From an uncultured Acidobacteriota bacterium (GTDB lineage Bacteria; Acidobacteriota; Polarisedimenticolia; J045): a stretch of DNA of 64,000 nucleotides. Both the position numbers and the translations under genes were made by a program. How positions within the stretch are numbered: the first letter of the stretch is position 1; the number at the start of each line of letters is the position of its first letter. The stretch covers positions 17,941 through 81,940 of the forward strand of contig CAVPDB010000002.1 of NCBI GenBank assembly GCA_963702545.1. Reading direction: 5' to 3'. This document shows positions 1 through 64,000 of the stretch, piece after piece. The notes under the pieces are model-generated. The model was not told the origin of the DNA and ran no database searches. It saw only the letters and a program-made list of their open reading frames with translations.

Positions 1-324
1 ACCGCGCTTGCCGCCGGTCTCGATCGGCTGCACCAGCGTGAGCGTGGTCTGTGCGTCCGCGTAACCCAGCCCGCCGCCGAAGTCCTCGGCCTCCAGCTCC
101 AGCACCGGGTTGGGCAGGGCGCGCGCCTGGAGCGCCGCCCCCTCCGCGGCGCGGACGGCCGCCTGGCGGGCGGCCAGCGCCGGGCTGCGCTCGAGCACGC
201 GGGCGCGGGCTTCGTCGAGCGTCAAGACGCCGGCGGCCAGGGCCGGGAGCGGGAGGCCGGTGAACGAGAGCGCGAACAGCAGGGCGGGCAGGAACGGGAA
301 GGACAGCGGAAACGGGAAACGCAT
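1..324 (-). CDS. Outer-membrane efflux protein, CzcC/TolC (OMF) family, N-terminal part; 3' end lies beyond the window start
   Basis: Minus-strand translation from the ATG at 324..322 reads MRFPFPLSFPFLPALLFALSFTGLPLPALAAGVLTLDEARARVLERSPALAARQAAVRAAEGAALQARALPNPVLELEAEDFGGGLGYADAQTTLTLVQPIETGGKRG. This has a signal peptide plus the typical OMF N-terminal motifs. A GAGGGA SD sits about 7 nt upstream. It is absent from the ORF track only because the window edge cuts it off. Confidence 0.65.
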   Translation of the reverse strand, partial: MRFPFPLSFPFLPALLFALSFTGLPLPALAAGVLTLDEARARVLERSPALAARQAAVRAAEGAALQARALPNPVLELEAEDFGGGLGYADAQTTLTLVQPIETGGKRG

Positions 325-402
325 CGGTGATCCCTCGCGGCGGAAAAGGCACGATCGCGCGTGGCCGTGCGGCCGCGCGCCCATCCGGGGACGAGGGACC
401 GA

Positions 403-786
403 TCAGATCAGGAGCAGGACGGAGGCGAGGGCGGCGTGCTGCTGGGAGCGCGGCGCGCGGTCGAGCGCCGGCCCGTGGACGGCGCCGGCGAGCGGCCGCA
501 TCTCGCGCGGCAGGAGACCGGCCTGCAGCGCGGGGGCGAGCGTCGGCGAGTGCTTGGCGCCGAGCGAGGCGCCGAAGTCGGCGGGCGTGTCGGTGCAGTC
601 GTCGGCGCAGTCGCCCGCCGGGCTGCCCTCGTCGTCATCGTCGCAACACGCCAGGAAGAGCAGCTCGATCCCGGTGTGCCCGCCGGCGACGCAGAGCGTC
701 GCGAACGGCGCGAGCAGCAGCAGACCCGCCGCGGCCAGCAGGGCCGCGAGGCGCTTCGGGAGGGACGGCTGGGCTCGAGGGGTCAA
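403..786 (-). CDS. Small secreted Cys/Asp/His-rich protein (possible periplasmic metal-binding protein) just upstream of the OMF gene
   Basis: 127-aa ORF with a hydrophobic N-terminus (LLLAPFATLCVAGG) followed by CCDDDDEGSPAGDCADDCTD. It lies co-directionally immediately upstream of the CzcC-like gene. I recognise no family. Confidence 0.35.
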   Translation of the reverse strand: MTPRAQPSLPKRLAALLAAAGLLLLAPFATLCVAGGHTGIELLFLACCDDDDEGSPAGDCADDCTDTPADFGASLGAKHSPTLAPALQAGLLPREMRPLAGAVHGPALDRAPRSQQHAALASVLLLI

Positions 787-837
787 GGGCTGGGTCTCCC
801 GGACATGATAGGCCCGGTGGGCCGGGCCGGCACGGGC

Positions 838-2025
838 TCAGGCCCGGAAGAACCGCTCCATCAGCCCGTGCCCCGGATCGACGAGCAGCCCCGTTCGCCG
901 GGCTTCCGCCTCGGTGTAGCGCGTCCCGCCGTTGGGCGCGATCCCGCTCCCCGCGAAGCAGAAGGGGGGCGGCGTCGCGTCGTGGGTCTTCGTGCCGACC
1001 GGCGTCGGGTGGTCGGCGGCGACGAAGACGCGGTGGGGGCCGTGGGCGCGCAGAGCGGCGAGCAGCGGCCCGACGATCGCCTCGTCGATCCGCTCGAGCG
1101 CCCTGACCTTCTCGGCGGCGTCGCCCAGGTGGCCGGCTTCGTCCGCGGCCTCGACGTGGACCACGACCAGGTCGTGGTCGTCGAGCGCGCGCACCGCGGC
1201 CCGCCCCTTGCCGTCGAAGTCGGTGTCGATGTAGCCGGTCGCGCCGGGGACGTGGATCAGCTCCATTCCCATCCCGACCGCCAGGCCGCGCAGGATGTCG
1301 ACGCCGGTGATCAGCGCGCCGCGCACGCCGTGGCGCGCGGCGAACGGCTCGAGCGCGGTCGGCCGCCCCTGGCCCCAGAGCCAGATGTTCGTCGGCGCGT
1401 TCCGCCCTTCGGCGCGCCGTGCGCGCGTGACCGGGTGATCGGCCAGCAGGGCGGCGGCGCGCTGCATCAGGCCGCAGACCCGCTCTGCGCCCGTGCCGTG
1501 CGGCCAGTAGTCCGCGACCGGCTGGTCCGGGATGTCGTGCGGCGGCTGGCAGCGCAGCTCCATCGCCGCGGCGTCGGCCAGCAGCAGCAGGTTGCGGTAC
1601 GAGACGCTGGGGTGGAACTCGCACCCCTCCGCGCCGAACGCGGCGCCGAGGTCGGCCATGATCCGGTCGGCCTCGGGCTGCGTGATGTGGCCGGCGGTGA
1701 AGTCCTTCATCCGGCCGTCCTCGATCGTCACCAGGTTGCAGCGGAAGATCATCTGGTCCGGGCGCGCGCTCAGCCCCTTGGCGGCGGCTTCGATCGGCGC
1801 GCGGCCGGAGTAGAAGCGGTGCGGGTCGTAGCCCATCAGCGAGAGCGTGCCGACGTCGGTGCCGGGGGTGAAGCCCGCGGGGATCGTGACCGCGCAGCCG
1901 AGCTGGCCGGCGGCCGCCACCGCGTCCATGTGGGGGATGCGCGCCGCCTCCAGCGGCGTCCGGCCGTCGAGCTGGGGCAGCGGGAAGTCGGCGGCGCCGT
2001 CGGGGAGGATGATCGCGTACTTCAT
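838..2025 (-). CDS. apgM: 2,3-bisphosphoglycerate-independent phosphoglycerate mutase, archaeal/ApgM type
   Basis: Within ORF 838..2064(-), the internal Met [15 protein letters not shown]... is the conserved ApgM N-terminus; the ATG is at 2025..2023. The metalloenzyme-superfamily motifs run throughout, and the length is right at about 395 aa. Confidence 0.85.
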
Positions 2026-2102
2026 GGGCCCTCCGCTCCGCGAGCGAGCAGGCGATAGTATCATCGCGACGCGGCGAGTCCGCGACGCAGGAGCGAACGA
2101 AC

Positions 2103-2984
2103 GTGGCCGACACCGACGACATCCGGGAAACCAAGAACTATTACCTCGACATCCCCGCGCGGCAGGAGCCCTTCTTCATGAAGGGGTCCGGGGCTCTGGA
2201 CTGGGGGATGCAGAGCCGGCTGGCCCGGGTCTTCCGCAGGGAGAGCGGGCGGACCGTGATGCTGGCGATCGACCACGGCTACTTCCAGGGGCCGACGACC
2301 GGGCTGGAGCGGGTCGACGTCAACATCGTGCCGCTGCTGCCGTTCACCGACGCGCTGATGCTGACGCGCGGCGTGCTGCGCACCACGATCCCGGCGTCGT
2401 ACCCGCGCGGCGTCGTGCTGCGCGCCAGCGGCGGGCCGTCGATCCTGAAGGAGCTGTCCAACGAGCAGCTCGCGGTCGACATCGAGGACGCGATCCGGCT
2501 GGGCGTCTCCGCGATGGCGGTGCAGGTCTACATCGGCGGCGAGTTCGAAACGCAGTCGGTCCACAACATGACGCGGCTGGTGGACCTGGGGAACCGCTAC
2601 GGGATCCCGGTGCTGGGCGTGACGGCGGTCGGCAAGGACCTGGTGCGCGACGCGCGCTACCTGGGGCTGGCCTGCCGGATCTGCGCCGAGCTGGGGGCGC
2701 ACGTCGTCAAGACCTACTTCTGCCCCGAGGGGTTCGAGACGGTCACGGCCTCGTGCCCGGTGCCGATCATCATGGCCGGCGGCAAGAAACTGCCGGAGCT
2801 GGACGCCCTGACGATGGCCTACCGCGCGATCAGCCAGGGGGCGGCCGGCGTCGACATGGGGCGCAACATCTTCCAGTCGGATCACCCGATCGCGATGCTC
2901 AAGGCCGTCGGGCGGGTGGTGCACGAGCAGCTCGCACCGGCCGACGCGTACGAGTTCTTCCGGGAGCAGCGGGCGCGCCCATGA
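2103..2984 (+). CDS. DhnA-type class I aldolase of the LsrF family (3-hydroxy-5-phosphonooxypentane-2,4-dione thiolase-like)
   Basis: The 293-aa ORF aligns along its full length with my recollection of E. coli LsrF: [81 protein letters not shown]. Its stop overlaps the next start as ATGA. Confidence 0.75.
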
Positions 2985-5084
2985 AGAGCCGGTGGGCGGC
3001 GGCGGAGGCCGGAGCGGCCGCGGTCGGCCCGGCGGACAGCGACGCAGCCGCTTCCGTCGCGATCGCGTACGCCAGCCGCCTGCTGGGGGCCGAGCCGTCG
3101 CTCGTGCTGCACGGCGGCGGGAACACGTCGGTCAAGACGACGCTCGCGGACGGGACCGGCACGCCCGTGCCGGCGCTGCTGGTCAAGGCCTCGGGCGTCG
3201 ACCTCGCGACGATCGGGCCGGAGGGGTTCGTGCCGCTCGACATGGGCGCGCTGCTGCGGCTGCGCGCGCTGGCCGAGCTGGACGACCTGGCGATGGTCCA
3301 CGAGCTGCGGCGCGCGCACGCTCTGGCCGGGCTGCGGCGACCCGTCGATCGAGGCGCTGGTCCACGCCTTCCTGCCGGCGCGGGTGGTGCTGCACACCCA
3401 CGCCGACGCGATCCTGGCGCTGACCAACCGCCGCGGCGGCGAGGCGACCGCGCGCGAGGCGCTGGGGGGCGGGGTCCTCGTGCTGCCGTACGTCGAGCCG
3501 GGCTTCCGCCTGGCGAAGGCCGCCGCGAAGCTGGCCGAGAGCGTGCCCGGCGCGCTGGGGATGGTCTGGAGCCGACACGGGCTCGTCACCTGGGGCGACG
3601 ACGAGCGCGAGGCCTACGAGCGGACGATCGAGATCGTGACGCGGGCCGAGGCGTTCCTGGACCGGCGCGCGGTCGCGGTGCCGGTCGGGGCGGCCGCCGC
3701 GGCCGCCGAGCCGGCGACCGCCGCGCGAGTGCAGGAGCTGGCGCCGATCCTCCGCGGCGTGCTGGCGCCCGAGAGCGGCGACGCCGACCGGCCGAAGCAG
3801 CCGATCGTCCTGCGCTCCTTGACCGATCCCGCGGTGCGCGCGTTCGTGGACGCGTCGGGCGCAAGGGCGCTGGCGCTCACGCCGCCGCTCACCTCCGATC
3901 ACCTGATCCGGACCAAGGCGCGGCCGCTGTTCCTGGAGGGCCTGGCCTGGGGCGACGTGGCCCGCCTGCGCGAGCAGGTGGCGGCCTCCGTCGCGGCCTA
4001 CGCGGCCGAGTACGGCGCCTACATCGAGCGCGGTGCGGCGCGGCTGCCGGACAGCATCGTGCCCTTCGACCCGCTGCCGCGCGTCGTGCTGGTGCCCGGC
4101 GTCGGCGCGTTCTGCGTCGGTCGCGACGCCCGGGCCGCGGCGATCGCGGCCGACATCACCGCCCACACGCTGGCGGTGAAGACGCGGGTCGGGGGCGAGT
4201 ACGAGGGGCTCAGCGAAGAGCAGCTGTTCGACATGGAGTACAAGCCGCAGCAGCACGCCAAGCTCGCGCGCCGGCCGGCCCCGCTCGCGGGCGCCGTCGC
4301 GCTGATCACCGGCGCGGCGGGCGCGATCGGCGCGGGCGTGGCGCGCGGCCTGCTCGACGCCGGCTGCGGCGTGGTGATCACGGACCTGCCGGGCGCGGCG
4401 CTGGACGGGCTGGCGGGGGAGCTGCGGCGCGAGTACCCCCACGCGGTTCTCTCTCTGCCACTCGACGTCACGGACGAAGCGTCCGTGGCGCAGGCGTTCG
4501 GCAGCGTCGTGCGCAGCTGGGGCGGCGTCGACCTGGTGGTGATCAACGCGGGGATCGCGCACGTGTCGCCGCTGGCGTCAATGGAGCTGGAGGCGTTCCG
4601 CCGGCTCGAGCGGGTCAACATCGAGGGGACGCTGCTGGTGCTGCGCGAGGCGGCGCGGCTGTTCGAGCAGCAGGGGACCGGTGGCGACGTCGTGCTGGTC
4701 TCGACCAAGAACGTCTTCGCGCCCGGGGCCACCTTCGGCGCCTACAGCGCGACCAAGGCCGCCAGCCACCAGCTGGCGCGGATCGCCAGCCTGGAGCTGG
4801 CCCCGCTCGGCGTGCGGGTCAACATGGTCGCGCCCGACGCGGTCTTCGGCGACGCGTCGCGGCGCTCCGGCCTGTGGGCCGAGGTCGGCCCGGGCCGGAT
4901 GAAGGCCCGCGGCCTGGACGAGGCGGGGCTGGAGGATTACTACCGCCAGCGCAACCTGCTCAAGGCGCGGGTCACGGCCCAGCACGTCGCGCGCGCGGTG
5001 CTCTACTTCGCTACCCGCCAGTCGCCGACCACCGGCGCCACGATCCCGGTCGACGGCGGCCTGCCCGACGCGACGCCGCGCTAG
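2981..5084 (+). CDS. Bifunctional class II aldolase (adducin-head) / short-chain dehydrogenase, RhaD/YuxG (RhaEW)-like; apparent 1-nt frameshift near 3336
   Basis: N-terminal part in frame 2 from the ATG at 2981: [11 protein letters not shown]...[14 protein letters not shown]...[17 protein letters not shown]...[13 protein letters not shown]. From about 3339 the conserved [28 protein letters not shown] continues in frame 0, within ORF 3384..5084. The C-terminal half is a classical SDR ([11 protein letters not shown]...NAG...YSATKAA). Confidence 0.75.
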
Positions 5085-5087
5085 CGA

Positions 5088-5465
5088 TCAGCGCGGCGGA
5101 AGAACGACCGGGATGTCGGTCTTCCGGAAGTCGCGGTCGAGCGTCAGGAGCGGCAACGACTCCTCCTTGGCCAGGGCATAGGCGAAGCAATCGCCGAGGT
5201 TGAGGGGGAAGCGGCCGCGCGCGGCGGCGGCCAGCGCCGCCTGGCCCACCGACGGGGGAACGAATCGGATCGAGGAGGAGAGGACCATCTCCTGCAGCTC
5301 GGCGAAGAGCCGGGGCTGGCGGTCTTCGCAGAGGATCAGGACCTCGGCCAGGTTCACCGTCGACATGCACAGCGCGCCGCGCTGGGCCTGGAGCTGGTCG
5401 AGCGCCCAGGGCCCGTGTTCCTCGTTGAAGAGGATCGCGATCAGGATCGAGGTGTCGACGACCAC
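5088..5465 (-). CDS. vapC: Type II toxin VapC (PIN-domain ribonuclease)
   Basis: 125 aa. MVVDTSILIAIL...DCFAYALAKEESLPLLTLDRDF is a typical PIN/VapC with the acidic residues present. It overlaps the 3' end of the upstream antitoxin ORF. Confidence 0.8.
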   Translation of the reverse strand: MVVDTSILIAILFNEEHGPWALDQLQAQRGALCMSTVNLAEVLILCEDRQPRLFAELQEMVLSSSIRFVPPSVGQAALAAAARGRFPLNLGDCFAYALAKEESLPLLTLDRDFRKTDIPVVLPPR

Positions 5466-5692
5466 AGGTCGTCCTCGTCCCGGAAGCGTCGGCGGCGGCT
5501 CTGCGAGGCGCGCAGCCCGAAGCCGAGCCAGACGCGGAAGTCGGTCGCCTGTCCGGCAGCCTCGGCGTGCTCCAAGGCCTCCCGCACCGCGGCGCGGACG
5601 GCCTCGGACTTGCTCGACAGGCCGCGCCGGTGCATGTAGCGCGCCAGATCGCGCTCGAACTGGCTGGTCACAACGAGGTTCATCTGCCGCAT
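5441..5692 (-). CDS. vapB: Type II antitoxin (VapB-like) paired with VapC
   Basis: 83-aa ORF immediately upstream of and overlapping vapC. MRQMNLVVTSQFERDLARYMHRRGLSSKSEAVRAAVREAL resembles DNA-binding antitoxins. AT-rich direct repeats (ATACAGA x2) lie just upstream, at about 5700-5740. Confidence 0.6.
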   Translation of the reverse strand: MRQMNLVVTSQFERDLARYMHRRGLSSKSEAVRAAVREALEHAEAAGQATDFRVWLGFGLRASQSRRRRFRDEDDLWSSTPRS

Positions 5693-5789
5693 ACAGAGGA
5701 AATTATATAGCGAATACAGAAACGGCGCCAGCGCGCTTTTCCCGCGCCCGGGAGGCTGCCGGAGCCCCTCCGGCCCGCCGGCGCCGCGG

Positions 5790-6683
5790 CTAATTGGTGT
5801 CGAGGATCAGCGGCAGCCCGTCCTTGCCCGCGCCGATCACGACCACCTTGGCGTTTGGAGACGCTGCCAGCTTCTCCGTCGCCTCGATCCCCTTCCAGCG
5901 CAGGAGCTGCTCGGAGATTCCCTGGGCCACGATCTGCTGGAAGTCGGCGATGCCGCGGGCCTCGATCCGCTTGCGCTCGGCCTCCTGCTTCTCGCGCTCC
6001 AGCACGAACTGCATCCGCTGGCTCTCCTGCTCGGCGCGCAGCTTCTCCTCGATCGCCTTGGTCAGGTCCGCCGGCAGGCCGACGCGCCGCAGCGGGGTCG
6101 CCTCGATCACGATGCCGCGCTCACCGACCGACTTCTGCAGCTCCGTTTCGATGATCTTCGAGAGCATCTCGCGCTCGCTGGTGTAGAGGGCTCGCGCGTC
6201 GTAGCTGGCGGTGACGCCCCGGGCGACCGAGCGGGCCTGCGGGATCAGGATGATCTCCTCGTAGTTCGGGCCCACGGTGCGGTAGACGTCGGGCGCCTTG
6301 GCCGGATCGAGGTGGTAGAGCACGGAAATCTCGAGCTGGACGGTCAGGCCCTCCTTGGAGGGGACGTCCATCACTTCCTTCAGCTCCTGCGTCTTGACCG
6401 AGAAGTTCAGGACACGGGCCAGCGGGTTGACGAGGTTGATGCCGGCCTTGCGCGACACCGGGCTGACGGTGCCGAAGAAGTCGACGACGCCGACGTTGCC
6501 GGCGGGGACGACGCGGACCAGTTGCGAGAGCATCACGACGATCCCGATTGCCATCAGGACCATCGCCCCGGCGGCGGCCGGGCGGCGGGCCTCCTCCATC
6601 CGGTCCAGGGCGCGGGTCCGGCGCGCCGCAACTGTCATCCCCGTGCCGACCAGCAGCAGCACCAACCCGAGCAGGAAGATCAT
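5790..6683 (-). CDS. SPFH/band-7 (prohibitin/HflC-like) membrane protein
   Basis: Within ORF 5790..6986(-). The start was chosen at MIFLLGLVLLLVGTGMTVAARR (ATG 6683..6681), preceded by a GGAGGGA SD. One TM helix is followed by the SPFH domain and a coiled-coil tail (EEKLRAEQESQRMQFVLEREKQEAERKRIEARG). Confidence 0.8.
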   Translation of the reverse strand: MIFLLGLVLLLVGTGMTVAARRTRALDRMEEARRPAAAGAMVLMAIGIVVMLSQLVRVVPAGNVGVVDFFGTVSPVSRKAGINLVNPLARVLNFSVKTQELKEVMDVPSKEGLTVQLEISVLYHLDPAKAPDVYRTVGPNYEEIILIPQARSVARGVTASYDARALYTSEREMLSKIIETELQKSVGERGIVIEATPLRRVGLPADLTKAIEEKLRAEQESQRMQFVLEREKQEAERKRIEARGIADFQQIVAQGISEQLLRWKGIEATEKLAASPNAKVVVIGAGKDGLPLILDTN

Positions 6684-6891
6684 CGTCCCTCCGTTTCGCG
6701 GAGCCGGCGGGCGGCCCAGGTGCATTGTGTGGGATCTGCGGGGGGAAGTGTAAAGGGGGGCGCAGTCGGGCGACAGGAAGACGTGGTGGCCTACCCCCTC
6801 CGTCCGACCGGGGCCAGTGCGTCGAGCAGCGGACACGCCACGCAGCCGGACAGCTTGAGGTTTCGAAGGTAATACCTTAGAATCATCAACA

Positions 6892-8070
6892 ATGAAGTAC
6901 GTCGAGCGAACCCTTGCGGGCCCGCTCCAGCGCGCCGCGCGGGCCTTTCCGAGCATCCTCCTGACCGGCCCCCGGCGGGCGGGCAAGACGACCCTGCTGC
7001 GGCGCCTGTTTCCTGCGGCTTCTTACGTGCTGCTGGAGGATCCGGACCTCCTGGCCCGCGCGCGGACCGATCCCCGGGGGTTTCTCGACGAGCTCCGGCT
7101 GCCGGTGATTCTCGACGAGGTCCAGAACGCGCCGGATCTCCTCAGCTACATCCGCACGCGGATCGATACGGGGCCGAAGCGGAACGGGCAGTGGCTCATG
7201 ACCGGCTCCCAGGACGCTCCCCTGATGCGCGGCGTGTCGGAGTCGATGGCGGGACGCGCGGGGGTGCTTCAACTCCTGCCCCTGTCCACGAGCGAGTCGG
7301 CGAAGGTGAGCCTCTTCCGGGGAGGGTTTCCCGAGGCGCTCGCGCGCCCCGCCACTGCGGAGCTGTGGTTCCGGTCCTACGTCCAGACCTACCTCGAACG
7401 CGACGTGCGGGCGATCTCGGCAATCCGGGACCTCTCGACCTTCCGCCGATTCCTGGCGCTGCTCGCGGCCCGCACGGGCCAGACGCTCAACCGGAGCGCG
7501 CTCGCCGGACCGCTGGGGGTCTCCGTGCCCACCGTCGCGGACTGGCTGGCGATTCTCGAGACGACCGGCCTCGTGATCCTCGTTCCGCCTTACTTCGAGA
7601 ACTTCGGCAAGCGGCTGCTGAAGGCCCCCAGAATCTACTTCACGGATCCCGGACTGGCCTGCCACCTCCTGGGGCTCGAGACGGCCCGCGAGCTCGAACG
7701 GTCACCGTTCCTCGGCCCGCTGTTCGAGAGCTTCGTCGCCTCCGAGATCGCCAAGGCACAGCTTCACGCCGGGCGAGCGCGGGCCCTCTACCATTTCCGC
7801 GATCAGCAGGGGCTGGAGGTCGACTTCGTCGTGCCGCGCGGGCCGGGACGACTCCTGCTGATCGAGGCCAAGGCCGGCCGGACGGTCATGCCCGGCGACG
7901 CGACCGCGTTGCTCAAGCTCGCGCGAGCCGTTCCGGGCCAGCGGGTCGAGGGGCTGGTCGTTCATCGGCCCTCGCCGACCGCGCCGTCGACCTCGGTGGT
8001 CGCGCCGGGCGTCCGATCGCTGCCGATCGAAGCGCTGCTCCAGGCCCTGACCGCCAGCGGGTCTCGGTAA
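6892..8070 (+). CDS. AAA-family ATPase with C-terminal DUF4143 domain
   Basis: 392 aa with Walker A (LLTGPRRAGKTTLL) and the architecture typical of the 'ATP-binding protein, DUF4143' family. An AT-rich patch (ggtaataccttagaatcatcaacaATG) lies immediately upstream. Confidence 0.8.
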   Translation: MKYVERTLAGPLQRAARAFPSILLTGPRRAGKTTLLRRLFPAASYVLLEDPDLLARARTDPRGFLDELRLPVILDEVQNAPDLLSYIRTRIDTGPKRNGQWLMTGSQDAPLMRGVSESMAGRAGVLQLLPLSTSESAKVSLFRGGFPEALARPATAELWFRSYVQTYLERDVRAISAIRDLSTFRRFLALLAARTGQTLNRSALAGPLGVSVPTVADWLAILETTGLVILVPPYFENFGKRLLKAPRIYFTDPGLACHLLGLETARELERSPFLGPLFESFVASEIAKAQLHAGRARALYHFRDQQGLEVDFVVPRGPGRLLLIEAKAGRTVMPGDATALLKLARAVPGQRVEGLVVHRPSPTAPSTSVVAPGVRSLPIEALLQALTASGSR

Positions 8071-8182
8071 GCCGCCCTGCCGCCGCCGTTCGCTCGTCCC
8101 GCGCCGCCGCTCGCCCGGCGGCCGTTGACGGGCGCGGCGAACGGGCGTCCGATGGCGGTATCCGACTCGATCGGAGGTCGGG

Positions 8183-10832
8183 ATGGACGAGCCCAGGCGG
8201 GCCGGGTCAGGGCTCGCGGACGACAGCCCTACCGTGTCCTTCGGGGGCGGCGCCGCGATCCCGGCACCGGAGACGTCCGCGCGCCGGTTCCTGCCGGGAA
8301 CCCTGTTCGCCGGCCGCTACCGGATCGTCGAGCTGCTGGGGCAGGGTGCGACCGGCGAGGTCTACCGCGCCGACGACCTGCACGTGGGCCAGCCGGTCGC
8401 GCTGAAGTTCCTGCCGGCCCACCTCGCCGACAGCACGGTGGCGCGCGACCGCGTGCGCAACGAGGTCCGGGTCGCGCGGCAGGTGACGCACCCGAACGTC
8501 TGCCGGGTCTTCGACATCGGCGAGGCCGACGGCCACACCTTCATCTCGATGGAGTACGTCGACGGCGAGGACCTGCGCTCGGTGCTGCGGCGGCTCGGCC
8601 GCCCCTCGCGCGAGAAGGCGCTCGAGATCGCACGGCAGATCTGCGCCGGGCTGGCCGCGGCGCACGAGATCGGCGTCCTGCACCGCGACCTGAAGTCCGC
8701 CAACATCATGATCGACGGCCGGGGACGCGCGCGGATCACCGACTTCGGGCTGGCCGCCTTCGCGCACGAGCGGGAGGGGCAGGGGGTCGCCGGCACGCCG
8801 ACCTACATGGCGCCCGAACTGTTCGACGGCGCGCCGTCCTCGACCCGGACCGACATCTACGCGCTGGGCGCGGTGCTCTACGAGCTGTTCACGGGGCGCG
8901 CCGCTTACCCCGCCGCGAACGTCGCCGAGCTGCGCCGCCTGCAGCTCGCGGGCCCGCCGCCCAGCCCGGCGCAGCTCGTCCCCCAGTTGGATCCCACGGT
9001 CGACGAGCTGATCCTGCGCTGCCTGCACGCCGATCCCAGCGAGCGCCCGCCCTCGGCGCTCGCCGTCGCGGCCGTGCTGCCCGGGCGGCGACCCGGTGGC
9101 GACGGCGCTCGCGGCGGGCGAGACCCCGTCGCCCGAGATGGTCGCGGCGGCGGGGGGAGAGTCGCCGATGCCGCGCCCGCTCGCGCTCGGCATCTTCGGT
9201 GCGATCGCCGCCGGGCTGCTCCTGATCGCCGCGCTGAATTCCCGCGTTCTGCTGCTCGGCGCCGCGCCGCCCGCCAAGCCGCCGATCGTGCTCGCCGACC
9301 ACGCGCGCGAGCTGCTCTCCTCGCTGGGCGCGACGGCGGCGCCCGCCGACGTCTGGTACCGCTACTCGACCTACCCCAGCTATCTCGGTCACGTGGCGAA
9401 GACCGATCCCGCCCCCGACCGCTGGGCGCGGATGATGGGGCGGATGCCGTCCCCGTACGCGTTCCACTACCGCGAGAGCCCGGTGCCGATGGTGCCGCGC
9501 GGCGTGTCGAGCGAGATCTCGTTCCGCGAGCCCCCGCTCACCGCCCCCGGGATGGCCGGCGTCATCACCGACGACCAGGGGCGGCTGCAGATCCTCGAGA
9601 TCGCGCCGCCCGAGCGGGACGCCAGCCCGCGCACCGACGCGGTGCCCGACTACGCCCCGCTCTTTGCCGCGGCCGGGCTCGACCTTGCGGACTTCACCGC
9701 CGCCAGCCCGGAATGGAACCCGACGCTGCCGGCCGACTCGCGCGCGGCGTGGACCGGGCACTACCGCGGACAGCCGGACTGGCCGGTGCGGATCGAGGCG
9801 GGCGGCTACCGCGGCCGCCCGATCTACTTCCAGGTGCTCGAGACCTTCGACACGCCGGTGCGGCTGGGGAAGCAGGAATCCCCGCCGCTGGTGCGGCGCG
9901 CCTCGCAATGGGCGAACGTCCTGCTGCTGGCCGCGATGCTCGTGGTGCCCCCGCTCGTCGCGCGCCGGAACCTCCGGCGCGGGGTCGGGGACCGCAAGGG
10001 GGCGTGGCGGCTGGGGATCGCCGTCGGGCTGCTTCAGCTCGTCCACTGGCTGCTCCGCACCGACCTGGCCGGGGGGGCGATCACCCGGCAGACCGACCTC
10101 TTCCTGGCCCAGCTGGGCCTCGTCCTGCTCTTCGGGGTGGTCAGCGGGCTGATCTACCTCGCGCTCGAGCCCTACGTGAGACGGCACTGGCCGCGCACAC
10201 TGATCTCCTGGACGCGCCTGGTGATGGGGCGGGTGGGCGACCCTCGCGTCTCGCGCGACGTGCTGATCGGCGCGCTGGGCGGCGTGCTGGTGGTCGTCGT
10301 CCAGCGCCTCGAGTGGATCGTCCCCTACTGGCTCGGGCAGGCGCCACCCGTCCCCTACGGGGTCGCCGACGCCGTTCTCGGCGGGGGCCGCAAGGCGCTG
10401 GCGCAGATCGTCTCCGCCGAGTTCCTCGGCGGGCCGCTGTTCGTGCTCTTCGTCCTGACGGCGGCGCAGTTCCTGCTGCGGCGCCGCTGGCTCGCGATCG
10501 CGGTGGCGATGGCCTTCCTGATCCTTCTCGACGGGCACTGGCAGCTCGAAAGCGCGTCGCTCCTCCTGCGCGCGGGGGCGATGGTCGAGGTGCTGCTGGT
10601 CTGGGGGATCATCCTCACCGTGATGCTCCGCTTCGGGCTGCTCGCGCTGGTCTCGACCTTCTTCTTCCTGGTCGTGCTGCAGTCGTGGCCGGTCCTCTTC
10701 GACTCGGCCGCGTGGTTCGCCGGCGCCTCGTGGACGGCGCTGGCGGTGCTTGGGGCGATTGCCGTCATCGCGATGCTCGGGGCGTGCGGCGGCGCGCGGG
10801 CGTGGAAGCGCGCGGCGGTGGGGTGGGGGTAG
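8183..10832 (+). CDS. Ser/Thr protein kinase with C-terminal polytopic membrane domain; apparent 1-nt frameshift near 9080
   Basis: Frame 2 (8183..) gives a Hanks kinase (GQGATGEVYRA, HRDLKSANIM, DFGLA, GTPTYMAPE) ending ...SALAVAAVLPG. Frame 0 (ORF 9096..10832) continues with the family-typical linker ATALAAGETPSPEMVAAAG and more than 8 TM helices. A one-base change in cccgggcggcg at about 9080 joins the two. Confidence 0.75.
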
Positions 10833-10971
10833 GCGGGGACACGAGCCGGCCCTACTGAGAATCCGCCAGCCGTCCCCGGCCCGGCGCGCCCCGCTCGCAG
10901 CCACCGGTCGCATCGCCTCCTCCGCCCGACTGGAGCAGAGGAGCTACAAAGAGAGGATCTATCCGTGTCCG

Positions 10972-12588
10972 CTACTGGGCCGACCCGCTGCTCGCGGACT
11001 CGATGGCCTTCTTCAAGGACTCGCGCCGCTCCCGCTCCTCGAGGGCCAGGCGATAGGCGACGTAGTACTTGTAGATGTTGCTCACGTAGGTCACCGTCTC
11101 ACGGCCGATGCGCTCGGACGCGATGTGTTCCACGTTACCGAACCACACGTTCGGATCGAGGCCGCGTTTTTCCGCCTCACGTCGCAGCTGACGGATACGC
11201 CCGGGCCCGGCGTTGTAGGAAGCAAAGGCAAAAAGGCCCTTGTCGAGTTCGGTCATCCGCTCGTCCTTGAAGTACTGGTCGATGACCCAGCGAATGTACT
11301 TGACGCCCGCGTGGATGTTGGGCTCGAGCTGGGAGATGTCACCCACGCTCAGTTCCTTCCCGGTGGCCGGCATCACCTGCATGACGCCGACCGCGCCCAC
11401 CCGGCTCTTCACTCCCTGGTCGAGCCCGGACTCCTGGAACCCCTGTGCGGCCATCAGCAGGTAGTCCATGTCGTACTGATCGCCGTACTTCTTGAACAGT
11501 TCGGCGATCTGCCGGAACTTCTTGATCTCGGCCTCGGAGGTGGCGTTCTTCACGAACGTCGTGTTCTGGAAGTAGCGCTTCTCCATCATGTTGCCGAATG
11601 TCGTGCCCACGCCGTACGTGTCGATCACGGCGTTCAGTCCGGCGGCCAGCTGCGGGTTGCTCTTGCGGATCGCGATCGCCAGGTGGCCGCCGGTACGCAC
11701 CGCGACCGTGTCGTGCACGACGAGGTCCGTGAAGATCTGCTTCCAGAACTCCGCGAGGTAGCTGTCGACGACGGTGATCTTGATGAGGCCGACGTTGACC
11801 ATCTCGAGCAGGGCGTCGTCCTCGAGGTTCTCAGGTGCCTCGCGGATCGACACCGCCAGCTTGCCCGATGCCTTCAGCCGTTCGTTCAGTGCCTGCAGGC
11901 TCTCGTAAAACGAGCTGCTCCTGCGAACGAAGACTTCCTTTCCGGAGAGGTCGTCCACGGCAGCAATCGCCGGCGCGCCAGGGCCGGTCACCACGACCTC
12001 GTTCACGTTCTTGCGGGTCGGATTCGTGAAGTCCACGCGCTTGCGGAGTTCCGGCCTGTCGGTGATCCCTGCCATCACCAGGTCCACCTTGCCGTCCACG
12101 AGCGCCGGCATCAGCTGCTCGCGTGGCAGAGGCACGATGAAGAAGTAGACCTTCAGGTTGCCGGTCTTGCGCCGCTTGTTCAGTTCGTCCTCCATGAGCT
12201 TGGCGTACTCGTAGCCGATACCTCGTTGCACCCCCTTGTCGACGAAGTACTGCGTACGGTTGTAGGGCAAACCGATGCGCACGAGCCGGCGCTTCACCAT
12301 CTCGTCGAGGTCGCCGGTGAAAGGCTTATAGAGACGCTCGCTTACGCTCGCGGGCAGAGCCGATACGAACTCCGGCAGCGGCAGAGGCTCGTCGACCTCA
12401 GCGGCGGGCGTCGGCGGCTCCACTGCCGCGGGCGTCGCCGGACCTGCCGTGGCGGGCTTCGCTTCGTCCTGTCCAGCGGAGCAGCCCGTCATCGGGAGCA
12501 ACGCGAGAAAGGCGAGGCAGGATGCGAAGGCGCCTGCAACGAGTGTGCGGACCATGGTTCGCATGAGGAGTCTCCCCGGCCGCTCCAT
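10972..12588 (-). CDS. mltF: Membrane-bound lytic murein transglycosylase F (SBP_bac_3 domain + SLT domain), lipoprotein
   Basis: 538-aa intact ORF. It has a lipoprotein-like signal (LLPMTGCSAG), a periplasmic solute-binding-type domain, and a C-terminal lysozyme-like SLT domain (...GVMQVMPATGKEL...YNAGPGRI). GC is visibly lower than the surrounding genes. Confidence 0.8.
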   Translation of the reverse strand: MERPGRLLMRTMVRTLVAGAFASCLAFLALLPMTGCSAGQDEAKPATAGPATPAAVEPPTPAAEVDEPLPLPEFVSALPASVSERLYKPFTGDLDEMVKRRLVRIGLPYNRTQYFVDKGVQRGIGYEYAKLMEDELNKRRKTGNLKVYFFIVPLPREQLMPALVDGKVDLVMAGITDRPELRKRVDFTNPTRKNVNEVVVTGPGAPAIAAVDDLSGKEVFVRRSSSFYESLQALNERLKASGKLAVSIREAPENLEDDALLEMVNVGLIKITVVDSYLAEFWKQIFTDLVVHDTVAVRTGGHLAIAIRKSNPQLAAGLNAVIDTYGVGTTFGNMMEKRYFQNTTFVKNATSEAEIKKFRQIAELFKKYGDQYDMDYLLMAAQGFQESGLDQGVKSRVGAVGVMQVMPATGKELSVGDISQLEPNIHAGVKYIRWVIDQYFKDERMTELDKGLFAFASYNAGPGRIRQLRREAEKRGLDPNVWFGNVEHIASERIGRETVTYVSNIYKYYVAYRLALEERERRESLKKAIESASSGSAQ

Positions 12589-12993
12589 GAGCGCCGTTCA
12601 AACTATAAACCTGTTTCTCGTCATGACGGGTACGGAGAGGCGGAAAGGCCCGCGTCTCAGACCGGCCTCAGGCTGGTACCGGCCGGTGGGATTCGGAAAT
12701 AGCGCGGAGCCATGTACTGTTAGGCCTACGGGAGTGGCGCCGGACGGACGCCGTGGGACACTTGGAGCGCTGATCCCCGGTACACCCCACGGCGACGAAA
12801 AGCTGAGGCTGGACTAATCTCGGCTCGCTTTCGCCCGCCGGGGGCTCGTAAAAGTACTCGTCCACCGGGACCGGCCATACCGCGTCTTCTGTCACCGCTT
12901 CAACGGCGCAGTGCACCCTCCTTTGATCTCCCCTTCGCGAACACGCTGCGGCGTGAAATAATGTGACTTTAGTCCAACAAAGGGGGCGCCAAC

Positions 12994-13380
12994 ATGAACG
13001 GGTGCTTTTCGATCAAGACGAAGCTCGGCGTTCTCGTGCTCAGCGTGATCGCGTTCCAGAGCTGTCAGAGCCTGGGCGTGCACGACGCGGCGAGCCTTCT
13101 CTCCCCAGAGCTTCAACGGTCCGAGGTCGTCGGCTTCGTGGCCGGTCTCGGAACGACCTTTGCCGGGCTGCCCGATTTGCTCGCCATGCTCAAGCGGCGC
13201 TCCAGCGCAGGCATGAATCCGAGGATGGCGGCGATCATGTGCGTCTTTCAGTTTGCCTGGGTCTACTACGGCCTGCTGATCGCTTCACGGCCGGTGGTCC
13301 TTTGGAACGTGATTGCGATCGTGATCAACGGCCTGAGCGTCGCTGCGTACCTTCACTTCGCCCGCAGGGAGAAGGCCTAG
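12994..13380 (+). CDS. SemiSWEET-like (PQ-loop/MtN3) small sugar transporter
   Basis: 128-aa ORF whose C-terminal ~90 aa form three TM helices with a PQ-loop-like motif (AGLPDLLAMLKRRSSAGMNP...FQFAWVYYGLLI...NVIAIVINGLSVAAY). The true start may be internal. It lies upstream of a GH13 gene. Confidence 0.45.
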   Translation: MNGCFSIKTKLGVLVLSVIAFQSCQSLGVHDAASLLSPELQRSEVVGFVAGLGTTFAGLPDLLAMLKRRSSAGMNPRMAAIMCVFQFAWVYYGLLIASRPVVLWNVIAIVINGLSVAAYLHFARREKA

Positions 13381-13509
13381 AGAATCGAACACCGAGAGCC
13401 ACACTGCAGAGAGAAGGGGGGACCCGAAGAACCCCCCGGGAAGAAACGTCTTCGCCGACGGCTTCCGCCGGATCCGCCAGCAGGTGGGCGGCGACCAGGA
13501 GGACCAGGC

Positions 13510-14980
13510 ATGTCGACGCCGCGGTATCCCTCGCTCTTCCAGATCAACACGCGGGTCCGGCTCTCGGAGCTCACGGTCGATCTGGGACGAAAGGCCACCC
13601 TCGACGACATCCCCGACGCGGAGCTCGACAGCCTGGCCGCGGACGGGTTCGACCTCGTCTGGTTCCTGGGCGTCTGGCAGACCGGCGAGGCGGCCCGGCG
13701 CGTGTCGCGCTCGAAGCCCGATTGGCTCGCCGAGTACCGCCGCGTCCTTCCCGACTTCCGAGAGGAAGACGTCACCGGCTCCTGCTTCGCCGTCCGGGAC
13801 TGCAGGGTGCTCGAGGACTTCGGCGGAGACGAGGCGCTCGCCCGACTGCGCTCTCGTCTGAAGCGCCGGGGCCTGCGCCTGATCCTGGACTTCGTCCCGA
13901 ACCACATGGCCCCGGACCATCCCTGGGCCGCGAAGCACTCGGACTTCTTCGTGCCGGGACGGAGGAGCAGCTCGCCGCCCAGCCCCAGAACTACTGCCGC
14001 GTCGGCGAAGGGCCCGGGCGCGCGCATCCTGGCGTACGGGCGCGACCCCTACTTCGACGGCTGGCCCGACACGCTGCAGCTCAACTACGGCAACCCTGCC
14101 CTCCAGCAGGCGATGCTCGGCGAGCTGCAGCGCATCGCGCACCAGTGCGACGGTGTCCGCTGCGACATGGCGATGCTCGTCCTGCCGGAGGTCTTCGAGA
14201 GGACCTGGCGGATCCCCGCCCCACTGTTCTGGCCGCGGGCGACGGAGGCCGTCCGCGCCGAGGTCCCGGGCTTCCTCTTCCTCGCCGAGGTCTACTGGGA
14301 CCTGGAGTGGACCCTCCAGCAGCAGGGGTTCGACTACACCTACGACAAGCGGCTCTACGATCGTCTGGAAGAGGGGCACGCCCGCCAGGCCCGCGAACAT
14401 CTTCTCGCGGGCCTCGATTTCCAGGACCACCTCGCCCGCTTCCTGGAGAACCACGACGAGCCGCGGGCTGCCGCCACGTTCGCGCCCGAGAAGCACCGGG
14501 CCGCCGCCGTCCTGACGTTCCTGACACCAGGCCTTCGCTTCTTCCATCAGGGTCAGCGCGAGGGCAGGCGGGTGCGCATCCCCGTGCATCTCGGCCGCGG
14601 GCCGGACGAGTCACCCGAGGCGGGGATCGCCGCCTTCTACGACGGTCTCCTCGAGTGTCTGAAGGACCCCGCTTTCCGGGACGGACGCTGGCAGCTCCTC
14701 GAGTGCCGTCCCGCCTGGGACGGCAACGGGTCGTGGGACTCCTTCGTGGCCTTCTCCTGGGTCGGCCCGCACGACGAGCGCCGTCTCGTCGCCGTCAACT
14801 ACGCCGAGCACCCGGGCCAGTGCTACGTCGGCAATGCCGTGGTGCGACCTCGACGGACGCACGTGGCGCCTCCAGGACCTGACCGGTCCCGCCGTCTACG
14901 ACCGCGCGGGAAGCGACCTCGCCGCGGCAGGGGCTCTACCTCGACCTGCCCGCGTGGGGCTACCAGGTGTTCCTGTCTAG
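13510..14980 (+). pseudogene. Alpha-amylase family (GH13-like) protein gene, disrupted by at least 4 frame shifts and lacking an in-frame stop
   Basis: Frame 1: MSTPRYPSLFQINTRV...LDFVPNHMAPDHPWAAKHSDFFV. Frame 0: GTEEQLAAQPQNYCRVGEGPG. Frame 1 again: ARILAYGRDPYFDGWPDTLQLNYGNP...ENHDEPRAAATF...CYV. Frame 2: CDLDGRTWRLQDLTGPAVYDRAGSDLAAAG. Frame 0: LYLDLPAWGYQVFLS. The shifts fall at about 13962, 14018, 14840 and 14925. Confidence 0.6.
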
Positions 14981-15002
14981 CCACCGAGTCACGGGGCGAG
15001 TG

Positions 15003-16082
15003 TCAGTGCGAAGCCTGTGCGGGCGGGCGATTCCAGGAGCCGGCCGGTCTCACGGCACCGCCCCGCGGGTTGAAAACGACCCGCCAGACATCGTTGTCGA
15101 CACGCTCGGCGTTGACGGCAGGAGGCAGTTCGAAGCGCTCGCGGTCGCCCCCGAAGGTGAAAATCGTGGGGAACGGGCTGCCGGGCACGCCATCGACCAC
15201 GAGAGCATCGAAGTCGTACTTGACGTCGTCCGGATCGCTCGCGAGCCAGGGCGGCCCGAATGGCCTGCCGAGCCTCCACCAAAGGCGGCCATCAGTGCTG
15301 AGCCAGGCGTCGTTCGGATTCTGCGGCTCACCGTAGCCACCGAAGCAGGCGATCTGGTTGAGCACCAGAACGCACTGGTGACCGGGCCGCGGCGACCAGC
15401 CGGCGGACTCCGTCACGAGCTCCCACTCCTCGCCGTCTCTCGAGCGCCAGACGTCGTTGAAGTAGAGATCCCGCTCGGGCACGCAACCCGGGGCGCCGCC
15501 GCACGTGAAGCCGCGTTCGCCGCCGAGCAGATAGATGAAGCCGTCCTTGACCACGGCGGCTGCGCCGGCCCGCGGCTCCCACGGAGCGCTCGCCGTGACC
15601 TGCGTCCACTGCACGCCATCACGCGATTTCCAGACATCGTTGAAGAGGATCCTCCCCTGGCCGCCCGTGGACTGGTCGTCGCCCTGGCTTCCGCCGAAGA
15701 CGAAGATCTCTTCACCGTGCACGACCGCGCTCAGTCCCGCGCGGCCTTCCCATGCGGCGGCGGACGTGACCAGCGACCAGCTCTCCCCGTCGTCGCTCGT
15801 CCAGACGTCGCTGAAGAAGGTCGAGTTCGGGATGATCGGCAGACATGGGACGCCAGGCGGGTTGCCCGGACAGCCGAAGGGGAACTCCGGATTCGGCAGG
15901 ACATCGAAATTCTGGCCGCCGACCACGAGGAGCCGATCGTCGAACCGCAGGGCCTGGAAGTAGGCTCGGGCCGGCCACGCGGCGTCCGACGCAAGCTGCC
16001 ACGACTCGCCCAGATCGGTGCTTCTGTAGACGTCACCGTACAGGATCGTGTTGAACGGGCTGAATGGGCCTCGGCCACCCAT
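15003..16082 (-). CDS. Kelch-repeat (galactose-oxidase-like beta-propeller) protein; the N-terminus probably extends upstream to about 16293 through a frame shift
   Basis: 359 aa with repeated FNDVW.S.DG..W..V...A.W..R.g....V.....GG units. The same frame stays open and Kelch-like (SGWTRVVERAEWSPRAGLQAVEFEGNLYIMGG) upstream of the annotated ATG, back to a stop at about 16270. The ATG at 16293, which has a GGAGAAGAAGAG RBS, is in a different frame. Confidence 0.7.
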   Translation of the reverse strand: MGGRGPFSPFNTILYGDVYRSTDLGESWQLASDAAWPARAYFQALRFDDRLLVVGGQNFDVLPNPEFPFGCPGNPPGVPCLPIIPNSTFFSDVWTSDDGESWSLVTSAAAWEGRAGLSAVVHGEEIFVFGGSQGDDQSTGGQGRILFNDVWKSRDGVQWTQVTASAPWEPRAGAAAVVKDGFIYLLGGERGFTCGGAPGCVPERDLYFNDVWRSRDGEEWELVTESAGWSPRPGHQCVLVLNQIACFGGYGEPQNPNDAWLSTDGRLWWRLGRPFGPPWLASDPDDVKYDFDALVVDGVPGSPFPTIFTFGGDRERFELPPAVNAERVDNDVWRVVFNPRGGAVRPAGSWNRPPAQASH

Positions 16083-16476
16083 GATGTAGAGATTCCCCTC
16101 GAACTCGACGGCCTGCAGCCCCGCCCGCGGCGACCACTCCGCACGCTCGACGACACGCGTCCATCCCGATCCGGTCGAGAACGAAGCGTTCCGGCCCGCG
16201 GAACTCCCGCGCGGAGTCCCGGCGTAGGACGGATCGGTCGCAACAGCTGCGAAACGTGATCGCCATCGCGGCCAATACTGGACGGTATGTCATCTCTTCT
16301 TCTCCATCTCCCGCATCGACCGGCCCGGAAGCGGGCGCCTGATCATGGCGAGTCGCGGAGTATACGTCCCGAGCATGCTCTCGCCCATTCGAGCCGGTGC
16401 TGTCCTTCGCCAAGAGTGCGCCACGACGGCGCGTAAGGGAGGTCACGAAGTGACCGACTGAACGCCGCCATGCTGC

Positions 16477-17193
16477 ATGGGAGATGGGGGCGGGCTCCCC
16501 GGGAACGGATTGCAGGATCAGTTCCCAAACCAGCGGACGCCGCGTGGGGATGAGAGCCCAGGTGGTGAGCAGTCCGTGAAAAGGCGGGCAGGAGCCCGTC
16601 AGGTGTGGATCAGGAAGGCGAACGCGACCGCTGGGGATCCCGACGGTCGCGGATCGCATCGCGCAGATGGTGGTCAAGCAGACGTTCGAGCCGCTGGTGG
16701 AGCCGAAATTCCCCCCCGACCCTTTACGGCTATCGACGCGGCAAGTCGGCACTGGATGCGGTAGGAGTCGCGCGCGAGCGCTGCCGGCGCATGGACTGGG
16801 TCGTGGATCTGGACATCCGAGATTCCTTCGGGAGTCCGGACGACGATCTGCTAATGAAGGCGGTGAAGCACCATACGGAACTGACGTGGATCCATCTGTA
16901 CGTGGAGCGGTGGCTGCAAGCGCCGCTGCAGCATACGGATGGAACGCTGCAGGCCCGCACCGCGGGGACGCCGCAGGGGGGTGTGATCAGCCCGTTGCTG
17001 GCGAACCTCTTCATGCACTACGCGTTCGATGAGTGGATGCGGCGGCGACTTCCGGCCGTACCCTTCGAGCGGTACGCTGATGATGTCGTGATCCACTGTG
17101 CGAACCTGGCCCAGGCCCTGCAAGTGTTGGAGGCCGTTCGCGGTAGGCTGCGGGAGTGCAAGCTGGAATTGCACCCGGAGAAGACGAACCCCG
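16477..17193 (+). mobile_element. Group II intron-type reverse transcriptase (IEP) remnant: 5'- and 3'-truncated, with at least 2 frame shifts
   Basis: RT motifs are split over three frames. Frame 1: VWIRKAN. Frame 2: RPLGIPTVADRIAQMVVKQTFEPLVEPKFPP. Frame 0: YGYRRGKSALDAV...VVDLDIRDSF...GTPQGGVISPLLANLFMHYAFDEWM...YADDVVIHC...LELHPEKT. There is no RT-0 or maturase/En region; the coding sequence stops being RT-like exactly where the 79-bp repeat begins. Confidence 0.7.
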
Positions 17194-17272
17194 CGGTCGG
17201 CCGCTCCCCCTTCCTGCAGGCCCGCGGCTACGCGCTCCGCCTCATAATCCGCGGCTTGAATCGCTTATCTGC
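17194..17272. repeat. 79-bp direct repeat, copy 1 (2 mismatches to copy 2)
   Basis: cggtcggccgctcccccttcctgcaggcccgcggctacgcgctccgcctcatAatccgcggcttgaatcgctTatctgc. It is re-found at 19534..19612, exactly 2340 bp away. It contains the palindromes CCTGCAGG and CCGCGG (x2). Confidence 0.8.
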
Positions 17273-17282
17273 GCGGGCAGCC

Positions 17283-19283
17283 TCACGGACGTTTCGGTGC
17301 GACCTCGATCCGCGTCTCGGCCGCGATCGGCGCGGCGTCGCCAGCCGGCGACCACTCTATACGGTAGACCCAGGAGAGCGTCCCGTCGGCGACCTCGGGC
17401 ACTTCGAAACGGTCGACGATCCGTGTGCACGGCGCGTCGCTTGAGATCTCGGGCGACGTCGGCGTCCGGGTTCCGTCGGAGTGGATCAGCCAGGCGCGTA
17501 GGCTGGCAGGAACCGTCGGCCCGGGTCCACAGGCAAAGGTCGTCACTTCGACCGCGTCGCCCGGGGCGAAGGCGCCGATCACCGGCAGAGGTCCTTCCCC
17601 CCGCCGCGTCGCGACGCGCCTGGCCTGACGCCTCTTCGCCTCGCTCAGCGGCAGGCGCAGGTGGTGCTGCCCGGCCCGACGGACGACCGGGCCGCTCATC
17701 CCGGGTTTGCCCGGGTCGGCCAGAGTGATCTCCGCTCGCACGCCGGCGGCCCGCCCGGCCGTGGTGTCGCCGCAGTACGCAAGGAGATCGTACCGCCCGG
17801 GCGGCACCTCGACCTCGGCGCGGTGAAGCGCGAGGACACCGCGCGGCGAGAGGCCCCTCTCGACTTTCGCCGCGGAGAACTCCTCGAACACCCACTCCCG
17901 TCGCCCGCCGTCCTGGCGGAGAAGCGCGCCGACGCTCCATGAGGCCCTGCCCCCGTTCCCCGTTGGAAGCCAGTCGAGACCGTCGAGCACCGCCGCCACC
18001 TCGATCGCCACGAGCCATCGGCGGCCCGCCGGCTGGAGCGGGACGATCGCCGTCGCGACGGCGCCCCCGCTCGACCCGCCCGAGAAGGCGAGGGCGCGCT
18101 GCGCCGCCTCGTGCCAGCGGTCCGCGGGGCGCATCAGCGCCACGCGACGCCGCGCCGTGATTGGCGTGCCGCGGATGCGGACGACGATCGTGTGCAGTTT
18201 CCCGTCGGCCCGCTCCGGCGGACGCAGCGCGACGCGATAGATGCACGAGCACGCGGCCGACTCAGGTCGGGCGCGGTCGTCGTAGCGCACGCCGCTGAGG
18301 TCGGAGAGGTTGGCGCCGAGATTCGTGGTAAGCGGGGTGTAGATCTCGGCACGCGCAAGGGCGGCCGCCGAGCCAGCGCGCTCCATCGCGGTGATCGCGT
18401 CACCGACGTCCCACTCGCTGGCGGTCCGGTACAGACGGCTCGGGAAGAGGAGACCCCTCTGATCCAGCCACACCACCGCTTTTCGTCCGGGGACGGCCCC
18501 CAGCGCGCTCAGCAAGAGCCGGAGCATCTCGAGCGAGCGCCGTACGTGGCCAGCCTCGGCCTGCGCCGCGTTGGTGCACTCCTCGAAGCACGAGAGCTTG
18601 AGGCAACTCTCAGGATCGGGGTGATCGGCACAGGTCTTTAGGCTACCCTCCGCACAACGGCGACACTGGTCGATGCGGAAAGACTGCATCGCGGGGAACG
18701 GGTCGGCGAACCGGGGGTCCTCAAACGCCGCCTCGACCGCGGCGAGCAATCGGGCTTTCTCGGTCGTCATCGAACAGAGCTCGACGAGTTGGCCCTGGTG
18801 ATGAGCGTACGCGAGCCCCCGCGCTCCCTCCGGGTACGCCGCGCCGAGGAAGCGGCGCAACTCGTCGCGAGCCTGCAGCCGGTCACTGGGCGCAAGCTGG
18901 CTCATGTCGACGTACAGGACGAAGACCGGGAGCTCGGCCCGATCCGGCGCGTGGGCCGGCGGCTGTTGGCCCGCGCCTGCAACCGATCCGGCGCTCCCCG
19001 GCGGTGAGACGGCGTCCTCGCCCGGCGACGAGAGGGTGCTGCAGGCACACAGGTCGTCGACCGAGGTGATCTCTGCTGCGCGCAAGTCGATCGTCGCCGT
19101 GAACGCCTCCGCGGCAAGTCCTCGCAGCGGGATACCGTCCGCGTCGACGGCAACGACGTCGATCAGAAGGCGCCGAACGTCGACGTCCTCCCGCAGCATG
19201 CGGTCGGGCTGAGGCTCGGTCGCCCACCCGAGCGTCGCCAGCGCGACAACGAGTGGACCCGCAAACCAGCCACCTCCTAGCAT
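17283..19283 (-). CDS. VWA-domain protein of the 'VWFA-related acidobacterial domain' type, secreted
   Basis: 666 aa with a signal peptide (MLGGGWFAGPLVVALATLGWA). The N-terminal motif EDVDVRRLLIDVVAVDADGIPLRGLAAEAFTATIDLRAAEITSV matches the TIGR03436-like pattern VDVrLV.VDV.V.D..G.pv.gL..edF. It lies between the two 79-bp repeats. Confidence 0.6.
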   Translation of the reverse strand: MLGGGWFAGPLVVALATLGWATEPQPDRMLREDVDVRRLLIDVVAVDADGIPLRGLAAEAFTATIDLRAAEITSVDDLCACSTLSSPGEDAVSPPGSAGSVAGAGQQPPAHAPDRAELPVFVLYVDMSQLAPSDRLQARDELRRFLGAAYPEGARGLAYAHHQGQLVELCSMTTEKARLLAAVEAAFEDPRFADPFPAMQSFRIDQCRRCAEGSLKTCADHPDPESCLKLSCFEECTNAAQAEAGHVRRSLEMLRLLLSALGAVPGRKAVVWLDQRGLLFPSRLYRTASEWDVGDAITAMERAGSAAALARAEIYTPLTTNLGANLSDLSGVRYDDRARPESAACSCIYRVALRPPERADGKLHTIVVRIRGTPITARRRVALMRPADRWHEAAQRALAFSGGSSGGAVATAIVPLQPAGRRWLVAIEVAAVLDGLDWLPTGNGGRASWSVGALLRQDGGRREWVFEEFSAAKVERGLSPRGVLALHRAEVEVPPGRYDLLAYCGDTTAGRAAGVRAEITLADPGKPGMSGPVVRRAGQHHLRLPLSEAKRRQARRVATRRGEGPLPVIGAFAPGDAVEVTTFACGPGPTVPASLRAWLIHSDGTRTPTSPEISSDAPCTRIVDRFEVPEVADGTLSWVYRIEWSPAGDAAPIAAETRIEVAPKRP

Positions 19284-19533
19284 GACCGCGCGAGTGTATC
19301 AGGTCTCTGCCGTGTCCCCCTCGCTGATCCAGTGAGTACGCGACATCCCCGATCTCGGTTGTTTTCGCCTCCATGATCACTGCGGGCAGCGGGCCGGAAG
19401 GAGCCGCCGGCGACTGGAGGTCGGCCGCCACCCCCCGAATTCGGTCGGGGTCAGTCCGCCCAGGCTACTGCGTGGCGTTCGTCGTTGTCGCGCTGCCGCC
19501 AAGCCTCGGCCTTGCGGCGGGCGGCGGCTAGAC

Positions 19534-19612
19534 CGGTCGGCCGCTCCCCCTTCCTGCAGGCCCGCGGCTACGCGCTCCGCCTCATGATCCGCGGCTTGAA
19601 TCGCTCATCTGC
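19534..19612. repeat. 79-bp direct repeat, copy 2
   Basis: Same sequence as 17194..17272 except ataatc/atgatc and cttatc/ctcatc. It abuts the stop codon of the 19615..21363 gene. Confidence 0.8.
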
Positions 19613-19614
19613 CG

Positions 19615-21363
19615 TCAGGGAAACACGATGACGTACGTCGGCGCCGGTTCCGGGTCGGGCTCGCCCTTCCGGGGCCGGGTCGGGTCAATGTGGTCGCAGG
19701 GATCCTCCTCCGGCAATGAGGCCGCCTCCTCCGGCGTGAGCAGGCGTCCGCCGAGCGTCTCGCGCCCGTCGGGCGGGACCGGGGACGGCCGCGGGGGAGG
19801 ATCAACGCGCAGCCCCTCTTCGACGCGGCCGGTGCAGCGTAGGAACCAGCCGAGGTCGCCGAGGCGGGCGGCGCGTTCGTCGGCATCGACGGAGGTCGCG
19901 AGGAGCTCGCGCAGCAGCGCCTCGGCTTCCTCCTTCCGGCGGAGTGCCCACAGCGCGCGGGCCCACGATTCCATGAACCAGCGCTCGTGATCGCTATCGA
20001 GCCGAGGGCGGGTCCGGGCGCGGTCGCGGAGGAACCCGTAGTAGCGCTCGGCCCGCTCGGCAGCCGACCCGCGGTCGTCGCTGCCGTACGGCGGAAGCTC
20101 GTGGTCGATGCCGTGGCCTTCGACGTACGGCGGGCCGTCACCGAGCTCGGGCGGCATCGTCACCGCGAGCCGCCGAGCCGAGCCCGGTGCCCAGCGCGCC
20201 CGTGCGTGCCGGCGCGTGAGGACGAGCGCCGCGCCGCTCGCCGCGTCGACGCGCACCAGGCCGCGCGCGGAGTCGTGCACGACGACGAACGCGCCGTCCG
20301 GCGACCACGCCGGCCGGGATCGCGGCGTGTCGTCGCGCCGGAGCCAGTCCTGCCGCGGCGCGCGGCCGAGCGGCGCCGCCGCGAGCTGCTGCCCGGTCGC
20401 CGCGTCGAGCACGACGAGCGTCCCGTAGAGGTCACCGGAGCCCGAGCCGGCCGGGACCAGGCGCGTGGCCGCGACGCGCGTCCCATCGGGTGAGAAGGCG
20501 CCCCACGCCGTCCGCTCCGCGAGCACGCGGCGCTTTCCGCTCGCGAGTTCGTAGACGGCGAGCGTCGGCGTCCCGGAACCCGTCCCGAGGTCGTCGGAGC
20601 GTACCGGGGTCCACGCGGTGTAGGCGAAGGTGCGTCCGCCCGGAGCCCACGCGTCGAACGCGCGGGTGACGCGGTGCGGGTCGTCGTCCCGGCGCGAGAA
20701 GACCTGGGTGCATCCGGCCATCGGCTCGTCGTCGACGCCGGGCACGCGCTCGATCAGCGCCGTCAGGCCCCACCAGTTGGTGTAGGCGCCGCGCGGCGTC
20801 CCGTCGCCCCACGCGGCGAAGTCCGAGCCGTAGCAGAGCCGGGTCGTCCTGCCCGACGCGAGGTCCAGCGCGAAGAACTCGAAGCACGAGGTGCCGCAGT
20901 GGATCCAGAACACCAGGCGGCCGCGGTCGTCCCATCCGGCGAGCTGGACCGAGCGGATCCCGGTCGCGAGGACCGGGCTGCCGGGCGGCAACAGGTCACG
21001 GACGTTCGTTCCGTTGGCGCGTGCCGTCCAGATCGTGTCCCAGCCGTCGCCGGGGCGAGCCGCGACGAAAACGATGCCCGCGCCGTCCGGCGTCCACGCG
21101 ACCTGATCCGCCGGGTGCGCCGGCGTTCGCACGACGATCCGGGGGGACGCGAAGCCCGGCGCGTCTGCGATCCGCAGCGCGTCGGCGGTCGAGAACAGGA
21201 GGCTCGAGCCGTCCGGCGACCACGCGATCGCGCGCGCCGGCAACGAGGCGACGCTCGTGACGCCCGCGCCGAGACCGGGGCCGGCGGGCGCGGCGGGAGC
21301 GATACCAGCGGCGGCGAAGGCCACGACGAGGACGAGGCACGCACGAAGCGGCGATCGGATCAT
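19615..21363 (-). CDS. Secreted TolB-like / PD40 beta-propeller protein with a C-terminal helical (TPR-like) region
   Basis: Within ORF 19615..21447(-). The start was chosen at MIRSPLRACLVLVVAFAAAGIAPAAPA (ATG 21363, GAAGGAA RBS). Repeated WSPDG...F / AWTPDG... units are typical of PD40/TolB propellers. Confidence 0.65.
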   Translation of the reverse strand: MIRSPLRACLVLVVAFAAAGIAPAAPAGPGLGAGVTSVASLPARAIAWSPDGSSLLFSTADALRIADAPGFASPRIVVRTPAHPADQVAWTPDGAGIVFVAARPGDGWDTIWTARANGTNVRDLLPPGSPVLATGIRSVQLAGWDDRGRLVFWIHCGTSCFEFFALDLASGRTTRLCYGSDFAAWGDGTPRGAYTNWWGLTALIERVPGVDDEPMAGCTQVFSRRDDDPHRVTRAFDAWAPGGRTFAYTAWTPVRSDDLGTGSGTPTLAVYELASGKRRVLAERTAWGAFSPDGTRVAATRLVPAGSGSGDLYGTLVVLDAATGQQLAAAPLGRAPRQDWLRRDDTPRSRPAWSPDGAFVVVHDSARGLVRVDAASGAALVLTRRHARARWAPGSARRLAVTMPPELGDGPPYVEGHGIDHELPPYGSDDRGSAAERAERYYGFLRDRARTRPRLDSDHERWFMESWARALWALRRKEEAEALLRELLATSVDADERAARLGDLGWFLRCTGRVEEGLRVDPPPRPSPVPPDGRETLGGRLLTPEEAASLPEEDPCDHIDPTRPRKGEPDPEPAPTYVIVFP

Positions 21364-21598
21364 CAGCGTTCCTTCGGTAGAAGTATAGCAATGAGACGGG
21401 GTCTCTCGCTCGCCGGACATCGGCACACCCGCGCGATCAAGCGTCATTCACGACCACGGCCGGACGGATACGAGCCCGAAGTGACGTTCTCATTGTCAGA
21501 CCGACTGCGTTACGGAGCCGGGTCAGACTCCGAGCTTTGCCAGGAACGTGGATGGTGCGCGGTCCCTGAGCACAGTGTGCGGTCCGCAGGGATCGTAC

Positions 21599-23398
<1,800 letters not shown>

Positions 23399-23526
23399 GC
23401 GGGAGCGGCCCCGTCCGGGGCGGAAGGCCCCGGGAAACGGCCGATTATAGGGGGCGGGGGGCCGGGGGGCACGTTGGCCCCCCGGACACCCCGGGCTCCG
23501 AGCCGACCGGGCGGCGGGCGGTGAGG

Positions 23527-24453
23527 TCAGCCGCCGTTGATCACGGCGTCGGGGATCTCGTACCGCTCGCCGCCGATCTGGACGATCGACAGGTCCTCCT
23601 GCCGGCTGGTGCGGAACTCGCCGGTGTCGGCCTGGCTCTTGTCGTAGCCGGTGGCGAGCCCCTTCTCGAAGAAGATCACCCGCTTGCGGCCGTCGGGCCT
23701 GGTCACGGTGACCGTCCCGCTGCCGCCCCCCCGGCGGGTCACGCCGAAGGGGCACGAGCGGGTCGGCTGCCCGCCGCCCATCGAGCAGGGGATCTCGCCG
23801 GTGGCGTGAAAGTCGGTGCCGGCCACCTTGGCGTCGCCGGGCGGGCTCGAGGCAGCGGCCCCGCCCTTCTGACAGTCCAACTCCGGAACATGGACGATCG
23901 AGGCGTAGCGGCCGTCCTCGGTGCGAACCGTGATGCAGCGGCCCGTGGAGTTTTCTCTCCAGTTGCTGTACTTGGCGTCTCCCGAGGTCGAGCCATTGCG
24001 GTACGAATAGCCGCGCTGCAGGAGCGCGTCCTCGCCGGACGACGCGCGCGCGCCGACGAGATCCCGCAGGGCGTGCGGCGTGTCACCGGTTTCGGAGCCG
24101 GAGCCGGAGGACGCGCCTGAGTCGGCGTTCCAGCGCACGATCAGCTTCTTGCCGTCCCACTTGTACTCTTGCCCGTTCCCCGTCACCGTGCGGACCACGG
24201 TCTTGCCCTTCTCATCCTTGAAGTGGTCGGGCTTGTCGGCCGGGCTCAGCTCGATCCGGTCGCCGTTGCGCAGTTCGATCGAGACGTAGCCCTGGCGCTG
24301 GGAGAAGGTGCAGGGGCCGGTCGCGCCCTGCTTGGTTTCGCCGTCCTTGCGCATCTCGCACATCGCTTCGGTGGTGTCGGCCAGCGCGGCGCCGCTCCCG
24401 GCGACAACGGACAGGAGGAACAGGGGCAGGGCGAACATCTTGACTGTCTTCAT
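23527..24453 (-). CDS. Hypothetical secreted protein
   Basis: 308-aa ORF with a clear signal peptide ([25 protein letters not shown]), several Cys, and Gly/Ser-rich segments. I recognise no domain. GC is slightly lower than the neighbouring genes. Confidence 0.55.
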
Positions 24454-24469
24454 CGCGAGTCTCCTTGAG

Positions 24470-24925
24470 TTATCTTCTCGATGCCTGGGCGGGCGCGGGC
24501 GGCGCTAGCCCTTCTTCTTGTCCTGGGCCTCGGGTTCCTTCTCGGAGGCGATCACCGCAAAGTCTGGTTTGGTCGTCGTCTCGCCGGTGGCGGTGGTCGG
24601 CGTCCTTCTCGAGGACGGTGAAGACGCCGGTCGGCGTCTCGTGCCCCTTCTTCCCGGTCGAGACCGTCGTCGCCCCGATGATCACGCCGTTGCGGTAGAC
24701 GTTGGCGCGCTGGTCGGGGATCGAGACCACGATCACCAGCGGGCCGACGGGGGAGGCCTCCGGGTGCCAGACGTACTCGCCGGGCTTGAGCTGCTGCGGC
24801 GGGGCGGTCCGGGCCACCCCTTCGGTCGAGCCGGCCTTGGTCGGGACCTTCTCCGGGGCGGCGGCTGCGGGGAGGGCGGCCAAGGACGAGAGAGCCAGGA
24901 TCGAGAGCAGGGTACGGGTCGTCAT
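24470..24925 (-). pseudogene. L,D-transpeptidase (YkuD domain), N-terminal fragment lacking the catalytic His/Cys half
   Basis: Signal peptide plus the first half of the YkuD domain (PLVIVVSIPDQRANVYRNGVIIGATTVSTGKKGHETPTGVFTVLEK). The sequence then loses all similarity: no ...MPY...HG...SHGC appears in any frame. An alternative frame ends at the TAG at about 24505. Confidence 0.5.
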
Positions 24926-25120
24926 CGGTTACCTCGTCGGCGAGGTGGCTCGTTAGTTTGGCGTGGGCCTGTACTGGCCTGCGCAGGTGGTGGCGGCTGG
25001 GCAGGCTCAGGTTGCGGCGGGAATACTGCCCCAGCTTCGGCGAGGAGGGTAATCCGTGCGTCTCGAATCGTGTGCAGTGAGCCTCGCGCTATCATGGCCT
25101 TCCCGCTACCGGAGCGCACG

Positions 25121-25417
25121 ATGAACGACCGTCACGGCCCCGCCCCCCCCGATCCCGGCGCCCCGCCGCCGGAACTGGTACTGGCCGCGCGCTTCGCCAA
25201 CGTCGCGCTCGTCCCGCTGGTCAAGTCGATGCTGGACGGCGCCGGGATCCCGTTCTACACCCGCAACGAGCTGACGCAGGACCTGATCGGCTGGGGCCGC
25301 TTTGGCGCGATGTTCAACCCGCTGGTGGGCATGGTCGAGTTCTGGGTCCGGGAAGACCAGGTCGATGCGGCGCGCCGCGTGCTGGGGGAACTGGGGCCCG
25401 ACGACGATCCAGCCTGA
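25121..25417 (+). CDS. DUF2007-like small protein (putative signal-transducing protein)
   Basis: C-terminal 98 aa of ORF 24518..25417, starting MNDRHGPAPP...LVLAARFANVALVPLVKSMLDGAGIPFYTRNE...VEFWVREDQVDAARRVL. This is the DUF2007 pattern. The start coordinate is approximate, to within 1 nt. Confidence 0.5.
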   Translation: MNDRHGPAPPDPGAPPPELVLAARFANVALVPLVKSMLDGAGIPFYTRNELTQDLIGWGRFGAMFNPLVGMVEFWVREDQVDAARRVLGELGPDDDPA

Positions 25418-25452
25418 CGGGGCGGCATATCGCTGCAGAGTCCCGCTGCGTT

Positions 25453-25659
25453 TCAGTCCCGCGGCAGGAACCAGTCGATGTGGCCGCAGCGCTCGCAGAC
25501 GTGGATCGTCGCCTTCTTCCCGGCCCACTCCAGGTCGAAGAAGGCCAGCGCGCGGCCGCTCAGCATCGCCTCGCGGCTCCAGAATCGCTGGCCGCCGCAG
25601 ACGCTGCAGGTCAGCAGCTTGCCGGCGACTTCCACGCTCGAGATCTCGTGCTCTTTCAT
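25453..25659 (-). CDS. Small zinc-ribbon protein (CxxC...CxxC), last gene of the AmmeMemoRadiSam operon
   Basis: 68 aa: MKEHEISSVEVAGKLLTCSVCGGQRFWSREAMLSGRALAFFDLEWAGKKATIHVCERCGHIDWFLPRD. It has two CxxC pairs and lies 29 nt downstream of amrS on the same strand. Confidence 0.55.
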   Translation of the reverse strand: MKEHEISSVEVAGKLLTCSVCGGQRFWSREAMLSGRALAFFDLEWAGKKATIHVCERCGHIDWFLPRD

Positions 25660-25687
25660 CCCGTTCGCTCCTCGCTGGGGCCGGTGA

Positions 25688-26842
25688 TCAGGCCCAGATT
25701 CCCGGGATCGCGCGCCGGCAGTCCGGGCACGCCCCCTTTGCCAGTCGGTTTTCCAGCACGGCCATCCCGGTGCGGCGGATCACGATGCGTCCGCAGCCCG
25801 GGCAATAGGTGTGATTGCCGGCGTGTCCCGGCACGTTCCCGACGTAGACGAAGCGCAGCCCCTCGGCCCGCGCCGCGTCGCGGGCCCGTTCCAGCGTGGG
25901 CACCGGCGTCGGCGGGACGTTCATCAGCCGGTAGCTGGGATGGAAGCGCGTGAAGTGGACCGGCGTGTCGGGCCCGACGTCGTCGCGCACGAAGCGCGCG
26001 AGCTGGCGGACCTCGGCCTCGGCGTCGTTGCGGCCCGGGATCACCAGCACCACGATCTCGGTCCACAACCCGTGCTTCGTCAGCCGCTTCAACGTCTCCC
26101 GCACCGGCTTCATCTCGCCGCTGCACAAGTCCTTGTAGAAGCTCTCGGTGAAGGCCTTGAGGTCGACCTTGACCGCTCCCAGCAGCGGGGCCAGGTCCTT
26201 CAGCGGCTCCTCCAGCCACGAGCCGTTCGAGATCACGAGCGTCCGGACGCCGGCCGGCTTCGCCGCCGCCGCGATGTCGTAGACGAACTCCGACCAGACC
26301 ACCGGCTCGGTGTAGGTGCAGGCGATCGTCGGCGCCTCGTAACGCCGCGCGAGCTTCACCAGCTCGGCGGGCGTCACCGGGTGGGTCGTGACCTGCTCCG
26401 GCCGGGCCTGCGCGATCTCCCAGTTCTGGCAGAACCGGCACTCGTAGTTGCAGCCCGGCGCGGCCAGCGAGAGCGCGCTGGTGCCCGGCAGCACGTGGTA
26501 GAAGGGCTTCTTCTCGATCGGGTCCAGGTGGATCGATGCGACGCGCGAGTGGACCAGCGTGTAGTACTCGCCGTTGAGGTTGACCCGCACGCCGCAGGCG
26601 CCGCGCTCCTCGTGCGGCAGCTTGCACTTCTTCGGGCAGAGGCCGCACTCGATCCACTCGTCGGGCAGCGCCTTCCACCAGCGGGCCTTCGTCGCGGCGA
26701 GGCCGGTCGGCTCGGTCAGCGGGATCGCAGGCCCGGTGGCCGCGTCCTGCGCGAGGAGCCGGCCCGGCGCCAGGCAGGCGGCGCACCCGCCGGCCGCGAG
26801 GCCGCGCAGGACGAGCCGCCGCGCCGGGTCGATCCGCCTCAC
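25688..26842 (-). CDS. amrS: AmmeMemoRadiSam system radical SAM enzyme (AmrS) with an N-terminal Tat-like signal
   Basis: Within ORF 25688..27076(-). The start was chosen at the GTG (26842..26840) that overlaps the DUF362 stop as GTGA; no ATG or other start lies between it and the conserved N-terminus. The N-terminus RRIDPARRLVLRGLAAGGCAACLAPGRLLAQDAA is followed by the conserved core ARWWKALPDEWIECGLCPKKCKL...GACGVR...CNYECRFCQNWEIA... Confidence 0.8.
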   Translation of the reverse strand: MRRIDPARRLVLRGLAAGGCAACLAPGRLLAQDAATGPAIPLTEPTGLAATKARWWKALPDEWIECGLCPKKCKLPHEERGACGVRVNLNGEYYTLVHSRVASIHLDPIEKKPFYHVLPGTSALSLAAPGCNYECRFCQNWEIAQARPEQVTTHPVTPAELVKLARRYEAPTIACTYTEPVVWSEFVYDIAAAAKPAGVRTLVISNGSWLEEPLKDLAPLLGAVKVDLKAFTESFYKDLCSGEMKPVRETLKRLTKHGLWTEIVVLVIPGRNDAEAEVRQLARFVRDDVGPDTPVHFTRFHPSYRLMNVPPTPVPTLERARDAARAEGLRFVYVGNVPGHAGNHTYCPGCGRIVIRRTGMAVLENRLAKGACPDCRRAIPGIWA

Positions 26843-27840
26843 GCGTCGACCACCTCCACCCGCTCGAGTTCCGCCACGCCCAGCCCCTTCTTCGCCGCCG
26901 CGGCGATGTAGCGCGGAGCGCGTCCCTCGTCGGTCAGAGACTTCAGTCCCATCACCTTGCGCTGCGCCTCGATCTCGCGCCAACCGAGCGCGTCGATCGC
27001 GACCGGGTCGGTCGAGACCAGCGCGCCGCCCCAGGGCCAGGTCCACTTCGGGCTGCGCCCCGGGCCGGCGTTGCACTGCCCGATCGTTCCATCGACGACC
27101 GTCAGCCGCAGCTTCTTCGCGATCAGGGGCGACGCCGCGAGGTCCGGGATGTACGGGTTGCAGCCGTCGTCATGGTACTTGTTCGGGTTGTGGATCGCGC
27201 CGTACCAGTTCTTGAGCCCGTGCGAAACACCGGCCATCCCGTGGTCCTTGAGCACGCCGACGTTGATCAGCGCGGTGACCTCGTTCGCCAGGAGCTTCGC
27301 GAAACACGAGCCGCCGGCACCCCACTCGCGCGGCGCGGCCTCGTAGGCGTCGTCGGTCCCGACCACGCGCACGCCGCCGGTCTCCGCGAAGCCCGCGTTC
27401 TTCAGCTCGCGGCTGGTGCGGTCCCAGATCACGACCTGGCGCGCGGGGACGCCGGCGGCGATCAGCCACTCCGCGAGCTGCTGCACCAGCCGCGGCTGCG
27501 GCGACAGCCCCTTGCCGGCGATGCAGTTGACCTTGAGTGCGACGATGTCCGAGGGGCGGAACAGCTTGCGCATCGCGTCGACGGGGGTCTTCTCGCCAGC
27601 GGCGCGTGCGAGCGCGGCCCCCAGCGGGGCGAACGCGACCTCCGGGGCGACCGTGCCGTCGGCCGCCGTCCAGCCGGCGCGCCGCGCGCGCACGACGACC
27701 GGCTTGCCGGCGCCCCTGACCTCGGGAGCGGCGTGCGCGTCGCCGAGCGGCCCGCGCAGCAGGAAGGGCCCGGCGGCGGCCCCCGCCGCCCCGGCCAGGA
27801 TCAGCTTCAGCGCGTCGCGCCGTCCGCGGTCGAGCGTCAT
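26839..27840 (-). CDS. DUF362 domain protein with twin-arginine (Tat) signal
   Basis: The C-terminal 333 aa of ORF 26839..30348(-) start MTLDRGRRDALKLILAGAAGAAAGPFLLRGPLGDAHAAP (RRDALK Tat motif). Then comes the DUF362 core (...DIVALKVNCIAGKG...HGMAGVSHGLKNWYG...). Its ATG at 27840 overlaps the stop of the amrBA fusion. Confidence 0.7.
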   Translation of the reverse strand: MTLDRGRRDALKLILAGAAGAAAGPFLLRGPLGDAHAAPEVRGAGKPVVVRARRAGWTAADGTVAPEVAFAPLGAALARAAGEKTPVDAMRKLFRPSDIVALKVNCIAGKGLSPQPRLVQQLAEWLIAAGVPARQVVIWDRTSRELKNAGFAETGGVRVVGTDDAYEAAPREWGAGGSCFAKLLANEVTALINVGVLKDHGMAGVSHGLKNWYGAIHNPNKYHDDGCNPYIPDLAASPLIAKKLRLTVVDGTIGQCNAGPGRSPKWTWPWGGALVSTDPVAIDALGWREIEAQRKVMGLKSLTDEGRAPRYIAAAAKKGLGVAELERVEVVDA

Positions 27841-29444
27841 CCCTTCCTCCCATGCCCGGCTTCCTCGATGACCTGTCCCTCGAACACCGAGAACTTCGTC
27901 GACGGGTCGCGCCAGGCTGCGCCGTCCAGCCCGGCCTTGCGCGCCAGGTGCTCCAGCGTCTCTTCCAGCGTCCAGCCCTGCTCGCCCGGGACCTGCGGCA
28001 GGAAGACCGCGCGCCGCCCGTTTTGGTCGAGCAGGATCCCGTGCCGGCCGAGCTGGATCTCCTTCCAGGACGCGACCGGCCGCGGGACCGACAGGACCGT
28101 CACCTCGACCGCCAGCCGGTCCAGCTCCCCGGCCGCGACCGGGGTGAAGCGCGGGTCCTCGAGCGCGGCGTTGACGGCGGCGACGACGACCGCCTGGTGC
28201 AGCGGGTAGGCCGGCAGGACCTGGCCGATGCAGCCGCGCAGCTTGCCCAGCCGCGCGATCTCCTGCGGGTCGGTGCGCGAGAGCGTGACGAACACCCCCT
28301 GCATCCGGTCCAGCTCCGGCCGCGGCGGCAGCGCCGCCAGCTCGCGCTCGACGTCGTCGGTGCCGCGCAGCTCGGAGGTGATCGCGGCGCGCGCGAGCTT
28401 CACCAGCCGCGCCGACAGGTCGGCGTCGAGCGGCGGGGCGGTGGGTGGAGCGACCGGCGGCGCGGCGGGCACCCCCTCGACCCGCGGCGGCGGGACCGGC
28501 GGGTCGTAGAACGCCATCGCGGCGTAGCTGACCGAGTTGTCGTCCGCCATCCCGGGCAGGTCGATCGAGGCGTACTCGGCCAGCAGCACACCCTGCGCCT
28601 TCGGTGCGATCTTGCGCAGCAGCTCGGCCATCGTCGCCAGGCCGTGGCGGCCGCAGATCGTGTCGTCGGTCAGGTCGAGGTGCCGGCGGAAGGCCTCGGC
28701 GTCGACGCGCGCGAGCGCCGCGACCGCGGTGTCCTGGAGTTGCTGGATCTTGGCGCGCGCCACCGGCGCCGAGCGCCCGTACGGGGCGTAGCCGAAGCGC
28801 GGCCCGTAGTGCGTGAAGTCGGTCGAGAAGACGAACAGCGTCTTGCCGTCGTGGAGCGTCGCCAGCTTCGCGGCGAAGGCGCGCTCCTGCTCCGGGTCGG
28901 TGCCGCCGGCGAGGATCGGGACCAGCGTGAAGCTCCCCAGCGCCTGCTGCAGGAACGGCAGCTCGATCTCGACCGCGTGCTCTTCGTCTTCCGCACCGGG
29001 CACGAAGCGCGCCAGCCGGCCGTCGTCGAGCGCGCGGATCGCCTCGCGATCCAGCGGGATGTCGCCGAGCGGCGTGCGGTAGGCCGTCGCGTTGCTCAAC
29101 GAGAAGCCGCTGAAGCCGGCGTGGTGCGACGGCGCGACGACGACGACCCGGGTGAACTCGCCGCGCTTCACGGTCCGGAAGGCAGCGGCCGCGGCGGGCC
29201 CGGAGTAGCGCCAGCCGGCGTGCGGGACGACCAGCGCGATCGGCTTGCCGGCCGGTGCCGGCGCGGCGGCGGCCGCGGCGCGCAGCATCCGCGTCACCTC
29301 GGCCGCGGCGAGCGACGGCGAACCGGGGTACCACGACCCGGCGATCGCCGAGCGCCGCACGCCGGCGGTGGTCGCGGCGAGGGCGAGCAGCGGCAGCAGG
29401 CCCAGGAGCAGGAGAAGGAACGAGGGGACGACCGCGGCTCTCAT
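27837..29444 (-). CDS. amrB-amrA: AmmeMemoRadiSam system protein B (Memo-like) fused to protein A (AMMECR1 domain), with Sec signal peptide
   Basis: 535 aa with a signal peptide (MRAAVVPSFLLLLLGLLPLLALAATTAG). The Memo-like domain shows AGSWYPG...LVVPHAGWRYSG...FVFSTDFTHYG. A Pro-rich linker leads to the AMMECR1 domain (GVFVTLSRTD...LRGCIGQVLP...). Confidence 0.8.
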   Translation of the reverse strand: MRAAVVPSFLLLLLGLLPLLALAATTAGVRRSAIAGSWYPGSPSLAAAEVTRMLRAAAAAAPAPAGKPIALVVPHAGWRYSGPAAAAAFRTVKRGEFTRVVVVAPSHHAGFSGFSLSNATAYRTPLGDIPLDREAIRALDDGRLARFVPGAEDEEHAVEIELPFLQQALGSFTLVPILAGGTDPEQERAFAAKLATLHDGKTLFVFSTDFTHYGPRFGYAPYGRSAPVARAKIQQLQDTAVAALARVDAEAFRRHLDLTDDTICGRHGLATMAELLRKIAPKAQGVLLAEYASIDLPGMADDNSVSYAAMAFYDPPVPPPRVEGVPAAPPVAPPTAPPLDADLSARLVKLARAAITSELRGTDDVERELAALPPRPELDRMQGVFVTLSRTDPQEIARLGKLRGCIGQVLPAYPLHQAVVVAAVNAALEDPRFTPVAAGELDRLAVEVTVLSVPRPVASWKEIQLGRHGILLDQNGRRAVFLPQVPGEQGWTLEETLEHLARKAGLDGAAWRDPSTKFSVFEGQVIEEAGHGRKG

Positions 29445-29558
29445 GGTGCGACCCTCCGGACGGGAGAAGCCTAGGGTAGCGCAGAAGGAACCCCCCGGAA
29501 AAAGGAAAGGCCGCCCCGAAGGGCGGCCTTTCCCGCGAACCGGGAAGGAGGGAAAGGA

Positions 29559-30809
29559 TCAGACCCAGCCGCGGAGCTTGACCGCCTCGGCGACCCGGTT
29601 GACCGAGACGAGGTAGGCGGCGAGACGCAGGTGGACCTTCTCCTTGATCATCATGTCGTAGACCGCGTTGAAGGCGTTGGTCATCGCGTGGTCGAGGCGC
29701 TTGTGGACCTCTTCCAGGGACCAGTAGTAGTTGTAGGTGTTCTGCACCTGCTCGAAGTAGGAGACCGTCACGCCGCCGGCGTTGGCCAGGAAGTCGGGCA
29801 GCAGCAGGATGTTCTTCGAGGCCAGGACCTTGTCGGCTTCGGGGGTGGTCGGGCCGTTGGCCAGCTCGAGCACCACCTTGGACTTGATCTTGTCGACGTT
29901 GCGGTCGGTGATCTGGCCCTCGATCGCGGCCGGGATCAGCACGTCGCACTCGACGTAGAGGCAGTCGGCGGAGGCGGCGAGCGTCTCGGCCCCCTTGAAC
30001 CCCTTGATCGATCCGGTCTCGGTGAAGTGCTTGTGCAGCGCCGCGAAGTCCAACCCCTTCGGGTTGTACGCCGCGCCGTCCCACTCGCCGACGCACACGA
30101 CCTTGCCGCCGATCTCCTCGCTGATGATCTTGGCCGCGAACTAGCCGGCGTTGCCGAAGCCCTGGATCGAGTAGGTCGCCTTGGAGAGGTCGAGGCCGAT
30201 CTTCTTGGCCGCCTCGCGCAGCACGTAGAGGCCGCCGCGCGCGGTCGCGTCGCCACGCCCCTTGGAGCCGCCCAGCGCCAGCGGCTTGCCGGTGATCACG
30301 CCCGGCTCGGAGTGCCGCGTGATCATCTCGAACTCGTCCATCATCCACGCCATGATCTGCGGGGTGGTGTAGACGTCCGGCGCAGGAACGTCCTTGTGCA
30401 CGCCCAGGATCGGGCCCAGTGCGCGGACGTAGGCGCGGGCCAGCCGCTCCTTCTCGCCCTCGCTCATCTCCTTCGGGTTGCAGATCACGCCGCCCTTGCC
30501 GCCGCCCAGCGGGATGTCCACCACCGCGGTCTTCCAGGTCATCCAGGCCGCGAGCGCGCGCACGGTGTCGATCGTCTCGTCCGGATGCCAGCGGATGCCG
30601 CCCTTGGCCGGGCCGCGCGCGATGTTGTACTGGACGCGGAAGCCGTGGAAGATCTTCGTCTTGCCGTCGTCCATCTTCACGGGAACGAAGAAGTGGTGCT
30701 CCATCTGCGGGACGCGCAGGAACTGGTGCGTGGCGTGGTCGAGGCCGAGGCGTGCGGCGGCCTCGTCCAACTGCGCCTGCGCGATCTTGAAGGGATTGAG
30801 CTCGGACAT
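29559..30809 (-). CDS. gdhA: NADP/NAD glutamate dehydrogenase (GdhA) interrupted by an in-frame TAG at 30143..30141
   Basis: ORFs 30141..30881(-) and 29559..30098(-) are in the same frame. Together they read ...SIQGFGNAG[TAG][31 protein letters not shown]..., where a conserved Tyr (TAC) is expected at the stop. The start was chosen at [17 protein letters not shown] (ATG 30809, GGAGG SD). Confidence 0.8.
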
Positions 30810-30859
30810 GGGTTTCCTCCGGTCGAACAGGGATGGGCGGGTGTCCCGGGCTGTCGGGA

Positions 30860-30873
30860 CGAAACGCGTTTCG
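30860..30873. promoter_or_regulatory. Perfect 14-bp palindrome CGAAACGCGTTTCG about 50 nt upstream of the gdhA start (candidate operator)
   Basis: Read directly from the sequence (ctgtcgggaCGAAACGCGTTTCGatccg). It sits in the gdhA 5' region on the minus strand. Confidence 0.4.
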
Positions 30874-31016
30874 ATCCGCAATCGGTGGGGAGGGGAATTC
30901 TAATCCGTTCGGGCGAGGCGCACTAGGCCCCCCAAAGCGTTTGCTGAAATCGCCTTTTGGGCGATTGAAGTGCGATTAACAGGCCCACCGAACCGATTAG
31001 TCCCGGGCGGTCCAGG

Positions 31017-32519
31017 TCAGCGGATCGCGGCGAGCAAACCCGTCCCGACGCGGGAAAGCGGCTCGAGCACCAGCCCCGGGTAGACCCCCAGGAGGATCGT
31101 GCCCGCGACCGCGGTGGCCAGGACGATCGCCGTCCCGACCGGGACCGTGATCCCCTCCGAGACCTCCGTCTCCGGGGCCTCGAAGAACATCGCCACGATC
31201 ACCCTCAGGTAGTAGGCCGCCCCCACCACCGCCGTGACCCCCATCAGGGCCGCCAGCACGCCGTGCCCGGCGTCGAGCGCGGCGAGGAAGATCACGTACT
31301 TCCCGGTGAAGCCGCCGGTCGGCGGGATCCCGATCAGCGAGACCAGGAACAGGCCCATCGTCCAGGCCAGGACCGGCTGCCGCTGCACCAGCCCCTTGAA
31401 GTTCAGGATGCTGTCGGCGTCCTCGCCGTCCTGCTGGAACAGCGAGACGACGGCGAAGGCCCCGACGGTCATGAAGGTATACGACAGCAGGTAGAAGACG
31501 ATCGACGAGGTCGAGACCGCGACCGGCGTCATCAGCGCCAGCAGCAGGTAGCCGGCGTGGGCGATCGACGAGTAGGCCAGCATCCGCTTGACGCGCGTCT
31601 GGACCAGCGCGACCAGGTTGCCGACCACCATCGTCGCGGCGGCCAGGACTGCCAGCACGGAGAGGCCGCGCGCGGCCAGCTCCGGCGAGGCCTCGGCCGC
31701 GCTGCCGACCAGCCGGATCAGGACCCCGAAGGCCGCGGCCTTGGTGGCGGCCGCCATGAAGCCGGTGATCGGGGTCGGGGCGCCGGTGTAGACGTCGGGA
31801 GCCCAGAAGTGGAACGGCACGGCCGCAACCTTGAAGGCGAAGCCGACCAGCAGCAGGCCGGAGCCGACGAGCAGCATCGCCTTGCCGTAGGGGGCCAGGG
31901 CCGAGGCCTCGCGAACCACGGCCACGATCCCGCCCAGGTCCAGGCGCCCGGTCGCGCCCAGCACCAGCGCGATCCCGTAGACCAGGAAGGCGGTCGAGAA
32001 GGCGCCGAGGATGAAGTACTTGAACCCCGCCTCGACCGCGGTGCTCTTGTCGCGCGTCAGCGCCGTCAGGACGTAGAGCGGGATCGAGAGGATCTCGAGC
32101 CCGAGGAAGATCATCAGCAGGTTGTCGGTGCCGACCATCATCGTCATGCCGGCGACCGAGAAGAACAGCAGCGGGAAGACCTCGGGGTGGTAGCCCCGCG
32201 CGCGCTCGAGGTAACGCGGCATGAACAGCAGCGCCATCACCCCGGCCAGCGCGCAGATGAAGTCGATCCAGAGCGCCAGCCGGTCGGTCCGGACCATCTC
32301 GCGGCCGGCGACGCCGGCTGTGGCGGCGAAGTCGACCACGCTGCCGATCCGGCCGAGCATGATCAGCGGCACCGCCGTGGAGACCAGCATCCCGGCGACG
32401 GCGAAGCCCCACAGCCAGCGCCGGTCGTTCCGGAGGGCCGGCGTGAAGACCAGGAGCAGCAGGCCGTACGCCGCGGGGACCAGCGTCGGGAGCGCCACCC
32501 ACCAGTTGAAGGTCGGCAT
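31017..32519 (-). CDS. nuoN: NADH-quinone oxidoreductase subunit N
   Basis: Internal start MPTFNWWVALPTLVPAAYGLL of ORF 31017..33446(-). FHFWAPDVYTGAPTPITGFMAAATKAAAF and YSSIAHAGYLL are NuoN signatures. Its ATG lies 2 nt after the nuoL stop. Confidence 0.85.
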   Translation of the reverse strand: MPTFNWWVALPTLVPAAYGLLLLVFTPALRNDRRWLWGFAVAGMLVSTAVPLIMLGRIGSVVDFAATAGVAGREMVRTDRLALWIDFICALAGVMALLFMPRYLERARGYHPEVFPLLFFSVAGMTMMVGTDNLLMIFLGLEILSIPLYVLTALTRDKSTAVEAGFKYFILGAFSTAFLVYGIALVLGATGRLDLGGIVAVVREASALAPYGKAMLLVGSGLLLVGFAFKVAAVPFHFWAPDVYTGAPTPITGFMAAATKAAAFGVLIRLVGSAAEASPELAARGLSVLAVLAAATMVVGNLVALVQTRVKRMLAYSSIAHAGYLLLALMTPVAVSTSSIVFYLLSYTFMTVGAFAVVSLFQQDGEDADSILNFKGLVQRQPVLAWTMGLFLVSLIGIPPTGGFTGKYVIFLAALDAGHGVLAALMGVTAVVGAAYYLRVIVAMFFEAPETEVSEGITVPVGTAIVLATAVAGTILLGVYPGLVLEPLSRVGTGLLAAIR

Positions 32520-32521
32520 CG

Positions 32522-34705
<2,184 letters not shown>

Positions 34706-34720
34706 CGCTTCTCCTCCCGG

Positions 34721-35044
34721 CTACCAGCGCAGGAGCCGCGCGAGATCGGTGTCCGTCGAGCCTTTCAGACGGTACAGCGCGATCACCAGCGCCAGCCCCA
34801 CGGCGGCTTCGGCCGCCGCGATCGCGAGCACGAACAGCGCCACGATCTGCCCCTCGACGATCCCCGGCGCCCCCTCGCCCGGCAGGAACCGGCCGACGGC
34901 CACCAGCGCGATGTTGGCGGCGTTGAGCATCAGCTCGACACTCATCAGCATCGTGATCGCCCCGCGCCGGGCGACGATGCCCAGCGTGCCGATCGCGAAC
35001 AGCACGGCCGAGAGCAGCAGGAAGAGCGTGAACGGGCTTTCCAT
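34721..35044 (-). CDS. nuoK: NADH-quinone oxidoreductase subunit K
   Basis: 107 aa with three TM helices: MESPFTLFLLLSAVLFAIGTLGI...ELMLNAANIALVA... This is typical NuoK. Confidence 0.85.
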   Translation of the reverse strand: MESPFTLFLLLSAVLFAIGTLGIVARRGAITMLMSVELMLNAANIALVAVGRFLPGEGAPGIVEGQIVALFVLAIAAAEAAVGLALVIALYRLKGSTDTDLARLLRW

Positions 35045-35047
35045 CGC

Positions 35048-35578
35048 TCAGTCCTCCAGCTTCCGCTTGGCCAGCAGCACGGCCCCGGTCAGCGCGGCGA
35101 CGATCGCCAGCGAGACCGCCTCGAAGGGGTAGAAGTAGGTCGTGAACAGCGCCCGGCCGAAGGCGCCGACGCTGCCGTGGCCCGGCGCGTGCGGCAGCAC
35201 GCCGTCCGGGCTGACCGGCGTCGCCGCGGTCAGCGGCTCGAAGGTCAGGCCGGCCCGGCCCAGCACGCCGATCAGGAGCGCGCCCAGCAGGAACGCGACC
35301 AGCAGCGTCGGGATCCCGGGCCCGCCCCGGGCCTCGGGCCCGAGGTTGAGCAGCATGATCACGAAGGTGATCAGCACGACGATCGCGCCGGCGTAGATGA
35401 TCACCTGCAGGGCTGCCAGGAACTGCGCGTTGAGCAGCACGAAGACCCCGGCCACCGCCAGCAGGAAGATCACCAGCGACAGCGCCTGGATCACCGGGTT
35501 GCGGTGGATCACCACCACCAGCGCCGAGCCGACGGCGACCGCGGCGATCACGAAGAAGACCAGCAGCGCGGCGGTCAC
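35048..35578 (-). CDS. nuoJ: NADH-quinone oxidoreductase subunit J
   Basis: C-terminal part of ORF 35048..36913(-). The GTG start at 35578 overlaps the nuoH stop as GTGA. It begins VTAALLVFFVIAAVAVGSALVVVIHRNPVIQALSLV... Confidence 0.75.
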   Translation of the reverse strand: MTAALLVFFVIAAVAVGSALVVVIHRNPVIQALSLVIFLLAVAGVFVLLNAQFLAALQVIIYAGAIVVLITFVIMLLNLGPEARGGPGIPTLLVAFLLGALLIGVLGRAGLTFEPLTAATPVSPDGVLPHAPGHGSVGAFGRALFTTYFYPFEAVSLAIVAALTGAVLLAKRKLED

Positions 35579-36612
35579 GAGCGGACCCCCCACACGACCA
35601 GGAGCGCCGCCCAGATCACGTTGAGGAAGCCCAGCGGGATCAGCACCTTCCAGCCGATGCGCATCAGCTGGTCGAAGCGGAAGCGGGGCAGCGTCCAGCG
35701 CACCCAGACGAACAGCCAGAGGAAGAAGAAGACCTTGGCGAAGAAGGTCGCGACCTCGGCCGCGGCCAGCCAGTTCCCCGACAGCCCCAGCGCGTTCCGG
35801 ATGAACCCCGGCACCGCGTAGCCGCCCAGGTAGAGCGTCACGAGCAGGCAGGCCGAGACGATCATGTTGAGGTACTCGGCCATGAAGAACATCGAGAACT
35901 TCATCGACGAGTACTCGGTGTGGTAGCCGCCGACCAGCTCCGACTCGGCCTCGGGCAGGTCGAAGGGCAGGCGGTTGGTCTCGGCGAAGCCCGAGATCAG
36001 GAGCAGCAGGAAGCCCAGCGGCAGGTAGACGATGTTCCACCAGCTCTCGGCCTGCTGGACCACGATCGCCGTGGGCCGCAGCGTGCCGGAGAGAACCAGC
36101 ACCGCGATCACCGCGAGTCCCAGCGCCAGCTCGTACGAGATCATCTGCGCCGACGAGCGCAGGCCGCCGTACTGCGAGTACTTGTTGTTGGACGACCAGC
36201 CGGCCATGATCATCCCGTAGACGCCCATCGAGGACGCGGCCAGCAGCAGCAGCACCCCGGCGTCGACGTCGGCGATCACCAGCGGGATCTTCCGCCCCAG
36301 CACGGTCAGGACGCTGCCGAACGGGATCACCGCCAGCGCGGAGATCGCGGCCGCCAGCGCCACGAACGGGGCCATGATGAAGACCGGGCGGTTGGCGAAG
36401 GGCGGGACCAGGTCTTCCTTGAAGAAGAACTTCAGCCCGTCGGCGACCGGCTGGAACAGTCCGAACGGCCCGACCCGGTTGGGCCCGAGGCGCATCTGAA
36501 GGACGCCGGCGCCGCGGCGCTCGATCCAGGTCATGATCGGCACGAGCGAGATGCAGATCACGACGATCAGCGTCACCTTGATCGCGGCGGCGGCCAGCAG
36601 CACGTAATCCAA
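35575..36612 (-). CDS. nuoH: NADH-quinone oxidoreductase subunit H
   Basis: 345 aa: ...MTWIERRGAGVLQMRLGPNRVGPFGLFQPVADGLKFF...GWSSNNKYSQYGGLRSSAQMISYELALG... This is canonical NuoH. Confidence 0.9.
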   Translation of the reverse strand: MDYVLLAAAAIKVTLIVVICISLVPIMTWIERRGAGVLQMRLGPNRVGPFGLFQPVADGLKFFFKEDLVPPFANRPVFIMAPFVALAAAISALAVIPFGSVLTVLGRKIPLVIADVDAGVLLLLAASSMGVYGMIMAGWSSNNKYSQYGGLRSSAQMISYELALGLAVIAVLVLSGTLRPTAIVVQQAESWWNIVYLPLGFLLLLISGFAETNRLPFDLPEAESELVGGYHTEYSSMKFSMFFMAEYLNMIVSACLLVTLYLGGYAVPGFIRNALGLSGNWLAAAEVATFFAKVFFFLWLFVWVRWTLPRFRFDQLMRIGWKVLIPLGFLNVIWAALLVVWGVRS

Positions 36613-36630
36613 GGCCCGTCCCCCTCGCGC

Positions 36631-38296
36631 TCAGCGGCCCGCAGGGGGAACGCCGAGCGAGGTCAGCTTCTCTGCCGCTCCGGTCGGCGGCGGGGCCGCC
36701 CTGGCCGCGTCCGCGCCGGCCAGGTCCTGGCCGGTGGAGGCGGGGAGCGCATCCCAGTCGATTGCGGCGAAGGCGGGGATCTCGGCCGACAGCGCGGCCT
36801 GCACCGCGTGGCGCGCCGGCGCCGCGCCGCCGGTCAGCAGCCCCAGCAGGTCGCCCAGCAGCACGAAGGCCGGCCGGCAGTTGGCCTGCGGCGTCAGCGC
36901 GGCGGCGGACCACTGCACGCGGCCCGCGAAGTTGACGACGCTGCCGGTGCTCTCGCCCCAGGCGGCTGCCGGCAGCAGCAGCGTGGCGGCGTCGGCGAGC
37001 GGCGAGCGGAAGGCGTCGATCACGACCAGGTGCCGCAGCTTCGCCAGCGCCTCGGCCCCCAGCACCGGCGTCTCGTCGTCGACCCGCCCGGCGAGCCCGG
37101 GGCCCAGCGCCAGCAGCGTGTCGACCTCACCCGCCAGAAGGCGCCGCTCCAGCTCCGCAACGGCCTGCGCGCCGCCGGCCAGCGCGGCCAGCACCGTCTC
37201 GGCGCCGCGGCGGTTGGGCGTGCGGTCGCGCCGGATCAGGAGCGCGTCGTCGGCCCCCGCCTCGTGCGCCGGCAGGTAGACCGCGGCGCCGCCCAGCGGC
37301 CCCTTCGCGATCTTCGCCAGCAGGAACAGGTCCTCGACCGTCGCGCGCGGGCTGGCCAGCACCGCGACCTTGCCGGCGGTCGCACCGGAGGCCAGCGTCT
37401 CCGCCGCCTCCTCGACCGCCACCGTCCACGGCCCGCGATCGTCCTGGCGGGTGAAGCGCGGCCCCGACAGCCGCATCCCCGGCGGGACGTTCAGGCGGTC
37501 GGCCCAGTCGCGCCCGGCGTCGCAGATCCACCAGGTGTTGACGGCGGGATTGAGCCGCGGCGTGATCCGGTAGACCTCGTTGCGGAAGGCGCCGACGTCG
37601 ATCGCGCAGCCGCGCGCGCAGCCGGGGCAGGTCGACGGGACGTTGGTCAGGAACCAGACCCGCGAGCGGAAGCGGAACTTCTTCCAGGTCAGCGCGCCAA
37701 CCGGGCAGATGTCGACGACGTTGCCCGAGTAGGGGTTGTCGAGCGGCCGGCCGGGGAAGGTCCCGATCTCCTCGTGCACGCCGCGCAGGAACATCCCCAG
37801 TTCGCCGGTCTTCGGCACTTCGTCGCAGAACCGGATGCAGCGCGTGCACTTGATGCAGCGCTCCCAGTCGTAGACGACGCCGGGACCCAGGTCGCGCTTC
37901 TTGGGGCCGTGGCTCTTCTCCTCCTGGAAGCGGGTCGACGGCCTGGCCGTGGCGGAAGGAGTACTCCTGCAGCTTGCACTCGCCGGCCTGGTCGCAGATC
38001 GGACAGTCCAGCGGGTGGTTGATCAGCAGGAACTCCATCACCGCCCGCTCCCACTCCCTGGTCTTCTCGGACTGCGTGAAGACGACCATCCCCTCGGCGA
38101 CCGCGGTGTTGCAGGCGATCACGGGCTTGGGGAACTTCTCGACCTCGACCAGGCAGATCCGGCAGTTGCCGGCGATCGAGAGCGCGGGATGGTAGCAGTA
38201 GTAGGGGATCTCGATCCCCGAGGCCAGCGCGGCCTGCAGGATCGTCGTCCCGTCCGGAACGGTGAGCTGCCGGCCGTCGATGGTGAGCGTGGGCAT
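36631..38296 (-). CDS. nuoG: NADH-quinone oxidoreductase subunit G (short form, about 555 aa); apparent 1-nt frameshift near 37945
   Basis: N-terminus (ORF 37127..38296): MPTLTIDGRQLTV...CYHPALSIAGNCRICLVEV...HPLDCPICDQAGECKLQEYSFRHGQ. It continues in another frame (ORF 36631..37818, extended upstream) as PSTRFQEEKSHGPKKRDLGPGVVYDWERCIKCTRCIRFCDEVPKTGELGMF...NVVDICPVGALT... One extra G in ggccaggccg joins the two. Confidence 0.8.
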
Positions 38297-38314
38297 GTCG
38301 TCTTCCCCGGCCGG

Positions 38315-39598
38315 CTACTGCGACGCCACGGCCGAACGACCGTGCCGGATGTAGTGCAGGAACTCCTCGCGGAACTTCCTCACGAACGACAGCGCCGGCA
38401 TCGCCGCCGCGTCGGCGAGCGGGCAGATCGTGGTGCCGTTCATCATGTGGCCGGCGGCCGACTCGATCGTCGCCAGGTCGGCCTCGGTCCCCTCGCCACG
38501 CCGGATCCGGGCGATGATCTTCTCGATCCAGCCCGTCCCCTCGCGGCAGGGCGTGCACTGGCCGCAGGACTCGTGCGAGTAGAAGTGCGCGGTGCGCTCG
38601 GCGGCCAGCACCATGTCGGTGCCGTCGTCCATCGCGTAGGCCCCGGCCGAGCCCAGCATCGAGCCGCGCGCGGCCAGCGAGTCGAAGTCCATCCGCAGGT
38701 CGACGCACTCGTCGGCGGTCAGCACCGGGACCGACGAGCCGCCCGGCACGAAGGCCTTCAGCTTGCGGCCGTGGCGCAGCATCCCGGCGCCGTGCTCGAA
38801 GATCAGCTCCTCGACCGTGACCGTCATCGGCAGCTCGAAGACGCCGGGGTTCCTGACATGACCCGACAGGCAGTAGAGCTTGGGCCCGGTGTTGCGCTCG
38901 TCCGGCCCGATCGACTTGAACCAGTCCACGCCGCGCTCGATGATGAACGGGACGTTGCACAGCGTCTCGACGTTGTTGACCGTCGTCGGCTTGCCGTAGA
39001 CGCCGTACTGCGCCGGGAAGGGGGGCTTCAGCCGCGGGTTGCCGCGGCCCCCTTCCAGCGAGTCCATCAGCGCCGTCTCCTCGCCGCAGATGTAGGCGCC
39101 GGCGCCGCGGTGCACGAGCATCTCGCAGTCGAAGCCGCTCTTCAGGATGTTCTTCCCCAGGAGCCCGGCGGCGTAGGCCTCCTGGACCGCATCCTCGAGC
39201 CGCCGGTAAGGGAAGACGTACTCGCCGCGGATGTAGACGAAGACGCGGCTGGCCCGGATCGCCCAGGCCGAGATCAGGCAGGACTCGATCAGGAGGTGCG
39301 GATCGAGTTCCATCAGGTAGCGGTCCTTGAAGGTCCCCGGCTCCGACTCGTCGGCGTTGACGACCAGGTAGTTGGGCCGCTCGGGCGTCGGCGCCTTGGG
39401 CATGAAGCCCCACTTCACGCCGGTCGAGAAGCCGGCCCCGCCGCGTCCGCGCAGCCCGGAGGCCTTGACCATCTCGACGATCGCGGCCGGCTCCAGCTGC
39501 AGGGCCCGGGCGATCGCCTCGTACCCGCCGCGCCGGCGGTAGACCTCCAGCCGGTGCGAGTTCTCGACCTCGAAGTTCCTGGTGAGGAAGCGCTCCAT
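38315..39598 (-). CDS. nuoF: NADH-quinone oxidoreductase subunit F
   Basis: 427 aa with FMN/NADH and 4Fe-4S motifs (GRGGAGFSTGVKW, ADESEPGTFKDR, ESCGQCTPCREG). Confidence 0.9.
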   Translation of the reverse strand: MERFLTRNFEVENSHRLEVYRRRGGYEAIARALQLEPAAIVEMVKASGLRGRGGAGFSTGVKWGFMPKAPTPERPNYLVVNADESEPGTFKDRYLMELDPHLLIESCLISAWAIRASRVFVYIRGEYVFPYRRLEDAVQEAYAAGLLGKNILKSGFDCEMLVHRGAGAYICGEETALMDSLEGGRGNPRLKPPFPAQYGVYGKPTTVNNVETLCNVPFIIERGVDWFKSIGPDERNTGPKLYCLSGHVRNPGVFELPMTVTVEELIFEHGAGMLRHGRKLKAFVPGGSSVPVLTADECVDLRMDFDSLAARGSMLGSAGAYAMDDGTDMVLAAERTAHFYSHESCGQCTPCREGTGWIEKIIARIRRGEGTEADLATIESAAGHMMNGTTICPLADAAAMPALSFVRKFREEFLHYIRHGRSAVASQ

Positions 39599-39613
39599 CC
39601 GTCGGCTCCGGCT

Positions 39614-40129
39614 CTATTCGACGTAGACGCGGTGCGGGCCCGGGCCGGGCTTCGGCTGCTCGCCGCGGGCCAGGGCGTCGAGGATCTCGTCGGTGCGTGC
39701 GATGTCCATGTCCTCGTAGTAGTCGTCGTTGACCTGGACCACCGGCGCGGTGCCGCACGAGCCGAGGCACTCGACGGTGACCAGCGTGAACATCCCGTCC
39801 GGCGTGGTCTCGCCGACCTCGACCCCCAGCTTCCGCTTGAGGTGGGCCAGCAACGGGTCCGAGCCGCGCAGCATGCAGGAGACCGTGGTGCAGATCTGGA
39901 CCACGTGCTTTCCCGCCGGGGCGGTGCGGTACATCGTGTAGAAGGTCGTGATCCCGTGCACGAACGACGGCGTCAGGCCCAGCCGCGCCGCGATCCACAG
40001 CTCGGCGTCGAGCGGGATGTGGCCGACCTTCTCCTGCACCAGCCACAGGAGCGGCATGACCGCCCCGCGCGGCTGGGGGTACCTGGCCACCAGTTCGGCG
40101 ACCTCTCTCTCGAAGTCGGGTCCGTACAC
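39614..40129 (-). CDS. nuoE: NADH-quinone oxidoreductase subunit E
   Basis: 171 aa thioredoxin-like 2Fe-2S subunit (CTTVSCMLRG...CLGSCGTAP). Confidence 0.85.
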   Translation of the reverse strand: MYGPDFEREVAELVARYPQPRGAVMPLLWLVQEKVGHIPLDAELWIAARLGLTPSFVHGITTFYTMYRTAPAGKHVVQICTTVSCMLRGSDPLLAHLKRKLGVEVGETTPDGMFTLVTVECLGSCGTAPVVQVNDDYYEDMDIARTDEILDALARGEQPKPGPGPHRVYVE

Positions 40130-40175
40130 CTGGGTCCCTCTCAGGCGGCGGCGCGCGCGCGCGGCCGCGCCGGCG

Positions 40176-41378
40176 TCACCTGTCGACCTCGCCCATCACG
40201 GGATCGAGGCTGCCGATGATCGCGACGATGTCGGCGATCATCGCCCCGACCGCCGCCTTCTCGATCGTCTGCAGGTTCACGAAGGCGCCGGTCCGCATCC
40301 GCAGCCGGTAGGCGGCCGGGCCGCCGTCGTGCACCAGGTAGAACCCCAGCTCGCCCTTCGGCGACTCGATCGCGTGGTAGACCTCGCCTTTCGGCGCCTT
40401 GACCCCCTCGGTGATGATCATGAACTGGTAGATCAGGTCCTCCATCGAGGTCAGGACCTTGTCCTTGGGGGGCAGCACGACGCCCGGGGCGTCGGCGTGG
40501 ATCGGGCCGTCGGGGATCCGCGCCAGCGCCTGCTCGCAGATCCGCACCGACTGCCGCATCTCCTCCATCCGCACCAGGTAGCGGTCGAAGACGTCGCCGA
40601 CCGTGCCGGTCGGGATCTCGAAGTCGTAGGTCTCGTAGTCGAGGTAGGGCTGGGCCTTGCGCAGGTCCCACTCGACGCCCGAGGCGCGCAGCACCGGCCC
40701 CGTGACCGACTGCGCGATCGCGTCCTCGGCCGACAGTACGGCGATGTTCTCGGTGCGGTTGCGCCAGATCTTGTTGTTGGTCAGGAGCCCGTCCGACTCG
40801 TCGATCTTGGCGCGGCACTGCGGCAGCCACTCGCGCACCGCGTCGAGCCAGCCCGGCGGGATGTCGCGGGCCATGCCGCCGATCCGCGGGTAGCTGGTGG
40901 TCAGCCGCGCCCCGGTCAGCCACTCGAACAGGTCGTAGAGCATCTCGCGCTGCTGGTAGGTGTAGAAGAAGACCGTCCCCGCGCCGATGTCGAGCGCGTG
41001 GGTGCCCAGCCACAGCAGGTGGGCCGACAGCCGCGACAGCTCGCAGAGCAGCACGCGCAGCACGCGGGCCCGCGGCGGGACCTCGATCCCCAGCAGCTTC
41101 TCGACCGCCAGCACGTAGCCGATGTTGTTCGAGATCGGCGAGAGGTAGTCCATCCGGTCGGTCCACGTGATGAACTGGTGCAGCGTCTTGTTCTCGGCGA
41201 TCTTCTCGAAGCCGCGGTGCAGGTAGCCGAGGTCGGCGCGGCAGCTCACGACGATCTCGCCGTCCAGCTCGAGGACCAGGCGCAGCACCCCGTGCGTGGC
41301 GGGATGGCTCGGGCCCATGTTGAGCCAGATCGTCTCCCGGGGGGGATGCGGGGCGGGGCTGTGGGCCTTTTCGCTCAT
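40176..41378 (-). CDS. nuoD: NADH-quinone oxidoreductase subunit D
   Basis: 400 aa: ...LNMGPSHPATHGVLRL...; 49-kDa subunit signatures run throughout. Confidence 0.9.
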   Translation of the reverse strand: MSEKAHSPAPHPPRETIWLNMGPSHPATHGVLRLVLELDGEIVVSCRADLGYLHRGFEKIAENKTLHQFITWTDRMDYLSPISNNIGYVLAVEKLLGIEVPPRARVLRVLLCELSRLSAHLLWLGTHALDIGAGTVFFYTYQQREMLYDLFEWLTGARLTTSYPRIGGMARDIPPGWLDAVREWLPQCRAKIDESDGLLTNNKIWRNRTENIAVLSAEDAIAQSVTGPVLRASGVEWDLRKAQPYLDYETYDFEIPTGTVGDVFDRYLVRMEEMRQSVRICEQALARIPDGPIHADAPGVVLPPKDKVLTSMEDLIYQFMIITEGVKAPKGEVYHAIESPKGELGFYLVHDGGPAAYRLRMRTGAFVNLQTIEKAAVGAMIADIVAIIGSLDPVMGEVDR

Positions 41379-41415
41379 GCGGCCTTCGTGGTTGCCGCGC
41401 CTGGGGCGCGCCGGG

Positions 41416-41907
41416 TCAGTACTTGAGGGGGAAGTCCTTCCGGAGCGGCCACTCGCCGAAGTCCTCCGGCATCAGGATGCGGCGCAGGTCCGGGTGGCCG
41501 TCGAAGACCACGCCGAACATGTCGTAGCACTCGCGCTCCAGCCAGCCGGCGCCGGGCCAGAGCGGGACGACGCTCGGGACCTTCGGCTCGGGGCCGGTGC
41601 TGGCCTTGACCCTCAGCCGGACGTTGCGCGGCATCGAGTAGAGGTGCCAGACGATCTCGAACGGCTGCGGCCGCGCCGGCCAGTGCACGGCCGTGACGTC
41701 GGTCAGCATGTCGAAGCGGGTCTCCGGCGCGTCGCGCAGGAAGGCCATCACGTCCTCGACCGCGTCGAGCGCGATCACGATCGTCGTCTCGCCGCGGAAG
41801 TCGGCGGAATCGAGCACCGCGCCCGGGAACTCGGCCTTCAGGCGCGCGACGGTGTCGGGACCGTCCCAGCGGCCGTACACGCGGGGCTCCCCGGCTCCGG
41901 CGCCCAT
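41416..41907 (-). CDS. nuoC: NADH-quinone oxidoreductase subunit C
   Basis: 163 aa 30-kDa subunit (...FEIVWHLYSM...ERECYDMFGVVFDGHPDLRRIL...). Its start immediately follows the nuoA stop, so no nuoB lies between them. Confidence 0.85.
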   Translation of the reverse strand: MGAGAGEPRVYGRWDGPDTVARLKAEFPGAVLDSADFRGETTIVIALDAVEDVMAFLRDAPETRFDMLTDVTAVHWPARPQPFEIVWHLYSMPRNVRLRVKASTGPEPKVPSVVPLWPGAGWLERECYDMFGVVFDGHPDLRRILMPEDFGEWPLRKDFPLKY

Positions 41908-41908
41908 C

Positions 41909-42289
41909 TCAGCGGTCCCAGTCCAGGGCGCCGCGGCCCCAGGCGTAGGCGAACCCGGCGAACAGGATCGCGATGAAGACCAGCATCTCGACCAGCACGA
42001 ACCAGGCGCCCGCCGTCCCGACCTGGTTCTTCAGCTCGACCGCCCAGGGGTAGAGAAACACCGCCTCGATGTCGAACAGGATGAAGAGCATCGCGATCAG
42101 GTAGAACTTGACCGTGAAGGGGTGGCGGGCCGACTCGAACAGCCGGCTGCCGCATTCGTACGGCGTCGCGTCGGTCGTGCGGATCCGGGGCCGCCCGGCC
42201 ACCGCCGAGAGCAGGATGATCGCCCCCGGGATCACGATCGCGAGGCAGAGCAGGACGAGCAGCGTGAAGGTGTTGTAGGTCAGCACCAT
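41909..42289 (-). CDS. nuoA: NADH-quinone oxidoreductase subunit A
   Basis: 126 aa: MVLTYNTFTLLVLLCLAI...PYECG...KFYLIAMLFILFDIEAVFLYPWAV... Confidence 0.85.
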   Translation of the reverse strand: MVLTYNTFTLLVLLCLAIVIPGAIILLSAVAGRPRIRTTDATPYECGSRLFESARHPFTVKFYLIAMLFILFDIEAVFLYPWAVELKNQVGTAGAWFVLVEMLVFIAILFAGFAYAWGRGALDWDR

Positions 42290-42355
42290 GAGGCGAAGGT
42301 TCCTTGAGGGTTGGCAAAGCGCCCAAAATCCACGCTGACAAGGCTTTGGATGCTA

Positions 42356-43000
42356 TCAACCCGCGGCGGGGGGTGTCAATTCGCGAAACGCCGCGGAATG
42401 CGCGGAAAAGAGCGCATCGGCCCACGTTTCGAGTTCGCGCACGCGGGCCGCGATGCGGGCCGTGAAGACGCTGTAGGCCACCAGCGCAGGCGCGGCGACG
42501 GCGAGTCCGGTGAAGGTCGCGAAGAGCGCGCGCCGGATCAGCGTGCCGAGCAGTTCGGGCTTGTCGAGACCGGTGGCCGAGAGCAGCGAAAACGCGTCGA
42601 GCATGGCCGCGATGGCGCCGAAGTAACCTAGGAGCGCCGCGAGATTAGCGACGAGCGCGAGCAGCCAGACCCCGCGCTCGAGCCGGCCGATCTCGCACCC
42701 CGCGGCCGACTCGAGGCCGGCGTAGAGGCGGTCCTCGCCGGCCCCCCAGGCCGCCCCGGCGGCGTCGGTCAGGGCGGCGGGGCCGGGGCCCGCATCCCGG
42801 CCGCGGGAGCGGGCGGCCTCGATTTGACCACCGTTCAAGAGCCCGGCGACCGCGCGTGCCTGGGTCCGGGCGTTCGCTTCAGCCGGCGGGCGCCGGCCGG
42901 ACAGCAGGATGCGTGCCCGCTCCAGCGAAACAAGGACGGCGACGGCCGCGAGGACCGCGATCCCCGCCAGGAAGGCGCCGATCCAGCCGCCGAAGGGCAT
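42356..43000 (-). CDS. MotA/TolQ/ExbB-family proton-channel protein (no ExbD/TolR partner adjacent)
   Basis: 214 aa with the TM topology and conserved C-terminal region of ExbB/TolQ (...GLLNGGQIEAARS...LERGVWLLALVANLAALLGYFGAIAAMLDAFSLL...). Confidence 0.65.
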   Translation of the reverse strand: MPFGGWIGAFLAGIAVLAAVAVLVSLERARILLSGRRPPAEANARTQARAVAGLLNGGQIEAARSRGRDAGPGPAALTDAAGAAWGAGEDRLYAGLESAAGCEIGRLERGVWLLALVANLAALLGYFGAIAAMLDAFSLLSATGLDKPELLGTLIRRALFATFTGLAVAAPALVAYSVFTARIAARVRELETWADALFSAHSAAFRELTPPAAG

Positions 43001-43040
43001 CGCCTGCGGCTCCCCGGCGCGCCCCGCCCGCCCGCTCGAC

Positions 43041-44723
43041 CTAGCGCGTGCTCGCCGTCCCCGCCATCGCCTGCTCCAGCGTGATCCCGCGCTGTTCGAG
43101 CAGGGTCCCCGTGACGCGGGCGAGGTTCGAGACGCTCTTGTTGTAGTCGATCACGGCCAGGTTCTCGCGGGTCTCGGCGTCGCGCAGGTCCTCCTGGGTC
43201 TGGACCACCCTGAACGCGATCGACAGGCCGTTCTCGTAGCGCTTCTGCTCGGCCTCGACCTTCTTCTTCTGCAGCGCCACGTTGGACCGCGCGGCCGCGA
43301 TCCGTTCCGAGGCGGTCTCGATGTCGCGCACCGCCTGCCGGACCTCGACCCGGATCCGCTCCCGCTCGGCCTCGATGCTCAGCTGCTGCTGGTCGAGCGC
43401 GATCTTCGTGCGCGCGTACTGCGACCTGGCCGCGCGGTTGCCGATCGGGACGCTGAGGAAGACGCCGACGCGCCAGGCATTGTTGTCGGTGGTCGCGATC
43501 TCCTGGAACACGTCGCCGCGCGCCTCTTCCTCGAACTGGGAGAAGTCGACCGTCTCCGAGATGCTGAAGGGCTGGCCGCAGAGCGCGAAGGGGTTGTTCG
43601 GGTCGTTGTTGCAGAGGTACTGCGTGAAACCCTCGTTGGTGATCGTCGTACTGCGATCGACGTAGCTGTAGTTGTTGCCGAAGGTCCCGTAGGAGAACTG
43701 TGCCGACAGGCCAGGCTTCAGCTGGTTGTCGCGGTAACGCTCCTCGAGCTCCAGGTTCTGCTTCAGCAGCTCGGCGGCGGCCAGCTCCGGTCGCTTCTTC
43801 ATCGCGGTATCGATCAGTGCGTCGACGTCGAACGACGGCTTCTCGAAGGCCAGCAGGTCGGTCGGGATGATCGGGCGGCTCCAGACGGGCGAGCCCTCGG
43901 GGACGTTGATCAGCCGCCGCAGCTGGTCCTCGAAGGTGCCGACGAGGCCGGTGCTCGTGATCACCGACTCCTGGCGCGCGGCCACCTCGGCCTCGGCCGT
44001 CGTGACCTCGATCGGCGCCACGGTCCCGACCTCGACCTTGATCTTGGTCTGGCGCAGGAGGTCCTCGGCCAGTGCCAGCGAGGTCGTCGCGACCTCGACC
44101 TGGCGGCGCGCGCCGACCAGGTTCCAGTAGGACTGCTCGACCAGGTTCACCGTCGTCAAGAGGCCCGTCACCAGCTGCTGCTCGCTGATCGCGAGGTTGT
44201 TCGTGGCCTGGTTGATCGCGGTGCGGTTGATCGCGAGGCCGAAGTTGCGCAGCAGCGGCTGGTCGTACGTGAAGACCACCGAGCCCTGGAAATTGTCCGG
44301 CACCAGCCCGAACCGGGAGATCGCGATCGGGCGGTAGGTCGCGCTGTCCTCGTTGTAGTTGAAGGCCAGCGAGTAGTTGCCGCCCCACGAGAGCGGGTTG
44401 AGCCACTCCGCCCCGACGTCCCAACTTTCGCTCGAGAGCGGCGAGAAGTCGCTGGAGGGCTCCTGCTTCCGATAGTTGTAGCCGGCCGTCGCGTTGAAGC
44501 TTGGGTCGAACGCCGACTCGGCCAGCGTGATCGTCTGCTCGACCTGCGGCGGGTCGAGTCGCTCCACCTTCAGGTCGAGGTTGCGCTCGATCGCCTGCGC
44601 GACCGCCTCGCCCAGCGAGAGCCGAAGAGGCTCCGGCCCGGCCTGCTGGGCCACGGCGGCCGGGGTGAGCGCGGCGAGGATGCCGGTGACGAGCAGCGTG
44701 AGGACGGTCTTCGGGACGTTCAT
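43041..44723 (-). CDS. TolC-family outer-membrane efflux protein
   Basis: Internal start MNVPKTVLTLLVTGILAALTPAAVAQ (ATG 44723) of ORF 43041..44819(-). It has a signal peptide and two OEP repeats with the typical ...ERNLDL... and coiled-coil/beta-strand pattern. Confidence 0.75.
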   Translation of the reverse strand: MNVPKTVLTLLVTGILAALTPAAVAQQAGPEPLRLSLGEAVAQAIERNLDLKVERLDPPQVEQTITLAESAFDPSFNATAGYNYRKQEPSSDFSPLSSESWDVGAEWLNPLSWGGNYSLAFNYNEDSATYRPIAISRFGLVPDNFQGSVVFTYDQPLLRNFGLAINRTAINQATNNLAISEQQLVTGLLTTVNLVEQSYWNLVGARRQVEVATTSLALAEDLLRQTKIKVEVGTVAPIEVTTAEAEVAARQESVITSTGLVGTFEDQLRRLINVPEGSPVWSRPIIPTDLLAFEKPSFDVDALIDTAMKKRPELAAAELLKQNLELEERYRDNQLKPGLSAQFSYGTFGNNYSYVDRSTTITNEGFTQYLCNNDPNNPFALCGQPFSISETVDFSQFEEEARGDVFQEIATTDNNAWRVGVFLSVPIGNRAARSQYARTKIALDQQQLSIEAERERIRVEVRQAVRDIETASERIAAARSNVALQKKKVEAEQKRYENGLSIAFRVVQTQEDLRDAETRENLAVIDYNKSVSNLARVTGTLLEQRGITLEQAMAGTASTR

Positions 44724-44742
44724 GGGACGGTCTCTCCTGGGA

Positions 44743-45843
44743 TCAGGGGCTGGCCGGTTCCGGGCCACGGGTCGAGCGCCCCGTGCTCCCGGGTCCGGAT
44801 GTCGGAGACGATGACGCATCGCGGAGGAAAAGGGTTGCCCCGCCGAGCAACTCTTCCGACCGGTGGCAGGCCGCGCGATGTCCAGCGGTCAGCTCGCGGA
44901 GGACGGGCGCTTCGGTCCGGCAGCGGTCGGTCGCGATCGGGCAGCGGGGGTGGAAACGGCAGCCCGGCGGGAGGTCCGAGGGGGAGGGGACCTCGCCCGG
45001 GATCGGCATCCGGATCCGGCGCGCGACCTCGGGGTCCGGGGGCGGCGACGACGCGAACAGGGCCTGGGTGTAGGGGTGGAGCGGGCGGGCGGCCAGCGCC
45101 GCGGCCGGCCCCTCCTCGACGATCCGCCCCAGGTACATTACGGCGATCCGGTCGCAGAGGTGGGCCACCAGCGCCAGGTCGTGGGCGATGAACAGGTAGG
45201 CCATCCCGTGCCGGCGCTGCAGTTCCACCAGCAGGTTGACGATCTGGGCCTGGACCGAGACGTCGAGCGCCGAGACCGGCTCGTCGCAGACCAGGAAGTC
45301 CGGGCGCAGGGCCAGCGCCCGGGCGATCCCGATCCGCTGCTTCTGCCCGCCCGAGAACTCGTGCGGCCAGCGGTGCATCGCGTCCCGCTCGAGGCCGACC
45401 TCGGCCAGGAGCGCCGCGACCCGCGCCTCGAGCTCCCGGCCGCGCGCGACGCCGTGGATCACCAGCGGCTCGCCGACCAGGCTCTTCACCCGCATCCGCG
45501 GGTTGAGCGCCGCCCCGGGATCCTGGAAGACGATCTGCATCCGGCGCCGCAGCCGGCGCAGGTCGCGCGAGCCGAGGGCCCGGACGTCGATCCCGTCGAA
45601 GCGGATCGATCCGTCGTCGGGCTCGGTCAGCCGCAGGATCGTCCGGCCCAGGGTCGTCTTGCCGGAGCCCGACTCGCCGACCAGCCCGACGATCTCGCCG
45701 CGGCCGACCGACAGGTCGACCCCGTCGATCGCGCGGATCTCCGGTCCGCCGCCGCCGAACAGCCCGCCGCCGCCGCCGAAGCGCTTCACCAGGCCGCGGA
45801 CCTCCAGGAGCGGCCCGCCGATCGCCGCGCCGGGCGCGGTCAT
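44743..45843 (-). CDS. ABC transporter ATP-binding protein, OppF/DppF type (oligopeptide C-terminal domain present)
   Basis: The start MTAPGAAIGGPLLEVRGL (ATG 45843) overlaps the upstream stop as ATGA. It has Walker A GESGSGKTT, signature LSGGQKQR and Walker B, plus the Oppx_C region (PLHPYTQALF...PPGCRFHPRCP). Confidence 0.8.
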   Translation of the reverse strand: MTAPGAAIGGPLLEVRGLVKRFGGGGGLFGGGGPEIRAIDGVDLSVGRGEIVGLVGESGSGKTTLGRTILRLTEPDDGSIRFDGIDVRALGSRDLRRLRRRMQIVFQDPGAALNPRMRVKSLVGEPLVIHGVARGRELEARVAALLAEVGLERDAMHRWPHEFSGGQKQRIGIARALALRPDFLVCDEPVSALDVSVQAQIVNLLVELQRRHGMAYLFIAHDLALVAHLCDRIAVMYLGRIVEEGPAAALAARPLHPYTQALFASSPPPDPEVARRIRMPIPGEVPSPSDLPPGCRFHPRCPIATDRCRTEAPVLRELTAGHRAACHRSEELLGGATLFLRDASSSPTSGPGSTGRSTRGPEPASP

Positions 45844-46835
45844 GACCCGGCCCCCGCGGCCTGCGCGACCGGGCAGGCGACCCGCCGGCCGGGCCCGTCG
45901 GGGGCGAGCGGCGGCACCGCGGCGCGGCACGCGTCCTGCGCCACGGGGCAGCGCGGGTGGAAGGCGCAGCCCGGCGGGAGGTGGGCGAGGTCGGGGACGG
46001 TCCCCGGGATCGATGGCAGGAGTCCGCGTTCCAGGTCGACCCGCGGGACGCTGGCCAGGAGGCCCCGCGTGTAGGGGTGGCGAGGGTCGTCGAACAGGGC
46101 CTGGACGGGGGCCTCCTCGACGATCCGACCCGCATACATCACCAGGACCCGGTCGGCGAGCGCCGCGACGGCCCCCATGTCGTGGGTGATCAGGAGGATC
46201 GATAGCCCCCGTTCGTCGCGCAACGAGCGCAGCAGGTCGAGGATCCCGAGCTTCAGCGTCGGATCGACCGCGGTCGTGGGCTCATCGGCGACCAGCAGCT
46301 TCGGGCGTGCCGAGAGCGCCATCGCGACCAGCGCGCGCTGCTTCATCCCGCCCGAGTACTGGTGAGCGTACTCGCGCGCCCGCTGCGCCGGGTCGGGGAT
46401 GCCGACGCGGCCCAGCAGGTCGACCGCCTCGGCCCAGGCCTCCCGTTTCGGCACCGCCCGGTGGGCGCGGATCACGTCGACGATCTGCGAGCCGATGCTG
46501 AGCACGGGGTTGAGCGCGGCACCCGGCTCCTGCGGGACCCAGGCCAGTCCGGCCCCGCGGAACCGCCGGATCGCGTCCTCGGGGAGCGGGAGCAGGTCGG
46601 TCCCCTCGAAGACCACCCGGCCCGAGACGATCCGGCCGGGGGGCGGAACCAGGCGGAAGAGGGCCAGCGCGGTGGCCGACTTGCCGCAGCCCGACTCGCC
46701 GACCAGCGCGACCGTCTCGCCCGTTCCGAGCGCGAACGAAACCCCGCTCGCGGCGCGGACGGTACCCCCGTTCCGGGGGAACTCGACGCCCAGGTCCTCG
46801 ACCGAAAGCAGCACGCCCCGCATCGCCGCGAACAT
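45840..46835 (-). CDS. ABC transporter ATP-binding protein, OppD/DppD type
   Basis: 331 aa with GESGCGKSAT, YSGGMKQR and RHPYTRGLLASVP...PPGCAFHPRCP. No permease or substrate-binding gene is adjacent. Confidence 0.8.
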   Translation of the reverse strand: MFAAMRGVLLSVEDLGVEFPRNGGTVRAASGVSFALGTGETVALVGESGCGKSATALALFRLVPPPGRIVSGRVVFEGTDLLPLPEDAIRRFRGAGLAWVPQEPGAALNPVLSIGSQIVDVIRAHRAVPKREAWAEAVDLLGRVGIPDPAQRAREYAHQYSGGMKQRALVAMALSARPKLLVADEPTTAVDPTLKLGILDLLRSLRDERGLSILLITHDMGAVAALADRVLVMYAGRIVEEAPVQALFDDPRHPYTRGLLASVPRVDLERGLLPSIPGTVPDLAHLPPGCAFHPRCPVAQDACRAAVPPLAPDGPGRRVACPVAQAAGAGS

Positions 46836-47053
46836 AGCACCGAGCGCGCGCCGCGCGCGTCAATAGACCGACACCGGGCCCGGGCGGGCGGCGGCGAACC
46901 GTCGTCCACCGGGCCGCCGCGGCCCCGGGACCGCCGGTCCGAGGGCCGCGCGCTGAGCACGGAGATTGCATCTTCCGGCCCTGGAGCTCTGTCTCCGCGT
47001 CGTCCGGCCCGCGGGCCGGCGGCGGGGCGGTTCCGCACGAGAGGGGAGGCTTC

Positions 47054-48508
47054 GTGAGACTGCTGGCGATCGTTCCCGACCCGGCATCGGCCTACGGCCT
47101 GGGGGCCCTGCTTGGGGCGCTTCCGCCGGGGACGACGCGCGTCGTGGCCTACGGCCAGGCGACCGCCGCGGTCCTGCCGCCGGGGCTCGACGTCTTCGTC
47201 TACCCGGTCCGGGACGGAACGCGGCTCCCGGCCCCGTTCGTCGAGGCTCTGCTCGAGCACGAAGGGGCCGACGTCCTGCTCGCCCCGACCGGAAGCGTGA
47301 CCTCCACGCCGGTCCCGACCCTGCTGGTCGATCTCGACCCGCGGATCGCCCCCCCCGCGCTGGTCAGCGGCGAGGACCCGGCCTCCTGGACCTGGGTCGA
47401 GGGGATCACCGCTCTGCCCGAGCGCCGCCCGGCGCTGCTGCGGGCGGGGCTGTTCAGCGTCGACGTCCTGGCCGACTGGTTCGAGGGGCCGGGGCGGCTG
47501 CGGGCCGGCGCGGCCCCCGCCCTGCTGGCCCGGATGACCGATCTGGCCGGGCTGCTGGGGCGGCGCCGTGAGAGCGACCGGCGAGGGGGCTCGCCGCCCC
47601 CCGCCCGCTCCCGCGCGGCGGTGGAGGTGGGGGACCTCGAGGGGCCCGGCGTTTCTTTCGGGGAGCCCCAGGCCACAAGAACCGATTTGCCCGCGGGCAA
47701 ATTTGTTTTGACCGCGTCCAGACTCGTTCCGATCGAGGTTCGGTCGGCCGACGGCCCGGCGGCGGGCGGGGTGCCGGCCAGGACGGCGGAACTGGCGGGT
47801 GGCGCAGCGGCCACCTCGGCGGGCGCAGCGCTGGCGCTGCTCTCCGAACCGGCGGCAGCGGCTCCGGCCCCCGTGCCGGCGGCGGCCGCTCCGGCGGTCC
47901 CCGAGCCGGCGGCGCTCTCTCCGGCCCCCGCGCCGGCGGCGGCCCCGGCCGCGTCCCAGGCCGCCGAGGCGTTCCGCGGCCGCCACACGGGCGCCCGGGC
48001 GCTGATCCTGATCTCCCCCCTGGGGCTGGAGCGGCTGTCTCCCTCCGCGTGGGAGGGCGCCGTTCTGCTGGCCACTCCCGGGACGCTTCCCCGCCTGGCG
48101 GGGTGGGACGGCCCGGCGCCGTACGTCTGCCTCGCCGCCCCGCCGCGCGAGCCCGAGGCGCTGGCCTCGCTGGCCGCGGCCCGCGGCGTGGTCGTGTGCG
48201 ACGACCGCCTCGACGCGGCCGAACTCGCGCCGGCGGCGGCCGCGACAGTGCCGCTGCTCGACCTGCACCGCGCCGGAGGACCGGCGCTCGGCTGGTCGGA
48301 CGACCTGAAGGTCGGGTTCTTCCCCGCGGGGGGCGACGCCGCGCTCGCGCTGCAGTGGGCGCACTGGCTCGGGGTCGCCGAGGTCGTCCTGGCGGGGGCC
48401 GACGCGGTCGAGGCGGGGCCCGGCTGGCTGCCCTTCCTGCGCGGCGCGCGCGAACTGCTCGAGGCCCGCGGCGTGACCGTGACGGTCGTCGACCCGGTGG
48501 GGCGGTGA
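47054..48508 (+). CDS. Hypothetical protein with Ala/Pro-rich central linker
   Basis: 484-aa ORF with a GTG start preceded by a GAGAGGGGAGG SD. The N- and C-terminal regions look globular, separated by a low-complexity AAPAPVPAAAAPAVPEPAALSPAPAPAAAPAA segment. Its stop overlaps the next gene's start as GTGA. Confidence 0.5.
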   Translation: MRLLAIVPDPASAYGLGALLGALPPGTTRVVAYGQATAAVLPPGLDVFVYPVRDGTRLPAPFVEALLEHEGADVLLAPTGSVTSTPVPTLLVDLDPRIAPPALVSGEDPASWTWVEGITALPERRPALLRAGLFSVDVLADWFEGPGRLRAGAAPALLARMTDLAGLLGRRRESDRRGGSPPPARSRAAVEVGDLEGPGVSFGEPQATRTDLPAGKFVLTASRLVPIEVRSADGPAAGGVPARTAELAGGAAATSAGAALALLSEPAAAAPAPVPAAAAPAVPEPAALSPAPAPAAAPAASQAAEAFRGRHTGARALILISPLGLERLSPSAWEGAVLLATPGTLPRLAGWDGPAPYVCLAAPPREPEALASLAAARGVVVCDDRLDAAELAPAAAATVPLLDLHRAGGPALGWSDDLKVGFFPAGGDAALALQWAHWLGVAEVVLAGADAVEAGPGWLPFLRGARELLEARGVTVTVVDPVGR

Positions 48509-49951
48509 TCCTCGAGCGCGAGGCCGGCACGCTCGTCGTCCTGACGGGTGAGCTGGACGACGGCACGCACACGGCACTGCGCCGCGCTCAGGCGCTGGTG
48601 TGCCGCTGGCCCGGTCCGGTCGCGGTCGTCGCGCTGGCCGGGCGAGTCGATCCGCAGGACGTCGCGGAGCTGTCGCGCCGCGCCCAGGTGATCGAAGCCG
48701 GGCGCGTGCTGGGCAGCTCGTTCGCGCACGGCGCGCCGGCGGGGGCCGCAGCGGCCGTAGCGGCCGTGGCGGCCGCGGCGGCGCTGCTGCGGCTGGCGAC
48801 CGGCGGCTCGCCGCTGGCGCGGATCTACGCGCGGCTGGGGCCGCAGGAGTGGCCGCTGCTGCAGGCCTTCGCCGATGTCGCCGCCGGCGTGCCGGTCGAC
48901 CTGGAGCTCGGGCCGGAGGCCGGCGTGCCGGAGATCGCACCGCTGTGGACCGCGGCCGACGCGCTGGTGGTGGCCGACATGGACCGCCGCTACCCGCTCT
49001 CCGCCGGCTCGCCCGCGCTGCCGGTGCGCGTGGTGCCGGACGGCGACGGCGAGGAGGCGCTCGGCGCGCTGGCCGAGCTGCCGATCTTCGGCGGTGACGA
49101 GCGCGTCTCCGTGGTCGTCCCGGTCCGCGGGAACGCCGCGCTCGCGGTGCGGCTGGCCGGCAGCGTGATCGAGCACACGGCGGGCCTGCTCGAGGTGATC
49201 CTGGTCGACGACGCCTCGCCCGCCCGCTCGCTGGCGCTGCTGGAGCGGCTGGCGATCGAGGACATCCGGGTGCGGCTGCTGGTCAACCGCGCACCGCATG
49301 GCCTGGCGGCCAGCGCCAACCGTGGCCTGGCGGCGGCGCGCGGCGACCTGGTCGCGCTGCTCGACGCCGGCGCCGTCGTCACGCCCGACTGGTCGGCCCG
49401 CCTCGCGGCGCACCGCGGCCAGCCGCGCTGCGGCGCGATCGGTCCGCTGTTCAATCGCGCGGCCTGGCCGCAGCAGCTCGCGGGCGTGACCTACGACGAG
49501 ACGACGCTCACCGGGCTCGCGCCGTTCGCCGAGGCGCTGTCGCGCGGGCGAAGCGGGCAGGCGACGCCGTGCACTCGGCTCTCCGGGCGCTGCCTTCTGA
49601 TCCCGCGCCCGGCGCTGCGCCGCATCGGCGGGCTCGACCCGCGCTTCTTCCCGGCCAGCTTCGAGGACGACGACTGGTCCGCGCGGCTGCATTCGGCCGG
49701 GCTGGCGGCATACCGCGCGGACGACGTCTTCGTCCACCACGACAGCGAGGCGGGTTTCGGGCTGGAGCCGGACGCGCGGGCCGAGGCGGCCGCGACCGGC
49801 TGGCGCCGCTTCAAGGACAAGTGGGGGCTTCCGCCGGAGCGCGACGCGCGCGACGGCTGGCAGCCGTCCGAGGTCTCCGGTGTCTACGACCGGGCGCGCC
49901 ACTTCATCGCGCCGTGGCTGGCGCTGGAACCGGTGGGGAGCGGACGGGCTA
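48505..49951 (+). CDS. Glycosyltransferase family 2 protein with about 190-aa N-terminal extension (3' end uncertain)
   Basis: Frame of ORF 48049..50469, starting at GTG 48505 (VILEREAGTLVVL...). The GT2 core is RVSVVVPVRGN...LEVILVDDASP...DLVALLDAG...FEDDDWSARL. Past about 49950 the frame is antisense to the convergent membrane gene, so the real stop is unclear. Confidence 0.6.
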
Positions 49952-52435
49952 GGCCGCCGGGCTCCGCCACCAGCGCGCGATCGCGGCGCCGGCCGCGAGG
50001 TAGCCGGCGGCGGCCAGCAGCGTCACGCCCGAGATCCCGACGTCGAGCGCGAGCAGCGCGGCGAGGATCGGCCCGAGCACCGAGCCGACGCCGTTGGCGG
50101 CCCAGGCCAGCCCGGTCGACGCCCCCTCTCCGCGCGCCGCGAGCCGCGCCAGCGCGGCCGGGAACGGCACCCCCACCGCCAGCCCGAGCGGCACGACCAG
50201 CGCGATCGCCAGCGCGATCCGCGCCGCGTCGCCGAGCGCGAGCCCGGCGCGCAGCACCGCCGGGAGGCCGAGCGCGTAGAGCGCGACCAGCGCCGCGACC
50301 GCCGCCAGCATCGGCCACGCGCTGGACTGCGCGGCCGCGCGCGGACCCGCCAGCAGGCTTCCCGCGCCGGCCGCCGCGAGCAGCGTGGCCAGCACGACCG
50401 CCGCGGCCAGCACCGGGCTGCCCAGGAAGAGCGTCACGCGCTGCATCAGCGCGATCTCGAGCAGCATGAAGGCGACGCCCAGCGCGGCGAAGTAGCCGGC
50501 GAGCGCGCGGGAGCCGGCCGCGGGCGGGCCGCCCGCATCGCCCGCTTCGCCCGCAGCGCCCGCTTCGCCCGCAGCGCCCGTCTGGCCCGCGCTCGCTCCC
50601 CTCCGCGCGCCGCCGCGCAGCGCCAGCGCGAGCAGCGGGAGCGACAGCACCAGCGCCTGGAGCAGCACCGCGACCAGCACCAGGCGGCCGGAGAGGATCA
50701 GGGGGTTCTCCTTCCAGCCCGCGCCGAAGAGCTGCAGGTTCGACCAGCGCCCGAACTGGAAGAAGAACGGCCGGTCGTCGGTGGTCGGCGAGATGTCGAA
50801 CGGGTAGCTCGCCACGAAGGCCCGGCGGTCGGGCGCGGACAGGTAGGCTGCGTACGCGGTCGCGGCCGGCCGCTCGGGCTCGTAGACGACGAAGAACCCG
50901 CGCTCGGCGGCCAGTGCGCGGGCGCGGGCGATCTCCTCGGGGGTGAAGGGGCTCTTCTTCACGACGAGGTTCGCCATCCGCCCGAGGCCGAAGACGATCA
51001 GGTGGCGCGACGGGTCGGTCGCGCCCTGCCGCCGCAGCGCCTCGTCGACGACGGCGACCAGCCGCAGCGACTCGCGCGGCGGGTTCCAGTCCCAGCGCGT
51101 CACGGTCAGCGCGCCGTCGGGGGCGAGGCGGGCGAGGTTGTCGCCCAGCGCCTCGACCGTGTAGAGGTAGCCCTCGGACAGGCTGTAGGCGCCCGATGCG
51201 CTGGCCGCCCAGGTGTCGATCAGCGAGAGCTGCACCAGGTCGAAGGTGTCCTTCGAGCGCCGGGTGAACGCGCGCCCCTCTGCCTTGTGCAGCGTCACGC
51301 CGGGACGCTCGAAGGCGCGGCCGCCGCGCGCGGCGAGCGGGCCGCGCGCGAAGTCGATCACCGCGCCGTTGATCTCGACCGCGTCGACGGTGCGCGCGCC
51401 GTGGTGCAGCGCGGTCAGGACGTCGACCCCGCCACCGGCGCCGATGATGAGAACGCGCTGCGGGTGGAGCAGCTGGTAGGCCGCGGAGCCGAGCGTCCAG
51501 TCGAGCAGCGCCATCTCGGCCAGCGGGGTGTCGCCGAACTGCACGACCGGCGTGGCCGCGTCGCCGTCGAGCAGCATGCGTGTCTCGCCCGGGTGCGGCA
51601 TCGGCGCGCGGGAGTTGATGGTCCAGGCTACCGGCGGCGTGTTCTCCACGATGTCCACGCGGGCGAGCGGGTTCCAGCGCGTGGCCGTGACCCGCGGCGC
51701 CTGGGCGCCGGGCGGCCGAGCCAGGAGCCAGCCGAGGGTCTTGCCCTCGCCGGGCCGGATGTCGAGGAGAGCCGGGGCGAAGGGGATCGCGGCCAGCAGG
51801 GCCAGCGCGGCCGCCAGCGCCGGCGCCGCCGCGCGCAGCGGGCTGCCGGCGCCGGCGACACCGGGGTCCCCGGCGCTCCCGGCGCGCAGGATCACGGCCC
51901 CGAGGCAGGCGACCGCCGCCACGAGCAGCACCACCCCCTCGGCGCCGAGCGGCTCCAGCAGGGCCATCACCGCCACCGCACCGGTGGCCGCTCCCAGCAG
52001 ATCGCTGCCGTAGACGGCCGGCGCGCTCGCCGCGAACCCCTTGAGCAGCGTGCCCACGGCGAGGCCGGCCGCGGTCAGCGGCAGCAGCAGGGCGACGTAG
52101 TACGCAAAGAGCAGCAGCCACTGCCCGGCACCCTCGCCGAGCCGCGTCGGATCGAGCGGCAGGCGCCCGATCAGTGCGACCGCGGCGATGGCGAGCCCCG
52201 CGAACGCCAGGGCGTACTGCGCGGCGCGGCGCGGCGCCGGCTCGGAGGCGCGCGGGACGAGCTGCAGCACCACGCCGCTGACCGCCACGCCGAGCAGCGC
52301 GACGCTGATCACCATGAAGGCGAAGTGGTGCCAGATCGAGAACGAGAAGATCCGCAGCAGGACGATCTCGAACGCGAGGATCGCCCCGGCGAGCAGGGCG
52401 ATCGCGATCCGGACGGACGCGTTGGCGGGGCGCAT
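49949..52435 (-). CDS. Polytopic membrane protein with central spermidine-synthase-like (aminopropyltransferase) domain
   Basis: Within ORF 49949..52516(-). The start was chosen at MRPANASVRIAIALLAG (ATG 52435); a TTG at 52516 is also possible. It has many TM helices on both sides of a PABS-like domain (QRVLIIGAGGGVDVLTALHHGARTVDAVEINGAVIDFARG...DLVQLSLIDTWAASASGAYSLSEGYLYT). Confidence 0.7.
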   Translation of the reverse strand: MRPANASVRIAIALLAGAILAFEIVLLRIFSFSIWHHFAFMVISVALLGVAVSGVVLQLVPRASEPAPRRAAQYALAFAGLAIAAVALIGRLPLDPTRLGEGAGQWLLLFAYYVALLLPLTAAGLAVGTLLKGFAASAPAVYGSDLLGAATGAVAVMALLEPLGAEGVVLLVAAVACLGAVILRAGSAGDPGVAGAGSPLRAAAPALAAALALLAAIPFAPALLDIRPGEGKTLGWLLARPPGAQAPRVTATRWNPLARVDIVENTPPVAWTINSRAPMPHPGETRMLLDGDAATPVVQFGDTPLAEMALLDWTLGSAAYQLLHPQRVLIIGAGGGVDVLTALHHGARTVDAVEINGAVIDFARGPLAARGGRAFERPGVTLHKAEGRAFTRRSKDTFDLVQLSLIDTWAASASGAYSLSEGYLYTVEALGDNLARLAPDGALTVTRWDWNPPRESLRLVAVVDEALRRQGATDPSRHLIVFGLGRMANLVVKKSPFTPEEIARARALAAERGFFVVYEPERPAATAYAAYLSAPDRRAFVASYPFDISPTTDDRPFFFQFGRWSNLQLFGAGWKENPLILSGRLVLVAVLLQALVLSLPLLALALRGGARRGASAGQTGAAGEAGAAGEAGDAGGPPAAGSRALAGYFAALGVAFMLLEIALMQRVTLFLGSPVLAAAVVLATLLAAAGAGSLLAGPRAAAQSSAWPMLAAVAALVALYALGLPAVLRAGLALGDAARIALAIALVVPLGLAVGVPFPAALARLAARGEGASTGLAWAANGVGSVLGPILAALLALDVGISGVTLLAAAGYLAAGAAIARWWRSPAA

Positions 52436-52472
52436 GGAGGGAGGATAGCGAAATCGGGGCGCCGGCGTCGGG

Positions 52473-52831
52473 CTAGCCCGGAGCGGCGATCCCGAGCCGG
52501 GCCGCGACGGCGGCAAGCCGCCGGTCGAGCGTCCAGAGCGTCGTCCGGGCGAGGAGGGTCGAGGCGAGCAGGTGAGCGTCCACCCAGCCGATCCCCGAGC
52601 CGGCCAGCCCGCGGGCTTCGATCAGCGCCAGCACCTCGCCGTGAGATGCAGGCGGGACCCGCGGAAGCGCGTCCAGCAGCGAGAGGATCTCCGCCCGCCG
52701 CCGGAGCCTCCCCAGCGCCAGCTCGCCGAGGACGAACGGGTGCGTCTCGACGCGATCCTGCTCGAGTGCCGCCGCGAGCCGCGGGAGATCTCGGCGCAGG
52801 TGTTCCACCCAGACCGAGGTGTCGACGAGCA
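52473..52831 (-). CDS. vapC: Type II toxin VapC (PIN domain), second module
   Basis: GTG start at 52831 preceded by GAGGGGG. VLVDTSVWVEHLRRDLPRLAAALEQDRVETHPFVLGELALG...VDAHLLASTLLARTTLWTLDRRLAAVAARLGI. Confidence 0.7.
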
Positions 52832-52839
52832 CGACCCCC

Positions 52840-53091
52840 TCAGCGCGTGCCGCGCGGCTTGCGCCGCGAGGCGAGCACGCGCCGTCGCGCCGCCGCGGGC
52901 TCGGCCGGCCGCCTCCGCGGCACCTCGCGCAGGCGCGGCTCGGAGCCGCCGAGGGCGGCGAGACGACGCGCGCTCTCGCGCGCGACGAGCGCTTCGAGGC
53001 CGGCATGCACGAGCGCCGTCTTTTCCGCGATCCCGCTCAGGCGGCGGGCCTCGCGCAGCAGGGTGTCGTCGATGTTGAGGGTCGTTCTCAT
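52840..53091 (-). CDS. vapB: Type II antitoxin VapB family, second module
   Basis: MRTTLNIDDTLLREARRLSGIAEKTALVHAGLEALVARESARRLAALGG (ATG 53091), the C-terminal 83 aa of ORF 52840..54012(-). It overlaps the vapC start. An AT-rich inverted repeat, TGCAGATG-N6-CATCTACA, lies at the start codon. Confidence 0.7.
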   Translation of the reverse strand: MRTTLNIDDTLLREARRLSGIAEKTALVHAGLEALVARESARRLAALGGSEPRLREVPRRRPAEPAAARRRVLASRRKPRGTR

Positions 53092-53186
53092 GCAGATGAG
53101 TATGCATCTACAGTACATACACCGCCATCCCGGAACGGGCGCGGCGACGAACCGGGTTGCACCGGCAGGAGGGCGCGGCCAGCGCC

Positions 53187-56100
53187 TCAGTCCCGCTCCA
53201 CCCGCCCCGCGGACAGGAACCACAGCTCGGCCCGCGGCGGCGGGTCGGGGAAGAGGCCCCGCAGCGACTCGACGTAGCGGGCGAGCTGCGGGCGGTAGCG
53301 CTCGACGGCCGCGTCGCGCGCGGCGGTGTAGTCCGGCCCGGCGGGGTCGGGGAGCGAGTCGGTCTTGTAGTCGGCGACGACCAGCGCACCGTCCTCGGCG
53401 CGGTAGAGCAGGTCGATCGTGCCGACCCACGCGCCGGTCGGCTGGTCGTCGGCGTCGCCGTCGGGGGCGGCGAGCAGCGGGACCTCGCGTCCCAGCACGC
53501 GGTCGCGCAGGGTGGCCAGGGCGTCGAGCGCGCCGTTCCCCGCCATCCGGTCGAGCAGCGCCTCGGCCTCGGCGCGGGCGCCGTCGCGGAGTTCGGGAGA
53601 GAGATCGGGCGGCAGGTACCCCGCCAGGCGCCCGCGCTGGCGTACGCGCTCGGCCGCCGGGTCGGCGGCCAGGTCCCAGGCCTCGAGCGCGCGGTGGATC
53701 GCGGTGCCGACGGCGAGGCGCTCGTCGCGCCGCGTGTCGTCGGAACCCGCGGCGGGCCCCGCCGGCAGGAGGGGCGGCCCGGCCTCCGGCTCGTCCTCTC
53801 CGTCGCGCGCGGCGTGGCCTGCAGCGTGGGCCGCGCCGGAGGGCGTCGCCGTGGCGGGGCGGCGCATGCGCGCGCCGGCGTCCCGTCGCGCGTCGGCGAG
53901 CAGCGCCAGGTCGCGCACGGCGGCGGCCTCGGACGCGGCGGACGCCTCCGCGCGCGCGGCCGCGGCGGGCGGGCGCAGCGCCGCCGGGTCGCCCGCGGGC
54001 GCGAGGCGCCACGGGACGCCGTGCGCGTCGGTCGCGGCGCCGCCCGCCTCTACCATCGCGGCCAGCGCGTCCCCGCCTTCACGCCGCGCCAGCAGCGCCA
54101 GGTGCGACCCGGCGGGCGCGGCCCGGCCGGTCGCCGGGTGCGGCCAGGCGCCGGCGAGCACCATGCTCACCCGCGCGCGCGTCGCCGCCACGTAGAGCGT
54201 CCGGACCGACTCGGCCGCCGCGATCTCGGCCTCCTCCCGCTCCACCGCGTGGAAGCCCAGCCCGGGGACGCCGAGCAGGCGGACATCCCAGCCGCCGCCG
54301 TCGCGGGGCGCGACGCGGTTGTCGTGGGATCGACTGCCGCGGGACCGGCTGCCTCCCGTGCCGTGGTGCAGGTCGACGACGAAGACGTGATCGAAGTCCA
54401 GCCCCTTGGCCTTGTGGATCGTCAGCACGCGCACCGCGTCGAGCGTGTCGTCTCCCGGCGCCCCCTCGCGCTCCTCGCGCCCCTCGGCGACGCCGCCGCG
54501 CAACTCGCGCAGGACCCCCTGGATCCCTTCCGCGCCGGAGAGCCCCTCCAGCAGGCGGCGCAGGAAACGCTCCATGTTCGCCAGGCGGTGCGGTCCCAGG
54601 TAGCGCGCCGCGGCGAACTCCTCGGCCAGGACGAGGGCCGCGAGCGTCTCGACGAACCGGTCCGCCGCGTCCCCGGACAGGGACCGGCGCAGCTCGGCGA
54701 GCGCGCGCACGGCGGCCTTCGCGGCCTGCGGCCAGTCCGCGACCCGCTCGATGCCGGGGATCGCGGCCCGCTCGACCTCGCGCGCGACGGTGTCGATCGC
54801 GGCGTCGAGGCGCGCGAAGGCGGCGTCGTCGGGGCGGTCGAGCCGCCGCAGCTCCTCCACCGCCCCGCTGCTCCAGAGGCCGGGCAGCGCGGCGTCCGGC
54901 ACGCCGCCCCACGGCGAGCGCAGGAAGGTGACCAGCGCCAGCTCGTCGAGCGGGTCGGCGATCGCGCGGACGAGCGCCCCGGCGTCGATGACCTCGCGCC
55001 GCCGGAAGTACTCGCGCTCGCGCTCGACGACGAACGGCAGCCCGCGCGCGCGCAGCGCCGCGAGGTAGGGCTCCAGCCCGGAGGTGGCGCGGAGCAGGAT
55101 CGCGATCCGGCCCAGCGAGGCGCCCTCCCGGCGCAGCGCGTCGATCTCCGCCGCGACGGCGTCGGCCTCGACCTCGCGCGCCTGCCGGGCTCGCGTCGGC
55201 TCGCCCGCGTCGAAGCGGTCGCGCGCCCAGGACGCCCAGTACTCCACCGGGGGGCGTGCGCCCTCCGGCTCCGGCGGCCGATCCGGGGCGAGTTCCTGGA
55301 ACGGCGCCTGCCGGTCGCCGTCCTCGACCAGCAGCGGGCGCGCGATCCGCGTCACCTCGTCCAGCACGGCGGGCTGCGAGCGGAAGTTCACCACCAGCGG
55401 GAGGCGCTCGCCCCCGGCCTGCTCGACCCGGCGCGCGAACTCCCGGTACGCCGCGAGGCTCGCGTGGCGCCAGCCGTAGATCGACTGCTTCGGGTCGCCG
55501 ACCAGCATCAGCCCGGGACGCTCCCCGGGCGGGCCCTCCAGCGCGAGCCGCCGGACGATCTCGCACTGCAGGCGGTCGGTGTCCTGGAACTCGTCCACGA
55601 CGAGCTGGTCGATCTCGCGGCGCACCGCGGCGGCGACCGCGTCGTTGCGGAGCAGCACGGCCGCGTCGCGGATCAGCGCAGCGAAGGGGGAGATGCCGCG
55701 GCAGCGCAGTGCCTTCTCGACCTCCGCGAGCAGCGGGCCGAGCACCGCGCGGGCCGCGGCGAGGACGTCGGGATCGACCTGGCGCAGCGACTGCAGCAGG
55801 CCGTGCAGCGCGCCCGCCGCCGGGGCCAGCTCGCGGGCGACGGGCGCGAGCACGGCGGATTCGGTCTCGCCGTCCGACGGGTCGAGAGCGCTCCACCCCG
55901 CGAGCCGCTTCAGCAGCTTGTCGTCGAAGTGGTCGGACGCCAGGTCCACGAGCTGCCCGGCCGTCTCCGCGCCCGCGGCGGCCGCCGCGACCGCGTCGAG
56001 CGCGTCGCGGAGGCGCGGTCCCGCCTTGAGCAGTCGCGCCGCGGCGCCGGCGAAGCGGCTCGCGGACGAGATCGGCGATCTCCGCGGCGCGGCAGCCGAG

Positions 56101-56838
56101 TTCCTGCGCGACGGCGCGTGCGCGCGCGTCGGACAGCGGGTCGTCGTCGAGGGCCTCGGGCGGCACGGCCTCGGTCGCGAGCTCCTCGAGCGCCGCCGCG
56201 AGCGCCGCCGGCCCGTGCCCCTGCGCGGCGAGCTCGATCCACCGCTCGTCGCCCGCGGGCCCGAGCGCCTCGGGCAGGCGGCGCGCCATCACCTCCTCGA
56301 CCACGCCGGCGAGGAGCGTCCCCTCGGCGTCGACCTCGAAGGCCGGGTGCAGTCCCGCTTCGAGCGCCCGCGCCGCGAGCAGCCGGCGGCAGAAGGCGTG
56401 GATCGTCGCGACCTCGAGCCGGTCCTGCACGGCGAGCAGCGCCGCGGCGCGCTCGCGCCGGCGGTCGTCCGGCCCGGGGAGGTCGGCGAGCGCCAGTCCG
56501 ACCGCGTCCACGCCGCGGTGCACGCAGGCGAGCATCCGCGCGATCCGCTCCGCCATCTCGGCCGCCGCGCGGTCGGTGAAGGTGATCGCGACGACGCGCT
56601 CGGCCGTGCGGCGCGCGATGCGGTCCGGGGCGTCCGCGCCGGCGGAGGCGCCGACCGCCGCCGCCGCCCGATCCCAGCCCGGCCCGAGCAGCCAGGCGAC
56701 GATCCGCGACGCGACGACCGTCGTCTTGCCGGTGCCGGCCCCGGCGTCGAGCAGCAGCGGGCGCTCGAATTCGGTGCGCGCGACGCGGCGGGAGCGCTCG
56801 TCGTCCGCGCGGGCCGCGGCCAGTTCGGCGGGCGTCAC
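53187..56838 (-). CDS. addA: ATP-dependent helicase/nuclease subunit A (AddA; UvrD-like helicase + C-terminal PD-(D/E)xK nuclease); apparent 1-nt frameshift near 56055
   Basis: GTG start at 56838 overlapping the addB stop as GTGA. N-terminus VTPAELAAARADDERS...LLDAGAGTGKTTVVASRIV...ITFTDRAAAEM... in the frame of ORF 54079..59334. From about 56050 it continues in ORF 53187..55949 (RFAGAAARLLKAGPRLRDAL...VVDEFQDTD, VGDPKQSIYGWR, LTIHKAKGLDFDHVFV, LYVAATRA, nuclease ADYKTD). Confidence 0.8.
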
Positions 56839-59800
56839 GGGGCGTCCTCGGTGCCCAGCCGCATCACGGCGAGCAGTGCCGCCAACCGCGGGTCGGACGG
56901 TGCGCCGGAGGCCCCCCCCGCGCTCGAGCGTTCGAGCGCGCCGCGGACGGCCGCACGCCAGCGCAACCGCATCCCGCTGTCGTCGACGAGGCATGCGGAG
57001 CGCACCTCGCAGTAGGCGCAAGCGGGGTTGGCCTGCTCCTGGAGGCTCTCGACGCGAGGGAAGAAGCTCCCCGCGCGGGCGGCGCCGAGCAGCGTGGCGA
57101 CGGCGCGCGGCAGCCCGCCCGTCACCGCGTCGTCGTCGGACGCGATCGCGGCCTCGACGCGGCGCGGGTCGTCCTCCTGCTTCAGGGACACGTAGCGCCC
57201 GGTCTTGGCGCCGGGCCCGTCGGCCGCGGCGTAGGCCGCGCCCTGCAGCAGCTCTCCGCGCGCGACCGCCTGAGCCACTTGTTCGCGGCGCCTGTCGGAC
57301 CTGACCGCCGTGAACGGCAGCTTCCCCGTCTTGTAGTCGGTCAGGACCAGTGCGCCGTCCTCGGCTCGGCGGTCGACGCGGTCCGCGCGGAAGCGCAGCG
57401 CGACCGTCCGTCCTTCGCCGGCCGCGATCGTCGCCACGCCGTCGACCTCGGTCCCGAGCACGCGCGGCCCGTCGTCCGCCCAATCCAGCGCGATCGCCCG
57501 CTGGACGAACGGGAGCGCGCGCCGCGCCAGCGCCTCGTGCAGTCCGGGCAGCGTGATCCCGGCCTCGAGCGCGACCTTTCGCGCGGCGTCGCGCGCCGCG
57601 CTCTCGACGCTCGCGGCGGGGGGCCGGCGCAGCGCGACCGGCTCGGCGGCGGCCAGCTCGGCGAGCACCTCGGGACGGCGCCCGACCTGGTCCGCGACGA
57701 GGCGCTGCAGTGTGGCGTGCACCACGGCCCCGACGCTGGGAGGATCGGGCTCGGGCAGCACGGCGCGCGGGTCGGGCGGCGGCGCGAGACCGAGCGTCCG
57801 CTCGAGGAACGCCTTCCACGGGCAGCGCGCGAGGCGCTCGACGGTGGTCACCCAGGGATCGTCGGCGGCGAAGTGCGACCCGCCGGCGCGCGGCGCGAGG
57901 AAGCCGAAGAGGGGGCCGGCGCCGCGGCTCTGCGGCGGTGCGTCCCACTCTTCGAGCGCCTGCCGCCGGGCGCGCGCCAGCGCGGCGCGGTCGAGGCCGT
58001 CCAGCGCGCGCGCGGCGGCGGGCAGCCGGCGCGCCGCGTCGCTCCAGGCGAGCGGCGCGAGGCGCTCGACCAGCTCGAGGTCTCCCGCGAGCGCGGCGCG
58101 CTGCAGGTGCTCGGCGGCCGTCAGCGCGCGGCCGAGCCGCACGGTCCGGTCGAGCGCTTCGCCGCGCGGCCGCGCCACCGCGCCGGGCTCCAGCGCCGGC
58201 CGCTCCAGCCGCACCCGCTGCACGAAGGGCGAGGGGTCCAGCACCTTGCCGTCGTCGTCCGCGCGCTGCCAGGAGATCGTCACGACCGGTGCCGCGGCGG
58301 CGAGCTGCGCGAACAGGAAGCGCTCCTCGTCGCCGCCCCACGACTTCTCGGGCAGGTGCGGCAGCGCTGCGGCCAGCCGGCGCCGCGTCGCGTCGGAGAG
58401 CAGCGGGTCCTCGCCCTGCCGCCGCGGAAAACGGTCGCGGTTGACCCCCGCGAGGAAGAGGCGGGAGAAGATCAGGCCGCGGGCGCGCGCGACGTCGAGA
58501 AGCTGGACGCCGCCCCCGGCGCCGCCGAGCGCGTGGCGCGTCGCGGCCTCGACGCGCGGCCGGGCCAGCAGCAGGAACTCCTCGCGGGAGAGCGGCTCTC
58601 CGGGTGCGGCCTCCTCGCCGAGCGCGTCGAGCGCGCCGGTCCAGGCGGCCACGGCCGCCGGATCGTCGGCCAGCAGGCCGGCGCCGAGCGCGCGCGCCGC
58701 GTCGAGGAAGCGCGCCAGGGGCGCGGGAGAGGGCCACGCGGCGACGCGCTCCGCCGTGCCCCGCGCCGCGGCGAGCGCCGCGCGCAGGGCGGCCCCCGGG
58801 ACGCGGCGGGCGCGGGTCTCGAGCGCGTCGAATTCCGCGTCCGGCGGCTCCGCGCCGTCCCCGTCCGCGTCGCTGCCGTTCCAGCCGCCCGCCTCGTCCC
58901 CCTCGCCCGGCGCGTCCCGCTGTTTCGCAGCGACCGCCATCCGCACCGGGAGGCGGTAGTTGTCCTCGGCGTCGAGCACCGCCGCGAGGTCGACGCGCGC
59001 GGCGTCCTCCAGCCGCGCCACGCCCAGCGCGCGCAGCGCGAGCCGCAGGTCGTGCCGGCCGGCCGCGCCGGCGACCGAGCCCTCCGCGGCGTCGAGCCAG
59101 GCGTCGACCGGAGCCGACCCGGCGCGCTCGATCACGACGAGCAGCGCCTGCAGCCGCCGCGCCGCCGGCCGCAGCCCGCCCGGCTCGTCGCCGCCCGAGA
59201 ACGGCACGCCCAGCCGCTCGAACCAGCGCCGGAAGGGAAGCTCCCAGCCCGCGAGGCTGCGGACGACGACGCCGATCTGCTCGGGAGCGGGCGGAGGGGC
59301 CGTCGGCGGGGCGCTCGCGGGCGCGTGCAGCCACTCGCGGATCCGGTGCGCGATCTCGCGCGCCTCGGCGTCGCGGCCGGCGGCGTGGAAGAGCTCCAGC
59401 GTCGTCGCGCCGGCGGCGCCGGCGGTCTCGGTCCGCTCGCGCGGCAGGCCCGTCAGCCCCAGCCGCGTCTCGAACCGCTCGCGGAAGGCGTTGCCCGCGT
59501 CGGGCGCTCCGTCGTCGCGCGCCGGGTCGGGCGGCTCGTCCAGCAGCAGCGTCGCCGCGGGGAGCGCGAGCAGCGCGCGCAGCAGCGTCGTCGCGGCCCC
59601 GGTGGCGTCGGCGAAGCCGTGGACGAGGAGCGCACGGGCGGGGAGCGCGGCGGGGCCCTGCTCCGCGAGGATCGCCGCCGCGCGCCGCAGCGCGTCGGCC
59701 GGGCGGCCGAGACCCAGCGCGCGCATTGCAGCAGCGGTCCCGGTCGCGGTGCGCAGCACTGCCGCGGTGCGCCGCGCCTCCGGCGTGCGGCGGGCGCCGC

Positions 59801-60263
59801 CCGGGATCGCCTCGAGCGCGGCGTCCAGCGCGGCGTCGTCGAGCCCCGCGCTGTCGAGGTCGCGCACGGAAGCCGCGACCGCGGCGTAGCCGTCCTCCAG
59901 CCCGCCGAGCCGTTCGACCAGCGCGTCGTGCTTCGCCGCCTCGCGCCGCACGAGGATCTCGAAGAAACCGCCGTCGGCGGGGGCGCGCTCACCGGTGCGC
60001 TCGAGGATCTCTCGCGCGACGGCCCAGAGCGTCTGGATCCGCAGGCCGAGCAGCGTCGGCCCCAGCTCCCGGGCGAGCACGCGCGCGAGATGCCGGCGCA
60101 GCGTGCCGGAGGCGACGATCAGCAGGACAGGGCGGGCGAGCAGCGACGGATCGCGGCGGGCGTCCTGGACGAACGGGCGCAGCGTCTCGATCAGCTGCCC
60201 CTCGACCGCGCGCGGACCCCGGCCGACGATCACCCGCGGCCCGCGCTCTCCCCCGTTCGCCAT
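56835..60263 (-). CDS. addB: ATP-dependent helicase/nuclease subunit B (AddB) with C-terminal RecB-type nuclease and Fe-S Cys cluster
   Basis: 1142-aa intact ORF. C-terminal LVLTDYKTGK motif and CAYCEVRSAC. The N-terminal half is an inactivated helicase-like fold. Confidence 0.75.
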   Translation of the reverse strand: MANGGERGPRVIVGRGPRAVEGQLIETLRPFVQDARRDPSLLARPVLLIVASGTLRRHLARVLARELGPTLLGLRIQTLWAVAREILERTGERAPADGGFFEILVRREAAKHDALVERLGGLEDGYAAVAASVRDLDSAGLDDAALDAALEAIPGGARRTPEARRTAAVLRTATGTAAAMRALGLGRPADALRRAAAILAEQGPAALPARALLVHGFADATGAATTLLRALLALPAATLLLDEPPDPARDDGAPDAGNAFRERFETRLGLTGLPRERTETAGAAGATTLELFHAAGRDAEAREIAHRIREWLHAPASAPPTAPPPAPEQIGVVVRSLAGWELPFRRWFERLGVPFSGGDEPGGLRPAARRLQALLVVIERAGSAPVDAWLDAAEGSVAGAAGRHDLRLALRALGVARLEDAARVDLAAVLDAEDNYRLPVRMAVAAKQRDAPGEGDEAGGWNGSDADGDGAEPPDAEFDALETRARRVPGAALRAALAAARGTAERVAAWPSPAPLARFLDAARALGAGLLADDPAAVAAWTGALDALGEEAAPGEPLSREEFLLLARPRVEAATRHALGGAGGGVQLLDVARARGLIFSRLFLAGVNRDRFPRRQGEDPLLSDATRRRLAAALPHLPEKSWGGDEERFLFAQLAAAAPVVTISWQRADDDGKVLDPSPFVQRVRLERPALEPGAVARPRGEALDRTVRLGRALTAAEHLQRAALAGDLELVERLAPLAWSDAARRLPAAARALDGLDRAALARARRQALEEWDAPPQSRGAGPLFGFLAPRAGGSHFAADDPWVTTVERLARCPWKAFLERTLGLAPPPDPRAVLPEPDPPSVGAVVHATLQRLVADQVGRRPEVLAELAAAEPVALRRPPAASVESAARDAARKVALEAGITLPGLHEALARRALPFVQRAIALDWADDGPRVLGTEVDGVATIAAGEGRTVALRFRADRVDRRAEDGALVLTDYKTGKLPFTAVRSDRRREQVAQAVARGELLQGAAYAAADGPGAKTGRYVSLKQEDDPRRVEAAIASDDDAVTGGLPRAVATLLGAARAGSFFPRVESLQEQANPACAYCEVRSACLVDDSGMRLRWRAAVRGALERSSAGGASGAPSDPRLAALLAVMRLGTEDAP

Positions 60264-60272
60264 GCGCCGATT

Positions 60273-61676
60273 CTACGCCGACGACCAGGCCGCTCCCTTT
60301 GGGTCCGCCCGCCGCGCCTCGCCGCGCTCTTCGAGGTGCACCAGGTGCGCCAGCGCCTGCATCTGCGCCAGCGCGGGCGGGGCCTCCGGCGCGTCGGCGT
60401 AGGCCTCGCGGGCCAGGTCTTCGAGCGGGCGTGGCGCGGGACCGAGCGCCAGCGCGACCTGCGCCTCGCGCTGCGCGCGGTGGGCCAGCGCCCGGGCCGG
60501 CGCGCTGCTGTCGAGGACCGGGCCGTGGGCGGGAAGCACCCGCGCGGCGCCCAGCGCGCGCGCCCGCCGCAGCGACGCCAGGTACGCTCCCATGTCGCCG
60601 CCGTCCGCGAGCGGGATCAGGATCGTCGACATCCCGCTGACCAGGTCGCCGGCGAGCAGCAGCGAGCGACCCTCGACCTCCAGCGCGACGTGGCCGGGGG
60701 CGTGGCCCGGCGTGTGGTGCGCGACGAGCGTCATCCCGCCCAGGTCGAGGCGCGCGCCGTCGGTCAGCTCCGGCCGCGCGGCGAGGTCCGCGTCGAGCGG
60801 GACGCGCGCCAGCGTCTCGGGGTGCGCCAGGACCGGCACGGCCAGCGCGCGAGCCACCGCGGCGGCGCCGGCGACGTGGTCGCGGTGGTGGTGGGTCAGC
60901 AGGACCGCGTGCGGCTGCGCTCCCGTGACCGCGCGGCGGCGGGCGATCACCGCGAGCAGGGCCTGCTGCTCGGCGGGATCGTCGCAGCCGGGGTCGATCA
61001 CGACGAAGCGCGTCCCGCCGGGCATCCAGACGTTGGTGTGGGTGGCGGGCGGGAGCGTGGCGGTCGCGACCGGGTAGAACCAGACGCCGTGCGCGACCTC
61101 GAAGCGCGGGGCCGCGGCGTCGGCCTCGTGATCGGCGCGCAGGCCCGCGGCGAGCGCGACCGGCGCGAGCGTCGGCGGGGCGGCGGCGAGGCTGCGGAAG
61201 AGCGGCGGCAGCGGCGGCGGGGCGGGGAGCGTCCCGGCCTCCCAGCGCCCGACCGCCTCGTGCGCCGGGACGAAACGCAGCTCCTCGATCTCGTCGGGGG
61301 AGGGAAGGCCGGGCGGCTCCGTGCCGGCCGGGACGACCGCGAGGAAGAAGGGGCTGTGGTAGCGCAGCTTCATGAAGGGCGGCGTCGTGCGCACGCCGAT
61401 CGGGTGCAGGTCGCCGGGAGCGACGCGCACGCCGGTCTCCTCCAGCAGCTCGCGCGCGCCGCAGCGGGCGAAGGCGCCGGGATCATCCGGGCGGTCCTGC
61501 TGCTCGACGCGCCCGCCGGGGCAGGCCCAGTGCGACGGGAAGAAACGCGAGCGGCGCGAGCGCAGGCCGAGCAGCAGCTCCCAGCCGCCGGGGCCGCGCC
61601 GGACCACGGCGACGACGGCGCTGTCGATCGGCGTCGACGGGACGGCGGGGGAGAGGCCGTCGGGGAGTTCGCTCAC
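60273..61676 (-). CDS. NUDIX hydrolase fused to MBL-fold metallo-hydrolase
   Basis: 467 aa. N-terminal Nudix box GGRVEQQDRPDDPGAFARCGARELLEETGV. C-terminal metallo-beta-lactamase motifs LTHHHRDHVAGA...HTPGHAPGHV...D...H. Confidence 0.75.
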   Translation of the reverse strand: MSELPDGLSPAVPSTPIDSAVVAVVRRGPGGWELLLGLRSRRSRFFPSHWACPGGRVEQQDRPDDPGAFARCGARELLEETGVRVAPGDLHPIGVRTTPPFMKLRYHSPFFLAVVPAGTEPPGLPSPDEIEELRFVPAHEAVGRWEAGTLPAPPPLPPLFRSLAAAPPTLAPVALAAGLRADHEADAAAPRFEVAHGVWFYPVATATLPPATHTNVWMPGGTRFVVIDPGCDDPAEQQALLAVIARRRAVTGAQPHAVLLTHHHRDHVAGAAAVARALAVPVLAHPETLARVPLDADLAARPELTDGARLDLGGMTLVAHHTPGHAPGHVALEVEGRSLLLAGDLVSGMSTILIPLADGGDMGAYLASLRRARALGAARVLPAHGPVLDSSAPARALAHRAQREAQVALALGPAPRPLEDLAREAYADAPEAPPALAQMQALAHLVHLEERGEARRADPKGAAWSSA

Positions 61677-61709
61677 CCCGGCCTCAGGCCGCTCCGGCGC
61701 CGCGGGCGC

Positions 61710-62957
61710 TCACGCCGCGGCCAGCCGGCCGGCGCGCGCCGCCTCGGCGACCTTGGCGAAGGCGGCGACGACGTCGCCCATCTCCTCCGCGCCGGCGAGC
61801 AGCGTCTCCTGCTTGACCCAGATCGTCGTGTCGCAGAGCTGCCGCGTGACCGGCAGGTCGTAGCTGGCGTAGGGGACGCGGATCGCATCCTTCCATTTAG
61901 GGCCGCCCCAGTGGGTCGGGCGCTCGCCGTACCAGGCGAAGAGCCCCTGCTTGTAGAGCGGCATCGTGTAGCCGGGGTTGGCGGGGATCCCTTCGGCGTG
62001 CAGGGCCTTGATGACCTCGGCCTTCGACGCCGGGATCGTGGCGGGGTCGAGCCGCACCATGAACACGTGGCAGGCGTGGGCGGTGATCCGCGGGTCGTCG
62101 TCGGGGACCAGGAGGCCGGGGATCCGCGCCAGCTCGCGCTGCAGCACCGCCATCGCCGCGCGGCGCCGCTCCTGCTGCGCGGGCAGGCGCTCGAGCATGG
62201 CCAGCAGGATCGCGGCCTGGAACTCCCCGAGGCGCAGGTTGAGGCCGGGGAAGTCGTGGGCGTACCACTCGCCGCCCAGGCGGCGGCCGCAGTTGTGGTA
62301 GCTCCAGGCGCGCTGGAAGGTCGCCTCGTCGTTGGTCAGGACGATCCCCCCCTCGCCGGACGAGATGTTCTTGCTGGACTGGAAGGAGAAGATGCCGGCG
62401 TTGCCGAGCGCGCCGACGGGCGTGCCGCGCCAGGCCGCCATCCAGCCCTGCGCCGCGTCCTCGACCACCGCGAGGCCGTGCCGCTGCGCGGCCGCCAGCA
62501 CGCCGTCCATGTCGGCCGGCCGGCCGCCGATGTGGACCGGCATGATGCAGGTGGTGCGCTCGCTGACGGCGGCGTCGAGCTGGAGCGGGTCGAGGTTGTG
62601 GGTTCCGGGCTCGACGTCGACGAAGACCGGGACCGCGCCGATCTCGACCACCGCCATCGCGCTGGCCATGAAGGTGTACGGGGAGGTGATGACCTCGTCG
62701 CCGGGCTTGACGCCGGCGGCGATCAGCGCGATCTCCAGCGCGATCGTCCCGTTGCAGCAGGCCACGCCGTAGCGGGCGCCCTGCAGCGCCGAGTACTGGC
62801 ACTCGAACTCGCCGACGCGCGGGCCGCCGACCCCCCAGATTCCACCGTGGAGCGCGTCGAGCAGGGCCTTCTCGTCCGAGGCGTCGAAGGTGGGCCACTT
62901 GGGCCAGGGGCGGGTACGGACCGGGGTGCCGCCGTGCAGGGCGAGGGTGTCGGGCAT
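61710..62957 (-). CDS. DegT/DnrJ/EryC1/StrS-family PLP-dependent aminotransferase
   Basis: Internal start MPDTLALHGGTPVRTRPWPKW (ATG 62957) of ORF 61710..63320(-). Fold-type I aminotransferase motifs include SFQSSKNISSGEGG (PLP Lys). Confidence 0.8.
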   Translation of the reverse strand: MPDTLALHGGTPVRTRPWPKWPTFDASDEKALLDALHGGIWGVGGPRVGEFECQYSALQGARYGVACCNGTIALEIALIAAGVKPGDEVITSPYTFMASAMAVVEIGAVPVFVDVEPGTHNLDPLQLDAAVSERTTCIMPVHIGGRPADMDGVLAAAQRHGLAVVEDAAQGWMAAWRGTPVGALGNAGIFSFQSSKNISSGEGGIVLTNDEATFQRAWSYHNCGRRLGGEWYAHDFPGLNLRLGEFQAAILLAMLERLPAQQERRRAAMAVLQRELARIPGLLVPDDDPRITAHACHVFMVRLDPATIPASKAEVIKALHAEGIPANPGYTMPLYKQGLFAWYGERPTHWGGPKWKDAIRVPYASYDLPVTRQLCDTTIWVKQETLLAGAEEMGDVVAAFAKVAEAARAGRLAAA

Positions 62958-63610
62958 CGGGCGCGGTCTCCAGGGCGCGGGATCGGCCCCGGCATCATGG
63001 GGAGCGGGGCCGGGGAGGGCAAGATGGGGCCGGGGGCGGGGGCGGGGCCACGCGGGGAGGAGCGGGAGCGGGGCGGGGGAGCGGCGGGGCGAGGCGGAAG
63101 GCAGGGGCGGGGCGGGGCGCGGTGGTGGGCCGCGGGGCGGGTGGAGCAGGCCGGGCGGGGCGCAATGGAAGCCAGGCGGCCGACGCGCGGGGGATGGGGC
63201 CCCGAGCTTGTGGCGAGCGCGGGCCGCGCGGTCGGCCGACGCCGAGCTCGGGGCGCAACGATTCGAAACGGAGTCGGGTCGAATGCACTTCGGCCGACAA
63301 CGGAGCCGCATTGTGTGCACCTTTTCGGCGGCTCAAGGTCCATCGCAGCGCGATCCGGTACGCGGCGCAGCGCCTAAGTCGTTGATCCGCGCGCGCGCAG
63401 CGAGTTCTCCCGGGCTGTAGGGTGCACATGACCGGGCTCCGTCCGAGGCGATGTGCATTCGACCGGGCTCTGTGAGGGGGGCGGCGCTTCTGCGACGGGC
63501 CGGGAGCCTCGCGGCGGAGTTGCGGGCAACCGCCGCGCACCACGCTGCACCGGCCGCTCTTCACCTCGCGCTCGGCCGCGCCGGCACGCCGCCGCCGATC
63601 TCCGTCCCCG

Positions 63611-63666
63611 CCCCACGCCGTCCCCGCCCCGCGCACGCCGCCCCACGCCGTCCCCGCCCCGCGCAC
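63611..63666. repeat. Tandem repeat, 2 units (26-bp unit, 30-bp period) of a C-rich CCCCACGCCGTCCCCGCCCCGCGCAC motif
   Basis: Read directly at 63611-63636 and 63641-63666. It is embedded in a longer poly-C/G tract just upstream of tatD. Confidence 0.7.
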
Positions 63667-63732
63667 CACTCCCGACCCCACCCCCGTCCCGCGCACTCCC
63701 ACTCTACCCCACCCCACCCTACAATCTTCGCG

Positions 63733-64000
63733 TGCTGATCGACGCTCACGCGCACTTGGCCGACGCGGCCTTCGCGGAGGATCTGCCGGAGGTGCTGGCC
63801 GCCGCGCGCGCGGCGGGGGTGGCGCGGATCGTCGCGGTGGGGGAGACGCTGGAGGACGCGCAGCGGCTGATCGCGCTGGCGGAGCGGCACGCGGAGATCG
63901 CCCCCGCGGCCGGGCTCTACCCGACGCACCTGGAGTCCGGACGCGCTCGAGGCGATGGAGGCCTTCGTGCGCGCGCACCGCGACCGGCTGGTCGCCGTCG
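63733..64000 (+). CDS. TatD-family hydrolase, 5' part (continues beyond window end); probable frameshift near 63945
   Basis: GTG at 63733: VLIDAHAHLADAAFAEDLPEVLAAARAAGVARIVAVGETLEDAQRLIALAERHAEIAPAAGLYPTHLES. Then DALEAMEAFVRAHRDRLVAV appears in the +1 frame. A TACAAT -10-like hexamer sits about 12 nt upstream. Confidence 0.6.

Follow-up and report, generated by a model that had tools for sequence, protein, structure and literature searches.

Frame breaks in a 64,000-nt stretch of an uncultured Acidobacteriota genome as very likely errors of the assembled consensus

The frame breaks that interrupt conserved genes in a 64,000-nt stretch of DNA (the window, a portion of a 118-kb contig from an uncultured high-GC Acidobacteriota metagenome) are very likely errors of the assembled consensus and not mutations of the organism, with the exception of those in the RT gene of a degenerate group II intron. 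The best-named homologues of the genes in the window carry the label Vicinamibacteria. This reading is favored because the lesions are private to the window, no decay is seen downstream of them, selection in the affected genes appears normal, the indel spectrum is not a natural one, and core and accessory genes are hit alike. Sequencing reads would be expected to contradict the consensus at these positions. The lesion rate in the consensus is about one wrong ±1 base per 5 to 9 kb, mostly an extra base, and approximately 1 in 6 genes of the deposited window is fragmented.

In a Viterbi segmentation of the window by codon usage, the reading frame changes within a strand, at a distance from any stop codon, at positions 3336, 9084, 13954/13996, 16721, 37934, 56056, and 63937. 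The exact lesion bases, at 3317, 9079, 16251, 37939, 56054, and 63935, were fixed by alignment to close relatives. Every frame break listed in the initial annotation was found to be present, no more than 20 nt from where it had been placed. That annotation referred to at least ten affected genes, although its list comprised eight; ten are reached only with the addition of an in-frame TAG codon in the glutamate dehydrogenase gene (gdh) and a probable stop loss in a GT2 glycosyltransferase gene, both absent from that list. The affected features are as follows.

2981..5084, plus strand: RhaD-type class II aldolase/SDR fusion gene; extra C at 3317, GCGCGCG[C]ACG, frame shifted
8183..10832, plus strand: Ser/Thr kinase gene with a C-terminal membrane region; extra G at 9079, GTGCT[G]CCCGGG
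13510..14980, plus strand: GH13 alpha-amylase-family gene; several ±1 lesions
15003..16293, minus strand: Kelch-repeat protein gene; extra base at 16251, plus-strand GCTGC[G]AAACG
16486..17441, plus strand: degenerate group II intron; D1-D4 RNA piece at 16486-16604 and a truncated RT ORF
29559..30809, minus strand: gdh; in-frame TAG at 30141-30143
36631..38296, minus strand: nuoG; extra base at 37939, plus-strand TCGA[C]GGCC
48505..49952, plus strand: GT2 glycosyltransferase gene; probable stop loss at ∼49936-49950
53187..56838, minus strand: addA, UvrD-type helicase and PD-(D/E)XK nuclease; extra base at 56054, plus-strand GGCGA[A]GCGG, mRNA CT[T]C
63732..64000 (cut by the window end), plus strand: tatD; extra G at 63935, CTGGA[G]TCCGG

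Outside the intron, 12 indels were tallied (ten firm and two probable), all of them ±1; nine are insertions and ∼3 are deletions. The TAG codon in gdh, a stop codon rather than an indel, is the only exception in type. Core genes (nuoG, addA, gdh, and tatD) and accessory ones (the GH13, Kelch, and kinase genes) are struck alike, as had been pointed out in the initial annotation. Several other Viterbi switches were rejected as lesions. Those at 5088-5806 and 52473-53184 are ordinary gene boundaries in VapB/VapC (PIN) pairs, the one at 12973-13380 marks a distinct SemiSWEET gene with its own stop, those at 25.1 to 25.8 kb belong to small separate genes matching relative L008, and those at 1-2175 reflect three separate genes.

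In each of the six genes resolved to the base (RhaD/SDR, kinase, Kelch, nuoG, addA, and tatD), the window carries one surplus base. In the RhaD/SDR fusion, the Pfam Aldolase_II domain is divided over two frames (HMM positions 2-54 and 66-181), and removal of the extra C yields a stop-free ORF of 700 aa. The gene from relative L011, with 91% amino acid identity, is intact at 700 codons, and neither L011 nor L012 has the extra C. The DNA relatives put this break at 3317, within GCGCGCG[C]ACG, and not at a CCGGG motif near 3336 where it had been placed before. The rebuilt kinase and the intact protein P0314, both of 882 aa, share 97% identity; the extra G at 9079 is missing from the L007 kinase gene. 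A paralogous kinase from L005 was dropped as a guide to the C-terminal frame, its match being restricted to the kinase domain. L005 also encodes an intact TatD_DNase of 256 aa, without the extra G. In addA, the extra base is missing from both L005 and L035, whose intact products comprise 1227 and 1228 aa, respectively. Intact nuoG genes are carried by or listed for seven relatives (L001 to L004, L036, L037, and a 310-kb contig), with 554 aa shown in six of them; the alignment of the window with L004 (97.2% identity) has a single gap in 5,183 bp, which is the nuoG insertion. The insertion in the Kelch gene severs the first 13 codons, so that tblastn coverage is limited to residues 14-429. The Pfam Kelch hits are present, the restored ORF is stop-free at 429 aa, and the gene from L006 (98.7% nucleotide identity) has no extra base at 16251.

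The relatives used in these comparisons share 90.6 to 98.7% nucleotide identity with the window and cover 53.7 kb of it. The initial annotation had proposed a comparison with orthologues; this comparison showed that all six base-resolved genes are intact in every covering relative (seven for nuoG, two each for addA and RhaD/SDR, and one each for the kinase, Kelch, and tatD genes) and that no relative carries the extra base. A further relative, the Logan contig L040 (91.6% identity), has different neighbor genes and covers none of the lesions. At 1.3 to 9% divergence, these relatives leave room for private recent mutations.

The rival explanation of genuine recent mutation, by which one-base insertions and a nonsense codon have truly disabled these genes, for example in a mutator or a declining population caught shortly after the events, is very unlikely. 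It can draw on the presence of the lesions in the deposited sequence, in which the depositor's own gene calling yields a 387-aa piece of NuoG (P0003), on the likeness of the gdh nonsense codon and the dense GH13 cluster to pseudogene marks, and on the RT breaks common to L006, which show real decay at that locus. However, dN/dS remains low past the breaks, at 0.10 to 0.42, similarly to the upstream halves and to intact neighboring genes. The respective upstream and downstream values are 0.13 and 0.17 for the kinase gene, 0.31 and 0.42 for addA (with 0.34 in addB), and 0.15 and 0.10 for gdh, while the part of nuoG downstream of the break shows 0.11. The codon-usage path stays in the shifted frame up to the normal stop, with a strong GC3/codon signal on both sides. 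Synonymous and nonsynonymous substitutions specific to the window number 33 and 16, compared to 49 and 20 or 205 and 95 on the branches of the relatives; selection in the window lineage is normal. The natural indels that separate these genomes are multiples of three within genes, keeping the reading frame, and 1-bp indels are intergenic. Against this background, +1 insertions outside repeats would make an unusual natural spectrum, every relative is intact, and the joint loss of nuoG, addA, gdh, and tatD within a few percent divergence or less is implausible. The usual marks of pseudogenes (selection that has relaxed, lesions of various types and sizes, and an eroded codon bias) were not found in the genes of the window other than the intron RT. 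It is most improbable that a natural Vicinamibacteria-like population has very recently gained real +1 insertions outside repeats together with a nonsense codon, in genes for respiratory complex I, recombination repair, glutamate dehydrogenase, and other functions. Real insertions would suggest an unusual mutator process of the frameshift type, or a lineage in which genome decay has just begun.

Two of the lesions had not been recorded before. The TAG in gdh occupies codon 223 of 416, within the GFGNAG[S] motif. The same codon in L008 and L010 is TCA (Ser), a two-base difference, and the remainder of the gene is 97.8% identical and in one frame. The change from TCA to TAG is not a simple indel. 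In the GT2 gene, translations show a frame that remains open to position 50469, inside a convergent gene, with a TAG at 49950-49952 one frame off. Full-length homologues of 460 to 485 aa stop 2 to 8 residues past query residue 477 (nt 49935), and the GT2 gene has probably suffered a 1-base deletion within its last ∼5 codons, as judged from translations and protein homologues for this 3' stretch, which lies outside the coverage of the DNA relatives.

The GH13 gene stands apart in the density of its lesions, four or five in 1.05 kb versus approximately 1 per 7 to 9 kb elsewhere, which requires that the consensus be poor locally or the decay real. Three-frame translation and tblastn, by which the protein falls in three frames, place lesions at ∼13955 (−1, GTGCC-GGG), ∼14020 (+1, CCCGGGC), ∼14835 (+1, GGC[A]ATG), and ∼14928 (+1, GCG[G]CAG). 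A further −1 at ∼14975 is probable because the TAG at 14978-14980 is put out of frame. A close DNA relative was not found for this gene, and these positions are good to a few nucleotides only. The gene lies, along with the intron, in a strain-variable island at 10.9 to 21.5 kb. In a mixed case, the isolated insertions would be artifacts and the GH13 gene in this island a real pseudogene; this combination is rather doubtful. It would account for the lesion density and fits an island that is missing in L007 and a neighboring intron RT that is truly degenerate. However, the lesions in this gene are without exception ±1, it keeps the catalytic motifs DGVRCDMA, AEVYWD, and FLENHDEPR, and the rebuilt protein of 492 aa is 86 to 87% identical to 493-aa homologues across 100% of its own length. 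Moreover, the L006 contig terminates at exactly 15004, adjoining the GH13 gene, which points to a region that is hard to assemble and would also account for a poor local consensus.

The group II intron that follows the Kelch gene is a different matter. Its RNA piece matches Rfam family RF01999 with 89.7 bits, and the match of the RT ORF to the RVT_1 HMM (positions 37-190) lies within a single frame. Translations put the RT frame breaks at ∼16620 and in a C7 run at 16721. The alignment with L006 has no gap at either break, and the L006 gene calls there are fragments as well. The RT breaks probably represent genuine decay because they are common to this 98.7% relative; the initial annotation had pooled them with the assembly errors.

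The surroundings of the lesions bear on how the errors could have arisen. A sequencing platform that errs systematically at homopolymers or a methylated motif (CCGGG/CCCGGG or CTAG) appears unlikely as the cause. At five of the six exact insertion sites, the added base differs from both its neighbors and does not extend a homopolymer; these five bases stand alone (run length 1), and the sixth belongs to a run of 2. Ten sites were compared with G/C runs of 3 or more: none is located in such a run and four are found within 3 nt of one, which at a background of 31% is no enrichment (P = 0.39); the breaks had earlier been described as falling mostly in short G/C runs. An association with CCGGG/CCCGG, also suggested in the initial annotation, proved marginal: three of the ten sites are within 3 nt of such a motif compared to a background of 7.9% (P = 0.04, post hoc), two of these three are 65 nt apart in the same gene, and only 3 of the 524 copies in the window are affected. 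No motif common to the lesion contexts was found, nor is there at the lesion sites a long homopolymer or short tandem repeat of the kind that marks phase-variable contingency loci. Platform error does find some support in non-coding DNA and the RT pseudogene, where four homopolymers of the window are shorter by 1 bp than in relatives (C4 versus C5 at 43016, G3 versus G4 at 23493, G6 versus G7 at 16982, and G3 versus G4 at 52439), and in three anomalies that touch CTAG, namely the TAG in gdh and the stops of the GH13 and GT2 genes. CTAG was nevertheless dropped as a candidate for an error-prone modified motif: its 13 copies in the window mostly mark stop codons, and at least 5 of them are identical in relatives.

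The earlier proposal of assembly error as opposed to pseudogenes is well supported, if indirectly, by the private lesions, the absence of relaxed selection downstream, the normal substitution spectrum, and lesions that are nearly all ±1 in core and accessory genes alike, whereas the mechanism offered with it, miscalls at homopolymers or CCGGG motifs, agrees poorly with 9 insertions among 12 indels, 5 of 6 exact sites outside homopolymers, and G/C runs that are not enriched.

Consensus errors of another kind are suggested by the variation among relatives. At the nuoG site, two haplotypes occur among the relatives, GTCGAGGCCTGG and GTCGTCGGCTGG, as against GTCGACGGCCTGG in the window. At the addA site, L005 has the codon CTC and L035 the codon TTT, where CTTC is found in the window. 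In both genes, the extra base coincides exactly with a position at which the relatives have two alternative alleles, suggesting that the consensus errs where strains vary. All six exact insertions adjoin a codon third position with a different base, and in five of the six the pair is synonymous (P = 0.03 and 0.06, respectively), a marginal result at a null rate of 0.44 to 0.55. Noisy long reads at modest depth, or a mix of closely related strains, could produce a consensus with ±1 errors. Where co-assembled strains differ at a position, misaligned reads might leave both alleles in tandem; alternatively, one half of a multi-base strain difference might be applied, resulting in a one-base insertion. 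We infer both the long-read origin of the assembly and strain mixture as the sub-mechanism. Long reads are hinted at by the 118-kb size of the metagenome contig and by the name form of the sister contig at 98.7% identity, contig_75615, a style associated with long-read assemblers.

Programmed ribosomal frameshifting or other recoding that restores the proteins has a negligible probability. The full coding quality in both halves of every gene and the single-base offset between the coding halves of one protein are what such a process would leave. Programmed frameshift sites, such as those in prfB, dnaX, and IS elements, are conserved among orthologues and have defined shift-prone motifs. In the window, by contrast, the shift is not conserved, given that orthologues at 91 to 99% identity read in frame and lack an extra base; the contexts are unrelated from site to site, with no common shift-prone motif, and ten genes would each need signals of their own. 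Decaying genomes, such as those of Mycobacterium leprae and recent symbionts, show relaxed selection, an eroded codon bias, and lesions that vary in size and are biased toward deletions. The window resembles them in that frameshifts and a stop codon break many of its genes, core genes included. Unlike in such genomes, its lesions are ±1 and dominated by insertions, with downstream dN/dS values of 0.1 to 0.4.

Consensus errors, the favored reading, have precedent. Indel frameshifts are known in long-read assemblies and metagenome-assembled genomes (MAGs) (PMC9262707; PMC12007338); they can be measured with IDEEL and corrected with proovframe or Kastor (PMC9262707; PMC12007338; bioRxiv 10.1101/2021.08.23.457338). 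The lesions of the window are similar to such errors in being ±1 and private to one assembly, with full protein similarity on both sides of each break, and their density of approximately 1 per 5 to 9 kb is possible in a long-read MAG of modest coverage. Typical nanopore errors include more deletions than insertions and cluster in homopolymers (PMC12007338). The insertion excess in the window, approximately 3:1, and the weak link to homopolymers, most sites being outside them, differ from that picture (PMC12007338; PMC9262707). Another parallel is the collapsed assembly of Trypanosoma brucei Lister 427, in which reads are misaligned because of allelic variants close by, with indel errors that truncate ORFs as the result (PMC8445201). 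The window versions of nuoG and addA look like one allele with a base added from the other; in contrast to the diploid T. brucei, the errors of the window would stem from a mixed population of bacteria in a metagenome, as deduced from relatives and with marginal statistics.

The spectrum, mostly of non-homopolymer insertions, some of them at alternative-allele sites, is a useful diagnostic and suggests strain mixture rather than homopolymer miscalling, and polishing focused on homopolymers would not mend errors of this origin. The frame breaks outside the intron matter as a data-quality warning and are very likely not a feature of the organism's biology. Unless it is polished or analyzed with frameshift-aware tools, this MAG will yield wrong gene calls and metabolic reconstructions, as well as wrong pseudogene counts and estimates of completeness.

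Because spurious ORFs are abundant at the G+C content of the 64-kb window (67 to 80%), its coding structure was analyzed with a codon-usage model, trained on long confident ORFs, and a Viterbi segmentation across six frames. Most of the same-strand frame changes occur a few bases from the stop codon of the upstream gene and are ordinary gene boundaries. Those located away from stops (at 3336, 9084, 13954/13996, 16721, 37934, 56056, and 63937) agree with the one-base frame breaks that the initial annotation had listed in conserved genes. Homologues bear such names as Acidobacteria, Acidobacteriota, and Vicinamibacteria MAG. A 92-nt "tRNA-???" predicted by ARAGORN at 1004 to 1095 is almost certainly spurious, having a two-base anticodon and lying inside a phosphoglycerate mutase-like gene.

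Judging from sequence comparison, these frame breaks are very probably assembly artefacts: leaving aside the intron remnant described below, they are private to this assembly, and the genes are intact in every close relative. Six insertions could be resolved to the base, and removal of that single base restores a stop-free ORF in all six genes.

3317, RhaD-type class II aldolase/SDR fusion gene: extra base dividing the Aldolase_II domain between frames; position fixed by the related contigs L011 and L012
9079, kinase gene: extra base, lacking in the related contig L007
16251, Kelch gene: extra base, lacking in the related contig L006 (98.7% identity)
37939, nuoG: one extra base, TCGA[C]GGCC, from the relatives' alignment and intact homologues
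56054, addA: extra base; intact in the related contigs L005 (1,227 aa) and L035 (1,228 aa)
63935, tatD: extra base; the L005 gene is intact (256 aa)

The listed frame breaks themselves are confirmed; the one in the aldolase fusion gene had been placed 19 nt downstream of 3317. The rebuilt kinase (882 aa) is 97% identical to an intact homologue of the same length, and the rebuilt NuoG (554 aa) is 92% and 79% identical to intact proteins that also have 554 aa. The nuoG insertion is the single gap across 5,183 bp of alignment with L004 (97.2% identity); against L003 (95.5%, 15.3 kb), the other genic indels are all in-frame and 1-bp indels are only intergenic. This gene is also intact in L001, L002, L036, and L037.

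Two further lesions had been missed.

30141 to 30143, glutamate dehydrogenase gene (gdh): in-frame TAG at codon 223 of 416, within GFGNAG[S]
from 48505, GT2 glycosyltransferase gene: frame open to 50469, deep inside a convergent gene

The gdh codon is TCA (Ser) in two relatives, a two-base difference rather than an indel; over the rest of the gene, a single frame is kept at 97.8% identity. Full-length GT2 homologues terminate 2 to 8 residues past nt 49935; a TAG at 49950 to 49952, overlapping the CTA stop codon that ends the convergent spermine synthase-like gene (CTAG at 49949), is one frame off the GT2 coding frame, and the gene probably contains a 1-base deletion within its last few codons. 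Not counting the intron, ∼13 lesions are spread over nine genes and comprise nine insertions, approximately three deletions, and one stop codon.

Genuine mutation would require the simultaneous loss of complex I, AddAB repair, glutamate dehydrogenase, and TatD. The dN/dS ratios upstream and downstream of the breaks are 0.04 and 0.11 for nuoG, 0.13 and 0.17 for the kinase, 0.31 and 0.42 for addA (0.34 for its intact neighbor addB), and 0.15 and 0.10 for gdh, so that the downstream values are on a par with those of the upstream halves and intact neighbors. In nuoF-K, lineage-specific substitutions polarized with L002 as the outgroup have synonymous-to-nonsynonymous counts of 33:16 in the window, 49:20 in L003, and 205:95 in L002; by these counts, selection in the window lineage is normal, and no substitution error is detectable among them. 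Natural indels between the genomes compared keep the frame in genes, with 1-bp ones being intergenic, a rule broken by the window's extra bases. Among the isolated 1-bp events listed for the 53.7 kb overlapped by relatives, eight are insertions in the window, of which six have run length 1, one has run length 2, and one could be either, against only two equivalents at run length 1 on the relatives' side. Privacy, dN/dS, substitutions, the indel frame rule, and the core-gene losses thus consistently, if indirectly, support an artefact. The reading of the breaks as assembly error rather than pseudogenes is very probable, albeit with a mechanism different from the one proposed initially.

The GH13 gene was compared by tblastn with 493-aa homologues; no close DNA relative of it was found.

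about 13955, 14020, 14835, and 14928, GH13 gene: −1, +1, +1, and +1, from three-frame translation and tblastn
10900 to 21550, island: SLT/SBP protein, SemiSWEET, GH13, Kelch, intron remnant, 666-aa ORF, and PD40 protein

The rebuilt protein is 86 to 87% identical to these homologues over its full length; a fifth lesion is implied by the expected TAG (14978 to 14980), which does not fall in the reading frame. Lesions are far denser in this gene than elsewhere. GH13 sits in an island (10.9 to 21.5 kb) missing from L007, in which the kinase gene directly adjoins lepA in place of this ∼10.7-kb block, and the L006 contig terminates within the island at 15004, directly beside GH13. A real GH13 pseudogene appears unlikely; the preferred reading is a locally poor or mixed consensus.

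16486 to 17441, degenerate group II intron: Rfam RF01999 (D1-D4) at 16486 to 16604, followed by a truncated reverse transcriptase (RT) ORF
17283 to 19283, minus strand: 666-aa ORF with no Pfam match
17194 to 17272 and 19534 to 19612: 79-nt direct repeat, 97% identical, flanking the 666-aa ORF

The RT ORF covers RVT_1 positions 37 to 190 in a single frame, and no match to D5/D6 was found at this locus. Its frame breaks, at about 16620 and in the C7 run at 16721, are common to L006 and therefore probably genuine, a likely exception to the artefact reading. The 79-nt repeat extends over the 3′ portion of the RT ORF, and the 666-aa ORF region resembles an insertion into the intron accompanied by duplication of a flank.

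The suggested location of the breaks mostly in short G/C runs was not borne out: none of the 10 sites is inside a G/C run of ≥3, and 4 are within 3 nt of one, compared with 31% of the window (P = 0.39). Nor was a link to CCGGG/CCCGG confirmed, with 3 of 10 sites within 3 nt against a 7.9% background (P = 0.04) for a motif picked post hoc that has 524 copies in the window, two of the three matches being 65 nt apart in GH13. The dominant event is an inserted base unlike both its neighbors (five of the six base-resolved cases). Five window homopolymers, all outside intact genes, in intergenic DNA and the RT pseudogene, are one base shorter than in relatives (43016, C4/C5; 23493, G3/G4; 16982, G6/G7; 52439, G3/G4; 30891, G4/G5). 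These differences may reflect natural variation or else another class of error, of the homopolymer type. The RT ORF is continuous with the window's G6 at 16982 and broken by the G7 of L006. CTAG is strongly depleted in the window (13 copies versus ∼159 expected from base composition), and its copies lie mostly at TAG or CTA stop codons.

Indel frameshifts are well documented in long-read assemblies and MAGs (PMC9262707; PMC12007338), but the insertion excess and weak homopolymer link seen here are unlike the typical nanopore profile in these papers. At the nuoG site, relatives have two haplotypes, GTCGAGGCCTGG and GTCGTCGGCTGG, and the window's GTCGACGGCCTGG equals the first plus the C of the second; similarly, an addA codon is CTC in L005, TTT in L035, and CTTC in the window. 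Each of the six exact insertions lies next to a third codon position with a different base (null rate, 0.55; P = 0.03), and five form synonymous pairs (null rate, 0.44; P = 0.06), a pattern that is only suggestive of a strain mixture. Strain haplotypes may have been collapsed into one consensus, in which nearby allelic variants would produce indel errors. The lesion pattern resembles this failure mode, in which such variants displace read alignment (PMC8445201).

Other features were also observed.

5085 to 5789 and 52459 to 53186: VapB/VapC pairs (RHH or VapB antitoxin and PIN toxin)
24470 to 24925: YkuD (L,D-transpeptidase) ORF
34700 to 42300 (7304 to 14877 in L003): nuo cluster, in the order A, C, D, E, F, G, H, J, K, L and onward

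The VapB/VapC pairs are small strain-specific insertions, missing at the corresponding places in L011 (first pair) and in L005 and L035 (second pair). The YkuD ORF has only 151 aa (HMM positions 3 to 57 of 146), its L006 orthologue has 345 aa, and ∼600 bp of L006 (3340 to 3943) are without a counterpart, which would indicate an internal deletion or assembly collapse. No nuoB (Oxidored_q6) or nuoI (4Fe-4S) gene separates A from C or H from J, either in the window or in the gene tables of the relatives.

By exact matching, the proteins of the window belong to a single 118,286-bp contig in NCBI and ENA. The NuoG gene call in the deposit covers only 387 aa, a fragment with 100% identity to the window; therefore, the lesions are present in the public record. 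Apart from those of the intron, the frame breaks very probably represent no biological feature, and their value is that of a quality warning.

Follow-up and report, generated by a model that had tools for sequence, protein, structure and literature searches.

A 79-bp direct repeat beside lepA in an uncultured Acidobacteriota bacterium: a candidate low-copy dispersed repeat at the joints of recombined segments

A 64,000-nt stretch of DNA from an uncultured Acidobacteriota bacterium (hereafter the window) contains, close to lepA, two nearly identical direct repeats, each abutting the 3' end of a minus-strand gene and one of them also abutting a truncated reverse transcriptase (RT) gene. The question is what kind of element this repeat (R) is, and whether it belongs to the RT, to the gene bracketed by its two copies, or to neither. 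In the initial annotation, a REP/MITE-like element, att-like sites bracketing a VWA gene, and a remnant of the intron that brought the RT were proposed. The features of the locus are as follows.

15003-16289, minus strand: Kelch-repeat gene, lying beyond the intron fragment (domain search)
15004-21600, no strand assigned: recently shared island (0-0.9% divergence from the independent assembly L003)
16416-17193, plus strand: decayed group II intron fragment (Rfam and RT homology)
17194-17272, plus strand: R1, repeat copy 1 (repeat search and half-repeat searches)
17273-19533, minus strand: segment X, the 2261 bp between R1 and R2 (ORF list and homology), made up of a 10-nt spacer, a 666-aa VWFA-related gene (17283-19283, minus strand) and a 250-nt upstream region (19284-19533)
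19534-19612, plus strand: R2, repeat copy 2, 77/79 identical to R1 (repeat search and half-repeat searches)
19613-21417, minus strand: TolB-like module, with a gene of 582 aa at 19615-21366
21599-23755, minus strand: lepA, the core gene flanking the island (homology)

A repeat search of the window confirmed R1 and R2 as one two-copy family of 79 nt with 97% identity (77/79), on the same strand and with a start-to-start spacing of 2340, and it found no further copy. Each half of R matches solely at R1 and R2 in the 64 kb even when up to 3 mismatches are allowed, and none of the dinucleotide shuffles (0/100) gave any match to the halves. The mismatches are at repeat positions 53 (A in R1, G in R2) and 73 (T and C), and the edges are sharp, the bases at -1 and at +1 both being G in R1 and C in R2. 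R1 ends 10 nt from the stop codon (17283-17285) of the 666-aa minus-strand ORF and R2 ends 2 nt from that (19615-19617) of the TolB-like minus-strand ORF, exactly as first described. The motif CCTGCAGG (repeat positions 20-27) and the two CCGCGG (29-34 and 56-61, with a 21-nt spacer) pointed out earlier are also present, though CCGCGG is common in the window (2.6 per kb). Both copies occur in the same arrangement in the independent assembly L003 (ENA ERZ25039459 contig_75615), so the layout is not an assembly artefact. Three other ideas about R were considered and rejected. Taken for a remnant of coding sequence, R has an open RT frame and a GC3 of 85%, yet its codon log-likelihoods (-2.4 and +3.3) are in the wrong-frame range. 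A dif-like XerC/D site, looked for by eye, has a CATAA arm, but the XerD arm is absent and the sequence there is hypervariable. The S repeat of related loci looks suggestively like R to the eye, but the similarity is not significant (z 0-2). R has no Rfam match at E<=10.

A third copy (R3) was reached by a peptide search in another metagenome (L091; ENA ERZ27247688, positions 236-314). Over 79 nt this copy shows 92% identity, its ends coincide with those of R1 and R2, and R3 and R1 are alike for 3 nt further to the left, from 17191. R3 is flanked on the left by a 75-nt repeat, U, plus 140 nt and on the right by a 5'-truncated DUF5131 gene, which are unrelated to the flanks of the R1-R2 locus, and it is situated not at a gene 3' end but upstream of a same-strand gene fragment. 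The ends of R thus agree within about 3 nt across three unrelated contexts. Eight sites of R are variable (in R1, six are T, one is A and one is G), and a 36-mer, CGGCCGCTCCCCCTTCCTGCAGGCCCGCGGCTACGC, is invariant. The initial annotation had held that these two copies alone, together with an empty site in relatives, would favour a specific insertion or recombination event; since R3 exists, the premise of two copies alone fails. Altogether, two direct copies were found in the 64 kb, none in L086 and L087 (43 kb) and one in L091, and a Poisson estimate from zero extra copies in about 62 kb speaks against a number above about 250 per 5-Mb genome. The exact 24-mer CCTGCAGGCCCGCGGCTACGCGCT has no match in genome contigs, a result to be read with the reservation that it spans variable position 41 and is therefore blind to R3-type copies in genome and metagenome contigs alike. 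Its two metagenome-contig matches (L001 and L002) were rejected as copies of R, being chance matches inside coding regions with dissimilar flanks. Neither half of R matches the viral contigs, plasmids gave just weak partial blastn matches (50 nt at about 80%), and phmmer with the R peptide against 1.84 billion proteins returned the self-hit and P0151 and nothing else.

The left edge of R1 adjoins the remains of a group II intron. The Rfam family group-II-D1D4-2 is found at 16486-16604 (89.7 bits), directly upstream of the RT, which has the QGGVISPLLANL motif and is 82% identical to intron maturases and group II intron RTs. This RT is a pseudogene with an N-terminal deletion of about 360 nt (16607/16622), a frameshift near 16700 and domain 1 missing, and its homology is cut after ...ELHPEKT. 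The last RT-like codon (ACG, 17184-17186) stands 7 nt before R1, which bears out the earlier remark that copy 1 begins where the RT-likeness ends, and 17187-17193 is junction sequence between the RT remnant and R1. The idea that R is a remnant of the intron that brought the RT finds no support, since relatives of the RT go on with IVYCKD...FDFLGY where the window has R, R has no blastn match to the full-length relative intron L090, no D5/D6 is detected in R by Rfam, and neither R2 nor R3 adjoins intron sequence. Judged from these comparisons, R is not intron sequence and is functionally unconnected to the dead RT alongside.

On the right, the TolB-like gene occurs with 94-95% nucleotide identity in at least three other genomic contexts (L086, L087, L088 and L089), where it is not followed by R. 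The homology of these contexts to the window always ends at 19611-19613, which is the right edge of R2. Unrelated sequences therefore meet exactly at the edges of R, where the RT is cut after HPEKT on the left and the TolB-like gene ends on the right, and on this alignment evidence both outer edges of the R1-gene-R2 unit are regarded as independent breakpoints. Other short repeats (S and U) lie at breakpoints of the TolB-like gene in related genomes, which also hold IS (rve) genes, and relatives of the TolB-like protein are confined to the same species group. Segment X encodes the 666-aa protein alone, and it has neither a recombinase or integrase gene nor terminal inverted repeats. This protein has no Pfam match, a sub-threshold match to TIGR03436 acidobact_VWFA (42.5 bits vs a cutoff of 81) and relatives at just about 30% identity; the TolB-like protein has weak PD40/TolB-propeller matches. 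The labels VWA and TolB-like in the initial annotation are accordingly retained as weakly supported names.

The comparison with L003, which is 98.7% identical to the window over 8.8 kb, suggests that the surroundings have been exchanged recently. The island (15004-21600, its left limit being set by the end of the L003 contig) is about 99.6% identical while lepA is 3.85% diverged, and hence the island is taken to be recently shared; precisely at the lepA stop codon the divergence steps up to about 3-4%, and it climbs further beyond. R1, the 250 nt upstream of the VWFA-related gene and the spacer between the TolB-like gene and lepA, 571 non-coding nt together, are free of SNPs, the adjoining intron pseudogene has 0.9% SNPs, and the last two SNPs are 3 and 10 nt left of R1. 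R2 has two independent substitutions between the two strains (2/79) vs about 0.14% in its surroundings. Position 73 is the sole R1-R2 difference fixed in both strains. Relatives had been recommended as a check on whether the VWA segment is an insertion. A search through the clusters of the TolB-like protein and the RT-R1 read-through ORF yielded no empty site or deletion variant, and both of the genomes in which the locus was found are occupied (R1-X-R2 present). The best outside matches of lepA among GTDB genomes are Acidobacteriota MAGs at 67-68% identity, too distant for a comparison of synteny.

The reading that we favour, with about an even chance of being right, is that R is a low-copy, lineage-restricted dispersed repeat located where segments were recombined. 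R would be a discrete non-coding unit of about 77-82 bp, belonging to a family limited to an uncultured Acidobacteriota-related lineage and placed where the pieces of a mosaic island, recently exchanged and lying downstream of lepA, are joined. The architecture of the locus suggests that these joints were made by recombination at copies of R, either by crossover between dispersed copies or by Campbell-type insertion of a circle that bore R together with the VWFA-related gene. By either route, the 2.26-kb segment would end up between two direct copies of R, one per side, with foreign flanks flush with the ends of R. Two direct copies could in turn allow homologous recombination to loop out a 2340-bp unit consisting of one R and the VWFA-related gene. 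Translocatable or amplifiable units such as those of the IS26 type are similar in that a gene segment between direct repeats can excise or insert by recombination, but R is just 79 bp long and encodes nothing, and neither a circle nor amplification was observed. R itself has no palindrome, terminal inverted repeats or target-site duplication, the structural hallmarks of described repeat classes.

Alternatively, R may be mobile as a MITE- or PATE-like element, non-autonomous and transposed in trans, with three independent insertions and with adjacent deletions accounting for the truncated RT and DUF5131 genes, which we consider unlikely. MITEs are 50-500 bp long, with terminal inverted repeats and a target-site duplication. 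R is within this size range and non-coding, and its copies, 92-97% identical and sharing their ends, occupy three unrelated contexts in plastic regions; two of the copies abut truncated mobile-element genes, and the IS genes and other short repeats of the related genomes would also fit. On the other hand, the two ends are not mutual inverted repeats (the 5' end is CGGTCGGCCGCTCC and the reverse complement of the 3' end is GCAGATAAGCGATTC), the flanks show no target-site duplication (CCCCG/GCGGG for R1, TAGAC/CGTCA for R2 and CTCCG/TTTTC for R3), and homology never resumes on the far side of any copy, unlike after a simple insertion. A domain scan of about 50 coding-like ORFs (>=90 aa) from all over the window detected no recombinase, transposase, RAYT or integrase. 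REPs are imperfect palindromes of 20-40 nt with a stable hairpin, numbering in the tens to hundreds in a genome, frequently as inverted doublets, and associated with RAYT. R resembles REPs and REPINs in being short and extragenic, just past stop codons and in several contexts, and REPs are known substrates of rearrangement, but R is longer (about 80 nt) and probably low in copy number at most, and it has no inverted doublets, no RAYT nearby and no palindrome beyond that of shuffled sequences. RNA folding of both strands, as had been advised, gave no fold more stable than shuffles for either copy (z +0.2 to +1.1), and the four-sequence alignment folds without compensatory change, substitutions in R3 breaking predicted pairs, so that covariation is absent. 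The term REP/MITE-like is thus apt in the loose sense of a dispersed repeat, given a third copy in an unrelated context, and it is inappropriate as to palindrome, terminal inverted repeats and target duplications.

R1 and R2 might instead be attL/attR-like scars, or a long target duplication, left by a single insertion of the VWFA gene, in which case R would be the recognition site of a recombinase. As in Campbell integration, direct repeats flank one gene with its upstream region, and loop-out would bring back the one-copy state; breakpoints lie at both outer edges, and the single difference fixed in both strains (position 73) suggests a recent duplication. This explanation is nevertheless rather improbable, because an integrase is lacking from the insert and the scanned ORFs, no tRNA or tmRNA lies at R or the site, no empty-site ORF variant exists in the protein collection, and the flanks of R3 are unrelated to either side of the locus, which is unexpected for an unoccupied attB. 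Of the suggestion that att-like sites bracket the VWA gene, what holds is that direct repeats bound the insert. Integron cassettes were compared as well. An attC is a 60-140-bp repeat following an ORF, with the cores R'' (RYYYAAC) and R' (GTTRRRY) and a hairpin, and intI and attI lie by the array. At the present locus, an ORF is followed by a repeat twice in a row in the same orientation, but both cores are absent from both copies (+/-10 nt, both strands), as are the attC hairpin and intI. In addition, the second unit includes the 250-nt upstream region, and the TolB-like gene elsewhere is not followed by R. As for an attI context, lepA lies upstream and the intron remnant and Kelch gene downstream, with no integrase in the scanned ORFs. 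It is a long shot that R is the crossover site of an unrecognised non-integron system by which this uncultured Acidobacteriota-related lineage exchanges single-gene modules, with crossovers at the module 3' ends. Such a system would explain why the breakpoints of the TolB-like and VWFA-related genes are within 2-10 nt of stop codons and why S and U are at breakpoints of the TolB-like gene in related genomes.

R might also be a selected cis-acting element, either a protein-binding site or an unstructured C-rich stretch for Rho loading (rut-like) on the plus-strand RNA, the latter keeping antisense or read-through transcripts from running into both minus-strand genes at their 3' ends. On the plus strand, C makes up 43% and G 25% (C/G 1.7), which places R in the lowest 2.5% of 79-nt windows; its folding is less stable than that of shuffles, both copies adjoin gene 3' ends, and R1 is identical in the two strains. 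The chance of this seems slim to us, since the substitutions in R2 exceed those nearby (2/79 vs about 0.14%), R3 is upstream of a same-strand gene fragment, no promoter-like site is present in R, and the meeting of unrelated sequences at the ends of R would be left unexplained. No hairpin followed by a T-run occurs in or beside R on either strand, which, together with the folding result, upholds the early rejection of a simple intrinsic terminator. Finally, that R is retroelement sequence, as part of a group II intron or as a template or variable repeat used by the adjacent RT in a diversity-generating retroelement (DGR), is hardly credible: an RT gene in whose frame R is open does lie beside one copy of about 80 bp, the other copy is near a gene 3' end, and the six T among the eight variable sites of R1 are A on the minus strand, but this is already contradicted by the intron type and multiple damage of the RT, the divergence from its relatives after EKT, the absence of D5/D6, and the position of R2 outside any target ORF, after the stop codon and on the opposite strand, and moreover the differences are not restricted to adenines on a single strand (the excess of T sites has an estimated binomial p of about 0.03 with GC bias allowed for) and the coding log-likelihood of R is in the wrong-frame range.

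If the favoured reading of R as a dispersed repeat is true, R is another lineage-specific short repeat that marks, and probably mediates, the joining of segments within a flexible island next to the core gene lepA. It is not surprising in kind and would be a modest feature of genome plasticity, unusual in having none of the structural hallmarks by which repeat classes have been described. A tempting false lead is also removed, namely that the repeats might be tied to the adjoining RT as a DGR-like or intron-related feature. R would also help in interpreting the mosaic structure and the assembly breaks of MAGs in this poorly sampled Acidobacteriota-related lineage.

The 79-bp repeat R is present in the window as two copies on the same strand, 77/79 identical and spaced by 2340 bp, at the positions recorded in the initial annotation. 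The features of the locus are as follows.

16486-16604, group II intron RNA element (Rfam group-II-D1D4-2, 89.7 bits)
17194-17272, R1, first copy of R
19534-19612, R2, second copy of R
21599-23755, lepA, beyond the TolB-like gene

Each copy lies close to the 3' end of a gene, as noted previously: the end of R1 is separated by 10 nt from the stop codon of the VWFA-related gene, a minus-strand ORF of 666 aa, and the end of R2 by 2 nt from that of the TolB-like ORF. These are the sole copies in the 64-kb window (search with ≤3 mismatches per half, blastn-short and nhmmer), and the halves have zero matches in shuffled sequences. The edges are sharp, since the bases immediately beyond either end already differ between R1 and R2. 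The CCGCGG palindromes pointed out earlier are indeed present in R, but this hexamer is frequent here (2.6 per kb). Mis-assembly is excluded, since both copies recur in the same arrangement in an independent assembly at 98.7% identity (L003, ENA ERZ25039459 contig_75615). R1 and R2 differ at position 73 in both strains, and hence the duplication is older than the split of the two strains. The dinucleotide at positions 52-53 (window 17245-17246 and 19585-19586) is hypervariable, with TA, TG, AA and GC in four distinct copies from the window, L003 and a third locus, L091; relative to the TA of R1, R2 has changed independently at adjacent positions in the two strains, to TG in the window and to AA in L003. 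An invariant 36-mer is common to all R copies. At six of the eight variable sites R1 has T, a marginal excess (about p=0.03 by our own estimate, GC bias allowed for).

To the left of R1, the intron RNA is followed by an ORF with an RVT_1 domain, whose nearest relatives (82% identity) are intron RT/maturases. A full-length relative intron (L090) has the order D1D4-2, ORF, D5/D6, and homology to it is confined to 16416-16607 and 16622-17144. The remnant (16416-17193) carries independent lesions: compared with L090, it lacks domain 1 at the 5' end of the intron, and about 360 nt encoding the RT N-terminus are deleted; a frameshift lies near 16700; and the 3' part is truncated. The RT protein alignment stops at ...LELHPEKT (17186), beyond which relatives read IVYCKD...FDFLGYTFRPR versus NPAVGRSPFLQ... 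in the window. In L003, an additional base at 16975 breaks the ORF further. Judged by its sequence, the RT is a defunct remnant of a group II intron.

To the right of R2, the TolB-like gene, the product of which has weak PD40/TolB-propeller matches, recurs in three or more other genomic contexts, with a nucleotide identity of 94-95%. In L086, from a 744,869-bp contig of another MAG, it is 5'-truncated, cut at a short repeat; in L087, from the same sample as L003, it lies between a protein-kinase gene and an FG-GAP gene; and in L088 and L089 it is followed by a 96-aa gene and then an HTH_3 gene. The homologous module and two other short repeats of these loci, S and U, are located as follows.

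TolB-like module: window 19613-21417; L086 9912-11391; L087 10082-11860; L088 399-2216; L089 831-2657
Repeat S (~65-95 nt, containing ...CCCCGTCCTCCCCGCCGATGCTACGCTGAGCG...): L086 9806-9899 and 14519-14841; L088 337-402; L089 770-834
Repeat S, inverted pair: L087 6951-7051 and 7288-7351
Repeat U (~75 nt, GCGTTCCGAACG..GAGCCAATCCTCC..TTTTCGAAC...GGTTAACG): L091 23-97; L086 16417-16492; L088 1-57

Homology of the module reaches no further than about 15-50 nt upstream of the start codon and 2-13 nt past the stop, and the gene behaves as a one-gene module in at least four different contexts. In every comparison, homology to the window ends at 19611-19613, the last base of R2, and R is absent from all four contigs. 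In the related genomes, the point where homology of the TolB-like gene breaks off on its 5' side coincides exactly with repeat S, which is absent from the window; the likeness of S to R, seen by eye, is not statistically significant. Because the RT and TolB homologies stop there, the unit R1-X-R2, where X is the 2.26-kb segment between the copies, sits between two sequences each cut exactly at the unit ends, and its outer edges are two independent breakpoints, the left at the end of RT homology and the right at that of TolB-like homology.

A phmmer search of 1.84 billion representative proteins with the 32-aa R1 translation returned the L003 self-hit and one other protein, P0151 (E 6.5e-5). 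Its 754-bp contig, L091 (ENA ERZ27247688), carries a third copy, R3, at 236-314, 92% identical to R1 over 79 nt with the same ends within about 3 nt. Neither flank of R3 is related to the window: to the left are 140 nt and then repeat U, also found in L086 and L088, and to the right is a DUF5131 gene without roughly its first 90 profile positions. Repeat U lies near the HTH_3/96-aa gene pair in related loci. R3 is a diverged copy of the kind that 24-mer scans of genomes and metagenomes would miss, and the zeros from those scans therefore exclude R1/R2-type copies only.

Compared with L003, the region 15004-21600 is diverged by 0-0.9% (about 99.6% identity), lepA by 3.85% and genes beyond it by 8-30%, with the jump exactly at the lepA stop, suggesting that this island was recently transferred or recombined. 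Divergence is 0.9% in the intron pseudogene, whose last two SNPs lie 3 and 10 nt left of R1, while there are none in R1, the 10-nt spacer, the 250-nt region upstream of the VWFA-related gene and the TolB-lepA spacer (571 non-coding nt in total), and 2 in the 2001 nt of the VWFA-related gene. Such uneven divergence would fit a recombination endpoint where R1 begins on its left, but does not prove one. Best matches of lepA among 185,579 species genomes are just 67-68% (Acidobacteriota MAGs), so that no close relative is available for synteny comparison. In the longest lepA ORF (718 aa), homologs align only from residue ~120, and L003 has a gene call of 599 aa; translation probably does not include the N-terminal extension. 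The 666-aa protein, in which no Pfam domain was found, scores 42.5 bits against TIGR03436 (acidobact_VWFA), below the cutoff of 81, and has relatives only about 30% identical. The 250-nt region between its gene and R2 contains a perfect 10-bp palindrome, CCGAATTCGG, with C/G runs on either side (19431-19460); it may serve the TolB-like gene as a terminator hairpin that lacks a U-tract.

The remaining window is ordinary chromosome (nuo operon, AddAB-like nuclease genes, ABC transporters, lepA). A glutamate/leucine dehydrogenase gene (29559-30881) looks split into ORFs 30141-30881 (N-terminal domain) and 29559-30098 (C-terminal part); a sequencing error, a frameshift or a pseudogene could explain this. 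ARAGORN places a 'tRNA-???' with a 2-base anticodon at 1004-1095, inside a phosphoglycerate mutase ORF (838-2064, minus strand), but Rfam finds no tRNA there and the call is probably false. The AddAB-like helicase-nuclease gene pair (53187-60263, UvrD and PD-(D/E)XK domains) has a common 42-nt stretch of 86% identity (53362, 57328).

Self-contained and about 80 bp long, R occurs in at least three unrelated contexts of related uncultured genomes; each copy marks the start of unrelated sequence, which in two cases is a truncated mobile-element gene. A low-copy dispersed repeat acting as a recombination joint would account for this most simply. Foreign flanks would come to lie flush with the R ends, and the inserted 2.26-kb segment would have a direct copy on each side, after either a crossover between dispersed copies or the Campbell-type insertion of a circle bearing R; we infer such a recombination event, with its direction, from the observed architecture. 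Neither an empty site nor an excision product was found in the only two genomes with the locus, and flanking-ORF clusters hold no variant.

Three other readings are possible with less support. R may be a cis-regulatory element, in line with its C-rich, unstructured plus strand (C/G 1.7, lowest 2.5% of windows); no promoter-like or terminator-like site was found inside it. R1 and R2 may be a site-specific att pair; attC core motifs are absent from R, there is no tRNA or tmRNA at the site, and a scan of the ~50 coding-like ORFs across the window yielded no recombinase, transposase or RAYT domain. Active MITE-like transposition is disfavored by ends that are not inverted repeats of each other and by the absence of target duplication from every flank pair. 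A coding remnant is rejected, despite the open RT frame and GC3 of 85%, by codon log-likelihoods of -2.4 and +3.3, within the wrong-frame range (mean 2.4; true coding mean 13.9), and a structured RNA or terminator by folds of both copies on both strands no better than shuffles (z +0.2 to +1.1), zero compensatory pairs in alignment folds of four R sequences and the lack of terminator-like sites. The suggestion that R is a remnant of the RT-bearing intron fails, as R has no similarity to intron RNA or intron-encoded protein, and a DGR template/variable pair is rejected too: the RT is a damaged intron-type enzyme, R2 lies outside the ORF on the other strand, and differences fall at T, A and G sites. 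Overall, the feature is real but modest: R represents a new family of short dispersed repeats, restricted to its lineage and located at mosaic junctions.

Follow-up and report, generated by a model that had tools for sequence, protein, structure and literature searches.

An AmmeMemoRadiSam operon with conserved targeting leaders, a candidate extracytoplasmic variant of the system

The AmmeMemoRadiSam system, named for AMMECR1 (AmrA), Memo (AmrB) and the radical SAM enzyme AmrS, has reportedly been linked by Burroughs et al. in 2019 to the modification of nucleotide bases or isoprenoids. The canonical system was predicted to modify RNA bases, and the fusion of Memo and AMMECR1 genes was already noted in 2007 (Balaji & Aravind 2007, PMC2034487). 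In archaeal and many bacterial members, AmrS has no leader. To our knowledge, radical SAM enzymes are known only from the cytoplasm, none has been described as exported, and the periplasm has no known SAM or low-potential reductants; our literature search likewise found no exported radical SAM enzyme and no description of an exported AmmeMemoRadiSam version.

Here we describe an AmmeMemoRadiSam operon from a 64-kb stretch of DNA, the whole of which we call the window. In common with the canonical system, TIGR04335 (AmrA), TIGR04336 (AmrB) and TIGR04337 (AmrS) domains are clustered and score above curated cut-offs, and the signature motifs of Memo and AMMECR1 are conserved, as is CxxxCxxC of the radical SAM enzyme. 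Unlike the canonical system, all three components carry predicted export signals, and a Tat-tagged DUF362 gene is inserted and translationally coupled to AmrS. Judging from these sequence features, we lean towards reading the operon as an extracytoplasmic (periplasmic or membrane-facing) variant of AmmeMemoRadiSam, a location that would be hard to square with RNA-base modification. If the export signals function, a radical SAM enzyme may work in the cell envelope.

Operon layout and domain content

Four co-directional genes occupy the minus strand from 29444 to 25453. The Memo-AMMECR1 fusion gene (27837..29444, 535 aa, ATG start) is followed by the DUF362 gene (26839..27840, 333 aa), whose ATG overlaps the fusion stop (ATGA), and by the AmrS gene (25688..26842, 384 aa), whose GTG overlaps the DUF362 stop (GTGA). 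Both overlaps are exactly 4 nt. The fourth gene, for a 68-aa zinc-ribbon protein without a signal (25453..25659), has its own Shine-Dalgarno sequence, GAGGAG. Direct reading of the sequence bears out this structure as originally predicted, except that the gap between AmrS and the zinc-ribbon gene measures 28 nt (25660-25687) and not 29. A GGAGGG Shine-Dalgarno sequence (29452..29457, minus strand) was read 7 nt upstream of the fusion ATG. Further upstream, the intrinsic terminator of a gdh gene (29497..29533, minus strand), a 13-bp stem GGAAAGGCCGCCC/GGGCGGCCTTTCC with a TTCG loop and then a T-run, is the 5' boundary of the operon, leaving the four genes downstream of it co-transcribable; a consensus terminator scan picked up just one hairpin here, weaker and overlapping it, at 29509-29491. 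Complex I (nuoL/M/N-like) subunits are encoded near the operon.

Profile searches placed every domain call above its curated cut-off, as the original prediction had anticipated. The fusion matches TIGR04336 over residues 30-312 (193 bits, cut-off 26) and TIGR04335 over residues 346-525 (153 bits, cut-off 99), and PF01875 and PF01871 also match. Its Memo domain (28509..29357, minus strand), defined by the profile match and an alignment with human MEMO1 (7kq8, E 3e-38), has the motifs PHAG, SHH, DFxHxG and ICGRH aligned with their MEMO1 counterparts. The AMMECR1 domain (27870..28409, minus strand) carries an LRGCIG motif and is preceded by a Pro-rich linker; PH0010 (1vaj, E 2e-30) is also alignable to the fusion. 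The DUF362 protein matches PF04015 (77.9 bits, cut-off 24). AmrS matches TIGR04337 over residues 53-383 (343 bits, cut-off 220) as well as PF04055, and its catalytic core (25691..26686, minus strand; residues 53-384) follows the TIGR04337 extent and is modeled with pLDDT >90. In a 78-sequence alignment of AmrS, three sets of cysteines are invariant: C131/C135/C138, C66/C69/C73/C83 and C347/C350/C372/C375.

The zinc-ribbon protein, which has two CxxC pairs (C18/C21 and C55/C58), had been proposed as an extra component. Such a fourth component could be a redox partner, a Tat proofreading chaperone or a regulator, and the location of the gene fits: it lies on the same strand just downstream of AmrS with no terminator between them, and relatives with AmrS identity as low as 81% have it in the same place, including the >90% identity cluster and locus L087 (56% protein identity). 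However, six contexts at 60-68% AmrS identity lack it at this position, as do most Tat-type operons, and no homologue was found in the 86 loci surveyed below (L001-L086, E 1e-4 to 1e-5). The protein reached the cut-off of no family in profile searches, and is labelled a nucleic-acid-binding Zn-ribbon or DNA-binding protein in source annotations. Membership in the system is thus very doubtful. Since the gene is confined to close relatives, it is probably a lineage-specific neighbor and not part of the system.

Targeting leaders of the fusion, DUF362 and AmrS

Each of the first three proteins begins with a conserved N-terminal targeting sequence, and the three predicted signals are present as first described. 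The fusion has a Sec-type signal peptide (29376..29444, minus strand; residues 1-23, MRAAVVPSFLLLLLGLLPLLALA|ATT), which reads as M-R, a 21-residue hydrophobic core and ALA|ATT. Residues 3-29 are uncharged, with a best 12-residue Kyte-Doolittle mean of 2.92, and both the Memo model and the MEMO1 alignment begin only at residue 30. Of 23 Memo proteins encoded beside a leader-bearing AmrS, 22 start with a hydrophobic or lipobox segment. DUF362 carries a twin-arginine leader (27730..27840, minus strand; residues 1-37, MTLDRGRRDALKLILAGAAGAAAGPFLLRGPLGDAHA|AP) composed of GRRDALK, 16 uncharged residues and AHA|AP, which scores 14.5 bits against TIGR01409, slightly below the cut-off of 16.7. Among DUF362 homologues, 110/119 have RR within the first 35 residues, and in some a lipobox follows the Tat h-region (e.g. 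VTGC|AKG). The RR stands at position 7 in most full-length homologues, which argues that the leader is not there by chance.

The AmrS leader (26750..26842, minus strand; residues 1-31, MRRIDPARRLVLRGLAAGGCAACLAPGRLLA|QD) is Tat-like, reads as ARRLVLR, GLAAGGCAACLAPG and LLA|QD, and is joined to the core by a variable linker reaching residue 52. RR is invariant in the 78-sequence alignment, so this leader is not a chance occurrence either. Of the 120 closest homologues, 113 show RR and a run of ≥12 uncharged residues; in 89/113 of these the second residue beyond RR is F, L or V, and in 101/113 the third is L, V or I. An AxA-like site ~27 residues after RR, followed by Q or E and then D or E, was found in 92/114. 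Among 44 diverse AmrS leaders, TIGR01409 matches 26, TIGR02811 15, PF10518 12 and a Rieske Tat signal model 7, and all models recurring in at least four of the 44 are Tat-signal or Rieske N-terminal anchor models. The leader of the window's own AmrS gave no TIGR01409 match and a sub-threshold match to TIGR02811 (E 0.014). With the motif ARRLVL and an Arg within the flank of its h-region, this leader fits Tat models weakly, although its homologues fit them well. In AlphaFold2 models of AmrS and DUF362, leader and linker are detached from the confident core; residues 1-48 of AmrS are of low confidence and not packed on the core, and the DUF362 model (pLDDT 89) has low pLDDT for residues 1-45. 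Among the most similar AmrS cluster representatives, the leader-bearing fraction is ~1/4.

These signals could be mis-called starts or high-GC reading-frame noise on an ordinary cytoplasmic operon, in a genome of ~72% GC where long spurious ORFs run across the region. We consider this extremely improbable. ATG, GTG or TTG codons in the AmrS frame lie at 27076, 27046, 26983, 26842, 26590 and 26494, and the scan for these codons found none between GTG 26842 and the CxxCxxxC core. The leader must therefore be translated; the absence of an alternative start had been claimed from the outset, and no downstream true start was found. Hundreds of homologues, some from low-GC organisms, conserve the leaders as protein sequence, and public gene calls for identical proteins have identical starts for all four genes. 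Together, the missing alternative start, the leader conservation and the matching gene calls effectively refute an artefact. The N-terminal extension of AmrS is thus translated and, as the alignment demonstrates, its RR is kept in related genomes, although its predicted length of 45 residues was too short, as 52 residues precede the TIGR04337 match. At the sequence level, the AmrS leader is real, conserved and under selection.

Partners and compartment of AmrS

We surveyed 86 loci from >10 phyla, 38 with Tat-type AmrS and 48 others. DUF362 adjoins AmrS solely in Tat-type loci (18/38 vs 0/48; p = 2e-8, a nominal value since the loci are not phylogenetically independent), and the two genes are translationally coupled in 7/7 examined contexts having called genes. 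DUF362 is a real, specific partner of Tat-type AmrS. A NapH-like Fer4_5 protein is encoded in 10 loci, and DsbD_2 is found solely with Sec-like or hydrophobic-type AmrS (10/12 vs 0/74 loci).

Domain fusions in relatives point the same way as the leaders. AmrS stands behind a signal peptide with CBM11 (P0311), with a beta-propeller (P0308) and with Memo and AMMECR1 (P0340). In P0312, an RR-TM segment is followed by FMN_bind, with a flavinylation-type DAVSGAT motif, and by AmrS with no TM between them, and a DsbD_2+Fer4_5 gene lies upstream; P0310 combines DsbD_2, FMN_bind, Fer4_5 and AmrS in one protein.

A different arrangement, in which AmrS stays on the cytoplasmic side and only DUF362 and the fusion are truly exported, is plausible but less likely in our estimation. 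The RR leader would then be a Tat-like peptide that is vestigial or binds a chaperone, as in NarG, or else a tether to the membrane. AmrS could mature DUF362 and/or the fusion before their export, or act at the inner leaflet on a lipid-linked substrate destined for later processing outside. In favor of this arrangement, the cytoplasm is where SAM, flavodoxin or ferredoxin, and the assembly of Fe-S clusters are found. There is also precedent in anaerobic sulfatase maturases, radical SAM enzymes that modify proteins bound for the periplasm. The HXS antiphage system provides another, with a radical SAM maturase acting on a periplasm-destined protein (PMC13128918). In four loci (L036, L045, L050 and L069), a leaderless AmrS accompanies a Memo-AMMECR1 protein that bears a signal or lipobox, so that a single compartment for the whole trio is not obligatory. 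P0323, an AmrS-Memo-AMMECR1 protein with a single N-terminal TM, has flank charges of +1/+1 by script, with a downstream KKNEKVEVK stretch more basic by eye, and these charges do not clearly place its domains outside. The AmrS h-region contains at least one Cys in 112/113 homologues, a Cys richness unusual for a Tat signal and suggestive of some further or other function, and the window's own leader matches Tat models weakly. PflA, whose fold is discussed below, is an activase with a protein substrate. Two further points weigh against export: ~12 loci have Sec-type and not Tat-type AmrS N-termini, a feature difficult to square with cofactors being inserted beforehand, and if the host respires aerobically, an oxygen-labile AmrS cluster would be exposed in the periplasm.

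Against a cytoplasmic-side AmrS, the leaders show the complete n-h-c layout, including an AxA-like site, and are matched by Tat-signal HMMs, and invariance of RR across >10 phyla is unexpected for a remnant signal. CBM11, beta-propeller and FMN_bind with SGAT are typical extracytoplasmic modules, and transmembrane electron conduits adjoin AmrS or are fused to it.

An extracytoplasmic system could work as follows. The fusion would cross the membrane unfolded through Sec, be cleaved after Ala23 and take up metal outside the cytoplasm. DUF362 and AmrS would fold and be loaded with cofactors in the cytoplasm, AmrS potentially with one radical-SAM cluster and at two further invariant 4-Cys sites. 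The Tat route suits multi-cluster Fe-S enzymes, as for known Tat substrates. Both proteins would then be exported by Tat and cleaved at AHA|A and LLA|QD, unless AmrS is kept as a Rieske-like signal anchor. Outside, AmrS, probably complexed with DUF362 as a partner specific to the Tat type, might initiate a radical reaction on a substrate located in the envelope or embedded in the membrane, and Memo (LigB-type metal site) and AMMECR1 (conserved Cys) may process that substrate further. Electrons could move outward through NapH-like polyferredoxin, FMN_bind or DsbD_2/CcdA, as relatives suggest, and SAM might be bound before export and used catalytically, or be supplied by some other route.

Comparison with known systems

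The closest solved fold to the AmrS model is PflA (3cb8, TM 0.80 on target, E 6e-15), at 19% identity. Glycyl-radical-enzyme activase HMMs match AmrS partially and far below their cut-offs, and the operon encodes no glycyl-radical enzyme. Unlike PflA, which is cytoplasmic and lacks a leader, AmrS has an extra N-terminal 4-Cys domain and a C-terminal CxxC...CxxC domain.

The DUF362 model has LarA-type nickel-pincer enzymes as its sole significant PDB fold matches (E 5e-6 to 9e-4, ~250 aligned columns, 13-15% identity), and no solved structure was matched at the sequence level. The protein is shorter, at 333 residues, than the matched LarA chains, at 420-480. LarA-type nickel-pincer-nucleotide racemases (DUF2088) and DUF362 share Pfam clan CL0471 (PMC11770544).

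NapH-like, FMN_bind and DsbD modules adjoin or are fused to AmrS in relatives. In the proposal of Meheust et al. (2021, PMC8238504), such modules serve extracytosolic enzymes by passing electrons through the membrane. Memo, AMMECR1 and DUF362 are not mentioned in that study, and no radical SAM passage came up when it was searched by term. No such conduit (NapH-like, FMN_bind or DsbD_2/CcdA) is encoded within the 64-kb window.

In its twin-arginine leader and presumptive Fe-S loading before transport, AmrS resembles NapG, NrfC, hydrogenase small subunits and Rieske proteins, the last also because several AmrS leaders match the Rieske Tat-signal model. It differs from these Tat Fe-S proteins in its Cys-rich h-region, and in that they are electron carriers; we know of no radical SAM enzyme, with SAM as co-substrate, among Tat substrates. 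Finally, like the sulfatase maturase systems and HXS (PMC13128918), the operon groups a radical SAM gene with genes whose products are, here by prediction, periplasmic. In those systems, however, the radical SAM enzyme has no export signal, whereas here the enzyme itself carries a predicted one.

Operon architecture and domain assignments

The four genes lie on the minus strand in a region of about 72% GC and encode, in order of transcription, a 535-aa Memo-AMMECR1 fusion (29444-27837), a 333-aa DUF362 protein (27840-26839), the 384-aa radical SAM enzyme AmrS (26842-25688), and a 68-aa zinc-ribbon protein with two CxxC pairs (25659-25453). The amr trio is clustered in a single operon with 4-nt overlaps, ATGA running onto the fusion stop and GTGA onto the DUF362 stop, as the original prediction had it; the spacer between AmrS and the zinc-ribbon gene is 28 nt, not the 29 nt then given. 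Start codons of all four genes are identical in public gene calls. Upstream, a strong terminator hairpin read from the sequence (29533-29497, minus strand; 13-bp GC-rich stem, TTCG loop, T-run) separates the operon from gdh, which ends at 29559 on the same strand. The order of the three clustered amr genes is repeated in other amr loci (L012, L009, L049, L081, and L083-L087).

Two flanking genes carry irregularities. The gdh gene (29559-30881, minus) has an in-frame TAG at 30141-30143, between GFGNAG and FAAKII, and its orthologue in the related locus L087 is intact at 416 aa; the window copy is either a pseudogene or the product of an assembly error. An ORF at 24470-24925 (minus) has a signal peptide, resembles L,D-transpeptidases in its N-terminal half, and ends in an Arg/Asp-rich C-terminus of frameshifted appearance. 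Together, the amber codon and this ORF hint at some sequence errors in the assembly.

All of the domain identities originally proposed scored above curated cut-offs in HMM searches. The Memo part of the fusion matches TIGR04336 with 193 bits (cut-off 26, residues 30-312) and PF01875 with 170.7 bits. It aligns to human MEMO1 with an E-value of 3e-38 over residues 30-311, and its PHAG, SHH, DFxHxG, and ICGRH motifs fall on the MEMO1 equivalents. The AMMECR1 part matches TIGR04335 (153 bits, cut-off 99, residues 346-525) and PF01871 (164 bits), and aligns to PH0010 (1vaj) with an E-value of 2e-30. AmrS reaches 343 bits for TIGR04337 (cut-off 220) and belongs to the radical SAM superfamily by PF04055 (71 bits, cut-off 29.5); its CxxxCxxC motif, C131/C135/C138, is invariant in a 78-sequence alignment, and fold comparison of the modeled core finds PflA as the closest solved relative. 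The DUF362 protein scores 77.9 bits for PF04015 against a gathering cut-off of 24.

The zinc-ribbon protein matches no family above cut-off (Zn-ribbon_13/DUF2082, PF09855, 13.7 bits against 23), its two CxxC pairs are evident in the sequence itself, and it has no signal. The gene is kept in close relatives only and is absent from the other surveyed loci, so we treat it as a lineage-specific neighbor; its proposed role as an extra system component was not borne out.

N-terminal leaders of AmrS, DUF362, and the Memo-AMMECR1 fusion

The TIGR04337 match in AmrS begins at residue 53. Start codons in the AmrS frame occur at 27076, 27046, 26983, and 26842, and the next, at 26590, lies within the core, in agreement with the earlier claim that no alternative start lies between the GTG and that core. 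Translation therefore has to cover at least 52 residues ahead of the family match. In an AlphaFold2 model of AmrS (pLDDT 90), residues 1-48 form a low-confidence helix and coil detached from the confident core. The window leader reads ARRLVLR, then 14 uncharged residues, with a putative signal-peptidase site at LLA/QD. An RR pair with an uncharged stretch of 12 or more residues behind it is present in 113 of the 120 closest AmrS homologues (59-96% identity; Acidobacteriota, Myxococcota, and 'Deltaproteobacteria'). The RR pair is invariant in the 78-sequence alignment, and the extension is kept in related genomes. In close homologues, the residue after RR+1 is F, L, or V, then L, V, or I, in roughly 80-90% of cases, matching the RRxFL pattern of Tat signals. 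An AxA-like site (small residue at -1; A, L, V, or S at -3) followed by [QE][DE], about 27 residues past RR, is found in 92/114 homologues.

Leaders excised from 44 diverse AmrS proteins and scanned in isolation matched TIGR01409 in 26 cases (best E-value 9.8e-7), TIGR02811 in 15, and PF10518 in 12, with a Rieske Tat signal in 7/44 and the PetC transmembrane anchor in 4/44. Families recurring in at least four of these 44 leaders are exclusively Tat-signal or Rieske N-terminal anchor models. The window leader itself matches Tat models weakly: TIGR02811 gives a sub-cut-off E-value of 0.014, and TIGR01409 and PF10518 do not match. This weak match is one of the points that favor the main rival reading, which we consider rather unlikely, wherein AmrS stays on the cytoplasmic side of the membrane as a maturase or inner-leaflet enzyme. 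An oddly Cys-rich h-region is another. At least one Cys is present in 112/113 leaders of close homologues and at least two in 80/113, and the feature is also seen in distant phyla; by contrast, 89/104 Tat leaders of DUF362 proteins encoded in the same operons contain none.

Plausible lipoboxes occur in a few AmrS relatives. For the window leader, we rejected a lipobox reading of its Cys residues: it fails a PROSITE-like rule, with R13 inside the required uncharged stretch and C20 at position -3 of C23.

The DUF362 leader scores 14.5 bits for TIGR01409 (cut-off 16.7) and is low-confidence in the structural model. An RR pair lies within the first 35 residues of 110/119 DUF362 homologues, mostly at position 7, and some of the RR-bearing homologues have a lipobox after the h-region. 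The N-terminus of the fusion is a textbook Sec-type signal, with R2, a hydrophobic core (Kyte-Doolittle mean 2.9), and ALA/A at residues 21-24, after which the conserved Memo domain begins at residue 30. A hydrophobic or lipobox N-terminus is present in 22 of the 23 Memo-AMMECR1 proteins found beside leader-bearing AmrS in the locus survey, the set on which conservation of this signal rests. The three putative N-terminal signals originally claimed can be read from the sequence, with n-, h-, and c-region features in the fusion and RR leaders in AmrS and DUF362.

Leader classes, neighbors, and fusions in related systems

We surveyed amr loci with a scan for AmrS relatives that took one genome from each species, plus seven contig look-ups, giving 87 loci, of which 86 were assigned a leader class by a simple rule on in-frame N-termini (five corrected by eye); the resulting counts are phylogenetically non-independent. 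Tat-like AmrS leaders are present at 38/86 loci, from Acidobacteriota, KSB1, Zixibacteria, Poribacteria, Planctomycetota, Omnitrophota, Desulfobacterota, Myxococcota, and Chloroflexia. Another 12 have Sec-like, lipobox, or hydrophobic AmrS N-termini (L013, L016, L022, L025, L027, L030, L031, L038, L043, L044, L054, and L032), mostly in Omnitrophota with one Chlamydiae genome. AmrS is leaderless at the remaining 36, found in archaea, Bacillota, and some Desulfobacterota. Memo-AMMECR1 is almost always one fused protein across loci.

Neighboring genes track these classes. DUF362 lies directly upstream of AmrS at 18 of the 38 Tat-type loci and at none of the 48 others, consistent with the co-occurrence originally proposed, and the 4-nt DUF362/AmrS overlap is present in all seven contexts with called genes. 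A DsbD_2 gene (CcdA-like thiol-reductant transporter) sits beside AmrS at 10/12 hydrophobic-type loci compared with 0/74 others. The commonest extra neighbor of exported-type systems is a polytopic protein of roughly 750 aa whose central domain has the spermidine-synthase fold (PF01564), encoded at 34/86 loci (for example L083:7265-9526, L087:7152-9527, and L001:10685-13093, all on the minus strand). AmrS has a leader at 30 of these 34 loci, and at the remaining four the adjacent Memo-AMMECR1 bears the signal. The PF01564 gene does occur in a relative whose AmrS is 81% identical and whose gdh-amr synteny matches that of the window. One apparent conserved neighbor, 'UnkA' (21 loci), was discarded as the antisense shadow of the PF01564 protein gene.

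DUF6599 is a recurrent neighbor of the surveyed loci, as is a NapH-like polyferredoxin (PF12801) in which an internal RR-TM segment precedes the second ferredoxin domain. In three such proteins (L081:1996-3438, L085:296-1873, and L001:4359-6050), a ferredoxin domain is followed by RRxxLGAALAGAAL, a segment resembling a Tat-type TM, and by a second, 16-Cys ferredoxin domain. These proteins look like NapH and NapG in one chain and could possibly act as a transmembrane electron wire. By tblastn, none of the NapH-like, DsbD_2, DUF6599, or PF01564 proteins is encoded in the 64-kb window. In L085, an Acidobacteriota operon, class I fumarate hydratase alpha and beta genes (PF05681, PF05683; 3509-4968) are inserted between Memo-AMMECR1 and DUF362-AmrS. 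A 1058-aa 'Fer4_5-Memo-AMMECR1 fusion' in L082 was set aside as a frameshift artifact, since its residues 330-520 are a nonsensical Arg/Pro-rich stretch and Memo begins anew with a signal of its own.

At L036, L045, L050, and L069, a leaderless AmrS beginning a few residues before CxxCxxxC adjoins a signal- or lipobox-bearing Memo-AMMECR1 and the PF01564 protein. Judged from their N-termini, components that belong to a single system would seem to be placed on opposite faces of the membrane. These four loci lend weight to a cytoplasmic-side AmrS.

Domain fusions were surveyed among the best 149 AmrS cluster representatives at 50% identity. Of these, about 35 have Tat-like and about 10 have hydrophobic N-termini; the leader-bearing branch makes up approximately a quarter of the most similar representatives, with members in more than 10 bacterial phyla. 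Behind a signal, AmrS is joined to Memo and AMMECR1 in one polypeptide (P0340), to CBM11 (P0311), to a beta-propeller (P0308), and to FMN_bind with no TM segment between the domains (P0312). The FMN_bind domain of P0312 carries a DAVSGAT flavinylation-type motif, and a DsbD_2+Fer4_5 gene precedes P0312. P0310 fuses DsbD_2, FMN_bind, Fer4_5, and AmrS. The NosR-like fusions (P0298, P0303, and P0310) were dropped as evidence on topology, the hydropathy TM count being too crude. Leaderless single-chain AmrS-AMMECR1-Memo fusions of 900-1150 aa (P0330, P0339, P0355, P0366, P0369, P0375, P0396, P0408, P0414, P0419, P0426, and P0427) have a domain order opposite to that of the exported Memo-AMMECR1(-AmrS) fusions and apparently form a separate cytoplasmic branch. 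Cytoplasmic versions are therefore also common.

A putative extracytoplasmic variant and its relation to known systems

The most economical reading, to which we give somewhat better than even chances, is that the operon encodes an extracytoplasmic variant of the AmmeMemoRadiSam system. The Memo-AMMECR1 fusion would pass via Sec and the cofactor-bearing DUF362 and AmrS via Tat, the chemistry would be located on an envelope or membrane substrate, and in relatives dedicated conduits would bring electrons. More tentatively, and a little short of an even chance, the leader-bearing AmrS branch as a whole may consist of extracytoplasmic radical SAM enzymes. They would be delivered by Tat, or by Sec in some lineages, and would work on an envelope or membrane substrate together with exported Memo, AMMECR1, and DUF362. 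Exported AmrS could be re-reduced by the NapH-like polyferredoxin, a flavinylated FMN_bind domain, or DsbD_2/CcdA.

Radical SAM chemistry depends on SAM and a low-potential reductant and is for that reason generally regarded as cytoplasmic. That both are cytoplasmic speaks for AmrS acting on the inner side, and there is precedent in radical SAM enzymes that mature periplasmic proteins (PMC13128918). Neither reading accounts for the Sec-type Omnitrophota leaders, since to our knowledge no Fe-S enzymes are exported unfolded.

Conservation of Memo and AMMECR1 extends from archaea to humans, and both are linked to human disease; we know of no established biochemistry for either, and the chief way to approach it is the three-gene system of bacteria. 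Our literature search found no paper on AmmeMemoRadiSam function, no Tat-exported or periplasmic radical SAM enzyme, and no report of AmmeMemoRadiSam export signals, though Burroughs et al. 2019 (JBC 294:10211) might mention secreted or membrane versions; nor, outside that paper, did it find DUF362 reported as an AmmeMemoRadiSam partner. Should the extracytoplasmic reading hold, it would mark the first radical SAM chemistry outside the cytoplasm. The variant challenges where such chemistry can occur, and an exported enzyme poses a testable question, namely by what routes SAM and electrons reach it. The leaders, RR motifs, and fused electron-donor domains make the export idea directly testable.

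The three-gene system and the Memo-AMMECR1 fusion were already known, and an RNA-base substrate was predicted for the Memo/AMMECR1 system (PMC2034487). The export tagging of all components in a conserved branch argues for a membrane or envelope substrate, at least there, and hence against the RNA-base prediction; if the branch does work outside the cytoplasm, RNA would be excluded as the universal substrate. In the DUF362 model (pLDDT 89), the only PDB matches are LarA-type nickel-pincer enzymes at 13-15% identity, a fold-level likeness of a model that is consistent with the common Pfam clan of DUF362 and LarA (PMC11770544). PF09861 (LarA_N, DUF2088) had no match in the protein, and a profile search of PDB sequences, LarA structures included, gave no meaningful match. 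Speculatively, the DUF362 protein may carry a Tat leader because it holds a complex cofactor; with its LarA-like fold, it gains a defined partner here. The AmmeMemoRadiSam system is absent from Meheust et al. 2021 (PMC8238504), which describes NapH-like/FMN_bind and DsbD modules as apparatus for extracytosolic electron transfer; the association proposed here would give the NapH-like, FMN_bind, and DsbD_2 conduits a new client enzyme.
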